This document shows, piece by piece, positions 1 to 64,000 of a stretch of DNA of 64,000 nucleotides. Origin of the DNA: Candidatus Oxydemutatoraceae bacterium (GTDB lineage Bacteria; Pseudomonadota; Gammaproteobacteria; Poriferisulfidales; Oxydemutatoraceae); contig OZ244717.1 of NCBI GenBank assembly GCA_965218975.1, forward strand, positions 992,001-1,056,000, written 5' to 3'. The notes below the pieces were generated by a model that saw only the letters and a program-made list of their open reading frames with translations, was not told the DNA's origin and searched no databases. Positions within the stretch are counted from its first letter, which is position 1. Each line of letters opens with the position of its first letter. Position numbers and translations under genes: made by a program.

Positions 1-1
1 T

Positions 2-829
<828 letters not shown>

Positions 830-1008
830 TTCTCCTTTTTTTAATAGAGTATGATTCGGGAAAGGGAAAATATGCTGGATGGTATATTTTCTAAAAAAGA
901 ATTTTTCTACTTTGAAGCCGGCAGATTGAGCGCAGGCATTATCTATCGATTTTTAGACCGATTCAATGTCTTACGGGTAGGAGTATTCATCGGATTTTTT
1001 TTTCCGCG

Positions 1009-2826
1009 ATGATTTTGTCCGGCTTATTTTCGACCACAGTATTTGCCCAAAAAGATGAGAGAGTCGTTGTTACCGCAACCCGCCTCCCGACTATATCCAG
1101 CCGGTTTGCCGGCGCTTGGACACTGGTGACCCGCAAGGAAATTGAGCGTTACCAATACCGCTATCTAAGCGATGCACTATCGAGTGTGCCCGGTCTCTAT
1201 ATTGCTCCTAGCGGCGGTGGCGGTGCGCAGACGTCAGTGTTTGTTCGCGGCGCCGAATCCAATCATGTCACGGTGATAGTTGATGGAGTGGAAGTTACTG
1301 ATCCCGCATTTGGGAACACCGCGTTTTTAGAACGGTTACAGTTGAACGATGTCGAACAGATTGAAATTTTGCGCGGCCCCTATAGCGCTCAGCATGGATC
1401 ATCCGCTATTGGCGGTGTCATTCATATCGTAACCCATCGTGGGCAGGGAGAAGTTGGTGCGCGGGTCAATGTCGAATATGGTTCACTAAACTCCAAGAGA
1501 ATTGTATTTAATACATCGGGAGAAAATGATCGATTTGATTTTTCTTTGGGTGTCGGCTACTTCGACACCGACGGCGAGTCATTTACCCCACGTCGCTTGA
1601 GGAACGGAGTCGGCGAGGATGATGCGTATGAGAATATTGATGTGAAGATGAATTTCGGCGTTCAACTAAACGAATTTCTGCAATTTGATTTGAGGTACGG
1701 ACGAATTGATTCCGAAAACGATTATGACGAGAACTCCACGCCGTTTGAAACGAACGCGTTGGAACAATTTCGCGATGAAGACAGAGTTCAAGCAAAACTA
1801 TCCGCACAAACGTCGCGCTGGAACGGCTATTGGCAGATTTCCCATTATCGTGGTAAGACACGTCAGAGTGACGGCAGTTCATTTTACGGCGAGAGAGAGA
1901 AGTTTGAATGGTATAATCATTTTATGCTGACCGGCGATTGGCGCCTTTCGTTGGGCGCTGAAACGGAACTGGAAAAAATCCATAATTCGGATTCACTCTC
2001 GACAATCAGTGAAACCGATCGCAATCAATCAATTTATGCCGAAACCCGTTGGACTCCGGTCTCCGGGCTATCGATAGCTGCCGGTTTACGTTATGACGAT
2101 CCCAACTATTTCGATAGCGAGAACAGTGCGCAAATCAGTGTCGCATACCAGATTCCCGATACCGGTTTGGCGCTGCGCGCAAACTATGGGACGGCGTTTA
2201 AGGTACCGACTCTGTCGGAACAATTTGGCTTTGGCGGCAATCCGATGTTGGACCCGGAGGAAAGTGATAGCTGGGAAATTGGAGTTCATCTCACAGGTTC
2301 GTCTGTCGGCAAACGTCTAAATAACGTTCGTTGGGGCGCCACCTATTTTGACAATGAAATCAAAGATTTGATTGCATACAATTCTATCGCGCAGCGGTTA
2401 GAAAATATTAATAGCGCCTCAATCGAGGGTTTGGAGTTATCATTTGCAATTGATATCGATACTGCCTCTCATTTAGCAATGGATTATACTTTGACAAGCG
2501 GTAAAGATCAGGATGGCCGACGTCTGCCGCGCCGTCCGCTAAGGCAAATGAATCTCCGTTGGCATTGGCAGCCGATCGCTGAAGTTTCGCTTGCGCTGCG
2601 GGGGCGCTATGTCGGTGAGCGTACGGATGTTCAGCGCGACACATTCGCCCGAGATAATGAAAGCGGTTACGCCGTACTCGATCTGACCGCCGCTTATCAA
2701 TTAAGCGATGATTTGCGCTTGTCCCTGCAAGTGAACAATTTATCGGACAAAGAATATGAGCCGGTAGATGGTTTTCAAGGCACAGGTACGGAAGTTTATA
2801 TTGGTTTACATAGCACGATGCGCTAA
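1009..2826 (+). CDS. TonB-dependent outer-membrane receptor, BtuB-like; true start may lie upstream across a T9 tract
   Basis: TonB box VVVTATR, plug motifs VFVRGAESN and IEILRGP, beta-barrel-like C-terminus with NLSDKEYE; convergent with btuF. Confidence 0.85.
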   Translation: MILSGLFSTTVFAQKDERVVVTATRLPTISSRFAGAWTLVTRKEIERYQYRYLSDALSSVPGLYIAPSGGGGAQTSVFVRGAESNHVTVIVDGVEVTDPAFGNTAFLERLQLNDVEQIEILRGPYSAQHGSSAIGGVIHIVTHRGQGEVGARVNVEYGSLNSKRIVFNTSGENDRFDFSLGVGYFDTDGESFTPRRLRNGVGEDDAYENIDVKMNFGVQLNEFLQFDLRYGRIDSENDYDENSTPFETNALEQFRDEDRVQAKLSAQTSRWNGYWQISHYRGKTRQSDGSSFYGEREKFEWYNHFMLTGDWRLSLGAETELEKIHNSDSLSTISETDRNQSIYAETRWTPVSGLSIAAGLRYDDPNYFDSENSAQISVAYQIPDTGLALRANYGTAFKVPTLSEQFGFGGNPMLDPEESDSWEIGVHLTGSSVGKRLNNVRWGATYFDNEIKDLIAYNSIAQRLENINSASIEGLELSFAIDIDTASHLAMDYTLTSGKDQDGRRLPRRPLRQMNLRWHWQPIAEVSLALRGRYVGERTDVQRDTFARDNESGYAVLDLTAAYQLSDDLRLSLQVNNLSDKEYEPVDGFQGTGTEVYIGLHSTMR

Positions 2827-2836
2827 ATGCATCGGT

Positions 2837-3661
2837 CTAACGGTTGTCCGCAATAATTTCACACATTTCTTTTGCCGCTTCCGCGATTCGTAGCGAGGGA
2901 CGTTGCATCAATGCGCCGGTAATAAAGACTGACGATTTCGGCAGCCATTCCACGCTCGTATTTGTAATGCTGTGAGTAATTAAAGCGGTTTGATTTAGCA
3001 GCAAAGATTCACGGTTGATTTTAACCACTTCGGCCGGCATGTCCGCATAAACATTCCTCCCGCCGCATAAATTCAGCAGCCGGCCAATCCAGTGGTTTCG
3101 ATTCACTGTCATCAACGGGTTGATCCATAATAAGTAAATCACCGGTAGCCGCCGATTGGTTTGGTATTGATCGCGCAATCGCGTGATATTATCTAGGAAT
3201 ATATCCGCGCGCCGGGCAGCAATTTCGGGGTTGCCGCTTAGACGTCCGATAGTTTTTAGGTTGCGTGCGATATCGGTAAAATTTTCCGGTGCCGAAACAT
3301 AAACCGCTTCGGCTAATGTATTGAGTTTTTTCAACACCGCTGCTTTAAGGCCCGCTTGCCAAACCAATATCACATCGGGTTGTAGTAAAGCAATTTGTTC
3401 GTAGTTAATCGTCTGGTAATCCGAAACCTGTAGTAAGGTTTTTACTCGCGGCGGATAGTCGCAATAGCGTGATACGCCGACTAATTGATCGCCGGCGCCG
3501 GCGGAGAATACTAACTCGGTTAAGTGGGGCGCCAAAGAAATAAGGCGTTGTGCGGGTTGAGTTAAGCGTATGTTTCTTCCGGTATCGTCAGTCGCTTGAA
3601 TGGTTTGCGCTTTGTTATCGCAGACTGTAAGCAATAATAATCCGAGAAAAAATATTCTCAT
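2837..3661 (-). CDS. btuF: Cobalamin-binding periplasmic protein BtuF (helical-backbone metal receptor)
   Basis: DDTGR..L.QPAQRLISLAPHLTELVFSAGAGDQLVGVSRYCDYPP and C-terminal QRPSLRI. Confidence 0.85.
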   Translation of the reverse strand: MRIFFLGLLLLTVCDNKAQTIQATDDTGRNIRLTQPAQRLISLAPHLTELVFSAGAGDQLVGVSRYCDYPPRVKTLLQVSDYQTINYEQIALLQPDVILVWQAGLKAAVLKKLNTLAEAVYVSAPENFTDIARNLKTIGRLSGNPEIAARRADIFLDNITRLRDQYQTNRRLPVIYLLWINPLMTVNRNHWIGRLLNLCGGRNVYADMPAEVVKINRESLLLNQTALITHSITNTSVEWLPKSSVFITGALMQRPSLRIAEAAKEMCEIIADNR

Positions 3662-3678
3662 CGCAAGCTAATACCGGA

Positions 3679-3927
3679 TCACAGATATTCGCTAAGTGTC
3701 CATGCAAAAATAACCGCACAGATAAGGGTCGCTGATAAATTGATCAAAAGAGGGCTTACGATTTGCCGATAACCGCGTTCACCCGAGGTTATTTTTTGCA
3801 AGTAGAATAGCGTCATATTACCGCAAACGATTGTAGGAATGACTAATATAGCGGAGATAAACAGCAAGCCATGACGATGGATGCCGAGTGATTCAATCGA
3901 GTGGCAAGCGGCATAGACCCAATCCAT
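3679..3927 (-). CDS. Small hypothetical membrane protein with two hydrophobic segments
   Basis: 82-aa ORF fills the gap, co-oriented with btuF; no recognisable motif. Confidence 0.45.
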   Translation of the reverse strand: MDWVYAACHSIESLGIHRHGLLFISAILVIPTIVCGNMTLFYLQKITSGERGYRQIVSPLLINLSATLICAVIFAWTLSEYL

Positions 3928-4027
3928 TATGGCTTTACGTTATGATTGTATCTGAAATTCACGTTGGTTTTTCACCGCATGTCTATATAAGTATTAATCA
4001 GCTGATTAAAAAGAAAAAGTTATCATA

Positions 4028-5989
4028 ATGGGGCAAGCGGTATTCATTCAATTGTCTAAAGTGCGTTGCTGCATTATTTTAATTTTTTTGTTTGTTTGTC
4101 AAGCGGGGAGCGGTGTATATGCTCAAGGGAATAATATTGCTGTGCAGCGCGGTTTATTTGTTCAAATTGAAAAAACGTTGCAAGCTGGCCAAACTAAGAC
4201 GTTTTCTACGTATGTGTCAAAGCTACGTGATTATCCGCTTTATCCCTATCTGCAATTTCATGAACATAAACTGCGTATTGATCATTTAAGCGAGAGCGAA
4301 GTGATGCGGTTTTTGACGGAGAATCGTAACACACCGGTCGGTGAACGTCTGCGGTATGAGTGGTTATTACGGCTGGCACGGGAAAAACGCTGGAAGTCGT
4401 ATGCTGATTTCTATATAAAACCGCTGATGATTCAGGACAAAACTCTTGCTTGTTATTATGCGACGGCATTAATGCATATCGGCGATACAGTGGCTTTGAA
4501 ACAAGTCATTCCGACTTTATGGTCGGTGAATTTTTCACAACCACCGCAGTGCGATGCAGTGTTTAATTGGGGGTTTTCTAAAATGGTAATCAATGATCAA
4601 CTCATTTGGCGGAGGTTGTTGCTTGTTTGGGGGCGTGATGCCGGTCTTACGCGATATCTCAAAGAGCGATTGAGCCGGAAAAACCGACACTGGTATCACG
4701 CTTTAGTTGAAGCAAAGCGTCACCCGGAAAAGACACTCCGCAAACTGTTAGGGCAATCGTTACAGCCTGACTATGCTTTAGACATTATCGCTTATGTGGT
4801 GAAACGTCTGGCGGCAGACAAAATACAAAACGCGGATCGTTTGTGGGCAGAATTACGCGCACAGTATCAGCGGCAGGACGCTATGTACCAAATGCAACGT
4901 GATTTGGGTGTCATGGCGGCAACTCAGCTTGCCCCCGATATTGCTTTACGTTGGTTGTCCGATATACCCGCCGCTTATCATGATTCGACATCGCGTCATT
5001 GGCAAATACGTTCGGCTTTGCGGAGTTTGGATTGGCGCGCCGTGTCGGAAGGTATCGGTTTGCTGCCTGAAAATGAGCGTGGCGAATCGCGTTGGCAATA
5101 CTGGTATGCACGAAGTTTGGATCGCATGGGTCGGCGCGAGGAGGCATTTGCAATATGGAATACGCTGGCGCAAGAAACTGGGTATTACAATTATTTAGCG
5201 GCGGACCAGCTTGGAGCGTCCTATCGGTTAGAAACTCAAGCGATTCCTTATACGGAGGAAAAATTAAAGGATTTTCTCAATACCCCGGCGGTGTCAAGAA
5301 TGCAGGAGTTGATCGCACTCGGCAGATTTGTCGATGCGCGTCGGGAATTTTTGTTTGCGTTAGAAAATTTCAGCACGAAAGATTTCTCGCGCTTGGCAAT
5401 CTTGGCGGACCGATGGCAATGGAGCGATGGGGCAATTCGCTCCGTTGCTCAAAGTAAGTTCAGAGGGGATACTTTACTGCGTTTTCCGATACCGTACTAT
5501 AAAATTGTGCAACACGAAGCAGACCGACATTCGCAAATATCAATGCCGATAATCTATGGCGTAATGCGTCGCGAGAGTGCGTTTATGGATAAAGCCAAAT
5601 CGCCGGCCGGCGCACTGGGGTTGATGCAGTTGATGCCACACACCGCGCGATTAATGATAAAAGAGCTAAAGCTCAAACGTCCCTCAACTTGGTATATTTT
5701 ACGTCCTGATGTAAATATCCGAATGGGCACCGCTTACCTTGCTAAGATGTATCGTCAACACCGACAGCATCTGCCGTTGGCGCTTGCTTCATACAATGCC
5801 GGAACCACAGCGGTAAGGCGTTGGACCCAACGTGCGCCGATCAGGGACCCGGCTATTTGGATAGAAACAATCCCCTTTAATGAAACACGCCGTTATTTGC
5901 AAGCGGTGTTGTATTACATAGTTATTTATGCCCACCGTCTTGGTAGCGAGAAACCGATTCGTCTTGAGCCTTTAATGACTTTACCTTGA
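4028..5989 (+). CDS. slt: Soluble lytic murein transglycosylase (Slt70-like)
   Basis: N-terminal DYPLYPYL; SLT motifs RRESAF, GALGLMQLMP, NIRMGTAYL, ASYNAG, WIETIPFNETRRY. Confidence 0.92.
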   Translation: MGQAVFIQLSKVRCCIILIFLFVCQAGSGVYAQGNNIAVQRGLFVQIEKTLQAGQTKTFSTYVSKLRDYPLYPYLQFHEHKLRIDHLSESEVMRFLTENRNTPVGERLRYEWLLRLAREKRWKSYADFYIKPLMIQDKTLACYYATALMHIGDTVALKQVIPTLWSVNFSQPPQCDAVFNWGFSKMVINDQLIWRRLLLVWGRDAGLTRYLKERLSRKNRHWYHALVEAKRHPEKTLRKLLGQSLQPDYALDIIAYVVKRLAADKIQNADRLWAELRAQYQRQDAMYQMQRDLGVMAATQLAPDIALRWLSDIPAAYHDSTSRHWQIRSALRSLDWRAVSEGIGLLPENERGESRWQYWYARSLDRMGRREEAFAIWNTLAQETGYYNYLAADQLGASYRLETQAIPYTEEKLKDFLNTPAVSRMQELIALGRFVDARREFLFALENFSTKDFSRLAILADRWQWSDGAIRSVAQSKFRGDTLLRFPIPYYKIVQHEADRHSQISMPIIYGVMRRESAFMDKAKSPAGALGLMQLMPHTARLMIKELKLKRPSTWYILRPDVNIRMGTAYLAKMYRQHRQHLPLALASYNAGTTAVRRWTQRAPIRDPAIWIETIPFNETRRYLQAVLYYIVIYAHRLGSEKPIRLEPLMTLP

Positions 5990-5997
5990 CAAAAAAG

Positions 5998-7278
5998 CTA
6001 GCCGTCGCAGGCTTTTGTCAGCGCTTGGTTGATGTCCTCAATGATGTCGTCAATGTGCTCAATACCAACGGATAACCTGACCATGTCGTCGGAGACACCG
6101 GCCGCTTTTAATTCGTCGCTACTGAGTTGACGATGGGTGGTGGTAGCCGGATGACATGCCAACGAACGGGCGTCTCCGATATTTACCAAGCGTAGAATCA
6201 ATTCTAACGCATCGATAAATTTTGCTCCCATCTCACGCCCTCCGGCGATACCAAAACTTAAAATACCTGCTACCATGCCGTCGCGCAGATAATGCTTTGC
6301 TAGCGCGTGGTCGGGGTGGTCGGGTAATCCCGGATAATTTACCCAATTTACTTTCGGGTGCTTGTGTAAGTATTCGGCAACCGCTAATGCATTATGGCTG
6401 TGGCGTTGCATGCGTAACGGCAAAGTTTCCAAGCCTTGCAGTACAAGAAAGCTATTGGTGGGCGAGATGGCTGCGCCCATATTGCGTAATGGCACAAGGC
6501 GTGCGCGCACAATGAAAGCTGCGGCGCCAATATCTTTAGTATAAACAATGTTGCGGTACGACGGATCGGGTTGGGTTAGTGTCGGATAGCGTCCCCTGCT
6601 GTCGGCCCAGGGGAATTTACCCGAATCAACAACGATCCCTCCGATACTGTTGCCGTGTCCGCCGATGTATTTTGTCAGCGAGTGAATGACGATGTCGGCG
6701 CCGAAATCAAACGGACGGCACAGATAAGGGGTCGGCACCGTATTATCGACGATAAAAGCGACATTATGCTGACGGCATACGTCCGCCAATGCACTTAGAT
6801 CGGCTATGTTGCCGGCGGGGTTGCCGATTGATTCGCAAAACACCGCTTTTGTTTTATCGTCAATGTATTTCCCTAGTTCATTTGGGGTTAATCGGCAGAA
6901 TTTCACATTGATACCGAATTTCGGCAAAGTGTGTCCGAACAAGTTATAGGTGCCGCCGTACAATGCCGATGCCGAAATAATATTGTCACCTTGTTCGGCA
7001 ATCGTGAACACTGCATTGGTTATCGCCGCCATGCCCGAAGATAAGGCAAGCGCGCCCACACCGCCTTCGAGCAATGTGATGCGTTCTTCCAAAACCGCGG
7101 TTGTCGGATTCATAATGCGTGTGTAAATATTGCCTTGTTCTTTTAAGTCAAACAGGTCGGCGCCATGTTGACTGTCTCTGAAGGTGTAAGAGGTCGTCTG
7201 ATAGATGGGTGTAACAGCGGCACGGGTTGTCGGTTCGGCTGTATAGCCACCATGTATTGCGATTGTTTCCGGTTGCAT
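5998..7278 (-). CDS. metY: O-acetylhomoserine sulfhydrylase / aminocarboxypropyltransferase (MetY family); start placed at MQPET
   Basis: PIYQTTSY, NIYTRIMNPT, PLP lysine motif HSLTKYIGGHG, HPATTTHRQL, RLSVGIEHIDD. Confidence 0.93.
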   Translation of the reverse strand: MQPETIAIHGGYTAEPTTRAAVTPIYQTTSYTFRDSQHGADLFDLKEQGNIYTRIMNPTTAVLEERITLLEGGVGALALSSGMAAITNAVFTIAEQGDNIISASALYGGTYNLFGHTLPKFGINVKFCRLTPNELGKYIDDKTKAVFCESIGNPAGNIADLSALADVCRQHNVAFIVDNTVPTPYLCRPFDFGADIVIHSLTKYIGGHGNSIGGIVVDSGKFPWADSRGRYPTLTQPDPSYRNIVYTKDIGAAAFIVRARLVPLRNMGAAISPTNSFLVLQGLETLPLRMQRHSHNALAVAEYLHKHPKVNWVNYPGLPDHPDHALAKHYLRDGMVAGILSFGIAGGREMGAKFIDALELILRLVNIGDARSLACHPATTTHRQLSSDELKAAGVSDDMVRLSVGIEHIDDIIEDINQALTKACDG

Positions 7279-7367
7279 ATTATTCTCGTCCTGATTCACT
7301 AGGGTAGTTCTCAAAATAAATTAGCTTGTTTCCATAGTACCATAAAGGTGAATGAATTCGTAGGGCT

Positions 7368-7847
7368 TGTACGATGCCACTCTAAATGGGATTTTTGAAG
7401 GGCTTCGGGGGAAGCGTTCGGCAGTAACATTCGGATCGGTGCTTTCTGTCCGTTGCCGGCATGAGGACGGTGCAGGGTGAGACGCGCCCGGAAAACCAAT
7501 TGGTTTTCAGCGGTGAACGACCCGACAAGGACGTCGGGGCTGGGGCTTGTTGACAGAACCCAGTCGCGTCATGGATGACAGGCACCTTGCTGACAATCCG
7601 GCACAATCCGCCGACAACACACTAACAAACATAAAACGGTTTCATAACTGGTCATTGAATGCTTCCGTATCGGCGAATAGCAGGTCTTCTGCATGATTGA
7701 TACAATCTTCTTGGACGGTGCGGTTGAAGCACTTGATGTGCGTGTTTATTTTTGGACACTTGGGATAGGTCAGTCACTGCTCAATCATGGGTGATTCCCG
7801 GATGAGCCGGGCAAACTGTCCTTGAAACTCACTCCCGCCGTCCGTCA
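7368..7847 (-). mobile_element. IS481-family remnant: decayed integrase core plus right end, interrupted by a palindromic element
   Basis: Minus strand 7645-7847 reads LTDGGSEFQGQF..*LTYPKCPKINTHIKCFNRTVQED..EDLLF..FNDQL (rve-like). 7368-7474 reads HRPH...KSHLEWHRT into a terminus TGTACGATGCCACTCTAAATGGGATTTTTG. Confidence 0.75.
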
Positions 7848-8540
7848 GGGTGAGACGCGCCCGGAAAACCGATCGGTTTTCAGCGGCGAACAACCCGACA
7901 AGGATGTCGGGGCTGGGGTTCATTCGCAGAACCAAGTCTCGTCATGGGTGAGACGCGCCCGGAAAACCAATTGGTTTTCATCGGTGAACGACCCGACAAG
8001 GACATCGAGGCTGGAGCTTGTTGACAGAACTCAGTCGCGTCATGGATGACAGGCACTTTACCGACAATCCGGCACAATCCGCCGACAACACGCCAGCAAA
8101 CACAAAATGGTTTCATCAGTTCAAAGACTTTACTGTTGCCGAAATTCTGCTAGGCGCAGGGTGAGACGCGCCCGGAAAACCAATTGGTTTTCAGCGGTGA
8201 ACGACCCGACAAGGACGTCGGGGCTGGAGCTTGTTGACAGAACCCAGTCGCGTTATGGATGACAGGCACCTTGCTGACAATCCGGCACAATCCGCCGACA
8301 ACACACCAACAAACATAAAACGGTTTCATCAGCTCAAAGACTTTACTGCTGCCGAAATTCTGCCAGGCGCAGGGTGAGACGTGCCCGGAAAACCAATTGG
8401 TTTTCAGTGGCGAACGACCCGACAAGGACGTCGAGGCTGGATCTTGTTGACAGAACTCAGTCGCGTCATGGATGACAGGCACTTTGCCGACAATCCGGCA
8501 CAATCCGCCGACAATCTGGCAACAAGCGCAAAACGGTTTC
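7475..8540 (+). repeat. Array of a ~70-bp double-hairpin core: 5 copies starting at 7475, 7848, 7946, 8159, 8372; the last three have a 213-bp period
   Basis: Recurring GGGTGAGACGCGCCCGGAAAACCAATTGGTTTTCAGCGGTGAACGACCCGACAAGGACGTCGGGGCTGG, usually followed by a shared ~100-140 bp tail. Confidence 0.95.
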
Positions 8541-8789
8541 GTGCTGAATCGGTTGCGGTCAGGTCCGCTGGCGCCTCTTACGCGGCGCTTTGCCGCGATC
8601 ATGTAAGGCGCTGAGGCCAGTGCGGCGATAACGCCGCCGCCAGCGGTACAAAGTACTGCGACCGATCTTGAATGCGTTCGGGAGTTACAACCCTCCCAAA
8701 ATGAGGGCATCATATTTCTGTTGAAGATTAGAGCGCTCATGAGCCTCTATTTTTGAAGCAAAATTGGCTCATATAGAAACCTTTGATGC

Positions 8790-8843
8790 GGTGGCCGATG
8801 TGTTGATATTGCATAGTTGATATTGCATATCGGTCACCTTTTT
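8790..8843 (+). terminator. Intrinsic terminator-like hairpin containing a 14-bp tandem duplication
   Basis: Stem GGTGGCCGATGTG/CATATCGGTCACC (two G-U pairs) followed by TTTTT; GTTGATATTGCATA occurs twice at 8802-8829. Confidence 0.55.
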
Positions 8844-9042
8844 GAGTAAGCCGTGAGTCCCATATGTATCTGGCACTATACATTAAATATCGTTTCAGAC
8901 GGTACGAGTATATTGTTTTCCGTTAATTTTTTTATCCAAAGTAATGCAGGAGATCTCCCCCGCAGGAGAGAACCCTACGGGGTGAATGAAGATGCGGCTG
9001 TCGCCACAATGTGATGGTTTTAGATGACTGCTATAAGCAATC

Positions 9043-9225
9043 TCAGTGCATTGAAAGGATTACGTTGGTGTATAAACCAACCGCCGATATGATCAGCAAG
9101 CTCATGCCGACAAACAGTCCGACAACCCATTTGATGATATCGTTCTTAATTTCAAGAAGCTTTTGATCAAGCCGGTCTTCAATTGAATGGAGTTCTCGTT
9201 GAAGCTCTTCTCTAGTAATTTCTAT
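9043..9225 (-). CDS. Small coiled-coil plus C-terminal TM protein (DUF1640/CCDC90-like), no ATG start; not in the ORF track
   Basis: IEITREELQRELHSIEDRLDQKLLEIKNDIIKWVVGLFVGMSLLIISAVGLYTNVILSMH*; AAGGAG lies 9 nt upstream of the ATA codon. Confidence 0.55.
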   Translation of the reverse strand: MEITREELQRELHSIEDRLDQKLLEIKNDIIKWVVGLFVGMSLLIISAVGLYTNVILSMH

Positions 9226-9632
9226 TGTCGTGTTCTCCTTTAGTTACGAGGAGACCTACCACCGGGGTAAGCCCCCTGCGAGTTCAGCATCATGAGACGC
9301 CGACCGTAACCGGTATGAGCATCAGTTGCCTCAAAATATTGAGATAAGAATGGCATCGTTAAAGTAACTTGTCAAGCAAAATTATGCTCCCGCGGGAGCA
9401 CCTAAGATATAAGTAATGCAGGGCGTTAAAAATTGCTATTCTCGTCAATGAGAGAATGAACAGAAACCGGTCCGTATGATTTTCGATTTTCATGGAAGCG
9501 GCAGTCGAGGGAATGGGAATAATTCACGCTGGAAAATAAAAATGCCGGTGCGGCATGTGCCCCTTACACTTTTACTTGTAAGTGGATATGATGGTGTTAT
9601 CGGTAAAGCAGCAGCTGATAAAAAAGACACTT

Positions 9633-10301
9633 ATGAGAATTATATTGCTGGGAGCGCCCGGTGTCGGCAAAGGCACGCAGGCTCAATTCATTTCGCAGAC
9701 ATTTCGTATCCCGCAAATTTCCACTGGCGACATGTTGCGCGAAGCTGCGCATGGCACTGACAAGTTGGGTATGCGCGTGCAAAAAATTATGCGCGATGGG
9801 CAGTTGGTTCCCGATAGCATCGTAATTGATTTGGTGGAACAACGCTTGCAGAAGAGCGATTGCAAATCAGGCTTTCTACTTGACGGATTTCCCCGCACCA
9901 TCGCTCAAGCCTATGCACTTGACGAACGCGGTATCGAAGTGGACTATGTGATTGAGATTCGGCTAGCGGATGATGAGATCATACGGCGTTTGAGCGGTAG
10001 AAGATTCCATCCGGCATCCGGCCGCACTTACCACATAGAATTTAATCCGCCGCGTCGCCTCGGAATGGATGATGTGACCGGCGAAGCTCTCGTTCAACGC
10101 GATGATGACCGTGAAGATACTATCAAGCGGCGGTTAGCGGTTTATTATCACGCAACCGCTGAGCTCATCGCTTATTATCGGGAATACTCCAAGCAACATG
10201 GTGCGCGCTACGTTGCGGTTGAGGGCAATCGCGAGATTCAGGTCATACAGGTAGATATTGCGCGGCAGTTGCAAACGAGTGATAGTAATTCGCAGAAATG
10301 A
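9633..10301 (+). CDS. adk: Adenylate kinase
   Basis: [57 protein letters not shown]. Confidence 0.97.
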
Positions 10302-11305
10302 GCTATAAAGTTTATTTTAGACACAGTGACAAAGTCGCGACGGTTGAATCCGGCGAATCTATTTTAGCGGCGTCGATTCGCGCCGGGCTGCATATTAATT
10401 ACGGTTGCAGTAACGGGAATTGCGGTCTGTGCTCGGCGCGTCTGATTGCCGGTGAGATAAGCCGAATTCAGTATCATGACCATCACTTTAGCGCGGCGGA
10501 GAAGATTAAGGATTATTTTTTGATGTGTTCCAATACTGCCGTCAGCGATATCATTATCCACACTGATATCGCCGATACGGCGACACAGTTGGAGGTGCGT
10601 TCTTTCCCTACCAAAGTACGCTCACTCAAGCAATTAAATGACACCGTAAGCTTATTAGTTTTACAATCTCCACGCAGTCAGCGTTTGCGCTTTTTTGCCG
10701 GTCAATACGCACGTTTGCAAGCAGGTGCCGGCGGTGAATTTTCGATTGCCAGCTGTCCCTGCGATGAACGACGTCTGGAATTTCACATTCCGTATCATAA
10801 GCATCCGTTTTGTCAATATATTTTTAACCATTGCGCTATCGGGGAAACTTTGCAAGTTACTGCGCCGTACGGCGAATTCGTTTTCACCGAAGATTTAAAT
10901 CGACCGATTGTTCTGATCGGGTTCGGTGTCGGCTTCGCATCGATTAAGAGTTTGTTTGAACATATCATCGCACAAGAATCCGAAACCCCGTTAAAGCTAT
11001 ATCAAGTGAATACGCCGGGCGGACATTATCTTGCAAATTTATGCCGATCGTGGAACGACAGTTTAGATCAAGTCGAGTATTATCCGATAGATCTTAAGTT
11101 TGACTTCAATGCCGATGACGGACAAGCAGTGGCACAGTGTGTGAATGAGATTGCTTGCGCGCAACTTGATGCATTGCCGGTTGCCGATGTTTACTGTTGC
11201 GCTCCTGCCGCCGCTCATACCGCAATTAAGCGGGTATGGGCAAAGTTTCCGACACCGGAATGGCGATTGCTTTACGAACCGATTCGCGACCGAAGTATGC
11301 CGTGA
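10298..11305 (+). CDS. 2Fe-2S ferredoxin / FAD-NAD(P)H oxidoreductase (CDP-6-deoxy-delta-3,4-glucoseen reductase-like)
   Basis: [11 protein letters not shown]...LMC 2Fe-2S motif, [29 protein letters not shown]. Confidence 0.8.
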
Positions 11306-11382
11306 AACTGTTACAATATATTAACAATGGCTATTTTACTTAAGGAACGGACAATCATTCCAATCGGGGTGATCAATTAGTT

Positions 11383-12597
11383 TTGAATATTTTCCCTACG
11401 CATAATACACGTGTTGTTTCGGGTATGCGTCCCACGGGGGCTTTACATCTCGGGCATTATCACGGCGTGCTAAAAAATTGGTTGAAACTACAAGACTTGC
11501 ATGAATGCTTCTTTTTCGTCGCCGATTTACATGCCATGACCACGCACTACGGCAAAGCTGATCGGTTTGAAGCGAATGTATTTGATATGGTGGTAGATTG
11601 GCTTGCTTGCGGTATCAATCCCGGTGCATCCACTTTGTTTGTTCAATCACGTATCGTCGAACATGTCGAGCTGCATTTATTGTTGTCAATGATTACTCCG
11701 AAAAGTTGGTTAGAGCGTGTGCCAAGCTATAAAGATATGCAGGAAAAGTTGACGGACGATCTGACAACCTATGGCTTTTTAGGTTATCCCTTGCTACAGT
11801 CGGCGGACATTTTAATTTATAAAGCCAGCTTAGTGCCGGTCGGTGAAGATCAAATGTCGCACATTGAGCTAACTCGCGAAGTTGCCAGACGGTTTAATTA
11901 TATTTTTGGGCGCGAAGAAAATTTCCTTGAAAAAATTGAGGTGGCGCTAAACAAAATGGGTAAAAAAAACGCAAAGTTGTATCAAGATCATAGGAAAAAA
12001 TTCCAAGAAAAGGGTGATGTTGAAGCATTTTCAGCCGCATGCGCATTAGTGAATGCCCAGCAAAATACTTCAATCGGCGATGCCGAGCGACTGATCGGCT
12101 ATCTTGATGGTTCCGGCAGAGTCCTTTTGCCGGAACCGCAAGCTTTGTTGACGGATGCGGCAAAAATTCCCGGCACCGATGGTGAGAAAATGTCCAAATC
12201 GTATAATAATACGATCACTTTGCGTGAATCCGATGAATCCATCGAGAAAAAAATTCGCGCGATGGTGACTGATCCGGCAAGAGCGAGGCGTGTTGATCCG
12301 GGCGACCCTGAAAAATGCCCGGTTTGGCAGTTGCATCATATATACTCTAACGATGCGGTAAAAAGCTGGGTTGTAGAAGGATGCAAAAGCGCCGGTATCG
12401 GTTGCGTTGAATGCAAGCAGCCGGTGATTGACTCAATGAAAGCGGAGATCGGGCCGATTCGTCAACAGGCGTTAGAATATGCGCGGGACAAGCAGACCAT
12501 CCACAAAATTATTTTGGAGGGCAATGAGGCAGCGCGCGAAGTCGCAGGTGAGACTTTGACTGAATTGCGCCAAGTAATGGGTTTGTTATACTATTGA
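11383..12597 (+). CDS. trpS: Tryptophan--tRNA ligase
   Basis: SGMRPTGALHLGHY (HIGH), GYPLLQSADIL, VPVGEDQ, KMSKS. Confidence 0.97.
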   Translation: MNIFPTHNTRVVSGMRPTGALHLGHYHGVLKNWLKLQDLHECFFFVADLHAMTTHYGKADRFEANVFDMVVDWLACGINPGASTLFVQSRIVEHVELHLLLSMITPKSWLERVPSYKDMQEKLTDDLTTYGFLGYPLLQSADILIYKASLVPVGEDQMSHIELTREVARRFNYIFGREENFLEKIEVALNKMGKKNAKLYQDHRKKFQEKGDVEAFSAACALVNAQQNTSIGDAERLIGYLDGSGRVLLPEPQALLTDAAKIPGTDGEKMSKSYNNTITLRESDESIEKKIRAMVTDPARARRVDPGDPEKCPVWQLHHIYSNDAVKSWVVEGCKSAGIGCVECKQPVIDSMKAEIGPIRQQALEYARDKQTIHKIILEGNEAAREVAGETLTELRQVMGLLYY

Positions 12598-13403
12598 TGG
12601 AACAAGAGCAAGCAACAACGGAACGAGTCGAACGGCAAGCTTTTGCCGTTGTCGAAGGTCGTTTTTTGCACAGCGCTCCTGAGGACTTGTACATTCCCCC
12701 GAACGCATTGTACGTTTTTCTTGAAGCGTTTGAAGGACCGCTCGACTTATTGCTGTATTTAATCAAGAGGCAAAACATTGACATCCTAAAGTTGCCGATC
12801 ACACCCATCACCGAACAATATATTCAATATATTGAAATGATGCGTGAGTTTCACTTGGAGATTGCCGCGGAGTATCTGGCGATGGCGGCGCTACTCGCTG
12901 AAATTAAGTCGCGGATGTTGCTGCCGCAACCGCGGCAAGACGAAGACGAGAAAGATCCGCGTGCCGAGTTGATTCGTCGTCTACTGGAGTATCAGCGATT
13001 CAAGCAAGCGGCCGACTCGATCGGAGTCATGCAGCGTATGGAGAAAGACACGTTTGAGGTTGGCGCCGACACATCCGATTTGCTTGTTGAAAAAGTATAC
13101 CCGGAAGTTAAGTTAGAAACGATCCTGATGGCGTTCCAAGATGCTTTGCGCAAGGCTGATTTATATCGCAGCCATCATATTAAACGTGAGCCATTGTCGA
13201 TACGTGAGCGTATGACAATCATTTTGTCATTGGTTTCCACCACCGAACTGATTCCGTTCAGTCAATGCTTTATGTCTGAAGAAGGGCGTAGCGGTATTGT
13301 CGTCAGTTTGCTTTCTTTACTTGAGATGCTACGTTCCGGTATCATTGAAGTAGTACAAACCGAATCTTACGGGCAGATTTACTTGCGCGCGTCATCGGCA
13401 TAA
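12594..13403 (+). CDS. scpA: Segregation/condensation protein A
   Basis: FEGPLDLLLYLI, AEYLAMAALLAEIKSRMLLP, DPRAELIRRLLEY. Confidence 0.95.
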   Translation: MMEQEQATTERVERQAFAVVEGRFLHSAPEDLYIPPNALYVFLEAFEGPLDLLLYLIKRQNIDILKLPITPITEQYIQYIEMMREFHLEIAAEYLAMAALLAEIKSRMLLPQPRQDEDEKDPRAELIRRLLEYQRFKQAADSIGVMQRMEKDTFEVGADTSDLLVEKVYPEVKLETILMAFQDALRKADLYRSHHIKREPLSIRERMTIILSLVSTTELIPFSQCFMSEEGRSGIVVSLLSLLEMLRSGIIEVVQTESYGQIYLRASSA

Positions 13404-14087
13404 TTGAATAGTTTAATGATGGATAGCGTAATGATCAGACAAGCGGTTGAAGCACTATTGCTTGCAACCAAATGTCCGCTTGCGGTTCGGGATTTGGCGC
13501 AACTTTTGACGCACAACAATAATCAACCGTCCGTGCGACAAATTGAGTCGGCAATCAAAGAATTGCATGATGAGTGCTCAGATCGCGGCATTGAATTGAC
13601 TGAAGTCGCATCAGGTTATCGCTATCAAACTCGTCCTTCATTTGCGCCATGGGTGGCAAAACTCTGGGAGGAAAGACCGCCACGCTATTCGCGAGCATTA
13701 CTTGAAACATTGGCTCTGATCGCTTATCGTCAACCGATCACTCGCGCCAAAATTGAAGAGGTGCGTGGAGTTGCAGTGAGCAGTAGCATTATTCAATTGT
13801 TGGAGGAGCGCCATTGGGTTAAAACTTTGGGGCGCAAAGAAACTCCCGGCAGACCGCTTCTGTACGGCACGACCAAAGCATTCCTTGATTATTTCAACCT
13901 ACGTTCGCTTGATGAGTTGCCGGCGTTGATGGATTTGGAAAAAGTGGCGCAACTGTATCCCGAGCTGAATGTTTCAGGTTCTAGGCTTACTAAGACTTCA
14001 GACGGCTCTGCGGATGGCATCTCTAAAGAGAGTGATCACGGGGGAGATACGAATGTCGCCGAAGCAACCGATATCGGTGAACATTAA
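13404..14087 (+). CDS. scpB: SMC-Scp complex subunit ScpB
   Basis: EVASGYRYQ, YSRALLETLALIAYRQPITR, PGRPLLYGTTKAFLDYFNL. Confidence 0.95.
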   Translation: MNSLMMDSVMIRQAVEALLLATKCPLAVRDLAQLLTHNNNQPSVRQIESAIKELHDECSDRGIELTEVASGYRYQTRPSFAPWVAKLWEERPPRYSRALLETLALIAYRQPITRAKIEEVRGVAVSSSIIQLLEERHWVKTLGRKETPGRPLLYGTTKAFLDYFNLRSLDELPALMDLEKVAQLYPELNVSGSRLTKTSDGSADGISKESDHGGDTNVAEATDIGEH

Positions 14088-14902
14088 TGTCAAGCGTCAG
14101 TCATAAACATAGATCGGAAGTATTTTTGGAACCGGAGCGCATCCAAAAACTTTTAGCCGGACACGGATTAGGTTCGCGGCGTGAGATTGAGTTATTAATT
14201 GCCGAAGGTCGAGTGCAAGTCAACGGGCATACCGTACGCCTAGGCGATAAAGCAACTTCGGTTGACGAGATATTGATTGATCAAAAAAGAGTGAGTGTTC
14301 GCCGACAGATTATATCTTGCGCACTGCTATATCATAAACCTTGCAGTATGTTGGTTACTCGTAAAGACCCGCGAAAACGCCCGACCGTGTTCTCAATGTT
14401 GCCTAAACCGTTACAAGGCCGGTGGGTCGCAGTCGGACGACTTGACTGTAATACATCCGGGTTACTAATTGTTTGCAATGATGGTGAGTTGGTAGCTAGG
14501 ATGATGCATCCGTCATATCGGCTTGAGCGTGAATATCGCGTACGTGTTTACGGTCACGTGACCAAACGCATTTTGCACAATCTTCGTGAAGGTGTATTGC
14601 TGGGTGGGCGATATGCGAAATTTGACATGGTGGAACCGTGTACCGCGACCGAAGTTCATGGAGTGAACCGTTGGTTTCGGGTCGTACTAAGCGAGGGGAG
14701 AAATCGTGAAGTGCGGCGCTTATGGCAGTCGCAAGGAATGGAAGTGAGTCGTTTGGAACGGACTCGTTTTTGTTTCCTACGGCTAGATACTTCGCTTGGA
14801 ACTTGGCGTTGGTTGACAGCAGACGAATTGACTCGGCTTTACCAACGAGTGAATTTGCCGGCCGCGCATTATTTAACTCGGATTGGAACGCAACGTAAAT
14901 GA
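14087..14902 (+). CDS. rluB: 23S rRNA pseudouridine synthase RluB family
   Basis: S4 domain ERIQKLLA..GSRREIE, catalytic VGRLDCNTSGL, EGRNREVRRLW; scpAB-rluB synteny. Confidence 0.88.
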   Translation: MSSVSHKHRSEVFLEPERIQKLLAGHGLGSRREIELLIAEGRVQVNGHTVRLGDKATSVDEILIDQKRVSVRRQIISCALLYHKPCSMLVTRKDPRKRPTVFSMLPKPLQGRWVAVGRLDCNTSGLLIVCNDGELVARMMHPSYRLEREYRVRVYGHVTKRILHNLREGVLLGGRYAKFDMVEPCTATEVHGVNRWFRVVLSEGRNREVRRLWQSQGMEVSRLERTRFCFLRLDTSLGTWRWLTADELTRLYQRVNLPAAHYLTRIGTQRK

Positions 14903-16737
14903 TGGCAGAGATGAAACAATTATCTTCGGCACATGGTGTGCGCATGAGCGGCGCCGATACGATCATACAGGTATTGGCGGATATGAACGTTGATACGATT
15001 TTCGGTTATAGCGGCGGGGCGATTTTACCGACTTATGACGCCATTTTTCGTTTTAATAAAAAACACGGCCGGGATTTAATCAATTTAGTGGTTCCGGCCA
15101 ACGAACAGGGTGCCGGTTTTATGGCGGCAGGTTATGCTCGTGCCAGCGGTCGGCCAGGTGTTGCGATGGTGACTTCAGGGCCGGGTGCTACAAACAGCGT
15201 TACGCCGGTACGTGATTGCATGGCGGACTCAATTCCGATTGTATTGATTTGCGGACAAGTGCCGGTCCATGCAATTGGCACCGACGCTTTTCAAGAAGCC
15301 CCGATTTTTAATATCATGGCGTCATGCGCCAAGCACGTATTTTTAGTGAAGGATCCGACACGGCTTGAAGCAACAGTGCGTAGCGCATTTGCGATTGCTA
15401 CTTCGGGTAGACCGGGGCCGGTTGTTGTGGATATTCCTAAGGATGTGCAAAACTGGGAGGGCGAATATCAAGGTCAGGGGATACTTGAATTGAGTGGATA
15501 TTGGGAGCGTATAAAACAGCGGCGGAATAATGTTCTAACTCCGCAATCGGCCGCTAAATTTTTCAGTTTGTTAAAACGCTCGCAGTATCCGTTGCTGTAT
15601 ATTGGCGGTGGTGCATTACATGCCGATGCGAGTGCTGATTTACGCAAATTTATTGACCGTTATCAAGTGCCGTTTGTAACGACCTTAATGGGAATCGGCG
15701 CGGTTGATACTACGCATCCGTTATGCTTGCATATGCTTGGCATGCACGGCACCGCGTATGCCAATTACGCGGTAGAGGACTGTGATTTGTTAATTGCGTT
15801 AGGCGCCCGATTCGATGATAGAGTTGCCGGGCAACCGCAAACTTTCGCGCCCAATGCAAAATCAATCCTGCATATTGATATTGACAGTGCTGAAATTGGT
15901 AAAGTTAAAGCAGTTCATTGGTCGCATCATGGCGATGCTGCCGAAACTTTGCGCCAACTAATGCGCTATGACGATGGTTTTGCTGCGGACTTTACTCAAT
16001 GGCATCGGCAGATTAAGCGATTAAAGACTAAGTATGCGTTGAATTATGATCGCGACAGCGATTTGGTGCAACCTTACTATGTAATGGAGCAACTCAAGGA
16101 ATTGACGCGCGGGGAAGCGATTATTACCACCGGGGTCGGACAGCATCAAATGTGGGCGGCGCAATACCTAGATTATCGTTCACCGCGCAGCTGGCTGACT
16201 TCAGGTTCGATGGGAACGATGGGGTTTGGCTTGCCGGCAGCAATCGGTGCACAATTTGCCCGGCCCGATAAAAAAGTATTTGATATTGATGGCGATGGTA
16301 GTTTGCGTATGAATTTTGGCGAGCTGGAAACAGTGACTACTTATAAACTGCCCATCAAGATATTATTGCTTAATAACCATGGAGATGGCATGGTGCGCCA
16401 GTGGCAAAAGCTATTTTTCAAACATCGTTTTTCAGGTAGCGATAAATCTCTACATCGCAAGGACTTTATTAAGGCTGCCGAGGCCGATGGGTTTTTATTT
16501 GCTAAACGGATAGAAAAAAAAGCCGATGTGGCGCCGATTCTCAAGGAATTTGTTGCAACCGATCAGCCGGCGTTTCTTGAAGTAATAATTGATAAAGATG
16601 CGGGCGTTTATCCGATGGTAAATCCCGGCACCGGTTACAAACAGATGATCACCGGCGATTATATTCCTAAACGCTCGCAGGATGATGAATTAGATGAGTT
16701 TAGAGAAAATCCGGTAAGTAGCCAGAATATGTTTTAG
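14899..16737 (+). CDS. ilvB: Biosynthetic-type acetolactate synthase large subunit
   Basis: IFGYSGGAILP, EQGAGFMAAGYAR, TSGPGATN, GTDAFQE, MLGMHG, RFDDRV, VGQHQMWAAQ, GDGS..NN, GMVRQWQ. Confidence 0.88.
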   Translation: MMAEMKQLSSAHGVRMSGADTIIQVLADMNVDTIFGYSGGAILPTYDAIFRFNKKHGRDLINLVVPANEQGAGFMAAGYARASGRPGVAMVTSGPGATNSVTPVRDCMADSIPIVLICGQVPVHAIGTDAFQEAPIFNIMASCAKHVFLVKDPTRLEATVRSAFAIATSGRPGPVVVDIPKDVQNWEGEYQGQGILELSGYWERIKQRRNNVLTPQSAAKFFSLLKRSQYPLLYIGGGALHADASADLRKFIDRYQVPFVTTLMGIGAVDTTHPLCLHMLGMHGTAYANYAVEDCDLLIALGARFDDRVAGQPQTFAPNAKSILHIDIDSAEIGKVKAVHWSHHGDAAETLRQLMRYDDGFAADFTQWHRQIKRLKTKYALNYDRDSDLVQPYYVMEQLKELTRGEAIITTGVGQHQMWAAQYLDYRSPRSWLTSGSMGTMGFGLPAAIGAQFARPDKKVFDIDGDGSLRMNFGELETVTTYKLPIKILLLNNHGDGMVRQWQKLFFKHRFSGSDKSLHRKDFIKAAEADGFLFAKRIEKKADVAPILKEFVATDQPAFLEVIIDKDAGVYPMVNPGTGYKQMITGDYIPKRSQDDELDEFRENPVSSQNMF

Positions 16738-16799
16738 CGCAACCACGGGTTCTTTATAATTATTAAAACCCGTTAAGAAAAAGACAGGAGAAATATGCA

Positions 16800-18461
16800 A
16801 TGAAAGCAGCGGAACTGTTTGTCAAATGTTTGGAAAATGAAGGTGTTGAATACATTTTTGGCATTCCCGGCGAAGAAAACATTGATCTGATGGATGCTTT
16901 ACTTGACAGTAATATTCGCTTTATCACAACACGACACGAGCAAGGCGCCGCATTTATGGCGGATGTGTACGGCAGGCTCACTGGTAAACCCGGTGTATGT
17001 CTCAGCACTTTAGGCCCCGGCGCCACGAATCTAATTACCGGCTTCGCCGATGCCAATATGGACAACGCACCGATCGTCGGGATTGCCGGACAGGGCACGA
17101 CAGCCCGAATGCATAAGGAAAGCCATCAGATCCTTGATCTTGTTAACTTGTTTAAGCCAATTTCAAAATACAGTATCGGTTTGCGCACAGCGGAAGTGAT
17201 TCCGGAAGTGGTGCGCAAGGCATTTCGCGATGCAGCCAGCGAAAAACCGGGCGGGAGCTTTATTGATTTGCCGGAAAATATTGCCAAAGCCGAAGTATCT
17301 GACGGTCTGCACCCCTTGCTGATTAGCACTCCCGATATTATGAAAGCGTCGGAAGCGGCAATTGAGCGGGCAGCCGATTTGATTGCACAGGCAAAATTTC
17401 CGGTGGTGTTGGTCGGCAACGGTGTAATTCGTTCCGGCGCTTGCGATGCCTTGCGTATGTTTGCTGAAACATTACAAATACCCGTTGCGAATACATTTAT
17501 GGCAAAAGGCAGCCTGTCTTTTTCACACAAATTGAGTTTGGGAACCATCGGTTTGCAAGCTCAGGATTATGTTACTTGCGGACTTTCGTACGCCGATGTA
17601 ATCATCTGTGCCGGTTATGATATGGTTGAGTATCATCCGAAACTATGGAACCCGGACGCCGATAAAGCTATTATTCATGTTGCCCCGATTGCTGCCGAAA
17701 CCGATGCTTGCTACATTCCAAAATGTCCGGTGATTGGGGATATCGGAACTTCATTACAAAGCATTACGCAGATATGTAATTCAAAACGAGACAAGCAAAC
17801 GTGTCGAGAAAAACCGGAATATGCTAATGCTTTACGCAAGCTTATCGCAGAAGATTTTACGGCGTACGCAAACGACTCAGGTTTCCCGGTCAAACCGCAA
17901 AAAATTGTTTGTGATTTGCATCAGGCGGTAAATTCCCGCGATATTGTCATTAGCGATGTCGGTGCACATAAAATGTGGATGGCACGTATGTATCAGGCCG
18001 AACAACCGAACACTTGTCTGATTTCCAATGGTTTTGCTTCAATGGGAATTGCGGTACCGGGGGCAATTGCCGCTAAATTGGTGCACCCAGACCGGAATAT
18101 AGTGGCTGTTACCGGCGATGCGGGTTTTATGATGAACTCGCAGGAGATGGAAACTGCGCTACGAATCGGCACGCCGATCGTAATTCTAATTTGGAAGGAT
18201 AATGCGTATGGCTTGATTGCTTGGCATCAGTTGAAAGAATTTGGTCGGACAAGTCACATTAACTTTACCAATCCCGACTTTGTAAAATATGCGGAAAGCT
18301 TTGGTGCAAAAGCTTATCGCGTTGAAGCGGCCGCTGATTTGCTGCCGATCATCAAACGTGCGTTAGCCGATGAAACGGTGGTGGTAATTGATTGTCCGGT
18401 TGATTATTCGATGAATATGAAATTTACCGAACAGATGGGTAACTTGGTTTGCCCAATTTGA
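16800..18461 (+). CDS. ThDP-dependent ALS-like enzyme; candidate 2-oxoglutarate decarboxylase (OgdA-like)
   Basis: CLENEGVEYIFGIPGEEN, RHEQGAAFMADVYGRLTGK, DVGAHKMWMAR, PNTCLISNGFASMG, GDAGFMMNSQE. Confidence 0.8.
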   Translation: MKAAELFVKCLENEGVEYIFGIPGEENIDLMDALLDSNIRFITTRHEQGAAFMADVYGRLTGKPGVCLSTLGPGATNLITGFADANMDNAPIVGIAGQGTTARMHKESHQILDLVNLFKPISKYSIGLRTAEVIPEVVRKAFRDAASEKPGGSFIDLPENIAKAEVSDGLHPLLISTPDIMKASEAAIERAADLIAQAKFPVVLVGNGVIRSGACDALRMFAETLQIPVANTFMAKGSLSFSHKLSLGTIGLQAQDYVTCGLSYADVIICAGYDMVEYHPKLWNPDADKAIIHVAPIAAETDACYIPKCPVIGDIGTSLQSITQICNSKRDKQTCREKPEYANALRKLIAEDFTAYANDSGFPVKPQKIVCDLHQAVNSRDIVISDVGAHKMWMARMYQAEQPNTCLISNGFASMGIAVPGAIAAKLVHPDRNIVAVTGDAGFMMNSQEMETALRIGTPIVILIWKDNAYGLIAWHQLKEFGRTSHINFTNPDFVKYAESFGAKAYRVEAAADLLPIIKRALADETVVVIDCPVDYSMNMKFTEQMGNLVCPI

Positions 18462-18508
18462 TAATTAGTCTGATACCGTAATGAATATGGGCAGCCGAGA
18501 GAAAGAAA

Positions 18509-19942
18509 ATGATTAAACATTATTCTGCTAAAGTGTTGAATGGCAGCGTTACAGATAGGCTCGAAGTAACCGCTCCTTGGGACGGCAGTTTGGTTGGTTC
18601 GGTTGATGTGGTAGGAGGCGATGTGATGCAATCAGCGCTACAGTCAGCCTACGCGTTGTATCAAGATCGTAGTCAATGGCTGTCGGCACAACACCGGATA
18701 GAAATTTTGGATAAAGCCAAGCGCATCGTGCTTGATCGTGTCGAAGAGTTGGCGTTGCAAGTATCCAAAGAAAGTGGCAAACCTTTGGTTGATTCGCGTA
18801 TCGAATTGATCCGGGCGGCCGATGGGTTGCAAAGTTGTATTGATTGTATTCGTACACATCATGGCGAAGAAATACCGATGGGTATTAGCGCATCTTCTGT
18901 CAACCGCATTGCATTTACTACCTATGAACCTATTGGGACCGTAATGGCGTATAGCGCGTTTAACCACCCATTTAATTTGATTGTGCATCAAGTTGCGCCG
19001 GCAGTAGCAGCAGGATGCCCGGTAATTGTCAAACCTGCTCATAAGGCACCATTGTCGTGTTTCGCATTTGTTGAGATTCTTTACGAAGCAGGTTTGCCCG
19101 AAGGGTACTGCCGATCACTGGTGGTTGATCTTGATGTGGCGCAACAAACGGTTGCCGATGAGCGGATTGGATTTTTTAGTTTTATAGGAAGCGGTAAGGT
19201 CGGATGGATGCTACGTAGCCGACTTTCGCCGGGGACGCGTTGTGCGCTTGAGCACAGCGGCGTCGCGCCGGTGATTATTGCCGAAGATGCCGACCTTGAC
19301 GGATGTTTGCCTTTAATTGCCCGTGGAGGGTTTTATCACGCCGGACAAGTTTGTGTTTCGGTACAGAGAGTTTTTGCGCACGAATCAATTGTTCGCCAGG
19401 TTGCGGAACGGTTGGCATCACAGGCAGACGCCATGATTATTGGTGACCCGACTTCTGCCGATACGGATGTCGGTCCTTTGATTCGCCACAGTGAAGTTCA
19501 ACGCGTCGGTAATTGGGTTGATGAGGCGGTTGCCAATGGCGCCGAACTGATTTGCGGCGGGAAGGCAATGTCGGACAGTTGCTACCATTGCACTGTGCTG
19601 TTGAATCCTGCCGACGATGCGACAATATCGCGTCATGAAGTGTTCGGTCCGGTTATCTGTGTCTATTCGTATACTGAAATAGATGATGCAATTCGACGTG
19701 CCAATAACGTGCCGTTTTCATTTCAGGCGGCAGTATTATCTCGCAACGTTGATACCGCGATGTATTGCTTCAGACGACTGAACGCGGCGGCGGTTTTTAT
19801 AAACGATCATACCGCATTTCGCGTTGACTGGATGCCATTTGCCGGTCACAAAACTTCCGGTTACGGCACGGGCGGTATCGCTTATACCTATGAAGATATG
19901 CAGGCGAGAAAATTATTTGTTCTGCGGTCGGGAAGTTTGTGA
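18509..19942 (+). CDS. NAD(P)-dependent aldehyde dehydrogenase; candidate succinate-semialdehyde dehydrogenase
   Basis: FNHPFN, VKPA, FIGSGKVG, LEH, catalytic GQVCVS, EVFGP. Confidence 0.85.
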   Translation: MIKHYSAKVLNGSVTDRLEVTAPWDGSLVGSVDVVGGDVMQSALQSAYALYQDRSQWLSAQHRIEILDKAKRIVLDRVEELALQVSKESGKPLVDSRIELIRAADGLQSCIDCIRTHHGEEIPMGISASSVNRIAFTTYEPIGTVMAYSAFNHPFNLIVHQVAPAVAAGCPVIVKPAHKAPLSCFAFVEILYEAGLPEGYCRSLVVDLDVAQQTVADERIGFFSFIGSGKVGWMLRSRLSPGTRCALEHSGVAPVIIAEDADLDGCLPLIARGGFYHAGQVCVSVQRVFAHESIVRQVAERLASQADAMIIGDPTSADTDVGPLIRHSEVQRVGNWVDEAVANGAELICGGKAMSDSCYHCTVLLNPADDATISRHEVFGPVICVYSYTEIDDAIRRANNVPFSFQAAVLSRNVDTAMYCFRRLNAAAVFINDHTAFRVDWMPFAGHKTSGYGTGGIAYTYEDMQARKLFVLRSGSL

Positions 19943-21303
19943 ATGCCGTACGACTGAGCCAGTCTAAAGCTTCGGATCAAACGATCTGTTGTGATGCCGC
20001 AGACTTCGGTTTGTATTCCGAGCTGATTTCTCCGGGCGCATTGAATGTGATCGCGACCTTACAAGCCGCCGGCTATCAGACATATATTGTCGGTGGCAGT
20101 ATCCGTGACATCCTACTTGATAATTCGCCGAAGGATTTTGATGTTGCAACATGTGCAACACCGCATCAGATTGTGCGCAACTTTTCCCGTAGCCGTATTG
20201 TCGGCAAGCGCTTCAAGATTGTGCACGTGCGTTTACAACGAGAATTGATCGAAGTAACAACATTTCGTTCAATGTTACGACCTGATGCGACTAATAATCA
20301 AGTTACCAGAGACGGGATGATCATCGCGGACAATGAATACGGTAATCTTGAAGAGGATATGATGCGCCGCGACTTTACCGTCAACGCAATCTACTATGAT
20401 CCTTTCAACAATCAGTTGATAGCACACGCGGATGCGCTTGCCGATATTAAGCATGGCCGACTTCGGTTTATCGGCGACGCATGGCAACGTTATCGCGAAG
20501 ATCCGGTGCGGATATTACGCGCGATACGCTTGGCTTCAAAAACCGGCTTGAAACTTGATGGCAAGGCAGTTCGAGCTATTGCACCATTATCACCTCTGTT
20601 ACACGAAGTGTCGTCGGCAAGACTATTCGAAGAAGCCATCAAATTGTTTCATTGCGGCGCGGCATTATCAGCGTGCCTTTTATTACAGCGTTACCGATTA
20701 TTTAGTATGTTGTTCCCACTGGCGGCAAAGGCTTTGGAAAATGATACCGGTGGCAAGCAAGCAGCATTGCTAAAAGCCTTATTTGTCAGTACAGATCAGC
20801 GAATTGCCGACGACAAGCCGGTGATTCCTTCTTTTGCAATCGCGATTATTCTTTGGTTGTCGCTGTCATCGCTTGCTCGGAGCCGTAACGTTTCACCGCA
20901 TCGAAAGGCCGATTTATCCCTACTTGAGGAGTGCCGGCCGCCGGATAAAATTCAGACTGGCCCGGAATTAAGATCTGCGCTGTGCCGAATATTGGATTTT
21001 CAAAACAGTTATGTATTTATACCTAGGAGGATTGCCGGAATCAGTCTTGAGATTTGTTTGCTGCAACTACGATTTGAAAACCGCAGAGTTAGAAGCATGC
21101 ATTATTTGTTTGAACATGTACGCTTTCGGGCGGCGTATGATTTTTTTTGTTTGTGTGCCGAAGCAGGCTTAGCAAGCCGCGAATCTGCGCTATGGTGGAC
21201 AAAATTACAGGAGATGGATGAGAAAAGCCGGCAACATGCCATAAAACAACGTGCCGAAAAGAATCTTCGTCCGCATTTTGCAAGAAAACGCAAGGAGCGG
21301 TAA
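19939..21303 (+). CDS. pcnB: Poly(A) polymerase I
   Basis: YIVGGSIRD...PKDFDVAT, IVGKRFKIVHV, EVTTFR, RRDFTVNA, EDPVRILRA; pcnB-folK synteny. Confidence 0.93.
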   Translation: MNAVRLSQSKASDQTICCDAADFGLYSELISPGALNVIATLQAAGYQTYIVGGSIRDILLDNSPKDFDVATCATPHQIVRNFSRSRIVGKRFKIVHVRLQRELIEVTTFRSMLRPDATNNQVTRDGMIIADNEYGNLEEDMMRRDFTVNAIYYDPFNNQLIAHADALADIKHGRLRFIGDAWQRYREDPVRILRAIRLASKTGLKLDGKAVRAIAPLSPLLHEVSSARLFEEAIKLFHCGAALSACLLLQRYRLFSMLFPLAAKALENDTGGKQAALLKALFVSTDQRIADDKPVIPSFAIAIILWLSLSSLARSRNVSPHRKADLSLLEECRPPDKIQTGPELRSALCRILDFQNSYVFIPRRIAGISLEICLLQLRFENRRVRSMHYLFEHVRFRAAYDFFCLCAEAGLASRESALWWTKLQEMDEKSRQHAIKQRAEKNLRPHFARKRKER

Positions 21304-21806
21304 TGGTGCTCGCCGCAATCGCATTGGGGGCAAATCTGGGTAATCCGTGTGCGGCGATTCAATCTGCCATCAATGCGTTAGGCCGGAAAGATAATATTCA
21401 TTTGTTGGTGCGTTCTAGCTTGTATAGTAGCGCCGCGGTCGGGCCCGCGGGACAACCGGATTATATTAACGCTGCTATTATGGCGGAAGTTAGCTTGTCC
21501 CCCCTATCATTACTCGATTGCCTACAAAAGTTGGAATTGCATTATGGCCGGACGCGCGACGTCAAACATTGGGGGCCGCGCGAATTGGATTTGGATTTGA
21601 TCACTTACGGCGACGAAATTATTCACAATGCCCGATTGGTTGTACCGCACCCGGAAGCATACCATCGTTGCTTTGTGTTAGCGCCGTTAGCGGAGATCGC
21701 TCCGCATTTAGTTTTGCCCGGATGTGGCATGGTGGCGACTTTGCTGGCAAAGTGCGATACCGGCACGGTGCGCAAAGTCAATGCGCGCATACGGGAACAT
21801 GGCTGA
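21303..21806 (+). CDS. folK: 2-amino-4-hydroxy-6-hydroxymethyldihydropteridine diphosphokinase
   Basis: IALGANLG, QPDYINAA, WGPRELDLD, VPHP...R.FVLAPL. Confidence 0.95.
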   Translation: MVLAAIALGANLGNPCAAIQSAINALGRKDNIHLLVRSSLYSSAAVGPAGQPDYINAAIMAEVSLSPLSLLDCLQKLELHYGRTRDVKHWGPRELDLDLITYGDEIIHNARLVVPHPEAYHRCFVLAPLAEIAPHLVLPGCGMVATLLAKCDTGTVRKVNARIREHG

Positions 21807-22437
21807 GTTGCCGAAGTATATTGCGGTTGAAGGTCCGATCGGCGTTGGTAAAACGGTTCTTGCCGAGCAAATTGCGGAAACTTTTTCCGCTTGCCTTGCG
21901 CTTGAAGCATTTCGGGAAAATCCATTTCTGGAAAAATTCTATTCTGATCCGGAGCGCTTTGCTTTACCGACACAATTGTTTTTTTTGACTAGTCGAGTGA
22001 AGCAAGTTCAATCATTTATTCAGACGGATCTTTTTCATCCGACACGAGTCACCGATTTTTTGATTGACAAGGATAAGTTATTTGCCGAATTAACATTGGA
22101 GCGTGAGCAGTTTGATTTGTACTGTCAGGTTTATAATACTTTAACCCAAGGTCTGATTCATCCCGACTTGGTAATTTACTTACAAGCGCCGGTTGAAGTG
22201 CTGATGGATCGTATTGCCGAGCGCGGGCGAGGCTTCGAGCGAGGAATTGAAAGCAGTTACTTGGAACGAATCAGTCAAAAGTATTCTGAGTTTTTTTATC
22301 ACTACCATGTCACGCCATTATTAGTTGTGAACGTAGCTGAGGTTGATTTTAGGCGCGGCGGAAGCGATTATCGGCAATTGCTTGAACGCATCAAATCAGT
22401 ACGTCCCGGGAAGTATTATTTCAATCCTTCGTCGTAG
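21799..22437 (+). CDS. Deoxynucleoside kinase; start placed at MAELPK
   Basis: YIAVEGPIGVGKT, ENPFLEKFY, TQLFFL, PDLVIYLQA, RGRGFE. Confidence 0.9.
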   Translation: MAELPKYIAVEGPIGVGKTVLAEQIAETFSACLALEAFRENPFLEKFYSDPERFALPTQLFFLTSRVKQVQSFIQTDLFHPTRVTDFLIDKDKLFAELTLEREQFDLYCQVYNTLTQGLIHPDLVIYLQAPVEVLMDRIAERGRGFERGIESSYLERISQKYSEFFYHYHVTPLLVVNVAEVDFRRGGSDYRQLLERIKSVRPGKYYFNPSS

Positions 22438-22828
22438 TATTTTTTTATGAATGTCGAGCACGTCATTCGACAAGTGCCGTCAGTTACAGCCACATCAGCG
22501 AGTGGAGTGTGAAAACCGCAAGCCGCTTATAGAGAACTTGGACAACGCCGGGCCGCGGATTTATGTATATAATCCCTCTAATATAAAAGTTTATTACCGG
22601 TGTTCTTTGCAGGTTTGATGAGGAATAAAGTGTTAAAAAACGTCAATGTCAATAAAAACTTACCTGAAGTGTTCGGTTGGTAAGGAATCCGGCGAATAGC
22701 AGCGGTTTAAGTGATCGGCAATCGGCGTGGTTTGCAGCATACTCGGCTAACCGGTCTTTCCGCTCCGTGATAGTAAAACACCGGATGAGCCGTATAAACT
22801 ATTCCATATAATCCTTTGTTGTGATTAA

Positions 22829-23620
22829 TTGATGAGTAATAGAAGGAAACGTATCACTCTGAGCAGTCTGAAGCAGTATTGCAAGCAGTCCGAGAAAATT
22901 GCTTGCTTGACGGCTTACGATGCGACTTTTGCGAAAATACTTGAAGCGGCGAAAGTTGATGTGATTCTAGTCGGTGATTCTTTGGGGATGATAGTTCAGG
23001 GGCGAGAAACGACATTGGCGGTAACGATTGAGGATATGGTCTACCATTGCGCCTGTGTCAGCCGGGCGGTTTTTCGCCCGATGATTATGGCCGATATGCC
23101 GTTTATGAGTTATACCTCGATTGATCAGGCTTTACACAACGCCGGGCGTCTCGTTAAAGAAGGTGGTGCGCAAATCGTCAAACTTGAATCCGACCGGCGT
23201 CAGATTAATTTGATTCGAGAGTTCAGCGCCTACGGAATCGCATCGTGCGCACATCTGGGGCTCCGCCCGCAATGGATTCATAAATTAGGTGACTATTCAA
23301 TGCAAACAGACAACGCGGCTCAGTTGGAAAGTGATGCGCAAGCATTGATTGAGGCAGGCGCCGATATACTTTTACTTGAGTGTGTACCGCCGCAGCTTGC
23401 AGCTAAGATTACCAAAGATTCCACCATTCCGGTGATAGGGATTGGCGCCGGATCGGTATGTGACGGTCAAATTCTCGTAACACAGGATATACTCGGTATG
23501 ACGGATTTCTCGCCTTGGTTTGCTAAAGATTTTTTATCCGAATCCACTTCAATCGAAGCGGCGATTGCAGCGTATGTTCGTGCCGTGAAAAACCATAGTT
23601 TTCCCGGCACCGGCGCGTGA
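22829..23620 (+). CDS. panB: 3-methyl-2-oxobutanoate hydroxymethyltransferase
   Basis: LTAYD, ILVGDSLG, ADMPFMSY, HLGLRPQ, IGIGAG..CDGQILV. Confidence 0.96.
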   Translation: MMSNRRKRITLSSLKQYCKQSEKIACLTAYDATFAKILEAAKVDVILVGDSLGMIVQGRETTLAVTIEDMVYHCACVSRAVFRPMIMADMPFMSYTSIDQALHNAGRLVKEGGAQIVKLESDRRQINLIREFSAYGIASCAHLGLRPQWIHKLGDYSMQTDNAAQLESDAQALIEAGADILLLECVPPQLAAKITKDSTIPVIGIGAGSVCDGQILVTQDILGMTDFSPWFAKDFLSESTSIEAAIAAYVRAVKNHSFPGTGA

Positions 23621-23633
23621 ATTACGCATAACG

Positions 23634-24506
23634 ATGCAGGTTCTTCGGATTCTCGAAGAAGTTGAGCGCCACGTCGGCACATTGCGCCGTGAGAATCGCT
23701 CTATTGCATTGGTTCCCACAATGGGCGGGTTGCATCCCGGGCATGTCGCTTTGTTACAATCTGCGGCACAGTACGCTGATGTCGTTATCGCAAGCTTATT
23801 TGTCAATCCTTTGCAGTTTGATTGCAAGCAAGATTTTGATTCGTATCAACGTGTTGAGGAGGCGGATTTTAAATGGTTGCGTGAGCATCATGTCGGATAT
23901 GTGTTTGCGCCCGATCATAGTGTGATGATTCCACCCGAAAACGGTGACGGCATTTATGTGACGCCCGGAACACTAGGCCTTGAATTGTGCGGTAGACATC
24001 GGCCGGGACATTTTCAAGGCATGCTGACCATTGTTGCTAAGCTGTTAAACATTTTCTCTCCTGATTTTGCAGTTTTTGGGGAAAAGGATTATCAACAGTT
24101 GCTTTTAGTCCGAAAAATGGTTACGTGGTTAAATTTTACTTGCCGCATTATTGCGGTGCCGACGGTGCGTGAGCGTGACGGTTTAGCGTGCAGTTCCAGA
24201 AACGTTCATTTGGACGGGCCGCAGAGAAAACAAGCGCCATTATTGTATGCCGGCTTATCGCAGCTTGCGGCTGTCATCCGTGATCAAAACCCCGCTATCA
24301 AACAGTATTCCGCATTGGCGAGTAATGCAATTCGCCAATTGAATAAAGCGGATTTTGAGGTTGATTATCTTGAGGTTCGCGATGCGGATACTTTACATCT
24401 AGTGAGTAGGCAATCTAAACGGTTGGTTATTTTAGCCGCCGTTCGACTTGGTCAAACACGGTTGATAGATAACATAACCGTAACCCCCAAGCAGGTGTTA
24501 AAATAA
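23634..24506 (+). CDS. panC: Pantoate--beta-alanine ligase
   Basis: VPTMGGLHPGH, FVNPLQF, RPGHF, FGEKDYQQ, DGLACSSRN, TRLIDN. Confidence 0.96.
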   Translation: MQVLRILEEVERHVGTLRRENRSIALVPTMGGLHPGHVALLQSAAQYADVVIASLFVNPLQFDCKQDFDSYQRVEEADFKWLREHHVGYVFAPDHSVMIPPENGDGIYVTPGTLGLELCGRHRPGHFQGMLTIVAKLLNIFSPDFAVFGEKDYQQLLLVRKMVTWLNFTCRIIAVPTVRERDGLACSSRNVHLDGPQRKQAPLLYAGLSQLAAVIRDQNPAIKQYSALASNAIRQLNKADFEVDYLEVRDADTLHLVSRQSKRLVILAAVRLGQTRLIDNITVTPKQVLK

Positions 24507-24510
24507 GGCT

Positions 24511-24891
24511 ATGCAACTAAATTTTCTAAAATCCAAGATACATCGTGCTCGCGTTACTCACGCTGAAGTGGAATACGAAGGTTCGCTTGCGATTGACAGT
24601 GAATTGCTGAATGTTGCCGGTATCGCCGAATACGAGCAGTTGCATGTCTATAACCTTTCTAACGGAGAGCGGTTTATTACGTATGCCATTGCCGCACATA
24701 AAGGCAGCCGCATTATTTCTGCCAATGGCGGCGCCGCATATAAAGCGAACCCGGATGATAGGATTATCATTTGCACTTATTGCCAGATTGACGCGAGTCG
24801 AATCAAACAGCACAAACCAAAATTAGTTTATTTGGATTCCGCCAACCGTATTACGCGTGTCACAAATGAGATTCCCGTGCAAGCGGCATAA
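24511..24891 (+). CDS. panD: Aspartate 1-decarboxylase
   Basis: KSKIHRARVT, YEGS autocleavage site, NGERFITY, NGGAA. Confidence 0.96.
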   Translation: MQLNFLKSKIHRARVTHAEVEYEGSLAIDSELLNVAGIAEYEQLHVYNLSNGERFITYAIAAHKGSRIISANGGAAYKANPDDRIIICTYCQIDASRIKQHKPKLVYLDSANRITRVTNEIPVQAA

Positions 24892-24916
24892 TAATCGGTT
24901 TGATTGCAGAGAGGGT

Positions 24917-27733
24917 TTAACCGGTATTCCGCATACCGGCGGCAATTGCGCTAATACTACGGATTAACGGCACATTGGATAATTCATCGCCGTTACTTTT
25001 CTGCGCATTTTCCGATTGATGTTCCGAACGCTTCCGCAGTAGCGCCACTTGAATATAATTTAGCGAGTCCAAATAGGGGTCTCGTCTTTGCATTGATAGC
25101 ATGAGTGCGTTTTGGTTTTCTAACGGGCGGTTGAGTTGGCTGACCATCAGCACATATTTCAGTGTGCGTTGGTACTCGGTGTGAATTTTCTCAAACACAC
25201 GGTCGGCAGTTGCCGTTGATGAACACAATCTTGAATACTCATATGCAATATCCATGTTCGCTTTAAGTAACGCAATTTGTGTGTTGTCAATCATTGTGCC
25301 GAAGAATGACCATTCACGATAAATTTCTTGCATTTCTTGCAACCGGTTTGCGTTTTGGTCGTGGTATTTTTCAAGCGCGTAACCGATACCGTACCATGCG
25401 GGGAATGTATGGCGCGATAATGACCAGCCAAAAACCCACGGGATCGCGCGAATTGAAAACTTGGAACGGTCGGTCATTTTTCGATGTGAAGGACGCGATC
25501 CGATATTCATTTCGGCAATTTTTTTCACTGGGGTCGCCTCATAAAAATAATCAAATAGCCCTTCTGTTCTATCGACGAGATCACGATAAAAATGTTCGCT
25601 AAGTTCAGCACTTTTTCTCGCAAATATTAAGTGTTCTTTTTGTTTATTCGGGTTTGTCGACACCAGATGCTTGCATGCATGCATCAGGCCTGAAACCGCT
25701 AAAGTTAATTCTCTGACGGCAGTTTCATGGTTACTGTACTTAAATGACAGTACTTCACCCTGTTCGGTGATTCTAATCTGTCCGTTCACGGTGCCCGGTG
25801 GTTGGGCAATGATCGTTTTGTGCGTCGGTCCTCCGCCGCGTCCAATCGTACCGCCGCGACCATGGAAAATACGACATGCAACGCCGTATTCCGAGCTGAG
25901 GGATGTGATTTGTTTTTGAGCTTCATATAGGTTCCACGCCGATGCGATGATGCCGCCGTCTTTACACGAGTCGGAGTAACCGAGCATGACTTCCTGTAAA
26001 TTTCCCGAAGCTCGCAGTAGTTGCATATAGACTTTATTTTGGAATAAGTTCTTCAAGGTTTTGCCGATCCGTTCCAAATCCTCGATCGTTTCAAATAACG
26101 GAGTAACCTGCAGATCGCAAAAGATTTTGCCGTCCTTACTTTTTCCGGTTAAGCCGGACAATCTGGCAAGCAGCATGACTTCCAAGATATCGCTGACATT
26201 ATGGGTCATAGAAATCACATAATTACCGATGGATTTTTCGCTAACTTCTTCCTTTGCTTCACGGATGCAACGTATCACATTGACCACTTTTTGAGCATTT
26301 CTGCTCAGCGTTTTAGTATTGAGTTTCGGCAGTATGCTTTGATTAAGGCATTGGGTCAGCGCGAGAGCACGTTTTTCGGGGGGGAGTTCAGAGTAATTTT
26401 CCGCATATCCCCATTGTTTTAATATTTCGTCCACCGGTTTAGTATGTTTGCTTGATTCGTCACGGATATCCAAACGCGCCAATTGAAATCCGAAAGTTTC
26501 GGCGAGACGAATCAAGTCTTTCAATTCACGGTCCGCAATATCCGCATCGCCGTGTTGCCGCAGCGATTTATCAATCAGGTGCAAATCATCTAAAAACTCA
26601 TAATCGGACTCGTACGCAGCGCTTGGCATTGCGGTAGTTTTTCTTTTTAATTGTTTATGCAAGCAATTACACCGACTTTCAATTCTATATTTCATTACGG
26701 TAAGCAAGCGTCTATAGGGTTCTTTAAGGTAAAGACTGCTAAAATCTCCGGCTATCTCGCGCATTAAATTGCGGTGATGTTCGGAAATGATAATTAAATT
26801 TTCAGAGAGCTCAATAAAACTATTCGAATGAGTCAGAATATTAATGAGTTGATCCAGTCGTTTTGCATATTCTTCCAAAATAACGATCGATTGCAATTTA
26901 ACGGTCCGCCGGGTTACTTCCGGAGTGACAAAAGGGTTGCCATCGCGATCGCCTCCGATCCAAGAACCAAATTGAATAAAACTTGGTATCCGAAACGAGT
27001 GGTCGGGGTAACTTTCCTGTAATACTTTCTCTAATGCGGCATACACTGCGGGGACGGCAGTAAATAATGAAGTAGTAAAGTAATAAAGCCCGTTGAGTAC
27101 TTCGGTTTCGACGGTCGGTTTGTTGAGTCGAATCTCATCCGTCTTCCATAAAATACAAATCAGCGTTTTAAGCTTGCGGTGGATTTCATCTTTTTCTATT
27201 CGGTAAGGAGTGTGCTCCAATTCATTTAGAGTTAGGAAAATTTTTCTTGTCAATTGTAATGCAGTGCGACGTTTTGCTTCGGTAGGATGAGCGGTAAATA
27301 CCGGTTCGAATAATAACCGGTCAAGTAATTTTTGCATCGCTTGCGCGTCAACCCCTTCTCTACACAATTGCTTGATTTTCTGCCTAAACGATCCTTCATT
27401 AAGGAGATCTAATCTGCGGTTATATCGCCATGTATAATTGCTGTGCATTTCTTCGGCGATGTTGGCGAGAGTAAAATAAACAGAAAAAGCTCGAATGACG
27501 TTGTCCACTTGTTGAGTATCAAGGTTTGCAATGCGGCGAATGAGTATCCGGCGTCGCCGCCAATTGTCCGATTGTCTTAATTTAATAAAACCTTTGCGCA
27601 GAATTTCTATGGTGTTGAATAATGCCTCTCCATTTTGCTCTTTGATAACTTGCCCTAGTGAATTTCCGAGTAGGCGAACCCGCGAACGCAGCAATTTATC
27701 CCGTCGGTCATTAATTCTCTGATGTTTCAACAA
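24917..27733 (-). CDS. ppc: Phosphoenolpyruvate carboxylase
   Basis: VFTAHPTE, SWIGGDRDGNP, QEVMLGYSDSCKDGG, FHGRGGTIGRGGGP, RAIPW, C-terminal GMRNTG. Confidence 0.97.
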   Translation of the reverse strand: MLKHQRINDRRDKLLRSRVRLLGNSLGQVIKEQNGEALFNTIEILRKGFIKLRQSDNWRRRRILIRRIANLDTQQVDNVIRAFSVYFTLANIAEEMHSNYTWRYNRRLDLLNEGSFRQKIKQLCREGVDAQAMQKLLDRLLFEPVFTAHPTEAKRRTALQLTRKIFLTLNELEHTPYRIEKDEIHRKLKTLICILWKTDEIRLNKPTVETEVLNGLYYFTTSLFTAVPAVYAALEKVLQESYPDHSFRIPSFIQFGSWIGGDRDGNPFVTPEVTRRTVKLQSIVILEEYAKRLDQLINILTHSNSFIELSENLIIISEHHRNLMREIAGDFSSLYLKEPYRRLLTVMKYRIESRCNCLHKQLKRKTTAMPSAAYESDYEFLDDLHLIDKSLRQHGDADIADRELKDLIRLAETFGFQLARLDIRDESSKHTKPVDEILKQWGYAENYSELPPEKRALALTQCLNQSILPKLNTKTLSRNAQKVVNVIRCIREAKEEVSEKSIGNYVISMTHNVSDILEVMLLARLSGLTGKSKDGKIFCDLQVTPLFETIEDLERIGKTLKNLFQNKVYMQLLRASGNLQEVMLGYSDSCKDGGIIASAWNLYEAQKQITSLSSEYGVACRIFHGRGGTIGRGGGPTHKTIIAQPPGTVNGQIRITEQGEVLSFKYSNHETAVRELTLAVSGLMHACKHLVSTNPNKQKEHLIFARKSAELSEHFYRDLVDRTEGLFDYFYEATPVKKIAEMNIGSRPSHRKMTDRSKFSIRAIPWVFGWSLSRHTFPAWYGIGYALEKYHDQNANRLQEMQEIYREWSFFGTMIDNTQIALLKANMDIAYEYSRLCSSTATADRVFEKIHTEYQRTLKYVLMVSQLNRPLENQNALMLSMQRRDPYLDSLNYIQVALLRKRSEHQSENAQKSNGDELSNVPLIRSISAIAAGMRNTG

Positions 27734-27920
27734 TTTGGTAGTGTCGGATAGTGTGGCAACTTGTTGCAGAGTTATACCGTCTATAGAAAAGTCAATTCTA
27801 TCAAAATCAGGCTTTTATTTTCTGTGCTGCAAGAAGCGTACCATGCTAATGAATTTAAAAAAATCATTATATCACGCTACAATGATGCGTCCCATACGGA
27901 AAATTTGCAGGAATTCGCGA

Positions 27921-29492
27921 ATGTCATGTTCAATTACAAATAGTGCGGCGTGGGTGGCGTTGCGGCAACATCGTATGCAAACTAAGGGGATGCGGATCCG
28001 TGATTTACTGGCTCAAGATACTAATCGGTTCATAGATTTTTCCGCAAAAATTGATCATGTATTTTTTGACTATTCAAAGCATCGGGTTACACGACATACG
28101 TTAGAATTGTTGATGGCTTTGGCGCGCGAAGCGCAGCTTGAACAGTGGCGCGAGCGATTGGCGAATGGCGCAGTAGTCAACCATAGTGAAAAACGCACTG
28201 CTCTACATCCGGTTTTGCGTGGAAGCGGCAATGTTTCGGCTGAGGTTAAACAAACGTCGGATACTTTACAGGAAAAAGCTTTTAACTTTGTCCGACAAGT
28301 GAGGACGGGACAGGCGACGGGTGCAAGTGGTAAATCTTTCTGTCACATTGTCGGCATTGGTATCGGTGGGTCGTATGTCGGCAACAAAATGCTGTGTCGC
28401 GCACTCGCTACTTTTGGCAAAGGGAATCTAACCGTGCATTTTGTGAATGTCGGAGATGCCGACCAAACTCAAACTTTACTTGCTTCTTTACCGACAGAAG
28501 AGACTTTGTTTATTGCGATTTCCAAGAGTTTTACAACAGCAGAGACTCAACTGAGCATTCAACATGTCCGCTCGCGGTTGAACCATTACTATAATGACAA
28601 TACCTCTTGGCAAAAACACTTTGCCGCCGTTTCGACAAATGAGGATGCATTGATTAAATTCGGTATTCCGGCGGAGCGTCGTTTTATCATCGCCGATAGT
28701 ATCGGCGGACGTTATTCCATTTGGTCGGCGGTATCATTGCCGTCGATGATTTTCCTTGGTGATGAGAATTTCAAACAGTTTTTATCCGGCGCCAAGCGAA
28801 TGGACGAACATTTTTTTAAGCGCTCGCTTGCCGACAATGTACCGGTGATATTGGCATTGATTCACTTCTGGTATGTCAATTTTTATCATTCTGCTAACCG
28901 CGCGATAGTGGTTTACGACAATGCGTTGGAATATTTGCCGACTTATTTGCAACAATTGGAAATGGAGAGCAATGGTAAATCCGTCAACCGTGAAGGAATC
29001 AAATGCGATTATCCGACTGCGCCGGTGGTGTGGGGCGGACAGGGTTTGCAAGGGCAACATACTTTCTTCCAGCTTTTGCACCAAAGCAAGCGTTTGATTC
29101 CGACTGATTTTATTATTGCCGCTAATACTTTGTGTCGCGAACCTGGATATGATGACCTGCTCGCAGTTAACTTTTTTGCGCAGATTCACGCATTGATGGC
29201 AGGAGAGCAGGTTGCCGATCCGCAACAGTGTAATTGGGGCAATCAGCCGAGTACCGCTATCTTACTCAAAGAAATATCTCCGGCAACTATCGGCGCGTTG
29301 ATTGCTTTTTATGAGCATCAAGTTTTTGTGCAAGCGATGTTATGGCAGATCAACCCCTTTGACCAATGGGGAGTGGAGTTGGGTAAAAAAGTTTCAGCGC
29401 AGCTCACGGCCGGACTCGAACACCAAAGCGATCCTTTGTTCAATAAAACAACCGGTAAATTAGTGCAAGAGTATTTGCGTTGGAAGCAATGA
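27921..29492 (+). CDS. pgi: Glucose-6-phosphate isomerase; start placed at MSCSIT
   Basis: IGIGGS, SKSFTTAET, GGRYSIWS, QQLEMESNGK, INPFDQWGVELGK. Confidence 0.95.
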   Translation: MSCSITNSAAWVALRQHRMQTKGMRIRDLLAQDTNRFIDFSAKIDHVFFDYSKHRVTRHTLELLMALAREAQLEQWRERLANGAVVNHSEKRTALHPVLRGSGNVSAEVKQTSDTLQEKAFNFVRQVRTGQATGASGKSFCHIVGIGIGGSYVGNKMLCRALATFGKGNLTVHFVNVGDADQTQTLLASLPTEETLFIAISKSFTTAETQLSIQHVRSRLNHYYNDNTSWQKHFAAVSTNEDALIKFGIPAERRFIIADSIGGRYSIWSAVSLPSMIFLGDENFKQFLSGAKRMDEHFFKRSLADNVPVILALIHFWYVNFYHSANRAIVVYDNALEYLPTYLQQLEMESNGKSVNREGIKCDYPTAPVVWGGQGLQGQHTFFQLLHQSKRLIPTDFIIAANTLCREPGYDDLLAVNFFAQIHALMAGEQVADPQQCNWGNQPSTAILLKEISPATIGALIAFYEHQVFVQAMLWQINPFDQWGVELGKKVSAQLTAGLEHQSDPLFNKTTGKLVQEYLRWKQ

Positions 29493-29677
29493 ATGATGAT
29501 AGCGGTACATAACGTCAATACATTGTAGGGTTTCGTTTTCTAATGCCTTGTTACCGTTCGTACGGAAATGACAGAGGTTGGGGACGGGTTGTGCAGTTTG
29601 CGTTTTTTACTCGCAATAACCAAATAAGCGAGCGGCGAGGATTCGCTCCTTTCGATAGATTCGGAAATTTCATCCGC

Positions 29678-30769
29678 TTAGATTCGGGGGGTCTCGCTTT
29701 GTTTTGAATGTGCGTTTTCTTGTTGATCAATCGCCCATGTAACATGTTCCTGCACCAGCGCCGACGGATAATCGGAACGCACAATAAGCGCTGTAACAAT
29801 GTCGGCGCTATATGGCGCGTTGCCTAAACCGACAGCGATGTTACGCAGCCATCTTTCATAACCGAGCCGATATAGTACCGTTCCTTGCGTGCGCGCCACA
29901 AATTCTTGTTCGGTCCATTTGAACAGATCAATTAGTTCGCTGGAATCCAGTTTGTTTTTTACTTGAAAAGCGGGGTCGGCGGAAGTTTTGGCAAAACGAT
30001 TCCACGGACACACAAGTTGGCAATCATCGCAACCGAAAATACGGTTGCCGATCAGAGGGCGTAAATCAACCGGGATGGAACCTTTGAGCTCAATTGTGAG
30101 ATAAGCAATACATCGCTTTGCGTCTAAACGATACGGTGCGACAATGGCATGAGTCGGGCAGACGTCAATGCATCGCTTGCAATCACCGCAATGTTTTTGC
30201 GTGGGCTTTGATACCGGTAGCGGCAGATTGGTGTAGAGTTCTCCGAGAAAGTACCACGAACCGGTCTCACGGTTTAAGTTCAATGTGTGCTTGCCGGTCC
30301 ATCCTAATCCCGCTTTTTCGGCGATTGCTTTTTCCATGACCGGTGCGCTGTCGACAAATGCGCGATAACAGAAAGTACCGATGCTTCGTTCGATACGATC
30401 TGCCAATTTTTGCAAACGTTTGCGCATCAGCTTGTGATAATCTCGCCCGAGCGCATAACGGGCAATATATGCGGTGGTCGGTTGACGTAATACTTGTTGA
30501 GGAAGGATAGTCTGTTGCGGAAGGTAATTCATCCGTACCGAGATGATGCTTATGGTGTCAGGTATAAGTTCTGTCGGATGGCAACGTTTGGTGCCATGTC
30601 GGGCCATAAACTCCATATCGCCATGCATTCCTTCGTTTAGCCACTGCATCAAGCGCGCTTCGTGTCCGCTTAAATCGGTGTTAGCAATACCGATTTCGTC
30701 AAACCCCAGCGCTTGTGCCCAACGACGAATGTCGCGCACCAATTTGGCGCCATCCGGTTCGGCTTTCAC
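29678..30769 (-). CDS. queG: tRNA epoxyqueuosine(34) reductase
   Basis: YALGRDYHK, VDSAPVMEK, CGDCKRCIDVCPT, FGCDDCQLVCPWN. Confidence 0.96.
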   Translation of the reverse strand: MKAEPDGAKLVRDIRRWAQALGFDEIGIANTDLSGHEARLMQWLNEGMHGDMEFMARHGTKRCHPTELIPDTISIISVRMNYLPQQTILPQQVLRQPTTAYIARYALGRDYHKLMRKRLQKLADRIERSIGTFCYRAFVDSAPVMEKAIAEKAGLGWTGKHTLNLNRETGSWYFLGELYTNLPLPVSKPTQKHCGDCKRCIDVCPTHAIVAPYRLDAKRCIAYLTIELKGSIPVDLRPLIGNRIFGCDDCQLVCPWNRFAKTSADPAFQVKNKLDSSELIDLFKWTEQEFVARTQGTVLYRLGYERWLRNIAVGLGNAPYSADIVTALIVRSDYPSALVQEHVTWAIDQQENAHSKQSETPRI

Positions 30770-30862
30770 GATTGTACTTTTGCGTTACATAGCATATAGT
30801 GAAATCCTTTGAATGTAGCGTATAGTTATTCTATTATAGTTTTGCTCAGGCCATATAGTTAT

Positions 30863-32386
30863 ATGCTTCCATTGTTTACATCACAACAAGCTGCAGACAT
30901 TGATCGTCTGTTTATTGAGCAGGCATCGGTCAATGGGTACGAGTTGATGCGTCGTGCCGCAAAAGCAAGTTTTACTATCATTCGCAATCGTTGGCAGACG
31001 CCATCGACAGTCAGGATATTTGCCGGCAGCGGGAATAATGGCGGCGATGGTTATCAGTTGGGACGGCTTTTGCTTGATGCAGGATACCGTGTCGAGCTGT
31101 TTGCGGTCGGCGGCGCTCCTAAGAAAGATCCGGCAGTAAAAGCATATCAGGCTTATCGTGCGGCGAATGGCTGTGTTATTGATATCGCCGACTTGGGTTC
31201 CGACGATTCGTCACGGTTGATCGTTGATGCGATTTTTGGCAGCGGTTTGAACCGTGAGGTGACGGGTGAAGCGTTAGCGGTGATCCGTCATATCAATCAT
31301 GCGGCGCAGCCGGTGATTGCGTTGGATTTACCGTCGGGACTCAGCGCCGATACCGGAGTTAAATTGCCCGATGCGGTTTGCGCTAAACTGACCGTTACTT
31401 TTATTGTGCGTAAACTCGGTTTGTATACTTGCGATGCGAAAGATTGTTGCGGCGAAGTGATTTACGACGATTTGCAAGTAGATCGGAAATTGATTGCACA
31501 GTTGACACCATTCGCTTGGTTGATGAGCAAAGCGGAGTTTGTTCCTGAAAAAATATTGCGGCAAAATAGTCATAAAGGTCATTACGGACATGTCTTAGTG
31601 GTCGGGGGCGATTATGGAATGTCGGGTGCGGTGCGTCTTGCCGGTGAAGCGGCGATGCGTTGCGGCGCCGGATTGGTTAGCGTTGCGACTCGCACCGAAC
31701 ATGCCGCGACGATTGCTGCCGCTTGTCCGGTTTTGATGGCGTATGGCGTCGCGGATACAAAGAAGTTGAAAGTTCTCGCCGATCGTGCCGATGTAATGGC
31801 GATCGGACCGGGATACGGCAACAGTGCGTGGGGGCAAGCATTGTTTTCTTGTTTAGCTGATACGCCGCAATATAAAGTAATCGATGCCGATGCGCTGAAG
31901 CTACTCGCCGCCGAATCTATGTTTTGCGACCGATGGGTTTTAACGCCGCATCCCGGCGAAGCAGCAAAGTTGTTAAGTACTGACAGTCGCACGGTGCAGA
32001 GTGATCGCCTCTGCGCCGCGAAAGAGATTGTGCATAAGTTCGGCGGCATCTGTGTTTTGAAGGGTTCGGGCACGATCATTTGTTCCAAGCGACACGCCGT
32101 AGTATGTCCGCTTGGCAGTGCGGCGATGGCAACTGCTGGAATGGGTGACGTTCTCAGCGGTGTTGTTGCCGCTTTGCTCGCACAAAGCTTGCCGTCGACA
32201 ACGTTTAAGACAGGAGCGAGCAATAATGCCACTGACTGGTTGTATACGGCGGTTCTGCGAGGAGTTTATTTGCATGCATTGGCGGCGGAGCGCGCTGCGG
32301 GTTCACGTCGCCGCGGTGTTCTGGCAAGTGACTTGATGCCGCATCTGAGCGAGCAGTTTGAGAATGTCGGCTTATACAAATATTAA
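30863..32386 (+). CDS. nnr: Bifunctional NAD(P)HX epimerase/dehydratase
   Basis: GSGNNGGDG, DAIFGSG, DLPSG, SHKGHYG, DADAL, TPHPGEA, ATAGMGDVLSG. Confidence 0.94.
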   Translation: MLPLFTSQQAADIDRLFIEQASVNGYELMRRAAKASFTIIRNRWQTPSTVRIFAGSGNNGGDGYQLGRLLLDAGYRVELFAVGGAPKKDPAVKAYQAYRAANGCVIDIADLGSDDSSRLIVDAIFGSGLNREVTGEALAVIRHINHAAQPVIALDLPSGLSADTGVKLPDAVCAKLTVTFIVRKLGLYTCDAKDCCGEVIYDDLQVDRKLIAQLTPFAWLMSKAEFVPEKILRQNSHKGHYGHVLVVGGDYGMSGAVRLAGEAAMRCGAGLVSVATRTEHAATIAAACPVLMAYGVADTKKLKVLADRADVMAIGPGYGNSAWGQALFSCLADTPQYKVIDADALKLLAAESMFCDRWVLTPHPGEAAKLLSTDSRTVQSDRLCAAKEIVHKFGGICVLKGSGTIICSKRHAVVCPLGSAAMATAGMGDVLSGVVAALLAQSLPSTTFKTGASNNATDWLYTAVLRGVYLHALAAERAAGSRRRGVLASDLMPHLSEQFENVGLYKY

Positions 32387-32388
32387 AT

Positions 32389-32871
32389 ATGAATGTGTTG
32401 TCAACATCATCGGCCAAAGCAACACAATCTGCCGGCCAAGATTTTGCCGCGCTAATCAATAGCCGCATACTACCGCTAACGATCTGGTTGATCGGCGAGA
32501 TTGGCAGCGGTAAAACTACTTTTGCGCAAGGTTTGATTAGTGGAATGGGTTGGAGCGGGCGGGTTAAGAGTCCGACCTACAGTTTGGTGGAGTCATACGA
32601 TACTCCGCAAGCGCCTATCTTCCATTTTGATTTGTATCGAATTAAAGATGCCAACGAGTTGGAGAATATCGGGATTCGTGATTATTTTTCTCAAACCGTA
32701 CTGATATTGATTGAGTGGGCGGATTTAATGTGCGAAGTATTACCCTCGCCGGATATGTTATTGCACTTTGCATATCCGGCTCATCCCACTAATAATATGT
32801 CGAGTAGAGATATTGCTTTTATCGGCAAAAGCGCCGTCGGGCAAAAATTAATTACACAAATAAAATGGTGA
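32389..32871 (+). CDS. tsaE: tRNA t6A biosynthesis ATPase TsaE
   Basis: GEIGSGKTT, VKSPTYSLVE, HFDLYR, IEW. Confidence 0.95.
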   Translation: MNVLSTSSAKATQSAGQDFAALINSRILPLTIWLIGEIGSGKTTFAQGLISGMGWSGRVKSPTYSLVESYDTPQAPIFHFDLYRIKDANELENIGIRDYFSQTVLILIEWADLMCEVLPSPDMLLHFAYPAHPTNNMSSRDIAFIGKSAVGQKLITQIKW

Positions 32872-34196
32872 AACGCTATCGCACATTGATTGTTATATGT
32901 ATATGCGCACTTGCGTTTCCGGCGACTGTGGCGGGCGTTGAATTAAAAGGCGTGACCGTAACCGATGACGACCGCATTACTCGCATCGTGGTGCAGTTGG
33001 ATAAACCTGCGGATTACCGGGCGTTCCTATTGAAAAACCCTCCGCGTTTAGTGATTGATTTGCTGAATACGGTTAACGTAGCCGCTAGATTGACCGAAAG
33101 GAGCAAGAATGTCGAACGGTTGCGCCATGCGTTGCATCCTGAACAAATCTACCGTTTGGTGTTCGATTTGCCCGGTGCGGTAACTTATCAACATCAAGCC
33201 GTGGTTATTCAACCCGCGGCAGCTGTCGGTTATCACGTTATTTTGGAAATGCGCCTTGTTTCCCAAGGTGTGCCTTCAGCCGTTGAGCAACCGTCCGTCG
33301 AGACCAAGCCTTCGGTTGATCTGCGCGACGCGGTGATTGTGATTGATCCCGGGCATGGCGGCAAAGATTCGGGCGCGATCGGTAAGGCCGGAAGCTACGA
33401 AAAACATGTTGTTCTTGAAGCGTCAAAACGACTCCGCCGGATGTTGGACGCTCAATTCGGAATTCGATCGTATCTGACTCGCAGTAATGACCGCTATATT
33501 TCTTTGCGTGAGCGGATAAAAATTGCCCGTCGTCATTCTGCCGATGTGTTTATTTCAATTCATGTGGATTCCTTGCCCGAACATAAAGACGTGAGAGGTG
33601 CGGCGGTGTACATGCTTTCGGGCGGGAGTGCATCAAGTGAAGCGGCACGGTGGCTCGTACAGCGGCACAGTGCGGATCGCTTTGTCGATGGAGCAAGTAT
33701 CAGAAATAAAGACAGAGCGCTCGCGTTGATTTTGATGGATTTTTCTCAAACTGCAATTATGGAACACAGTAAACAGCTTGCCCGGAAGATATTAGATACT
33801 TTAGCTCGCAAGACCTTATTGCGCACGCGTAAAATTGAATCGGCCGGGTTTGCCGTATTGACTTCACCGGATATTCCTTCGCTTTTGATCGAATTGGGTT
33901 ATCTCTCCAATGCAGAGGATGAGCGTCGATTAAACAATGCCGCTTATCAGAAGATTTTAATACAAGCGGTAGCGGAAGGCATCCGAAATTATTTGCAAGC
34001 GTATGCGCCGTCATCTAGTTGGTTTCAGCGATACACGTTTGAAAAATATACCGTTCAAGCGGGTGATTCGCTATGGGCGCTCGCGCGTCGTAATCAAGTG
34101 AATGTCGACACAATCAAACAAGTCTCCGGCGTTGCGTCGGAACGTATTTTTGTCGGACAGCGACTATTATTACCCGTCAAAAAAAACTTTCAATAA
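32865..34196 (+). CDS. amiB: N-acetylmuramoyl-L-alanine amidase (AMIN, Amidase_3, LysM)
   Basis: PPRLVIDL, IDPGHGGKD, EK, FISIH, PSLLIELGYLSN, LysM YTVQAGDSL; nnr-tsaE-ami synteny. Confidence 0.85.
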   Translation: MVKRYRTLIVICICALAFPATVAGVELKGVTVTDDDRITRIVVQLDKPADYRAFLLKNPPRLVIDLLNTVNVAARLTERSKNVERLRHALHPEQIYRLVFDLPGAVTYQHQAVVIQPAAAVGYHVILEMRLVSQGVPSAVEQPSVETKPSVDLRDAVIVIDPGHGGKDSGAIGKAGSYEKHVVLEASKRLRRMLDAQFGIRSYLTRSNDRYISLRERIKIARRHSADVFISIHVDSLPEHKDVRGAAVYMLSGGSASSEAARWLVQRHSADRFVDGASIRNKDRALALILMDFSQTAIMEHSKQLARKILDTLARKTLLRTRKIESAGFAVLTSPDIPSLLIELGYLSNAEDERRLNNAAYQKILIQAVAEGIRNYLQAYAPSSSWFQRYTFEKYTVQAGDSLWALARRNQVNVDTIKQVSGVASERIFVGQRLLLPVKKNFQ

Positions 34197-34217
34197 CCGG
34201 CAAGCACGTTTCCATAT

Positions 34218-35027
34218 TCAACGATACGTAATATCGAATCGGTTGTAACATTGGGCATATTTTAGTGCGTTTGAGGCATCGTGAATCAATCGGGTTTGCT
34301 CAAAGCGGCAGTGCGACAGATCATCTGTGCATCTTTCGGTTAAGGTATAAAAGTCACTATTTCCAAGAAATTGCTGCGATACCGTTAAATAAAGTCGATT
34401 AAGCCGCTTTGCGGCTAACATGGAGATAAGCAGTTTGGGGCCTGCAATCAGAAATATTTTACGACATTTGGCTTTTCTCAATAGCGGTATCAGACGACTT
34501 GCTTCCACTGCTTGCTCGCCGCCGATTTCAACACGGTAGCCTTTATCCCGCCACTCTCGAATGCGCCGCGTGTCGCTTTGACGAGCAGCAACGATCAGAG
34601 TTCGTTGCTTATTCAGATCCGTAGGTTCGGGAAACTGTAAACTTGTGCTGCAGATCGCGACAAAATATGATTCCGGCAGTCCTTGTTGTTGACGCCAATG
34701 AATTAAATTGTCGTTTTGCGCGGGGTGTGCCGGATGTAGAACATTACCCAAAGCGCCGATAGCCCGCGCGCGTAAATAACCGCCATGTGTCACAATGCAA
34801 TCGGCATGTGCGCGTAGTTCCAAAAAAAGCCGGAAATCATTTTTATTGGACAAGCGGCTAGGCACTTTGCTGTCGGTTCCCCTGCCGACAGCAATGCGCC
34901 CGTCGAGGCTAGTCAGGAAGCTGCCGTACACAAAAGTTCCTGTTAATGGGAAAGATTCGTTCAAATACAAGCCTTGCACCGAATCAAAGGCTTCATATTC
35001 GGGATAAAGCTGAACTATTTTTTTCAT
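34218..35027 (-). CDS. RibD C-terminal (dihydrofolate-reductase-like) domain protein
   Basis: VYGSFLTSLDGRIA, DFRLFLELRAHAD, AGPKL, RLYLT. Confidence 0.75.
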   Translation of the reverse strand: MKKIVQLYPEYEAFDSVQGLYLNESFPLTGTFVYGSFLTSLDGRIAVGRGTDSKVPSRLSNKNDFRLFLELRAHADCIVTHGGYLRARAIGALGNVLHPAHPAQNDNLIHWRQQQGLPESYFVAICSTSLQFPEPTDLNKQRTLIVAARQSDTRRIREWRDKGYRVEIGGEQAVEASRLIPLLRKAKCRKIFLIAGPKLLISMLAAKRLNRLYLTVSQQFLGNSDFYTLTERCTDDLSHCRFEQTRLIHDASNALKYAQCYNRFDITYR

Positions 35028-35404
35028 AATAAAGGCTGCCGAACTTAGTCAGGGATCAGTTCAACTAATCAAAGGAGCACAATAACCTTACTATTGCCAA
35101 TATATTCTCATGCAAGGCATAATAACTAAAAACTGCTGAGCAAACTTATTTTAATTGCAGTGAAAACTGCTGTATTTCAGGATGCCAAATGCTTAAAATT
35201 AAGTACTTTCATCAAAGTAAGTTATGCCGAGCTTTGTTCCGCGACGATGTCGGTTGGTTAATAATGCAAACATCTGCGCAACAGTACGGTGGGGAGAAAT
35301 AGCGGTTTGGTGTCGCAGCGGCAAAGCATATCTAATACGGTGATGTTAGGGAAAAGGAGTTGGTATTAATGCGTATTTTTCAGATTGAAACGAATATTTA
35401 GCCA

Positions 35405-37192
35405 ATGGCGATTCAGCAACTTCCACCGCAATTAATTAATCAAATTGCCGCCGGAGAGGTCATTGAACGCCCCGCTTCCATTGTGAAGGAGTTGGTTGAA
35501 AATAGTCTTGATTCCGGAACGGATAGTATCCGTATTGAGATTGAGCAGAGCGGCATTAAACGAATTCGCGTCAGTGATACCGGTTGTGGAATTGCCAAAG
35601 ATGAATTGGCGCTCGCACTGTCACGTCATGCAACTAGTAAGATCGGCAGTCTTAGCGATTTGGAATCCATACGAGATTTTGGTTTTCGTGGTGAAGCATT
35701 GCCGAGTATCGCATCGATTTCGCGCCTAAAACTGATCTCACGTACTGCGACGGAGCGTAGCGCTTGGATGCTGAGTGTTTGCGGCGACGATATGATGGGC
35801 GATCCCCAACCGATTGCCGGGGCGATAGGTACGACAGTTGAAGTGTCGGATATTTTCTTTAATGTTCCGGCCCGCCGCAAATTTTTAAAAACGGAGCGGA
35901 CCGAATTTCAGCACATACAGAGTTGGCTGGCAAAATTAGCGCTTGCGCGCGTTGATGTTGCATTTGAGTTTAAGCACAACGGTAAGGAAGTATTCTGTTT
36001 TCCAGGGGAAAAAGACGTGCGCCACGTTGAAATCAGATTGCAAAAAATATTGGGAGCCAGATTTACTGAACAATCGGTTTGGTGTGAGCAGACAAGCGAT
36101 GGAATGTCGCTTTGCGGTTGGTTGGGACTCCCGACTTTGGCGCGCAGCCAGCCGGATATGCAATATATTTATGTTAACAACCGGGCGGTTCGCGATAAAA
36201 CTTGCGCACATGCCGTGCGTCAAGGATACCGCGATGTCTTGTATCATGATCGCCAACCTTGTTATGTTTTGTACCTCAACATTGATCCGCATCTAATTGA
36301 TGTTAATGTGCATCCGGCAAAGCTTGAAGTACGGTTTTCCAGACAGAATTTCGTGCATAGTTTTATCAGCCGGGTAGTGGAAGAGACCATCGCCGCGATT
36401 CGACCGGACAGCGAAAAAATGCAATCGGCGGAACATTATCGCCGCTTAGTCAATGAAAATCCCTCGGTTAGCGCCGCCGCGGCGTATTCGGCACGAAGTT
36501 CAGGGAAAACCGCCTCCCTTCATTTGCTGCAATCGTCTGTTCCGCGGGCAAACGCAAGCGCTGCTCCGGCAGCCTTGATATCAGCGGGCGTGGAAGAAAC
36601 CGATCAGCAATTACCGCTAGGCTTTGCGGTTTGCCAATTGCACCAAATCTACATCGTCGCGCAAAATAGCGAGGGAATGATTTTGGTTGATATACATGCG
36701 GCGCATGAACGCATCACTTATGAACGACTGAAAAATGCTTATCATAAAGAAGGCATCCGTTCGCAGCCTTTGCTAGTCCCGATAACACTGACAGTTAATG
36801 AGAAAGAAGTGGAAATTTGCGCACAGTATCAAACGCAGTTGAAAGCGTCCGGTTTTGAAATTGATGCGTTGGGTAAAGATACTTTGGTTGTTCGTCGAGT
36901 GCCGACATTGCTGACATCTGCCGATGTTGAGAAAATGGTGCGTGATTTATTATCAGACATCATTGAGCACGGTGCTTCAAAACGCGTCGAGTCGGACATC
37001 AATGCGTTACTATCTTCAATGGCTTGCCATGGATCGGTACGTGCCAATCGCCGATTGACGATACCTGAAATGAATGCTTTGCTGCGCGATATCGAAGAGA
37101 CCGAACGTAGCGGTCAATGTAATCATGGTCGCCCGACATGGGTCTTGCTGAGTATTGATCAACTTGATAAACTTTTTTTACGTGGTCGCTAG
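35405..37192 (+). CDS. mutL: DNA mismatch repair endonuclease MutL
   Basis: NQIAAGEVIERP, KELVENSLD, GFRGEAL, DIHAAHERITYE, MACH, CNHGRP, FLRGR. Confidence 0.97.
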   Translation: MAIQQLPPQLINQIAAGEVIERPASIVKELVENSLDSGTDSIRIEIEQSGIKRIRVSDTGCGIAKDELALALSRHATSKIGSLSDLESIRDFGFRGEALPSIASISRLKLISRTATERSAWMLSVCGDDMMGDPQPIAGAIGTTVEVSDIFFNVPARRKFLKTERTEFQHIQSWLAKLALARVDVAFEFKHNGKEVFCFPGEKDVRHVEIRLQKILGARFTEQSVWCEQTSDGMSLCGWLGLPTLARSQPDMQYIYVNNRAVRDKTCAHAVRQGYRDVLYHDRQPCYVLYLNIDPHLIDVNVHPAKLEVRFSRQNFVHSFISRVVEETIAAIRPDSEKMQSAEHYRRLVNENPSVSAAAAYSARSSGKTASLHLLQSSVPRANASAAPAALISAGVEETDQQLPLGFAVCQLHQIYIVAQNSEGMILVDIHAAHERITYERLKNAYHKEGIRSQPLLVPITLTVNEKEVEICAQYQTQLKASGFEIDALGKDTLVVRRVPTLLTSADVEKMVRDLLSDIIEHGASKRVESDINALLSSMACHGSVRANRRLTIPEMNALLRDIEETERSGQCNHGRPTWVLLSIDQLDKLFLRGR

Positions 37193-37442
37193 AATTATCT
37201 GATCTTCCTTTCTTTGGGAACGGCTCCAAGAAGTTTTAAGATTTTTAATTTGATGTCTCCTGTCGAAGCGGAATCTACCAATCTCGATCGTAATACGTAT
37301 CGGTAAGCGTCAAGTTATTCAATTATTCGACGATCCGCGGCAACGTTCATGGATGTATAGGGGTTGAACATCCCACTCGGATATACCGAGCTGAAACTAT
37401 GGGTTGCGGCAACCTGAATTATCGGGGAGGAGGCAAGACTGA

Positions 37443-40400
37443 TTACGCCTCGCCCGCCTGATTATACGCAAGACTGAACACAGCATTGCTCATCCATCGC
37501 TTAAAGCTCTCGTTGTCCATAAACTGCCTGAACAGTTCGGTGTCGTCCTTCACGAGTGAGGTCATCACGTGTAACAACGCCTTGTCGTGTTCAATGCGGG
37601 CGTTCTCACGATCGGAGTTTTTCCGGGCATTGCGGAAGGCGGTGTCCACGGCGACGCGAGTGGGAATGGTCTCGGTGATGAGCTGTCGCACGCGGTCGGC
37701 GTCCTCCCACCGGATGTCGCCGGACAGATCGTTGAACTCCCTGATGATGTTCGAGAGCCGATCCATCTCAGGTTCGGGGTGGTAACCGCCTCCGGCAGGT
37801 GGCACCGGTTCGATTTCAGCGTCCTGGTCAGGTAACATGATTTGTTGCATCGCCTGCTTCTCAACCCGATAGCTGTCTAAGTCAATAGCGTCCAAGATGC
37901 CTTTGGACAGGTCGTCTTCCTTGGGGGCAGGTAGCTTCAAGATCAGAAAATTCAGGAAGATTGAGCGCTTCTCCCAGCTGGCATTGTTATAAGGCAGGAC
38001 CGACGACAGAAAGGCATAGGTCCGCACGAACGCCTTGGCGTTGCCCTTGAACTGCACCTGACCGTCTTCGTCCAGGTCGCGCAGATAGACCGCCACGCAG
38101 GCGTCGAGGATCGGGTCGAGCCGGTTGCGTTCGGCGTCGTTCAGGTAGCATCGCACGAAATCTTCAATCTGCTCGTTGGAATACACCTGGACGCGATCCA
38201 GATCCGCCTGCAGGTCGTGTAGCTTATTGGGGTCGGTCTCGTCGGCCAGGATCGTTGCGCGGTAGAAATCTGCGAACGCGTCGCGGATCGTATCGGCGTC
38301 GTTCAGAAAATCAAGCACGAACACGTCGTGCTTCTTGAGGTGAGCCCGGTTGAGTCGCGACAACGTTTGCACCGCCCTGATATCCGAGAGCGTCTTGTCC
38401 ACGTACATCGTGTGCAACAGCGGTTCGTCGTAGCCGGTCTGGAACTTGTCGGCGCAGACTAGGAAGCGGTACGGGTCTTCTTGGAACCGCTCGGTGATCC
38501 TGGCGGAAGGAAAGCCGTTCAGCGATGCCTCGCTGACCCTTGATCCGCCGTGCTCGTGCTCGCCTGAGAATGCGACTAGGGCCTGATAGCGGCTCTTACA
38601 CTCTTGCAGGTAGTTCCGAATGGCATAAAAGTACCGGATCGCGTGATTGATACCGTTGGTGACCACCATCGCCCGCGCTTCGCCGCCGATCTTTTTTTGG
38701 GCCAGCACTTGTTCGCGGAAATGATCGACCATGATCTCAGCCTTGAGACGGATTGCGTGGTCGCTGCCCTCCACGAAACGCCGCAGCTTCTTCTGCGCTT
38801 TGCTGGCGTCGAACTCCGGGTCGTTCTCCACTGTCTTAGCAAGCCTGTAATAGCTATTCACCGGCATGTAGTGGGCGAGCACGTCGAGGATAAATTTCTC
38901 CTGAATCGCCTGCTTCATGGTGTAGCTGTGGAAGGCATGATGCTTCACGGCGCCATCCGGCTGCGGGTCCGGGGTGCCGAAGATCTCCAACGTTTTGTTC
39001 TTGGGCGTGGCGGTAAACGCAAAGTAGCTGGCGTTGGGGAGCAGCTTGCGCGACTCCATCAGGCGGTTGATCTGATCCTCGTAGGTCTCCTCTTCGCTTG
39101 CTCTGCCGCCCGGCGACAGCGACTGTGCCATAGCTGCGCTGGTTCGCCCGCCCTGGCTGGAGTGTGCCTCGTCAATTATGATCGCGAAGCTGCGTCCGCG
39201 CTGCTCGTTGCCGATCTTGTCGAGGACGAACGGGAACTTCTGCAGCGTGGAGATGATGATCTTCTTGCCGCTCTCAATGAATTTGCGCAGGTCGTCCGCG
39301 TGCTTCGCGTGCCCACCGTTGATCCCACTTGGGTGTACTGCCGAATCGTATCGCAGATCTGCCGGTCAAGGATACGGCGGTCGGTAACCACGATGATTGA
39401 ATCGAACACCGGGGTGCCGTCTCTGGCCAGCCCGATCAGTTGGCGGGCAAACCACGCGATGGAATTGCTCTTGCCGCTGCCGGCCGAATGTTGGATCAGG
39501 TAGCGCCGACCCGCGCCGTGAGTGCCGACGTCGGTCAGCAGGCGGCGCACCACGTCGAGTTGGTGGCAGCGCGGCCAGATCTGAGTGCGCTTCTTTTTGC
39601 CGGTTTTCTCGTCCTTCGCCTCCACTACCTGAGCGTAGTTTTCCAGGATGTCGGTCAGGCTCTCGCGGGTCAGCACTTTGTGCCACAGGTAGTCGGATGC
39701 CAGCCCGTTCGGATTGGGCGGATTACCTGCGCCGTCATTCCAGCCGCGGTTGAAGGGCAAGAACCAAGACGCCTTCCCATTGAGATGGGTGCAGAATTGT
39801 ACCTCGCGCTCGTCTACGGCGAAGTGCGCTACGCAGCGGCCAAGCTTAAACAGCCTCTCGCGCGGGTTGCGGTCTCGTTGATACTGCAATACCGCATCGC
39901 CTGCCGTTTGCTTAGTAAGGTTGTTCTTGAGTTCGAAGGTGAACACCGGCAGTCCGTTAATGAATAGCCCGATGTCCAGCGCCCGCTGTGCTTCGTTACG
40001 GCTGTAGCGTAGCTGCCGGCTGACGGTGAAACGGTTTTGCTCGAACCGTTCCTGTGCCTGCTGATTACCGGGCGAGGGTGTGCCGTAGAACAGATTCAGG
40101 TGCTGTGCTCCATGCTTGATTCCTTGGCGTAGCGCGTCAATGGTGCCGCGCTTGGAGATTTCATCTTGCAGCCGCGCCAAGAACCGGCGTCGCGTGGGTC
40201 CGTCCTCGGAAAGCGCCAACGATTCGGCGGCTTCCGGCTGAGTGGCGCACAGGAAAGCCGCAAGTTGGGCCAGATCAACACAGTGCTCGCGGTCGTAATC
40301 ATTGGAGTTGCCGCCGCTCCAGCCCACACCACCGTAGCGGGTGGGCGGCCTGGCCACGGTGCGTGTCGCCACCGGATCGCAGGGATGGCCTGCCAGCGCC

Positions 40401-40447
40401 GTGCAGATGAGGCGTTCGAGACTGCGTTCGGAAGTGTCTGTAGCCAT
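37443..40447 (-). pseudogene. hsdR: Type I restriction endonuclease subunit R, split by a 1-bp frameshift at ~39312
   Basis: FELKNNLTKQ, FLPFNRG, QHSAGSGKS; frame is restored by one extra G to give VGHAKHADDLRKFIESGKKIIISTLQKFP...IIDEAHSSQGG; then FTATPK, KFQTGYDEP, QTLSRLNR. Confidence 0.85.
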
Positions 40448-40550
40448 TCTATCAAGTGCCCGTCAAGTAAAAACGACTCTCATAAGTTACTGATTATCTT
40501 GGCCTTTCTTTGATTCCACAGGACGAAATACCTCTGCAGCAACTATCTGA

Positions 40551-40802
40551 TCAAGTAACGGTCAAGCTCTCTTTCTTCGCCCACCACGGCACATATCGCT
40601 TCCACTTAGGGGCCGCATTGGGATCGTTAGGCATTATAGCGCCTTCATCAATCGCTTCTGTGATCAGTCGCGAAGCCTGCGCGCTGTTGCGTGCCGCAAT
40701 GCGAAATCGTCCCCGAACCGAGGCATTGGTCACGTATTCCCGGTTCACATATCGCAGGCAGGCATGAAAATACGTAGCGCGCACTCTCTCTGTTTTGTCC
40801 AT
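40551..40802 (-). pseudogene. C-terminal winged-helix fragment of an AlbA/ATP-binding (RecG-C-like) regulator
   Basis: MDKTERVRATYFHACLRY...TNASVRGRF...ASRLI.EA...YVPWWA is the typical end of this family; the N-terminal part is absent. Confidence 0.6.
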
Positions 40803-40811
40803 GTTTGACAG

Positions 40812-41527
40812 CGGTCAATCATGCGTAATCCTGCCACATCGGCACCCGCTTCTATGTATCGATCATAATTCGTCGTAAAGAGATGTAAGCGTTCACGGGT
40901 GCCTGATCGGCTGGCGAAACTCATTAGAAAGCTGACGAGATAGTTGAAAGCTTGCTCACGTTTCTCATGTTCTGCCGAGACAAGGTTGCGCTCCCCTTCT
41001 AAGAGTGAAGCAGTAAACGATTGGATTGCTTTTGCCAGCCCTTCTCGCAAGGATGAGATTTGCGTGCGTTCTGGAGCATCGTCCGACTTCTTGGAAGCGA
41101 TTATCTCCAAGCCACGGAATAACTCGTTCGCTACTCGAATCTGATCCTCGAAGTTTCCGCTCTGGCGTCGTGTGGTTTCCGCAATCCGCTTTGCCTCTGC
41201 CGCGATTTCATCATCAAAAACACCAAACCGGATGGTTTCCATCCCTGGTAGTTCCTTATCCATTGCTATTCCATGAACAGCGTGGGTGAGACCCGAGCCG
41301 ATGAGTAAAGAAAGGTGTTCAGATTGAACAAGCGCGGTCAGCCACGGCTCAATGCGAGGTCAAAGCTTCTCAGGGCCAATATCGTCGCGATCAGTTGCCC
41401 ACGAGCACGTTGCCTTGTTTGATAACTTGAATGGTTGTTCTGACAACGAGTCGGCTCGGTCCATGAGAACTATCGAGTGGTCATCCCGCGATTTGAGAAT
41501 TTGTTGGTGACCTTGTTTCGCTATCAT
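40812..41527 (-). pseudogene. SIR2-family (SIR2_2) protein, N-terminal part; internal TGA at 41360-41362 and 3' truncation
   Basis: GGAGGTG Shine-Dalgarno and ATG at 41527; EKL*PRIEPWLTALVQSEHLSLLIGSGLT; LHLFTTNYD; sequence breaks off after RMIDR, before the expected KLHGS motif. Confidence 0.75.
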
Positions 41528-41530
41528 GCT

Positions 41531-41647
41531 TCACCTCCTAATAGCTTCCCTGTTTCTCTCTAGAGTCAGGATGTCGGCACGGATTCCTTCCAGCGTGCGC
41601 ATCGGTTGCGGCTGGCAGCCGGGAAAGGATTTGAAGCAGGAGATCAT
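41531..41647 (-). pseudogene. Short scar resembling the C-terminus of type I R-M subunit M
   Basis: Reads QPQPMRTLEGIRADILTLER, close to the PQPMRTLEEIRADILALE ending of HsdM proteins. Confidence 0.45.
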
Positions 41648-42825
41648 GTGTTAGCCTCCGGCTCGGTATCGTGGAAAAGGCCAATATAGTCCCGATACAT
41701 GAACCTCCGGTTGCGGGTCTGACCGGTGAATTCGTGCAGGATGCCGCAATTGGCCATCCGCGCAACGAGATTGTTTGCCGCGGTGTAGGTTATTCCGGTC
41801 AGGCGCTGCACGCTACTTACCGATACGATCGGGTATTCATAGATATATTCCAGCACACGATGGCCGTTGGCGGCGGCGCGGCCGAAGTTGTCGGTGATCA
41901 CACGACGGTGTTCTTCACGGAGAACGAGTATTTGCCTCGCTGTGTCGGTTGCCTGTTTGCTCACCTCCACAACCCCACGCAGGAAAAAGGTGAGCCACCG
42001 TTCCCACGTTCCGGCGTCACGCACCGATTGCAGTTCGTCGTAGTATTGCTGCCGGTGCTGTTTGAAGAACCAGGAGAGGTAGAGAACCGGTTTTTGTAAC
42101 ACCTCCCGCTCGCAGAGTAAAAAGGTGATGAGCAGCCGCCCTACGCGCCCATTGCCATCCAAGAAGGGGTGGATCGTCTCGAACTGGCCATGGGCGAGTC
42201 CGATTTTGACCAGTAGAGGCAGGTCGGTCTCGGCGTGGATGAATCGTTCCAATTGCGACATATCCTCCGCGACCTGATGGGGCGGAGGCGGGACGAAGAG
42301 AGCTTCATGCAGCGTACAGCCGGCAGGCCCGGTCCAGTTCTGGCTGCTCCGCAGTTCGCCGGGCGTGAGATGAGAACCTCGCGTGCCTTGGAGAAGTTTG
42401 GCATGGATTTCACGGATCAGTTGGATTGAAACCGGTATTTCAGACAACCTTTTTAGACCGTGATTCATGGCATTGACATAGTTCACCACTTCGCCTACGT
42501 CGTTTGCTCGATTCGGAGTGAATATTCTCGCTTCAGCTGCCAGCAGATCCTGCAGCGAGCTTTGCGTCCCCTCAATCTGGCTCGACAGCACGGCTTCCTT
42601 GCGGACGTACATGAGAACAAATAAATCCGGATGAGGTAGTGTTTGTATGGACCCGTCAAGACGACCCAGGGCGCGGTCGGCCTGAGAAAGCAGCACTTGC
42701 AACTCTCCAGTGATTTTGACGGGCGAATCAGGCGGCAAAGGCGTCGGAATGAAGGCTCGGTAACCGTCTCGCTGTTGCCTGTACGTCCCTGCGCGAGCAG
42801 TATAATCGTTTTGGTAGTCGGTCAT
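41644..42825 (-). CDS. Fic family protein (class II, N-terminal autoinhibitory motif)
   Basis: HPFLDGNGRVGR Fic motif, SSQIEG inhibitory motif, C-terminal wHTH ending TGQTRNRRF. Confidence 0.93.
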   Translation of the reverse strand: MTDYQNDYTARAGTYRQQRDGYRAFIPTPLPPDSPVKITGELQVLLSQADRALGRLDGSIQTLPHPDLFVLMYVRKEAVLSSQIEGTQSSLQDLLAAEARIFTPNRANDVGEVVNYVNAMNHGLKRLSEIPVSIQLIREIHAKLLQGTRGSHLTPGELRSSQNWTGPAGCTLHEALFVPPPPHQVAEDMSQLERFIHAETDLPLLVKIGLAHGQFETIHPFLDGNGRVGRLLITFLLCEREVLQKPVLYLSWFFKQHRQQYYDELQSVRDAGTWERWLTFFLRGVVEVSKQATDTARQILVLREEHRRVITDNFGRAAANGHRVLEYIYEYPIVSVSSVQRLTGITYTAANNLVARMANCGILHEFTGQTRNRRFMYRDYIGLFHDTEPEANT

Positions 42826-43696
42826 ATTACTCTTTAGTTTAATTACAGAGGCAAAACGAACTCATATTACACGCAAACTTTAATATAAGAGAATTTAACC
42901 ACCTTACACAAGGCTGCCTATAATATAATCGCTTTTGAGGGTTTTGTTGATAGTTGCATACAATATAGGAGCGAAGTCTGCCTGCGACAGCTCAGTGCCG
43001 ACGGGCGGAGTTCACTGAACGCCAGCCCCGACGTCCTTGTCGGGTCGTTCGCCGCTGAAAATCGATCGATTTTCCGGGCGCGTCTCACCCTGCGCGAGCG
43101 GTGTAATCGTTTTGGTAGTCGGTCATATTACTCTTTAGTTTAATTACAGAGGCAAAACGAACTCATATTACACGCAAACTTTAATATAAGAGAATTTAAC
43201 CACCTTACACAAGGCTGCCTATAATATAAACCGCTTTCAAGGGTTTTGTTGATAGTTGCATACAATATAGGAGCGAAGTCTGCCTGCGACAGCTCAGTGC
43301 CGACGGGCGGAGTTCACTGAACGCCAGCCCCGACGTCCTTGTCGGGTCGTTCGCCGCTGAAAACCGATCGGTTTTCCGGGCGCGTCTCACCCTGCGCGAG
43401 CGGTGTAATCGTTTTGGTAGTCGGTCATATTACTCTTTAGTTTAATTACAGAGGCAAAACGAACTCATACTTACACGCAAACTTTAATATAAGAGAATTT
43501 AACCACCTTACACAAGGCTGCCTATAATATAAACCGCTTTCAAGGGTTTTGTTGATAGTTGCATACAATATAGGAGCGAAGTCTGCCTGCGACAGCTCAG
43601 TGCCGACGGGCGGAGTTCAATGAGCGCCAGCCCTGACGTCCTTGTCGGGTCGTTCGCCGCTGAAAACCGTTCGGTTTCCCGGGGCGCGGCTCACCC
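42787..43696. repeat. Three tandem ~302-bp units: fic 5' end, fic upstream region and the double-hairpin core in reverse orientation
   Basis: Unit junctions CCC at 42787, 43088, 43390, 43694 (periods 301, 302, 304); units differ by a few substitutions and indels. Confidence 0.95.
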
Positions 43697-43736
43697 AGAA
43701 GCGCTTCAAAAATCCCATTTAGAGTTGCATCGTACA
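43697..43736 (+). mobile_element. Second copy of the IS481-like right end
   Basis: AGAAGCGCTTCAAAAATCCCATTTAGAGTTGCATCGTACA is a near-exact reverse complement of 7368-7407 and encodes EALQKSHLELHRT. Confidence 0.75.
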
Positions 43737-43956
43737 GACGGTATCAGCGAAGTTGGTTTAGCGGATATAATGCTCATTGAGTCCGCCCAGCATCCGCCCA
43801 GCGGCTTCAACCCCGGCGGAAAGCTCGGTTTGTTCAAGCCCAGGTGATTGGAGGCATGATGGAAGATCGGAGGGAAAGAGCGAGTGATCGCACGACCATA
43901 ATGTTGTTGTGCGAGAGCGACCCTCACGTTGAGCTCTCGCACGGAACCTCGTCGCG

Positions 43957-46900
43957 ATGAGTGAACAGCGATCAGCAGCAGCACAGAGTGACAACAACCT
44001 TACCCCCGGCGATGTGATCGCCGGTTTGGAAGCGAACGAGCTCGTCCAAGTCCAACGCGTTGCCTCGTTCGGAGACAAGACTCTAGTTGAAGGAGTTGGG
44101 CTTCAGTCCCGGCGTCTTGTGAAGCGTCCTCTAGCTCCCGACGAGTTCGCCACGCTCGAAAAGGTACGTGGGCAACAGTATTCGTTTGATGGTGACCCGC
44201 ATCTTTTCCTTCTCGGAGCGGAGGCGGAGCGTATCCGCATCGCTCACCAGTTTGACCCGCTCTTCGCGGTCAACTCCAGCATCGTTGACCCGCTTCCCCA
44301 TCAGATTGAAGCGGTTTATCGCTATCTCCTTCCTCTGCCGAGAATCCGCTTCTTGCTTGCTGACGACACGGGAGCCGGCAAAACGATCATGGCCGGACTC
44401 CTGATTAAACAGTTGCTCTTCCAAAGGGTAATTCAGAAGATCCTTATCATCACACCAGGGGGATTGACGAAGCAGTGGGCGGAGGAAGAACTCCAGGAGA
44501 AGTTCGGCCTCTACGCACGACTAGTAAACCGCGCATCCTTTGACGCAGAACCCGGCCAGTTTTCTCGTTACGAAGAGGGGATCTTCGTCACATCCATTGA
44601 TTTTCTCGCGCGGAACGAAGGATGTCTCAACGCTGTCTCCGCAACGCGGTGGGACCTTGTGGTGGTTGACGAGGCGCACAAACTCTCCGCATATGAGTAC
44701 GGCACGAAGCTGGAAGAGAGCGAACGGTATAAAGCTGTAAAAGCGCTTACCAACAAGACTGATCATCTGCTCTTCCTTACAGCGACTCCTCATCGAGGAA
44801 GAAAGGATACTTTTCGCCGCCTGCTGCTACTGCTTGACGAAGATCTCTTTCGGAAGGACGAGCATGTTGCCGACCGGGTAAGACAAGAGGCGACGACGCA
44901 TCAAGCACCCACCGAAGAGGATTTAGAGGTTGAGCGCCCGATTAGCAATGCTAGAAATCGGTTCTTTCTCCGTCGTTTGAAGGAGGAAATGGTTGATTGG
45001 GATAACCAAGCGCTGTTCAAGAACCGCCACACGAAGACCATTGGCTACGACCTTACGCCAGAAGAAAAAGCTCTCTACGACGAGGTAACAAGCTATGTCC
45101 GCTCCAAGCGCAAGGAGGCCAAGGCGAAGAAGAATCGCAACGTGGAGCTGACTCTTATGGTCATGCAACGCCGGCTGGCCAGCAGCCTCTACGCGATCAC
45201 GAAGACTTTGGAAAACCGGTTGAATGCCCTCGCGAAGGTCCTCGCGATCCTTAGAGATCCAAGCCGCTCAGAAACAGAGAAGAAGCGCCTGTTCCGGGGT
45301 GATGTTGCGTCTAGTGACCCGCGTGACATCACTGAATACGAGGACTTGACCGAAGAGGAACGGGAGCGCATTGACCGACGGATCTTTCATCAGGTCTTGA
45401 CGGATGACCCGGCAAAAGTTGAAGAGGAACGCAGCGAAGTCGAGAGGCTCTTTCGTTTCGCCGACAGCCTGAAGCACCATAAGGAAGCAAAGTTCATCGA
45501 GCTTCTCGCCGTCCTGGACTCCTCTGATATTATTCGGGCGGATGATGAAAAGCTCGTTATCTTCACAGAACACCGGGACACGCTCAACAACCTCACGACG
45601 CGTCTTGAAGAGAAAGGCTACTCGGTCGCAACGATTCACGGCGGCATGGACGTGGATTCGCGCAAGCAAGCCCAGTGCCAGTTCCGGATGAGAGCCAAGA
45701 TCATGGTGGCGACAGATGCCGCAGGCGAAGGCATCAACCTCCAGTTCTGCCGCTACCTGATCAATTGGGACATCCCGTGGAACCCCAACAGGCTGGAACA
45801 GCGGATGGGGCGTATCCATCGCTACGGTCAAGCGGACGATGTGTGGGTCTACAACCTGGTCGCCCAGAACACCCGAGAGGGGTCGGTTCTTGAGAAGTTG
45901 CTCTCGAAGATGGACATTATGCGCGAGCAGATGGGATCGGACCGGGTCTACGACGTGATTGATGATTGGCTGAAAGACGTGCCTCTGGTTCGGCTCATCG
46001 AGAGAGCTATCGACTCGGACGACGAGACGGAGAGTGCCCGGGAGACCGATGTGGCCTTGTCGTCGGCATCGAGCCAGCGGGCCGAGCGACTGATGGCCCT
46101 GCAGAAGAAGACGTCTCTGGTTTCGCGTCTCGACTTGCGGTCGGCCCGTGAACTGCGCGATGCATCGGATGAGCGCCGACTGCAGCCGTTGTTCATACAG
46201 CGGTTCTTCGAACACGCGTGGACGGCGTGTGGAGGCACCATCCGCAAAGACGATCACTTTCCGGTGTGGCACATCGGCGTCACACCAACCGCACTCCTTG
46301 AGCGCACTCGGGAACAGCGACAGGCACTGTTCGACAGAAACGAAACTCCCTTCGTGTTCGATAAGCAGCTTGTCAGCGTCGCGAGCAAGGCGCGCATTCC
46401 GGAGCGCACAAAGCTCATGGGTCCGGGGCACCCTCTGTTCGATGCGCTGATTGAATGGACCATTTCCGAGGCGCGCCAAGCTTTCGCAAAAGGGGCAATT
46501 CTCGTAGATCCCAACATTACCAAACCGCGGCGGATCTGGCTGGTCCGTTCGACCATTGACGATGGGCGTCGCCAACGGCACCAGGAAGATTGCAAAACGC
46601 CAGCCTACGAACGATTGGCTGTCGTGCTGCAGGACCATCGCGACCTCCGCGCGACTTCGTCCTCCTACCTGCTGAACTGCACGGCGCCGGAGGCTGATAT
46701 CCCGCCGCCCGAAATCGCGCCGAGGCGCGCCGAGGAGATACAGTTATGGGCCTATGAGCAGATTACCGAACAGCAGCTTGAGCACGTCAAAACCATTCGA
46801 TCCGAGGAGTGCAACCTACGTCGGCAGTACCTGAACACGGCATTTACGGACCTTATCCTCGAGCTTCAGGAAGAGCTGAATGACTTCCAACAAGCGCATC

Positions 46901-47529
46901 TATTCGGAGATGACAACACGGAGGACCGAGAGCGCCTTCAAAAGCGCATTGACGAGCTTAGAACCCGGAAGGCGGAACGACTTAAGGAGCTGGAACTTAT
47001 GCTGAAGCTGTCCGCCAACCTCCCGGATCTATTGACGGAAGCCATAGTCGCTCCGGCCCCTGTGGTGTCGCCGGAAGTTGAGGATGAATGGCCTTCAAGG
47101 GGTTTCCCGATGCACCGGGACGATGAGGTTGAGGCTATCGCCATGGACGTGGCTATGCGCTACGAGCGCAGTCGAGGCTGGGCACCAACAGATGTGAGCC
47201 GCGATGGAGAGCACTACGATATTCGGTCAGAAGGACCAAGCGGCGAAAAGCGCTTCATTGAGGTCAAGGGTCGTGCGCAGTCCGGAGACATCGTCCTCAC
47301 GAGACCCGAATTGGACAAGCTGCGCCAGCTCGGCGAGCGCGCCTGGCTCTATGTTGTCAGCTATTGCAAGGGCGAGCAGCCGCGACTGCGAATTGCGCAG
47401 GACCCGATCTCGAAGCTGACACCTGAGATGCTTTATCGCCAGGTTCAATACTTGGTCAAAGAGTCCGACTGGGTGGGACACGGCAAGGAAGTCAATCCGC
47501 CGACGGACACCGAAGTACGACGCGAGTGA
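43957..47529 (+). CDS. SNF2-family helicase with C-terminal DUF3883 (PD-(D/E)xK-like) nuclease domain
   Basis: LLADDTGAGKT, VVDEAH, LTATPH, EGINLQ, QRMGRIHRYGQ; C-terminal YDIRS...RFIEVKGR. Confidence 0.92.
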   Translation: MSEQRSAAAQSDNNLTPGDVIAGLEANELVQVQRVASFGDKTLVEGVGLQSRRLVKRPLAPDEFATLEKVRGQQYSFDGDPHLFLLGAEAERIRIAHQFDPLFAVNSSIVDPLPHQIEAVYRYLLPLPRIRFLLADDTGAGKTIMAGLLIKQLLFQRVIQKILIITPGGLTKQWAEEELQEKFGLYARLVNRASFDAEPGQFSRYEEGIFVTSIDFLARNEGCLNAVSATRWDLVVVDEAHKLSAYEYGTKLEESERYKAVKALTNKTDHLLFLTATPHRGRKDTFRRLLLLLDEDLFRKDEHVADRVRQEATTHQAPTEEDLEVERPISNARNRFFLRRLKEEMVDWDNQALFKNRHTKTIGYDLTPEEKALYDEVTSYVRSKRKEAKAKKNRNVELTLMVMQRRLASSLYAITKTLENRLNALAKVLAILRDPSRSETEKKRLFRGDVASSDPRDITEYEDLTEEERERIDRRIFHQVLTDDPAKVEEERSEVERLFRFADSLKHHKEAKFIELLAVLDSSDIIRADDEKLVIFTEHRDTLNNLTTRLEEKGYSVATIHGGMDVDSRKQAQCQFRMRAKIMVATDAAGEGINLQFCRYLINWDIPWNPNRLEQRMGRIHRYGQADDVWVYNLVAQNTREGSVLEKLLSKMDIMREQMGSDRVYDVIDDWLKDVPLVRLIERAIDSDDETESARETDVALSSASSQRAERLMALQKKTSLVSRLDLRSARELRDASDERRLQPLFIQRFFEHAWTACGGTIRKDDHFPVWHIGVTPTALLERTREQRQALFDRNETPFVFDKQLVSVASKARIPERTKLMGPGHPLFDALIEWTISEARQAFAKGAILVDPNITKPRRIWLVRSTIDDGRRQRHQEDCKTPAYERLAVVLQDHRDLRATSSSYLLNCTAPEADIPPPEIAPRRAEEIQLWAYEQITEQQLEHVKTIRSEECNLRRQYLNTAFTDLILELQEELNDFQQAHLFGDDNTEDRERLQKRIDELRTRKAERLKELELMLKLSANLPDLLTEAIVAPAPVVSPEVEDEWPSRGFPMHRDDEVEAIAMDVAMRYERSRGWAPTDVSRDGEHYDIRSEGPSGEKRFIEVKGRAQSGDIVLTRPELDKLRQLGERAWLYVVSYCKGEQPRLRIAQDPISKLTPEMLYRQVQYLVKESDWVGHGKEVNPPTDTEVRRE

Positions 47530-50228
47530 CTGTAACAACGGATCCCATCGTAGACACCCGACATCCTGCGGGAGCACGTTTCTACAAGTGCGCTCTTCAA
47601 GTGAACCCGCACCACTATGGTGAAACCTTCCGCGGGAAGCCGTCCGGTGGAGACACGATCAGCCACGCGCAGGCCATTGTCGACAAGGCCGTCGAACTCG
47701 GCATTGAAGTGCTTGCCGTTACAGATCACAATAGCGTCGACGGTGTCGCGGCCTTTCGATCCGCGTCGCTCAACCGTCCGGTTCACATCTTTCCAGGTTT
47801 CGAGTTGTCCTCATCCGAGGGCGTACATCTATTGTGCCTGTACCCGCCGGACACGGGCGATGACCAACTCGGTCGGTACCTTGGAGAATTTGGTATACGC
47901 GTCACAAGTCCATTCACTCAACTTGCCACCAAGACATTTGCAGAGATTCTGGAGGCTGTTCACAGTCAAGGGGGGATAGCTATCGCGGCGCATGTGACGA
48001 ACGACCGTGGTCTCTTTAGAGTTCTATCGGGTCAGCCAAGAATTCGTGCATGGCAGGATGAGAACCTTCTTGCGGTCCAGATTCCGGGTCTGATTGAGGA
48101 TCTGACCCAGGATTTGCGTCCTATCTTACAGAACCAGAATCCCCAATATCGTCGCACTCACGCCCCGGAACATGGACTCTCAATCGCCGTGGTCAATGCT
48201 AAGGATATTGTCCAACCCGAGCAACTTGACGATCGAGCTGCCACTTCCTGGATCAAGATGCACGAAGTCAGCATCGACGGACTACGGCAGGCGTTTCTTG
48301 ATCCCGGATCGCGCATTCGACTGAATTCCAAGGATGGAGAATTCGAGTCTGAAGAGCACATGGAATTGGTCTCCTTGGGTTGGGAAGGTGGATTCCTCGA
48401 TGGCGTAAGCGTACGCCTCAACCCGAACCTGAACGTACTCATTGGTGGGCGCGGCACGGGTAAGTCTACCATTGTCGAGAGTATCCGCAGTGTGCTTGGA
48501 CTCGTGCCGATCGGCGACGAGGCGCGCAAGGCGCATGACGGAATTGTTCGTCATGTGTTGCGTAGCGGCACGAAAGTCTCGCTTCGAGTCCGCGTGCAAC
48601 GCCCCGGGGTTCGCGAGTATCGCATTGAGCGGACCATTCCAAATCCGCCGTTGGTACGCGATGCTTGCGGGGAGGCGCTGCATCTCGCGCCAACGGACAT
48701 TCTTCCGAGAATTGAAGCCTACGGTCAGCACGAGATTTCAGAACTTGTAAGAAGCCCCGATAAGCTCACCCGCTTGCTTGATCGTTTTGTCGAATGTGAC
48801 GAGTCCCTCACCAACCAAAAAGCATCGCTAAGACGCAAACTTGGTAAGAGCCGCGCTGCATTGTGTAATACGCGCAAGGAGATCAAGTCAATTGAGGAAC
48901 GCCTAGCGGCGCTTCCCGGTTTGGAGGAAACACTCAAACGCTTCCGGGAGGTCGGTCTTGAAAAGCGATTACGAGAGCAGAGCCTGCTCGTACGAGAGGA
49001 ACGCGTACTTGATTCGGCTTTTCAACGTCTGGCACCCCTCCGGGAGGTACGGGATATCTTGCGTAGAGAGCTTCCGATTGATCTGGCCTTTCTGTCAAAG
49101 CGGGCACTCGCGGATCTGCCAGGGAGGGAAATTCTCTCTGGGGTGAACAAGGTCCTCACGGACCTTGGCAGAGATATCAAATGCATCGCCGACGACTTGA
49201 CTCGCGCCTTGGAGCGCTCCGATCACGACATGGGCAAGGTGCGGACCACCTGGGACGTCCGTAAACAGCAGGTTCAAACTGAGTACGAACAGATCCTTCG
49301 CGAACTACAGAAATCACGTGTAGACGGGGAAGAATTTATTCGGCTTCGCCGCCAGATCGAAAAGCTGCGTCCGTTGCAGGACCGCCTTGCGCTTCTGCGG
49401 CGGTTGGAGAAGGAGCACGCCGACCAGCGCCGCGCACTGCTTGCGGAGTGGGAAGACGTCAAGGCCGCGGAATTCCGCACTTTTGACCAGGCCGCAAGGA
49501 GGGTCAGCGAAAATCTTCGCAGCCGCGTGCAGGTGCAGGTTGCGGCGGGGGGTGATCGCGAACCGCTCTTCAAACTGCTGCGTGATGAAATCGGCGGTCG
49601 CATGAAGGAGGCGATTGAGAGTCTGCAGAAAGTACCTGATCTGTCTCTTACCCAGTTGGTCGAGGCATGCCGCTCCGGCACCCAAGCGCTGAGCGCGAAA
49701 TATGGAGTCACTCCGGGTCAGGCGGAACGTCTTGCAAACGCCGGTCCCGAAGTATACATGCGAGTCGAGGAACTGGAGCTTGCACCGACGACGGTGATCC
49801 GTCTCAACATCGCGCCGGCGGGGGAGGCGCCTGTGTGGCGACCTCTAGAAGACCTTTCAACCGGACAGAAGGCGACAGCGGTATTACTTCTTCTGCTGCT
49901 CGAGTCGGGTGCCCCGCTGATCGTGGATCAGCCCGAGGATGACCTCGATAACCGATTTATCACCGAGGGCGTCATCCCCCGGATGCGCGAGGAAAAGCAG
50001 CGGCGACAGTTCATCTTCTCAACGCACAACGCGAACATTCCGGTACTCGGCGATGCCGAACTCATTCTCGGGCTCTCGGCCGTCGGCGAGGCAGGCGACG
50101 GTCGGGCACATGTCGCGCCCGAACATGCGGGATCAATTGACTCCCGAATGGTGCGCGAACTTGTGGAGGAGATTCTCGAGGGTGGCCGGGAAGCATTCGA
50201 GACACGTCGCCGTAAGTACGGATTCTGA
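47526..50228 (+). CDS. PHP-domain plus coiled-coil ABC-type ATPase (Ppl/TrlF-like)
   Basis: PHP-like TDHN, GFELSSSEGVH, AAH; Walker A GGRGTGKS; signature LSTGQK; Walker B/D-loop IVDQPEDDLD; H-loop STHNAN; C-terminal LEGG.EAF..R..KY. Confidence 0.88.
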   Translation: MTVTTDPIVDTRHPAGARFYKCALQVNPHHYGETFRGKPSGGDTISHAQAIVDKAVELGIEVLAVTDHNSVDGVAAFRSASLNRPVHIFPGFELSSSEGVHLLCLYPPDTGDDQLGRYLGEFGIRVTSPFTQLATKTFAEILEAVHSQGGIAIAAHVTNDRGLFRVLSGQPRIRAWQDENLLAVQIPGLIEDLTQDLRPILQNQNPQYRRTHAPEHGLSIAVVNAKDIVQPEQLDDRAATSWIKMHEVSIDGLRQAFLDPGSRIRLNSKDGEFESEEHMELVSLGWEGGFLDGVSVRLNPNLNVLIGGRGTGKSTIVESIRSVLGLVPIGDEARKAHDGIVRHVLRSGTKVSLRVRVQRPGVREYRIERTIPNPPLVRDACGEALHLAPTDILPRIEAYGQHEISELVRSPDKLTRLLDRFVECDESLTNQKASLRRKLGKSRAALCNTRKEIKSIEERLAALPGLEETLKRFREVGLEKRLREQSLLVREERVLDSAFQRLAPLREVRDILRRELPIDLAFLSKRALADLPGREILSGVNKVLTDLGRDIKCIADDLTRALERSDHDMGKVRTTWDVRKQQVQTEYEQILRELQKSRVDGEEFIRLRRQIEKLRPLQDRLALLRRLEKEHADQRRALLAEWEDVKAAEFRTFDQAARRVSENLRSRVQVQVAAGGDREPLFKLLRDEIGGRMKEAIESLQKVPDLSLTQLVEACRSGTQALSAKYGVTPGQAERLANAGPEVYMRVEELELAPTTVIRLNIAPAGEAPVWRPLEDLSTGQKATAVLLLLLLESGAPLIVDQPEDDLDNRFITEGVIPRMREEKQRRQFIFSTHNANIPVLGDAELILGLSAVGEAGDGRAHVAPEHAGSIDSRMVRELVEEILEGGREAFETRRRKYGF

Positions 50229-50231
50229 CCG

Positions 50232-51470
50232 ATGAATCGGACCGAACTACTCGAGCTCATTGCCAATGGCGAGAACTCGCGGGTGGAATTCAAGCGCGAC
50301 GACGTTCACCCGGATGCTTTTGCCAAGGCGATGTCGGCGTTGCTGAACCTAGAGGGCGGCGCGATCCTGCTCGGGGTGGCGGATGATGGGCAAATCTCCG
50401 GGCTGACCAGGGGCCGGAAGGATGCGGAAGAGTGGGTTATGAACATCACCCGTAACAACCTCCAACCGCCAACAATACCGGTATGGACTTCTATGGCGAT
50501 GGAAGATGGTAACGTGGTCGGTGTCGTTGCGTTGCCCGCCGATAGCCCCGGCAAGCCCCACAAGGCAAAACAGGGTAATGCATGGGTTACGTTCGTTCGC
50601 GTTGGGGGCAGCTCACGAGAGGCGACACGTGAGGAAGAAGGCAGGCTCTACCAGGCCGCCCGGTTGGTTCGATACGAGGTGAAGTTAGTGCCGGACACGG
50701 AATTGGGTAGCCTGGACATTGATCGAGTCGGGAACTACCTCCGTGATGTCCTAAAACGCCTAATACCAAGTCAGGCCGATGACGAGGGTTGGCGACAGCT
50801 TCTACTCAACTCGGATTTGCTCGTTGCGACCGGAGATCGTGATGGCGCGTCGGTCGCGGGACTCCTGCTCTTCGGCGAGAACCCCAACCGGCGTCTGCCG
50901 CAGGCTGGCGTGACAGCGGCGGCATTCCCGAGCGCTGAGAAAGACTACAACACGATTGATGAAGAGCGAATTCGCGGGCCGTTGGCCCCGATCGTCTCCA
51001 AACGCGGTGCCGTGGTCGAGAAAGGCGTGATAGATCGTACAGTGGACTTCGTGGAACGCAATATGGGAAGCGTCGCATGGCTCGAAGGCGCGCAGCGCCG
51101 TCGAAAAGGGGCTTTTCCGCTTGATGCGGTACGAGAAGCAGTGGTGAATGCGGTGGCGCATCGAGATTACGCGCGCGAAGGCACCGACATTGAGGTCTCG
51201 TTGTACTTGGATCGGCTCGAAGTCATTTCGCCTGGACGGCTACCGAACGGCGTCACGGTGGAGAAGATGAGAGAGGGCGTGGTTCGGGTGGCTCGCAACG
51301 AGTTGCTCAAGGAGATCCTCCGAGACTACCGCTACATTGAGCATCAGGGGATGGGTGTGCGCAATCGAATCATTGAGTCCATGCGGAGCCACAACGAAAC
51401 GGAACCGGATCTCATTGAGGAGGACGATCGGTTCGTCGTCCGACTGTGGAAGGAACGCCGACGGCCGTGA
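50232..51470 (+). CDS. AlbA_2/Schlafen-like domain plus HATPase_c_4 (RecG-C-like) protein
   Basis: NGENSRVEFKRD, ALLNLEGGAILLGVADDG, REAVVNAVAHRDY, EVISPG.LP, RN. Confidence 0.85.
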   Translation: MNRTELLELIANGENSRVEFKRDDVHPDAFAKAMSALLNLEGGAILLGVADDGQISGLTRGRKDAEEWVMNITRNNLQPPTIPVWTSMAMEDGNVVGVVALPADSPGKPHKAKQGNAWVTFVRVGGSSREATREEEGRLYQAARLVRYEVKLVPDTELGSLDIDRVGNYLRDVLKRLIPSQADDEGWRQLLLNSDLLVATGDRDGASVAGLLLFGENPNRRLPQAGVTAAAFPSAEKDYNTIDEERIRGPLAPIVSKRGAVVEKGVIDRTVDFVERNMGSVAWLEGAQRRRKGAFPLDAVREAVVNAVAHRDYAREGTDIEVSLYLDRLEVISPGRLPNGVTVEKMREGVVRVARNELLKEILRDYRYIEHQGMGVRNRIIESMRSHNETEPDLIEEDDRFVVRLWKERRRP

Positions 51471-53416
51471 GCGGGTACGTAGCGACAAATCGCAACGCCG
51501 GATTCAGGTGGGATGATGGCCTCGCGGGCCCTGCGCGGAACATCGCAGGGCTGGACTGCACGCCGATACGAGTACTGGCTGGTCCCGGAACGGGCAAAAC
51601 GTTTGCGCTCATGCGGCGGGCCGTGCGCCTCCTGCAAAGCGGCGCGACGGCGAACCGGATGTTGGTCTGTACCTTCACGCGAACGGCCGCGAAGGATCTT
51701 GAAGAGGAATTAGTTCGCCTCAAAGTAGATGGTGTCAATGCCGTACGTGCCGGAACCCTGCACGCTTTTTGCTTCGGTCTGTTGAAGCGAGAAGAAGTTC
51801 TCGAGGCCACTGGCCGCGTCCCGCGTCCGCTTCTAGATTTCGAGGAGCGGTTTCTGATTAAAGACCTGGACGATGATAGATTCGGTGGCGTTCGCGACCG
51901 GCGTCGCCGTCTTCGGGCATTTAATGGGGCGTGGTCACGTCTCCAATCCGAGACACCTGGCTGGCCCAATGATCCCGTCGACCAGGTCTTCCATAGTGAA
52001 CTCATAGGATGGCTTCGATTCCATGAGGCCATGCTCGTAGGAGAACTCATCCCAGAGTCGCTCCGCTATCTGCGAGAGAATCCGGCCTCCCCGCATCGCG
52101 GAGTGTTCGAGCATGTTCTCGTTGACGAGTACCAGGACCTCAACCGGGCGGAACAGGTTCTCCTGGATCTCCTTGCAGAAGCAGGAAACCTTATTGTGAT
52201 CGGCGATGAGGACCAATCCGTTTATTCGTTTAAATTCGCCTATCCGGAGGGCATCGCCACCTTTGACAGATCGCACCCGGGGACCCACGACGAGGAACTC
52301 AAGGACTGTCGACGGTGTCCCCGACGGGTAGTCGAGATGGCGAACACATTGATCGCCAACAATTCGGATAGAACCCAACGCTCCCTCATGCCGTTGTCGG
52401 AGAACCCTGATGGTGAAGTCCTTGTCCTCCAATGGCGCACAACCGAGGCCGAGGCACAAGGGATTGCCGAGATCATTCAGAGAAAAATCCACAACGGGGA
52501 AGTGGAGCCCGGGAAAGTTCTTGTGCTCGCACCGCGCCGTCAGCTCGGTTATGCAGTCCGCGACGCGCTGAATACTCTCCGTGTATACGCCCACAGTTTT
52601 TTCCACGAACAGGCGCTCGATAAAGACGATGCTCAGGAGGCATTCACCTTGCTCATCCTGCTGGCGAACCGGGAGGATCGCGTCGCGCTTCGCTGTTGGT
52701 GCGGTTTCGGAAGCACCACCCTGCGACGCGGTCCTTGGGGCCGCCTGCGCGCGCATTGTGAGGAGAGTGGTGAAATACCTCGTACGGCCTTAGAGCACCT
52801 CGCATCGGGCGATCTGAGCCTCCCCCACACGAGGCCGCTCGTCGAGCGATTCTGCGAGCTACAGGGGCGCCTTGAAGAGCTGGGGCCTATCCGAGGCCAG
52901 GCGCTTGTTGACGCGGTTTTTCCCGAAGAGAAGGATTGGGCGGGCCCTGTGCGCTCCCTGGCATCGGCCATCGAAGGAGACGACTTCGACGCGCAGGAGC
53001 TTCGAGAAATTCTCCGCATCAGAATCACCCAGCCCGAGCTGCCGACCGACGTGGACTACGTCCGCGTGATGAGCCTCCACAAATCGAAGGGACTGACGGC
53101 GGATCTAGTGGCAGTGGTCGGGTGCATTGAAGGTCTTATTCCAACCGCGGTCAACGGCGCATTAGACGATCAGACCGCATCGTTGGAGGAACAGAGACGG
53201 CTCTTCTACGTGGCCGTCACCAGAACGAGACAAGTCCTCATTCTGTCGAGCGTGACGCAGTTGCCGCGAAATCTTGCCTATAGCATGGGAGCAAAGATCC
53301 AAGGAGGAAACCCGGCCTACACCAGGACTATCACGTCGAGATTTCTGTCTGAACTTGGCCCCGCTCGACCTGCTGCCATACGAGGTTCGGATCTTCTCGA
53401 AGGAACGGTGCGGTGA
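51467..53416 (+). CDS. UvrD/Rep-family SF1A helicase; start placed at the GTG overlapping the previous stop
   Basis: VLAGPGTGKT, TFTRTAA, TLHAF, VDEYQD, GDEDQSVY, SLHKSKG, EEQRRLFYVAVTR. Confidence 0.9.
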   Translation: MSGYVATNRNAGFRWDDGLAGPARNIAGLDCTPIRVLAGPGTGKTFALMRRAVRLLQSGATANRMLVCTFTRTAAKDLEEELVRLKVDGVNAVRAGTLHAFCFGLLKREEVLEATGRVPRPLLDFEERFLIKDLDDDRFGGVRDRRRRLRAFNGAWSRLQSETPGWPNDPVDQVFHSELIGWLRFHEAMLVGELIPESLRYLRENPASPHRGVFEHVLVDEYQDLNRAEQVLLDLLAEAGNLIVIGDEDQSVYSFKFAYPEGIATFDRSHPGTHDEELKDCRRCPRRVVEMANTLIANNSDRTQRSLMPLSENPDGEVLVLQWRTTEAEAQGIAEIIQRKIHNGEVEPGKVLVLAPRRQLGYAVRDALNTLRVYAHSFFHEQALDKDDAQEAFTLLILLANREDRVALRCWCGFGSTTLRRGPWGRLRAHCEESGEIPRTALEHLASGDLSLPHTRPLVERFCELQGRLEELGPIRGQALVDAVFPEEKDWAGPVRSLASAIEGDDFDAQELREILRIRITQPELPTDVDYVRVMSLHKSKGLTADLVAVVGCIEGLIPTAVNGALDDQTASLEEQRRLFYVAVTRTRQVLILSSVTQLPRNLAYSMGAKIQGGNPAYTRTITSRFLSELGPARPAAIRGSDLLEGTVR

Positions 53417-56376
53417 ATAGGGCACGCAATAACACTAACGGTTGCTCAAGGCTGATTGAGGTGGCGCTTCCCATTCGGGAGATCTCTGCCGAGAGCGTAC
53501 GCGACAAGAACATTCGTCACGGGCACATCAGCTGTCTGCATATCTGGTGGGCGCGGCGCCCCCTGGCGGTATCGCGCGCCGTGGTCTTTGCTTCGCTCGT
53601 GCCTGATCCCGACGATCAGCGGTGCCCGGCGGACTTCCGCGCAGCGGTGGAACGACACCTCAGGACGCACGTGCCGGAGCTGCTCAAGCACTATCGTCGC
53701 GGCAAAAAGGATCGTCGTGACGAGGACCCGTATCACCCCTATGACGGTATTAAAGACACGTTGCGAAATCGCCTCCTGATGTTCATCGCCAAGTGGTCGC
53801 CGGAGGCGCTGGCGTTCGAGGCTGGAAAGCGCAAAAGCCCGGCCTCTCCGAAAGAACTGCTCGACGACCGCTCCTTGGTGAAGTGGGAGACCTCCGATCC
53901 GGACAATGTCCAAGGGTTGGCGGTCCTTCGCATTGCTCGTGAGCTCGTGAGGGTTGCCCATGGCGGGAATGTTCCAACCGTACTTGATCCGTTCGCCGGC
54001 GGTGGCGCGATCCCGCTCGAGGCGGGCCGGCTTGGCTGCCAAGCCATTGCCAACGACTACAATCCGGTCGCGCATTTAATTCTCCGGGCCACGTGCGAAT
54101 GGCCGCAGAACTACGGCAAGCCCGGTATGAGAAAGGAGCTCAGCGAGGAGCTTGGCAAAAAGGCTGAGAGAAGCATCCCGGTTTCCAACGTTCTCGTCTA
54201 TGACCTAAAGAAGTGGGCGGACCGGATCCTGGACCAGGTACGACAAAAGATCAAGCATCTGTATCCTGCGGGGAAGGATGGTCGGCCGGTTCTGGCGTAT
54301 CTCTGGGTGCGGACAGTGCCTTGCTCCAATCCTTCATGTCAGGGGCAGATTCCGTTGCTGCGCAGCCTCGTCGTTCGCAGCAAGGCGCCAAAGGTCGCTC
54401 TCACTCTCGACATTGATCGGGAGAGAAAGAAGGTCTCGTTTGGAATTGCTAGGGGTGAGGCGATTAAGAGAACGGATGGAACCAAGCGCCCGAGGGGCCC
54501 GGTGGTTTGTCCCTACTGTGATCAGCGCACGTCAGAGAAAGAGATTCGCTTGGCCGCCCGCGCGGGCCGAATGAACGAGCAGATGGTTGCTGTCATCACG
54601 GAAGGTAAGGATGGCAAGCAATACCGGCCGGTTGAGGAAGTTGATCTCAGGGCAGTTAAATACGCAACGACGATCAAGGCGGAAGTTCCCGGCGAGTACA
54701 TCGTTCCCGAGATCAACGGCCCGGAAGCTGCATCCGATTCTGGCGCTCACCGAAGTATCAGTCTTGAACTATACGGCTTCACACGTTGGGGACAACTATT
54801 CACTCATCGCCAGCTTGTGGCCGTGCAGGCTTTTGTTGTCTCCCTCCATGAAGCATTGGAGGCGATGGAGCAGGCTATTCATGACAAGACCTATCGCCTT
54901 GGGCTCGGGCTTTACCTTGGATTGTGGCTAGATCGAATCGCATCTTTCGCCACGAATGTGTGCCGATGGGCGCCTGGTAGCCAGATTATCAAGACGCCGT
55001 TCGGCGGACAAGCTATCCCGATGATCTGGGATTACCCGGAGGTTAATCCGCTTGCCGACAGTTCCGGGACGGCGTCCACTCAGCTTAAGTATATGCTCAA
55101 AGTTATAGAGCGCGAGCGAAACTCCAGCAGATCGAGCAGCACAAAGCCGACCATCCTACTTGGCAATGCCGCGTCGTTGCCGCTCGATTCTGAATCTGTG
55201 GATTGCGTCGTTACCGATCCTCCGTACGGCAACTCCATCGCATACGCCGATCTTTCTGACTTCTTCTATGTTTGGTTAAAACGAGCGCTGGGAGACGCAT
55301 TTCCAATTGTGTTTCGCGCTCCTCAGACACCGAAGGACCAAGAGGCCACGAGTCACAAACACCGCCACAACGGCTCGCAGGAGCGCGCAAATGCCTTCTA
55401 TCGAAGGATGCTTCGAGATAGCTTCAGAGATAGTAAGCGCGTGGCGAAGGATTCCTCGCTCGTCATCGTCATGTTTGCGCACCAATCCATTGATGCATGG
55501 ATTGCTTTGCTCTCCGCTCTGTTCGAGGCAGGGCTCTCGCCTGATGCGACTTGGCCGATTGCAACAGAGATGCCCAACACTGCTCTTGCGATGGGAACCG
55601 CCTCGTTGGAGACGTCGGTGACCGTCGCCTGCCGGCCTCGGGTCGTCGGGAGCGCGGTTTCCTTCCGGCAGGTTCGCGCTGAGATTCAAGACGTCGTACA
55701 ACACGCCGTAAAGCGCTTCTGGTCCTATGGCTTTCGCGGCGCTGATCTCATTGTCGCCTGCTATGGCCCCGCAGTGGGCGTGTTCGGCAGGTACGAGCGG
55801 GTGGAGAAGGCGGACGGGACGCCGGTCGGCATTCCCGAACTCCTCAATCTCGCCAAGCGAGCCGCTCGGGACGCCATTGCAGGCGAGTTTCGCGGGGATA
55901 GCCTATCAACGCTCTACTACGTGTGGGCCAATCTCTACGGTACGGCAGAGCAAGCTTGGGACGATGCCCGGTTGGTGGTCCAGATCGGGGGAGATGAGGA
56001 CAACGCTATGGAAATTGCTCGCCAGCACGGAATCTTCATCGTAAGCGGCGCTAAGTGCCGGCTTGCCGTTCTCGAGGACCGCGCCGGCCGCCAGAGTCTA
56101 GGCATTGACCAGGACTCGCCCCACATTGATGCACTCCATCACAGCATGCTTCTCTGGAAGAAGGAAATGCGAAAGGACCTGGTCAAGTACCTCGGCAAGC
56201 ACGACCTATTGGAGGACGGCCCGTTTTGGAAACTGGCGCAGGCGCTATTTGAGGTTCTGCCTCGCGACTTACAGGATTGGAAGCTAGTCAACGCTCTGCT
56301 CGGCGAACGCCAGACACTGCGCATGGAGGGAAGGAGCATGGCATACAGAGACGAGCAAGAGGAACTAACTGTTTAA
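53413..56376 (+). CDS. DUF1156-domain adenine-specific DNA methyltransferase with Zn ribbon
   Basis: LIEVALP, LHIWWARRPL (DUF1156), motif I DPFAGGG, CSNPSC..CPYC, motif IV TDPPY. Confidence 0.9.
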   Translation: MNRARNNTNGCSRLIEVALPIREISAESVRDKNIRHGHISCLHIWWARRPLAVSRAVVFASLVPDPDDQRCPADFRAAVERHLRTHVPELLKHYRRGKKDRRDEDPYHPYDGIKDTLRNRLLMFIAKWSPEALAFEAGKRKSPASPKELLDDRSLVKWETSDPDNVQGLAVLRIARELVRVAHGGNVPTVLDPFAGGGAIPLEAGRLGCQAIANDYNPVAHLILRATCEWPQNYGKPGMRKELSEELGKKAERSIPVSNVLVYDLKKWADRILDQVRQKIKHLYPAGKDGRPVLAYLWVRTVPCSNPSCQGQIPLLRSLVVRSKAPKVALTLDIDRERKKVSFGIARGEAIKRTDGTKRPRGPVVCPYCDQRTSEKEIRLAARAGRMNEQMVAVITEGKDGKQYRPVEEVDLRAVKYATTIKAEVPGEYIVPEINGPEAASDSGAHRSISLELYGFTRWGQLFTHRQLVAVQAFVVSLHEALEAMEQAIHDKTYRLGLGLYLGLWLDRIASFATNVCRWAPGSQIIKTPFGGQAIPMIWDYPEVNPLADSSGTASTQLKYMLKVIERERNSSRSSSTKPTILLGNAASLPLDSESVDCVVTDPPYGNSIAYADLSDFFYVWLKRALGDAFPIVFRAPQTPKDQEATSHKHRHNGSQERANAFYRRMLRDSFRDSKRVAKDSSLVIVMFAHQSIDAWIALLSALFEAGLSPDATWPIATEMPNTALAMGTASLETSVTVACRPRVVGSAVSFRQVRAEIQDVVQHAVKRFWSYGFRGADLIVACYGPAVGVFGRYERVEKADGTPVGIPELLNLAKRAARDAIAGEFRGDSLSTLYYVWANLYGTAEQAWDDARLVVQIGGDEDNAMEIARQHGIFIVSGAKCRLAVLEDRAGRQSLGIDQDSPHIDALHHSMLLWKKEMRKDLVKYLGKHDLLEDGPFWKLAQALFEVLPRDLQDWKLVNALLGERQTLRMEGRSMAYRDEQEELTV

Positions 56377-56394
56377 CTAAGGAGGTGATGGTTT

Positions 56395-59244
56395 GTGACG
56401 AATGAAACGCTCAAGCCTTGGTATGCTGTTGCGACGCCCCACAAGGATATTCGAGAGGGGCGTCTCGCCGAGGCGATATTCGCCGCCGACATCTGGGCAG
56501 TGATCCAGGGAACGGCGCCTGAGGTCTATCTGGACGCCGAGGAGTTTTTCCGCAAGACCTACATGACGACCGGATTGTCCACGATGATCAACCGGGTCGC
56601 GGGAGCGCTGAGCCGCGCAGGTGACACCGGGGACCGCATCGTTAGTCTTCAGACCGCCTTCGGCGGCGGCAAGACACACACATTGGTAGCGCTATGGCAT
56701 TTGGCGCGGCACGCCGATCGGCTCCAGGACTCGCCTCATGCGGAACACCTTCGGCAAGCCGTTGGCGGGCGACTGCCCGAGGAAGTGAACGGTATTGCCG
56801 TGTTCACCAACCAGACCTGCGACGCGACCCAGGGGCACAAGGTCGCCGACGGAGTTCACCTGCGCACGTTGTGGGGCGAGTTAGCGTACCAGCTCGGCGG
56901 GCGGGCGCTCTATGAGCGTGTGCGAGCAAACGACGAGAGCCGGCGGGTTCCGCAGGGACTCTTCGTCGAAATCCTGAAGGCTGCATCGCCATGCCTGATT
57001 CTCTTGGACGAACTGGCTGACTACTGCGTGGGGGCAGCGGGGGTGCCCGTCGGAGATACGAGTCTTGCCGATCAAACCGTTTCCTTCATCCAGCAGCTCA
57101 CCGAGTCCGTGCAGCAAGTCCCGGGTGCGGTCGTGATCGCGACCCTACCAGGAAGCAAGTACGAAGTGGCGCAGAGCGAGAAGGCACAGGAAGCCTTCGT
57201 GACGCTGGAAAAACGTTTCCAGCGTCTTGGTGCCGACGTCAAGCCGGTCGGGGACCGGGAGATCCATGAGGTTGTCCGTGCCCGACTGTTCGAATCCATC
57301 GCGCCTCAGAATGAGCCGGACTATCCCGCGAAAGTTGCCCAAGCCTATCAGGGCATGTATGCGTCGCATGCCAACGAGGTGCCTCCGGAAGCTGCCAAGA
57401 ACACCTACCGGGAGCAGATCCGGCGCGCGTATCCCTTCCACCCGCTGCTCATCGATACGCTTTACACTCGTTGGGGCAGCCATCCTGACTTCCAGCGAAC
57501 GCGCGGCGTATTGCGTCTGTTGGCGAGTATCGTTGAGGATCTTTGGAAACGTCGGCAAGGAAACACGCGAACGCAGCACCTGATCCAGCCGTGCGACGTG
57601 CGCTGGTCCATTGATGCTGCACAGGCAGTGTTGACGCGCCTTTGGGGGTCGTCGTACCAGTCTGTTGCCGCCGCCGACGTTATCGGGGATAAATCTAATT
57701 CCGGCGCCTTTGACGAGGAACGTGGAGGTAGCTACCGGAGCGAGGCCATCGGTCAAGGGCTGGCGTCCGCTATTCTTCTTGGCTCGTTTGGAGGGCAAGG
57801 GGGCCGAAGCGGATTCACCTCCAAGGACCTGAAGCTCGCGTGTTCGCGGCGAGGTCTGAATTGGAACTATGGCGACGGCGCATTGCTGGAGCTGGAGAAC
57901 AGGTGCTTCTATCTCCACACGACAATGGCTGGAAACCTAGGGAAGCGATACTGGTTCGGGACGAAGCCGACGCTCAACAAGCTGGTGGTCCAGTACCGTC
58001 AGCAGAGCGCGAACCGATACTTCAACGAAGCGATCACCGAGGACCTTCGAACGGAGTCCCAGAAAGGTGCCCTGGCCGGCGCGACGTGGCGCGTAATCGT
58101 CAATCCCGGGCAGGATCTACCGGAGCAGAAGTCTCTCTCGGTGCTGATCCTACCGCCAGCGCTTGCCTGGGACGAGAACGGGGGCGCGAAGGATGCGGTC
58201 CGGGAAAGGGTGAAGTCCATCAGCGCCAAGTGCGGTGCCAGGGATCGCTTGTACCGCAATACACTCGTTTTCCTTGCAGGCACCGCGCGCGGGCTCCGTA
58301 AACTGCGGCAGGCTTATCAGAAGCGCGTCGCTCTCGAGGGAGTCCGCGCGGATTACTGGGTCCAGCTCGACAACGAGCAGCAAGACGATCTCAAGAAGCG
58401 CCTCGACATCGCGGATCGGGCAGCTTTGGCGGCGCTAGGCGCAGCGTACACGGTCGCTCTGCACGTACGCGGGCAGGACGTGGAAGATTGTTCTCTCTCC
58501 GATGCGCGACACAGCTTCCAGGAACATCTCGGATACGTCTGGACGACGTTGGTCGAAGACGAAGAGTGGATTCTGCGTCGCGTCGGCTCGGTCACCTTGC
58601 AAGACACCGGCATGATCCCCAAGGAAGGTGGACTCCGTTTGAAGGAAGCAGTCGAGGCTTTCCTGCGATTCACCGACAAGCCGATGGTTGCAACCAAGGA
58701 TGCTGTAACCGTCGGATTGGCGCGGGCGTGCGAGGACGGGCTCTTGGGCATCGGTCGCGGTGGAGGCGTTTCCTCGCTTCTAACGCGGCACTGTCGACAG
58801 CCGGTCTCGCTCGACCCGACCGAGGACGGTGTCTGGATCATCCCGTCCTTCAATCCTATACCTGCGACAGAGTCCGGAGACGAGGAGACACGCGGCACCG
58901 GCATCGACGAAGGACAGACGGGCTACAGCCCCGGTGCGGATGGGGGGACAAGAACTGTTACCGGCGAAGATGGCGGCGAAACCACTACAGACCTGGAAAC
59001 TTCCGACAAGGGCGCGGTTCGGCGCTTTGTCGTTCAGGGTGAGGTACCCGTCGAAAGTTGGGCCGATCTTTTCCGCTGCTTCGTCGGCCCCGCAGCGCAG
59101 ATGCGTTTGAAGAAGCTTGGGCTCGGTGTCCGGTTCGAGATGGTGCTCCCGGAAAACGGGGCGTTGAGCGAAGACGATCCGACGCTCAAGGCAATGAAGG
59201 AGGCCGCGAGACAGCTGGGTCTGACGCTCCGGTTCGAGGATTAA
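56395..59244 (+). CDS. DUF499-family AAA+ ATPase
   Basis: [43 protein letters not shown]; AAGGAGGTG Shine-Dalgarno upstream of GTG. Confidence 0.9.
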
Positions 59245-59305
59245 GATCAATACTCTACTAAAATTAATCCCGTTCAGGCAATGGCAAATTCGTGTTAAAT
59301 CAGCA

Positions 59306-59890
59306 GTGTCCACACAAATGACTTCCCCTATGGTGCATCACGTGCTGCATAAGAGTTTATTGCCTCCGTACCCGAAGGCGACTGAAGAAATTTTATTTGG
59401 GTTGGGTTGTTTCTGGGGGGCGGAACGTTATTTTTGGCAGCTACCCGGAGTGTATGTCACGATGGTCGGTTATGCGGGCGGGCGCGTACCCAACCCGACT
59501 TACCGTGAGGTCTGTTCCGGCACGACCGGTCATTGCGAAGCGGTGCGTGTTATATATGACCCCGGGCTTGTTTCCACGGATGCTTTGTTGAAGGTTTTTT
59601 GGGAAGCGCATGATCCGACGCAAGGCATGCGCCAGGGCAATGACATCGGCACGCAATACCGCTCGGCCATTTATGCCATGACTCCTGCGCAACTGCATCG
59701 CGCTCGCGCCTCAAAGGATCATTACCGGAAATTATTGGCGGCGGCGCAGCGGGGGAAGATCACTACGGAAATCGCGCTCGCGCAGCCGTTTTACTATGCC
59801 GAAGATTACCATCAACAATACCTGGCAAAAAATCCTGGCGGATATTGCGGTTTAGGCGGCACGGGTGTCGCTTTTACCGAAAACTTTTAG
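59306..59890 (+). CDS. msrA: Peptide-methionine (S)-S-oxide reductase
   Basis: [51 protein letters not shown]. Confidence 0.95.
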
Positions 59891-60556
59891 CACGAACGCA
59901 TACCTCAAAGCGACTTCCTTGAGGTAATCAAAACGCCCGGCCGCACCCGCATGCCCGGCCGATAAATTTGTTTTCAGCAGGAGCAGATTATCGTCGGTCT
60001 TTAACGTGCGCAGTTTCGCAACCCACTTTGCGGGCTCCCAATACGTGACCCTGGCGTCGCTGATGCCGGCGGTGACTAATATCGCCGGGTAATTCTTTGC
60101 CGCAACGTTGTCGTAAGGGGAATAGTCGGCAATATATGTAAATGAGTCCCGATCGACAATCGGATTACCCCATTCCTCCCATTCCGGCGGCGTCAGCGGC
60201 AGACTGTCGTCGCAAATCGTATTCAGCACGTCCACGAACGGCACGTCGGCAAGTGCGGCGCGGAATAATCCCGGGGCCTGATTTAGCACTGCGCCGATCA
60301 GCAAGCCGCCCGCCGAACCGCCGTGAATCGCAATTTCACCCGGGGCGCAAAACCCTGCGTCAACGAGGGGCTTTGCCACCGTGATGAAATCGTTTTCGCT
60401 TTCCAGATAGCTGCGGATTTTTGTATCCAGCGCGGCGGGGTTTTTAATCACTGCCTGCCAATCGGGGTCGCGCAGCCATGCGTAGTCATCGGTCCACGTA
60501 CGGCCGTGGCGTTGATGCCGAACGGGTTTTTTATCGGTGCGCGGGGGTGTCGGCAT
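59852..60556 (-). pseudogene. ptrB: Oligopeptidase B (S9A) with a large in-frame internal deletion
   Basis: N-terminal HGRTWTDDYAWLRD...YLESEN joined directly to DFIT...GGSAGG, PLTPPEWEEWGNP, YSPYDN, DARVTYWEPAKW, GHAG. Confidence 0.8.
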
Positions 60557-60563
60557 ACTACTT

Positions 60564-61112
60564 TTACAATATGAACTCACGCAGGGGACGATAGCGCGCG
60601 CCATCTTCACTGAGGATGGATTGCATCAGCAGGAAACGTTCGACGGGGAACTCAATGACCGGCGCGTCTTCGGGAATATTTGCCAATGCGGATTTTCTCA
60701 GCAGGGTTACGTGCGGACAGAACTTTTGCCACGAACCGAAGCCACAAGGCGTTAACGCACGATGTAGCCGCCGGTATAGTTCGACCAGGGGCTTGTCGGC
60801 AGCAGCAGCACCGATCCATACGGTTTGCCGTTTGACGAAGACACCGTACTAATCGAGCCGCACGGCAAAAGGCCGCATGCGCACCTCGGCAGCGGCTGTT
60901 TCCAGGCACTGCTGGTATTGTGCGGACGCCCCACCGATAAACGCCAGAGTAATGTGCAGATTTTCCGCCGGCACCGCGCGCGCCTGCGCCGAGACGACTT
61001 TGTGCTGCGCTTCCAGCAAAGACACGACTGTCGGCTCATTCGGTTTGATTGCAAAGAACAACCGCCTCTGCGCACGCCGTTTGTGCGCACGCCGTTTCCG
61101 TATATCCTGCAT
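60564..61112 (-). pseudogene. thpR: RNA 2',3'-cyclic phosphodiesterase (2H family) with an internal TAG at 60849-60851
   Basis: RLFFAI, NLHITLAFIG, then after the stop the same frame continues to PHVTLLRK and F.LMQS......Y. Confidence 0.85.
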
Positions 61113-61143
61113 AATCCCATAGTATAATGCGTCTCCTTCGGAT

Positions 61144-61219
61144 GGGGCGGTAGCTCAGCTGGGAGAGCGTCGCGTTCGCATCGCGAAGGTCGGGAGTTCG
61201 AATCTCCTTCGCTCCACCA
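61144..61219 (+). tRNA. tRNA-Ala(CGC)
   Basis: 76-nt cloverleaf GGGGCGG...CTCCACCA, G3:U70 pair, anticodon loop TTCGCAT, T-loop GTTCGAATC. Confidence 0.95.
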
Positions 61220-61483
61220 AAGACGATTGGCTACCTCGTCCGGCGCTTCAAGTCGGTGGCTTGAGGGATTTTTAATCTTTGAAAAGATTTTCTTCCGAAA
61301 TAAAATTTCGGACTCGGTTGGTTTTTATTGAAAAGCTTTCTGCTTTGATGGTTCTTTCTAATCTCTACCTAAAAATTGAAAATTTAGAATCTCGTCCACT
61401 TCGGCTATTCCACAGGAGTAATTTTTATCCCGCCAGTCTTTTACTTCTGCTTTTAGTTTTGCTAGGAAGCGGTTCATAATTTA

Positions 61484-62005
61484 TTAAAAATTCCACCTTT
61501 GTTGTTCCATAAACTTTTGCGGCAATACGCATTCAACATTGTAGTGTTTGCATATATCTGGGATTTTATAAGCGCCCTGTATTTCTTCTTTTCTTTTCTT
61601 TTTGTTGCCGGCTTTTCTTGTTGGTGCCGGCTTTTCTCTTGTAACCACGATGCTTTGATTAGCAATTGCTTTGGCGATAACAAAGGGGTCGGCGACGGGA
61701 TTGCCTTTCATGGTTTGTTTTTTTGAGATAAGTGTTTGAAATTCGCGATTTTGAAATATGCCTCTCACCACATTTTGTTCTTCCGGTGTAGGGTTAGTAA
61801 AGATATTCCTATTGTTGCTTATCCAGTTTGCAAGATGCTCTTGTTCCCCCTTATATTGCTCCAGTTCTGCCCTAACTTGCTCTACGGATGAAATAATTTC
61901 CTGACTAACAGCCTCATTTAATTTTTTCCAAAATGAGGGAAAAGTCTCGGGATAATAATCACGACTAATAATGAAAAAACCTGTATCAAGGACGTAAGTA
62001 TTCAC
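61484..62005 (-). CDS. DUF4411-like PIN-domain protein
   Basis: YVLDT..FI....YYP..FPSFW, V..EL, ADPFVIAKA, VVT.E, KIPDIC. Confidence 0.85.
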   Translation of the reverse strand: MNTYVLDTGFFIISRDYYPETFPSFWKKLNEAVSQEIISSVEQVRAELEQYKGEQEHLANWISNNRNIFTNPTPEEQNVVRGIFQNREFQTLISKKQTMKGNPVADPFVIAKAIANQSIVVTREKPAPTRKAGNKKKRKEEIQGAYKIPDICKHYNVECVLPQKFMEQQRWNF

Positions 62006-63123
62006 ACCAGTCCTTCCATCTTTGAGACAGATGAAATTTTTATGCCTAAGTAATCGGCGACTTGCTCTCGACTAATTTGTTGCTGATAGTATTTGGCAAA
62101 TACGGTATCTATGTATTTTTTACCGAGGTAGGCTTTTTGAGCCAGAAAGTAATTTCCTCTGCTCTTCTTTTTAACAGGAGGAGATTTTCTTCTTTGGGCA
62201 ATTTTTGCCTCGTATCCCCGCGAAGAAATAAGATTTCTATCCCTAAATTTTCTCAGAATAACCTCATAACTCACCTTGTATTTTTTGGCTATTCCATTGA
62301 TTGCGTTATCGTCGGGCAATGAAGAATAATTTAATCCTTCCGACGGCACAAGAAAATGCCCCGCAAAAGCATTGCAAAAGACCTCTTCGTTTTTATAGTC
62401 TCCGGTTAATTCGGGAGGCGCAATGCCAAAATCAATACCTCCGTCTCTTCTGAGGATATGTCCTAACTCATGAAAGAGAGTAAATATTTGTCGCTCTTTT
62501 GCTTGATTGTTGTTGATATAAATAATAGGGAACTTCCTGTCGTAAATACAAAAACCGCAATAACCGTTATTATTAAAACTATCCTTAAATACCCAAATAC
62601 CTACACCTTCAACAGCTTCTCGCCATTTGTTTAAAGCTTCATCCGCATTTTTCCACGATATTTGATCTTGCAGAGAAAGACCTAAGTAATTTCTTACTTT
62701 CTCTGCCAGTGTTTCAGGATTTTGTATATCTTCGTCAATATTCCAATTGAATACTTTTACTTCTTGTTGCGATCCTATATTGAGCTCTTCCAAATCCATT
62801 TGTCTAACCTTTGCTTTCCTAACCAAATAGCGAATTTTAGGGGGTATGTCTGCGTTAACCCGGTCCGGTAGAGAACGAAATTCTTTTTTTATAGGCTGCT
62901 CTTGCGGAGGTTCAGGAAAGAAAAATAAAGCAACAGGTCTTTTATATAATTCCGACAGTTTTTTTAGTTGGGGGTAAGTGGGTTGCGACTCGCCGCTTTC
63001 CCATTGGTTAAGTTTTTCTAAATCAACCGTTTTAAGCTTCAAATGCTCTATAACTTCTTCCTGGCTATAGCCAATGCTTTCTCTAGCCCATTTTAATACT
63101 GTCGTTTCAGCTGAATTATTCAT
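62002..63123 (-). CDS. XRE-HTH plus ImmA/IrrE metallopeptidase
   Basis: LKWARE..G, WESGESQPT HTH; FTLFHELGH (HExxH); E.FCNAFAG.FL. Confidence 0.9.
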   Translation of the reverse strand: MNNSAETTVLKWARESIGYSQEEVIEHLKLKTVDLEKLNQWESGESQPTYPQLKKLSELYKRPVALFFFPEPPQEQPIKKEFRSLPDRVNADIPPKIRYLVRKAKVRQMDLEELNIGSQQEVKVFNWNIDEDIQNPETLAEKVRNYLGLSLQDQISWKNADEALNKWREAVEGVGIWVFKDSFNNNGYCGFCIYDRKFPIIYINNNQAKERQIFTLFHELGHILRRDGGIDFGIAPPELTGDYKNEEVFCNAFAGHFLVPSEGLNYSSLPDDNAINGIAKKYKVSYEVILRKFRDRNLISSRGYEAKIAQRRKSPPVKKKSRGNYFLAQKAYLGKKYIDTVFAKYYQQQISREQVADYLGIKISSVSKMEGLV

Positions 63124-63590
63124 AGCTCACTCTTTTATAATGACTATCTCTTTCTCCTAACATATCAATGATTTTCACCGCAACTTTACCTTTGCCTTCT
63201 ATTGGACATTTCCCTTGTGCTAAATCCCTTTTCTTCTTGGGAACATCGCCATAGACAATATTAAAGACTTTACCGTTGTAATCATTGTCTATTAAAACAC
63301 AATCAATCATTGCTCTAAAATCTTTTATCTCGGAAGCAAAAATGCTCTTATCGTGATACAGTCTTTTGATAGTGGCAGGATTGATTAAATTCTCTATGGT
63401 GATGCCTTTCTTTTTACCAGGGTTTATTTTTTGCTTGACATGGCTCAAATAAGAATAGGTCTTTCCGGCTTTGAACTGGGCTTTCTCAAATACTTAAAAT
63501 TAGATCTTTTCGGCTATTGCGCGAGGATAGTTTTCGTTCCGCCAAGTTTTCACTTCGGTTTTTAGTTCTTTAAGGTGAGCACGTAAATCG
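63116..63590 (-). pseudogene. Collapsed type III-like R-M scar: Res-like start fragment fused to a methyltransferase C-terminus
   Basis: EVKTWRNENYPRAIAE..YLRK/AQF..KTY.YL (frameshifted), then DFRAMIDCVLIDNDYNGKVFNIV...VAVKIIDMLGE; no catalytic motifs remain. Confidence 0.5.
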
Positions 63591-63786
63591 GGCGGACGTT
63601 GTGTTTGGCGCTGGCGGTGTGGTGCGGTCAATGCTCTTTTCAGAGTAGTAATCTACTCTCATTGAGTAAATCGTTTGCCTTTCATCGTTAAATAAATTGC
63701 ACGGAAAATCTATTAATTATTTTGGCTACTTTTATGAGAAGAAAGTCAAAGAATATAAAAATTCCCCGAGCGTTGAAATTGAAAAA

Positions 63787-63876
63787 TGGCGGAGAGGGAG
63801 GGATTCGAACCCCCGGACCCTGTGAAGGATCAATGGTTTTCAAGACCATCGCTTTCGACCGCTCAGCCACCTCTCC
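63787..63876 (-). tRNA. tRNA-Ser(TGA)
   Basis: 90-nt GGAGAGG...CTCTCCGCCA with long variable arm, anticodon loop CTTGAAA, GGTTCGAATCC. Confidence 0.95.
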
Positions 63877-64000
63877 CTTTGTTCGTTATCGGGGGTTTAT
63901 AAAAACCGTATTAATTGATCCGTACTACCTAACCCTAATTGAGGGTGTATGGAACTAGAATTATATGTTGAACAAATATTTCTCAATAGTATGCATAGTA

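Follow-up and report, generated by a model that had tools for sequence, protein, structure and literature searches.

A foldable module inside dead IS481-family insertion sequences shares one breakpoint among tandem duplications, deletions and captured host DNA

Results

Two module-bearing loci in the window

The window, the whole 64,000-nucleotide stretch analysed here, holds two loci at which a small foldable repeat recurs. At the first, all five copies lie within a decayed IS481-family insertion sequence of about 1515 bp (7368..8882, minus strand), a copy of the element that we name ISx, which retains its inverted ends (TGTATAGTGCC... from 8882 downward and ...GGCATCGTACA ending at 7368) together with transposase fragments. 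Read along the minus strand, the copy opens with the left inverted end (8858..8882) and an N-terminal, helix-turn-helix remnant of the transposase (8541..8828), in which 8544-8675 corresponds to HMM positions 22-65 and a 14-bp duplication occupies 8802-8829. There follows an array of 213-bp units (7946..8540), each composed of a 170-nt unit E (7946-8115, 8159-8328 and 8372-8540) and a 43-nt linker X (8116-8158 and 8329-8371); the linker, together with the first part of E, corresponds to native transposase codons ~100-121. Next come a 98-nt module unit (7848..7945), whose junction to the next unit, ..CACCC|ATGACG, belongs to a class common to 84 cores, and a transposase remnant of about residues 190-262 (LTDGGSEF...FND; 7645..7847; t230-308 in P0003 numbering). 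The copy closes with E unit #4 (7475..7644), made up of a transposase-derived left part and the structured module and containing the core first described at 7475-7546, and with a C-terminal remnant (..RPH..GQK..WHRT) plus right inverted end (7368..7474), which aligns to P0003 residues ~300-344 and has a right junction of a type common to 54 cores genome-wide.

The five copies that a first-pass annotation placed here on the plus strand are all present, at 7475, 7848, 7946, 8159 and 8372, as are its 213-bp units, which TRF recovers as an array of 2.8 copies at 7946-8540. Its description of the DNA repeated with the core in these units as locus-specific did not survive a genome-wide search: that DNA gave 250 HSPs, with 5 near-full copies at other loci, and consists of transposase coding sequence. 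The KPFC reading frame is open through the 213-bp units (ORF 8150-8740).

The second locus involves an intact Fic-domain gene (41644..42825, minus strand): a threefold 302-bp array (42787..43696, plus strand) repeats its promoter and its first 13 codons. Each unit comprises 36-39 nt of the fic 5' end, a stretch of about 185 nt from upstream and a module remnant of 82 nt. Three such remnants lie on the plus strand: K1 (43012..43090), with the palindrome variant TCGATCGA, which ends ..CACCC and is joined to fic codon 13; K2 (43314..43392); and the degenerate K3 (43616..43696), which a 67-nt deletion has brought into contact, at its right end, with the IS tail. The last 40 nt of an ISx right end (..CCCATTTAGAGTTGCATCGTACA) follow at 43697..43736, also on the plus strand. 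The three copies annotated earlier on the minus strand were confirmed, ending at 43090, 43392 and 43696, the third being degenerate, and the ~302-bp periodicity was reproduced by TRF (3.0 copies at 42787-43696). At this locus the claim of locus-specific DNA holds, 220 of the 302 nt being unique to it and only unit positions 221-302 recurring elsewhere in the genome. The 302-bp unit is the only one of the two unit types, 213-bp and 302-bp, to contain host DNA, namely the fic promoter and 13 codons, and the proposal that adjacent DNA had been copied into an array is borne out at locus 2, with the junction exactly at the fixed end of the module and a microhomology of CCC(TGC). The array units are 97-100% identical. 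When four sequencing runs were compared, contig depth over the unique part of the unit, which is not a copy number, was about 2.7-3x that of the flanks in X1 and X3, one of them possibly the source sample, and it was about 1.2x in X2; a change in copy number between samples is only hinted at.

The repeat belongs to a lineage-specific insertion sequence

The sequence details of the first-pass annotation were all found in the window, including the copy positions, the palindromes at their quoted coordinates and a second hairpin, CCCGAC-AAGGAC-GTCGGG. Its count of eight copies at two loci is right for the window but not for the genome, where the search that it had proposed with the core returned 328 HSPs, 304 full cores and 97 clusters, or ~304-328 module copies that take up roughly 30 kb of the 2.08-Mb genome. 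The unit is also longer than the ~70 bp first estimated: at least 100 nt are aligned in 298 of 323 matches, and the core proves to be the 3' part of a foldable ~98-nt module. The predicted fold has a 6-bp closing stem and three hairpins, with a dG of about -22 kcal/mol and z-scores of -2.7/-3.3. Across the surveyed clusters, arrays reach 12 module units, and the head-to-tail hairpin units with periods of 98, 213 and 302 are those of a hairpin VNTR or minisatellite. Only 89 of the 304 cores find their best match within their own cluster, yet some arrays contain identical units, and the history of the module thus appears to be one of inheritance plus local array growth.

The best explanation of the repeat is that it is an internal part of ISx, a lineage-specific member of the IS481 family. 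Rather than standing free as the non-autonomous element first envisaged, the module lies inside decayed IS481-family remnants in 90 of the 97 clusters genome-wide. Its orientation relative to the transposase remnant is nearly always the same, the exceptions being three clusters that mix several IS copies. There are about a hundred ISx copies in the genome, all dead: the IS481 transposase profile NF033577 finds 118 fragments, the best scoring 90.1 bits and none exceeding the 224-bit cut-off, and hence no autonomous copy. Family membership is evident from DDE transposase homology, with a copy at 1.497 Mb aligning to P0003 residues 1-344 at 41% identity and the catalytic part reaching 55% identity to an intact homologue. 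It is equally evident from the terminal inverted repeats (TGTAYAGTGCC.../...GGCATCGTACA) and short target duplications. The search for the inverted ends, TGTA...TACA, placed 41 on the left and 84 on the right; among 31 pairs a perfect 5-bp target duplication was seen in 4 and none in 18.

In every type-A copy that keeps the region, the module sits between the transposase codons ...KPFC and CPSVRT..., and all 19 type-A CPSVRT sites are preceded by it. The intact homologues P0003-P0005 (51-55% identity) carry only ~6 residues at this position. Because a copy at 275 kb aligns to P0003 (REIKRLR..NLGSSKIFELMKPFC to REIKRLRMEHPNLGPAKINVLLKPFC), the apparent left end of the module is in fact native transposase codons. 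The occupied CPSVRT sites, together with the homologues, suggest that the module was ancestral at a single site of the ISx transposase gene. Type-B copies hold a patch whose ragged side brings along 19 nt of type-A flank and whose other side ends exactly at CACCC. Between IS subfamilies the module is ~92% identical at the nucleotide level, whereas the surrounding transposase remnants are much less similar, and no module copy was found in the other genomes, plasmids and phages searched.

One fixed end and many partners

The sharp end noted at GGGTGAG is a genome-wide property, the last base of the 170-nt unit being the end of 289 of 326 matches, and the other end is indeed ragged, with match starts scattered over more than 30 positions. 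As first noted, the module is not flanked by a target duplication. Tabulating the junctions, as the first-pass annotation had also suggested, revealed 37 classes that use the fixed end, ...GTCTCACCC: some are nested deletions, others tandem duplications, and others again patches within further IS subfamilies. Six forms lead from it into the IS tail, five with deletions of 17, 23, 42, 67 and 75 nt and one undeleted. The breakpoint is found 6 nt beyond the closing stem, and its position shifts by a few bases (CACCC versus CACCCTG(C)) following the microhomology of the partner. Where the partner also occurs elsewhere in its native context, which is so for 17 classes, C, CC or CCC precedes it in 14 and no C does so in 3; partners begin with TG in 16 of the 37 classes, giving CCTG overlaps. 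Overlaps with the module end span 1-6 nt, and most partners share the C-run or CCTG microhomology. This pattern fits annealing-based slippage at least as well as it fits an enzyme.

Palindrome variation and searches for enzymes

The 18-bp palindrome had been described as staying perfect while its sequence changed. It is perfect in 216 of 304 copies and imperfect in the remainder, and the compensatory changes are confined to 2 of 8 palindrome pairs, with none in the 6 pairs of hairpin 2. The principal double change, GATC/AATT, affects the four innermost bases, and these would form the loop of a hairpin. In the comparison with Rfam that had also been recommended, no model matched window positions 7000-9000 at E<=1, and no tRNA-like gene was found.

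The earlier reading had also called for a search for a Y1 or Y2 HUH gene. Y1 transposase (PF01797) gave no match in the genome, although the control was positive in 6 of 14 genomes; Y2 (PF04986) and the IS91 zinc domain (PF14319) likewise gave none, with controls that were silent in all 14 genomes. Genes for relaxases, Rep_trans, reverse transcriptase and IS110 were not found in this genome, which is 99.4% complete.

Discussion

The location and anatomy of the module, its fixed end, the junction catalogue, the microhomologies and the absence of the tested enzymes are the observations from which we infer both a mechanism and its direction. We favor, at somewhat better than even confidence, replication slippage that is promoted by structure and occurs at the foot of the fold that dead ISx copies carry. 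The ancestral type-A element would have held the ~98-nt module, preceded by a short run of 11-nt repeats, in the linker of its transposase gene between ...LMKPFC and CPSVRT..., and DDE transposition of the usual kind, using the inverted ends and leaving 5-bp target duplications, would have dispersed this composite. When single-stranded, the module is predicted to fold into the closing stem with its three hairpins, and the zone just outside that stem, ...GTCTCACCC(TG), has repeatedly supplied one breakpoint for small rearrangements. Most likely, the growing strand left its template there with the end ...CACCC(TG) and re-paired at a nearby C-run or CCTG. Re-pairing upstream would produce tandem duplications, with units of 98, 106/107, ~163, 213 and 302 bp, the last of which would have taken in the fic promoter and start; re-pairing downstream would produce nested deletions into the IS tail; and re-pairing on another IS copy would leave patches in other IS481 subfamilies. 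Copy number could then change through unequal recombination among the direct repeats so formed. Polymerase pausing, dissociation and re-annealing at a hairpin base flanked by short direct repeats is the standard slippage model (PMC4134008), and for the ~105/141-bp Wolbachia VNTRs hairpins have likewise been proposed as the driver (PMC3287509).

Several observations sit less comfortably with slippage. In the standard model, pausing before a template hairpin would delete the module, not join it to new DNA; the junctions seen here need release of the nascent strand just after the module is copied, for which folding of the nascent strand is a plausible cause. Nor are nested deletions of 17-75 nt into unstructured DNA obviously favored by the fold; 3 of the 17 classes lack a C before the partner; and a sequence-specific single-strand nuclease, if it cut behind a short C-rich word, would leave the partners with an identical C-run pattern. 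A dedicated enzyme outside the tested families might cut or prime at the foot of the fold, making the module a one-ended, single-strand "copy-and-join" element, a possibility that we regard as quite unlikely. Were it true, a copy-and-join module that rides in an IS and captures flanking DNA, host promoters included, would represent a new kind of non-autonomous element. We find it similarly doubtful that the module marks the origin end of a non-autonomous rolling-circle or HUH-type element (IS91/ISCR/Helitron-like, or a miniature of the IS200/IS605 kind), with a nick at a single fixed site followed by one-ended copying that takes variable flanking DNA along. Part of that earlier proposal stands, since one end is fixed, the other is ragged and host DNA is captured and arrayed at fic, and the resemblance to the IS91/ISCR/Helitron-like pattern is one of form only. 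The breakpoint lies a few nucleotides 3' of a stem, as many HUH nick sites do, the type-B patch stops exactly at CACCC with its 19 nt of type-A flank, and miniature one-ended IS801 derivatives are reportedly a precedent (PMC3189936). The free-standing element is not supported: Y1, relaxase, TrwC, MobA/L and Rep_trans genes were not found in the genome, Y2 and the IS91 zinc domain gave no match with controls that were themselves silent, the module does not leave IS481 remnants, in which its orientation is fixed, native coding sequence makes up its left boundary, the breakpoint moves with partner microhomology, and the strand bias relative to replication is mild (61 versus 36).

The module may once have been an independent, small palindromic MITE/RPE-like insertion that entered the ancestral transposase gene a single time, in frame, and was passive thereafter, its rearrangements being by-products. 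We consider this unlikely, even though the module is missing from intact homologues, its 6-bp closing stem could serve as short inverted ends, the frame stays open through the 213-bp units, and its similarity between subfamilies is well above that of its surroundings. Hybrid or patched IS copies explain that sharing, no copy with both ends defined lies outside an IS context, no relative turned up in any other genome, plasmid or phage searched, and the terminal inverted repeats with target duplications at many independent sites that define a MITE are not seen, no such duplication flanking the module. One-ended nested deletions are classic for DDE elements, and the IS481 transposase could in principle have acted at cryptic internal ends, through aberrant or intramolecular transposition that produces adjacent deletions. 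The TG that starts 16 of 37 partners, the CA that precedes the module on the strand first read, like DDE ends, and the 6 of 8 bases shared by the tail segment start TGCACCGT and the true end TGTACAGT all point this way. Such an origin is nevertheless very unlikely in our judgment: CCTG microhomology explains the TG equally well, the side of the junction that is conserved belongs to the module, whose sequence is unlike the inverted ends, tandem duplications are not an expected product, and the active transposase is gone while the fic units remain nearly identical. Just as improbable, we believe, is a functional structured DNA or RNA under selection, whether a regulator of transposase expression, a protein-binding palindrome or an sRNA. 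Palindrome cells are 99.4% paired, four perfect variants occur, and 16 cells are changed on both sides against a shuffled mean of 4.9, a count reached in 0 of 500 shuffles; but a single double change in the would-be loop makes up 15 of those 16, the covarying pairs are as few as given above, hairpin 2 decays without compensation, Rfam offers no match at E<=1, and every host IS copy is dead. High-copy tandem repeats are hard to assemble, yet assembly artefacts are extremely unlikely to account for the arrays, given a contig that is a single 2.08-Mb piece, junction classes that recur at many loci, and the raised contig depth over the unique fic-array sequence in two of the four runs.

These remnants provide a natural catalogue of dozens of rearrangements sharing one breakpoint beside a DNA fold, useful for the study of how secondary structure steers duplication and deletion. 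The triplicated promoter and start of the Fic-domain gene illustrate that dead insertion sequences can go on reshaping neighboring genes. For annotation, the arrays carry a warning, being neither a REP, a CRISPR-like nor an sRNA system. REP/BIME elements with RAYT and IS200/IS605 miniatures are also high-copy, clustered hairpin repeats. REPs are short extragenic palindromes with two defined ends, whereas the ISx module is not extragenic but lies inside IS remnants, lacks a GTAG-type head, spans ~98 nt versus 20-40 nt, and occurs in a genome without Y1. One-ended IS91/IS801 derivatives share the fixed end, the variable other end and the flanking DNA carried along, but the module is confined to IS481 remnants and Y2 was undetected with silent controls.

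The IS481 family itself (NF033577) has transposase homology, TGT...ACA-type inverted ends and short target duplications in common with ISx, which differs in that every copy is broken and contains the foldable ~98-nt module and its arrays inside the transposase gene, an arrangement for which we found no prior description in the literature searched. Hairpin-promoted slippage (Canceill & Ehrlich; Viguera et al., as summarised in PMC4134008) offers a breakpoint at the foot of the fold and short direct repeats, but its classic outcome is loss of the hairpin, whereas the ISx module persists and acquires new partners to its left or right. Wolbachia VNTR-105 and VNTR-141 are described in PMC3287509 as ~100-140-bp head-to-tail units with one or two hairpins, their growth being attributed there to probable slipped-strand mispairing. 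Those repeats occupy two intergenic loci, whereas the ISx module, spread by its IS, amounts to ~300 units at 97 loci and, unlike the Wolbachia VNTRs, reuses one fixed breakpoint for deletions and the capture of host DNA.

The module lies within a dead IS481-family element

All eight units reported by the first-pass annotation are present in the sequence: five on the plus strand that begin GGGTGAG (window 7475, 7848, 7946, 8159 and 8372; read over 7200-8800) and three on the minus strand that end at 43090, 43392 and 43696 (read over 42700-44000), together with the 18-bp palindromes as quoted and the second hairpin, CCCGAC/GTCGGG. Tandem Repeats Finder places a 98-bp period at window 7843-8049, a 213-bp array at 7946-8540 (2.8 copies, 91% matches) and a 302-bp array at 42787-43696 (3.0 copies, 97% matches). 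Eight proved to be a large underestimate of the copy number when the core was searched by BLAST against the whole genome, where the window sits in one 2,081,000-bp contig (47.7% G+C). An 82-nt query returned 328 HSPs and a 100-nt query 323 matches, with 304 full cores (150 on the plus strand and 154 on the minus strand), so that this is a high-copy family. Because 298 of the 100-nt query's matches reach query position 100, the foldable module must be at least 98 nt long. The original observation is therefore genuine, but the view taken of it was too narrow.

The family appears to be confined to the present genome. Core DNA was absent from the 40 relatives searched, an exact 25-mer pattern had 0 matches in genome_contigs and 0 in metagenome_contigs, and the 170-nt unit, which consists of a transposase-derived left part plus the module, matched nothing among plasmids and phages. 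An Rfam scan of window 7000-9000 (E≤1) gave no match, ARAGORN called no tRNA-like gene, and the module-encoded peptide had no match in longer proteins, the last being weak evidence.

Joint mapping of cores, IS ends and transposase fragments produced 127 clusters. Modules occur in 97 of them (323 copies), with IS features no more than 700 bp away in 90 of the 97, and the orientation of the module relative to the transposase remnant is nearly constant, the exceptions being three clusters in which several IS copies are intermixed. Seven module clusters (22 copies) have no such features; the right-end tip is kept in two of these, and two of the seven adjoin another TGTATA-type end. The transposase model NF033577 has 118 fragment matches in the genome, none above cut-off (best 90.1 bits), and many of these adjoin module cores. 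A NIME/BIME/BOX-like intergenic mosaic had been our first guess and was dropped on this IS context. The module is a structured internal part of a dead IS481-family element, here called ISx or type A; a limited search of the open-access literature found no IS481 element described with such a module.

The inverted ends of ISx are TGTAYAGTGCCAGATACAT.../...CCCATTTAGAGTGGCATCGTACA, and 41 left and 84 right ends could be placed. Among 31 left-right pairs, a perfect 5-bp flanking duplication is found in four (CCCTT, ACTTA, GCGCC and TCTAT), 1-3 bases are common in nine and none in 18; four exact 5-mers among 31 pairs is far above chance, and module-rich copies are among the four. The closest intact transposases, the metagenome proteins P0003-P0005, are 51-55% identical and have no insert at the modules' position. 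Orientation of ISx is mildly co-directional with replication (61 vs 36, p=0.014). Over the whole contig, cumulative GC skew is lowest near 270 kb and highest near 1.5 Mb, implying unequal replichores of about 1.23 and 0.85 Mb. Adenylate kinase was uninformative for placing the organism, its best matches being no more than 51-62% identical and spread over Gamma- and Betaproteobacteria.

Locus 1 and the ancestral site of the module

A single ISx copy of about 1515 bp accounts for locus 1, running in transposase-sense orientation from window 8882 down to 7368. It comprises the left end of ISx, an N-terminal transposase remnant, three 170-nt units with a 43-nt linker between them (hence the 213-bp period), one 98-nt unit, a transposase remnant covering residues ~190-262, a fourth 170-nt unit, and finally a C-terminal remnant (RPH...GQK...WHRT, aligned to P0003) with the right end. 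Its first transposase codons (MQYQ) contain a perfect 14-bp tandem duplication (GTTGATATTGCATA twice, window 8802-8829) that none of the other 67 listed left ends shows. An 11-nt repeat (GGATTGTCGGC / GGATTGTGCC) lies in the left part of the 170-nt unit, at window 7590-7630, at 8060-8100 and genome-wide; it is present 2 to 5 times depending on the copy, which alters the reading frame across the unit.

The linker, together with the opening bases of the 170-nt unit, consists of native transposase codons, as the 275-kb copy shows: its RRTWPQLIQREIKRLRQDHLNLGSSKIFELMKPFC aligns in a single frame to RRKWPRAITREIKRLRMEHPNLGPAKINVLLKPFC of P0003. What had been taken for the other end of the element is thus not an element end. 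The flank that is tandemly repeated along with the locus-1 core had been called locus-specific; it instead gave 250 HSPs, seven of them near-full and five of those seven elsewhere. A common CCTGCGCC word had initially led us to place the linker at transposase residues 176-189, an assignment ruled out by the P0003 alignment, which puts it at residues ~100-117. A 5-bp duplication, CTGAY, considered around the second-slot unit, failed to recur at the other slots. The type-A codons KPFC and CPSVRT flank the module, and in homologues this interval spans about six residues. The module end precedes 19 of 19 type-A CPSVRT sites genome-wide, one of which keeps only its last ~14 nt, and the module is accordingly placed as ancestral between KPFC and CPSVRT.

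Junctions form at one fixed end beside the module fold

That one end is sharp, as first reported, holds genome-wide: the 170-nt unit has 326 matches, of which 289 stop on its last base and 16 more within two bases. Match starts are scattered, with 36 at position 1, 45 at 42, 67 at 59, 43 at 67 and others besides. Sorted by the sequence after ...CACCC, the 304 cores fall into 37 junction classes. The partner is the next unit at a 98-bp period in 84 cores, the IS tail in 54, a 107-bp period in 29, the linker in 28+9, residue ~190 in 26, CPSVRT in 15, the tail after a 17-nt deletion in 11, the start of the unit at a ~163-bp period in six, a second IS481 subfamily (type B) in three and the Fic-domain gene fic in two; 19 classes were seen once. 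Tail deletions of 17, 23, 42, 67 and 75 nt share one starting place.

The type-B transposase is about 40% identical, and its copies carry patches of type-A linker plus module or are fused to type-A tails (G000:C1, this genome's contig, at 588803-590168, 1202992-1205814 and 205953-206767; further A/B hybrids are present). On its ragged side the transferred patch includes 19 nt of type-A linker, and its other end is again CACCC. These patched and fused copies point to recombination between IS subfamilies.

Microhomology was assessed in the 17 junction classes whose partner sequence also has a native context. The partner is natively preceded by C, CC or CCC, matching ...CACCC, in 14 of the 17, the three exceptions being 677759, 699184 and the 241.6-kb array. 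TG begins 16 of the 37 classes, and several partners natively follow CCTG, giving 4-6-nt overlaps with CACCCTG(C), so that the breakpoint shifts by a few bases, depending on which overlap a partner offers.

Folded as DNA, the 98-nt unit forms a GACGCG/CGCGTC closing stem and three hairpins (dG -22.2 and -21.8 kcal/mol, z -2.7 and -3.3 for the two strands). The breakpoint is 6 nt away from this stem, on its outer side. The claim that the palindrome stays perfect while its sequence changes stands for 216 of the 304 cores, which include several variants (CCGATCGG in 132, CCAATTGG in 79, GCAATTGC in four, all from one array, and TCGATCGA once, at window 43057); the rest are imperfect, and half-step intermediates occur. 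Pairing was analyzed in 83 cores (59 distinct) of the 304, from a subset of loci. The palindrome is 99.4% paired, with both sides changed in two of eight pairs, and hairpin 2 is 94.6% paired, with both sides changed in none of six. There are 16 cells with double changes, where shuffling gave 4.9 on average and never as many in 500 shuffles, but 15 of the 16 reflect a single GATC/AATT switch within the four central bases; compensation is therefore real but thin.

The array beside fic and the history of the family

At locus 2 the description of the flank as locus-specific is correct: the first 220 nt of the 302-bp unit are unique, and only its last 82 nt recur elsewhere in the genome. The unique part comprises the first 36-39 nt of fic (window 41644-42825, Pfam) and the region upstream of it. 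Unit junctions read ...GTCTCACCC followed by TGCGCGAGC, where true fic reads ...ACGTCCC followed by TGCGCGAGC, the overlap being CCC. The third module is followed, after a 67-nt deletion, by the final 40 nt of an IS right end. A truncated IS remnant beside fic thus seeded this tandem triplication of module, promoter and 13 codons. The extra fic starts (window 43091-43126 and 43393-43428) read ATG plus 12 codons and are stopped by TGA within the module's GGGTGA; upstream of intact fic, the array therefore supplies the promoter in triplicate and two mini-ORFs of 13 codons. Just past the IS tail (window 43957-50228) lies a gene for an SNF2/helicase protein of 1190 aa, with NOV_C as its C-terminal domain, followed by a 900-aa ORF with stop and start overlapping; the two could be a defence-type gene pair.

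Four runs from a single study also contain the fic locus as contigs, and no RNA run was listed as holding it. The unique part of the unit had a contig depth of 395 against flanks of 135-158 in run X1 (about 2.7x), 240 against 65-89 in X3 (about 3x), 26 against 8-15 in X4 (about 2-3x) and 19 against 15-17.5 in X2 (about 1.2x). Contig joints, being short-sided (20-46 nt) and made of common module words, were left out of the evidence. Contig depth supports the triplication, with the provisos that it is not copy number and that the assembly may derive from one of the runs. The spread between runs hints that unit number differs between samples, again as far as depth reflects copies. The X2 contig with the unique part (window 43104-43318) is 487 nt long, 272 nt of it off the window, and matches the flanks in depth; it may represent an allele without the array.

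Only 89 of the 304 cores have their best match within their own cluster, and palindrome type correlates with junction class, indicating that the composite architecture was for the most part passed on during spread of the IS. Recent local growth is nevertheless evident in some arrays, from identical units (five at 153 kb, three of 152 bp at 149 kb) or from the 97-100% identity among fic units. Two inverted module arrays at G000:C1:148900-154000 (L019), of three 152-bp and five 98-bp units, each abut a different TGTATA-type end and bracket about 3.4 kb in a composite-transposon-like arrangement.

Discussion

The fixed end had been attributed to an HUH or rolling-circle process. Searches of the genome, which is 99.4% complete, found no Y1, Relaxase, TrwC, MobA/MobL or Rep_trans gene, and this speaks against that reading; Y2 and the IS91 zinc domain also had no match, although the controls of both searches were silent too. 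Reverse transcriptase and IS110 were likewise not found. Four intact tyrosine recombinases and a broken one are present, and no link was found between them and the arrays. A dedicated nicking enzyme acting at the fixed end is a minority possibility.

The movement of the breakpoint over a few bases with the available overlap is more readily accounted for by annealing than by cleavage at one scissile bond, although a nuclease with a short C-rich target may make the junctions. Slippage or template switching at a hotspot, located where the module fold has its foot, best accounts for the fixed end, although we infer both the mechanism and its direction. Reports on slippage at hairpins agree with the hotspot reading (PMC4134008; PMC3287509).
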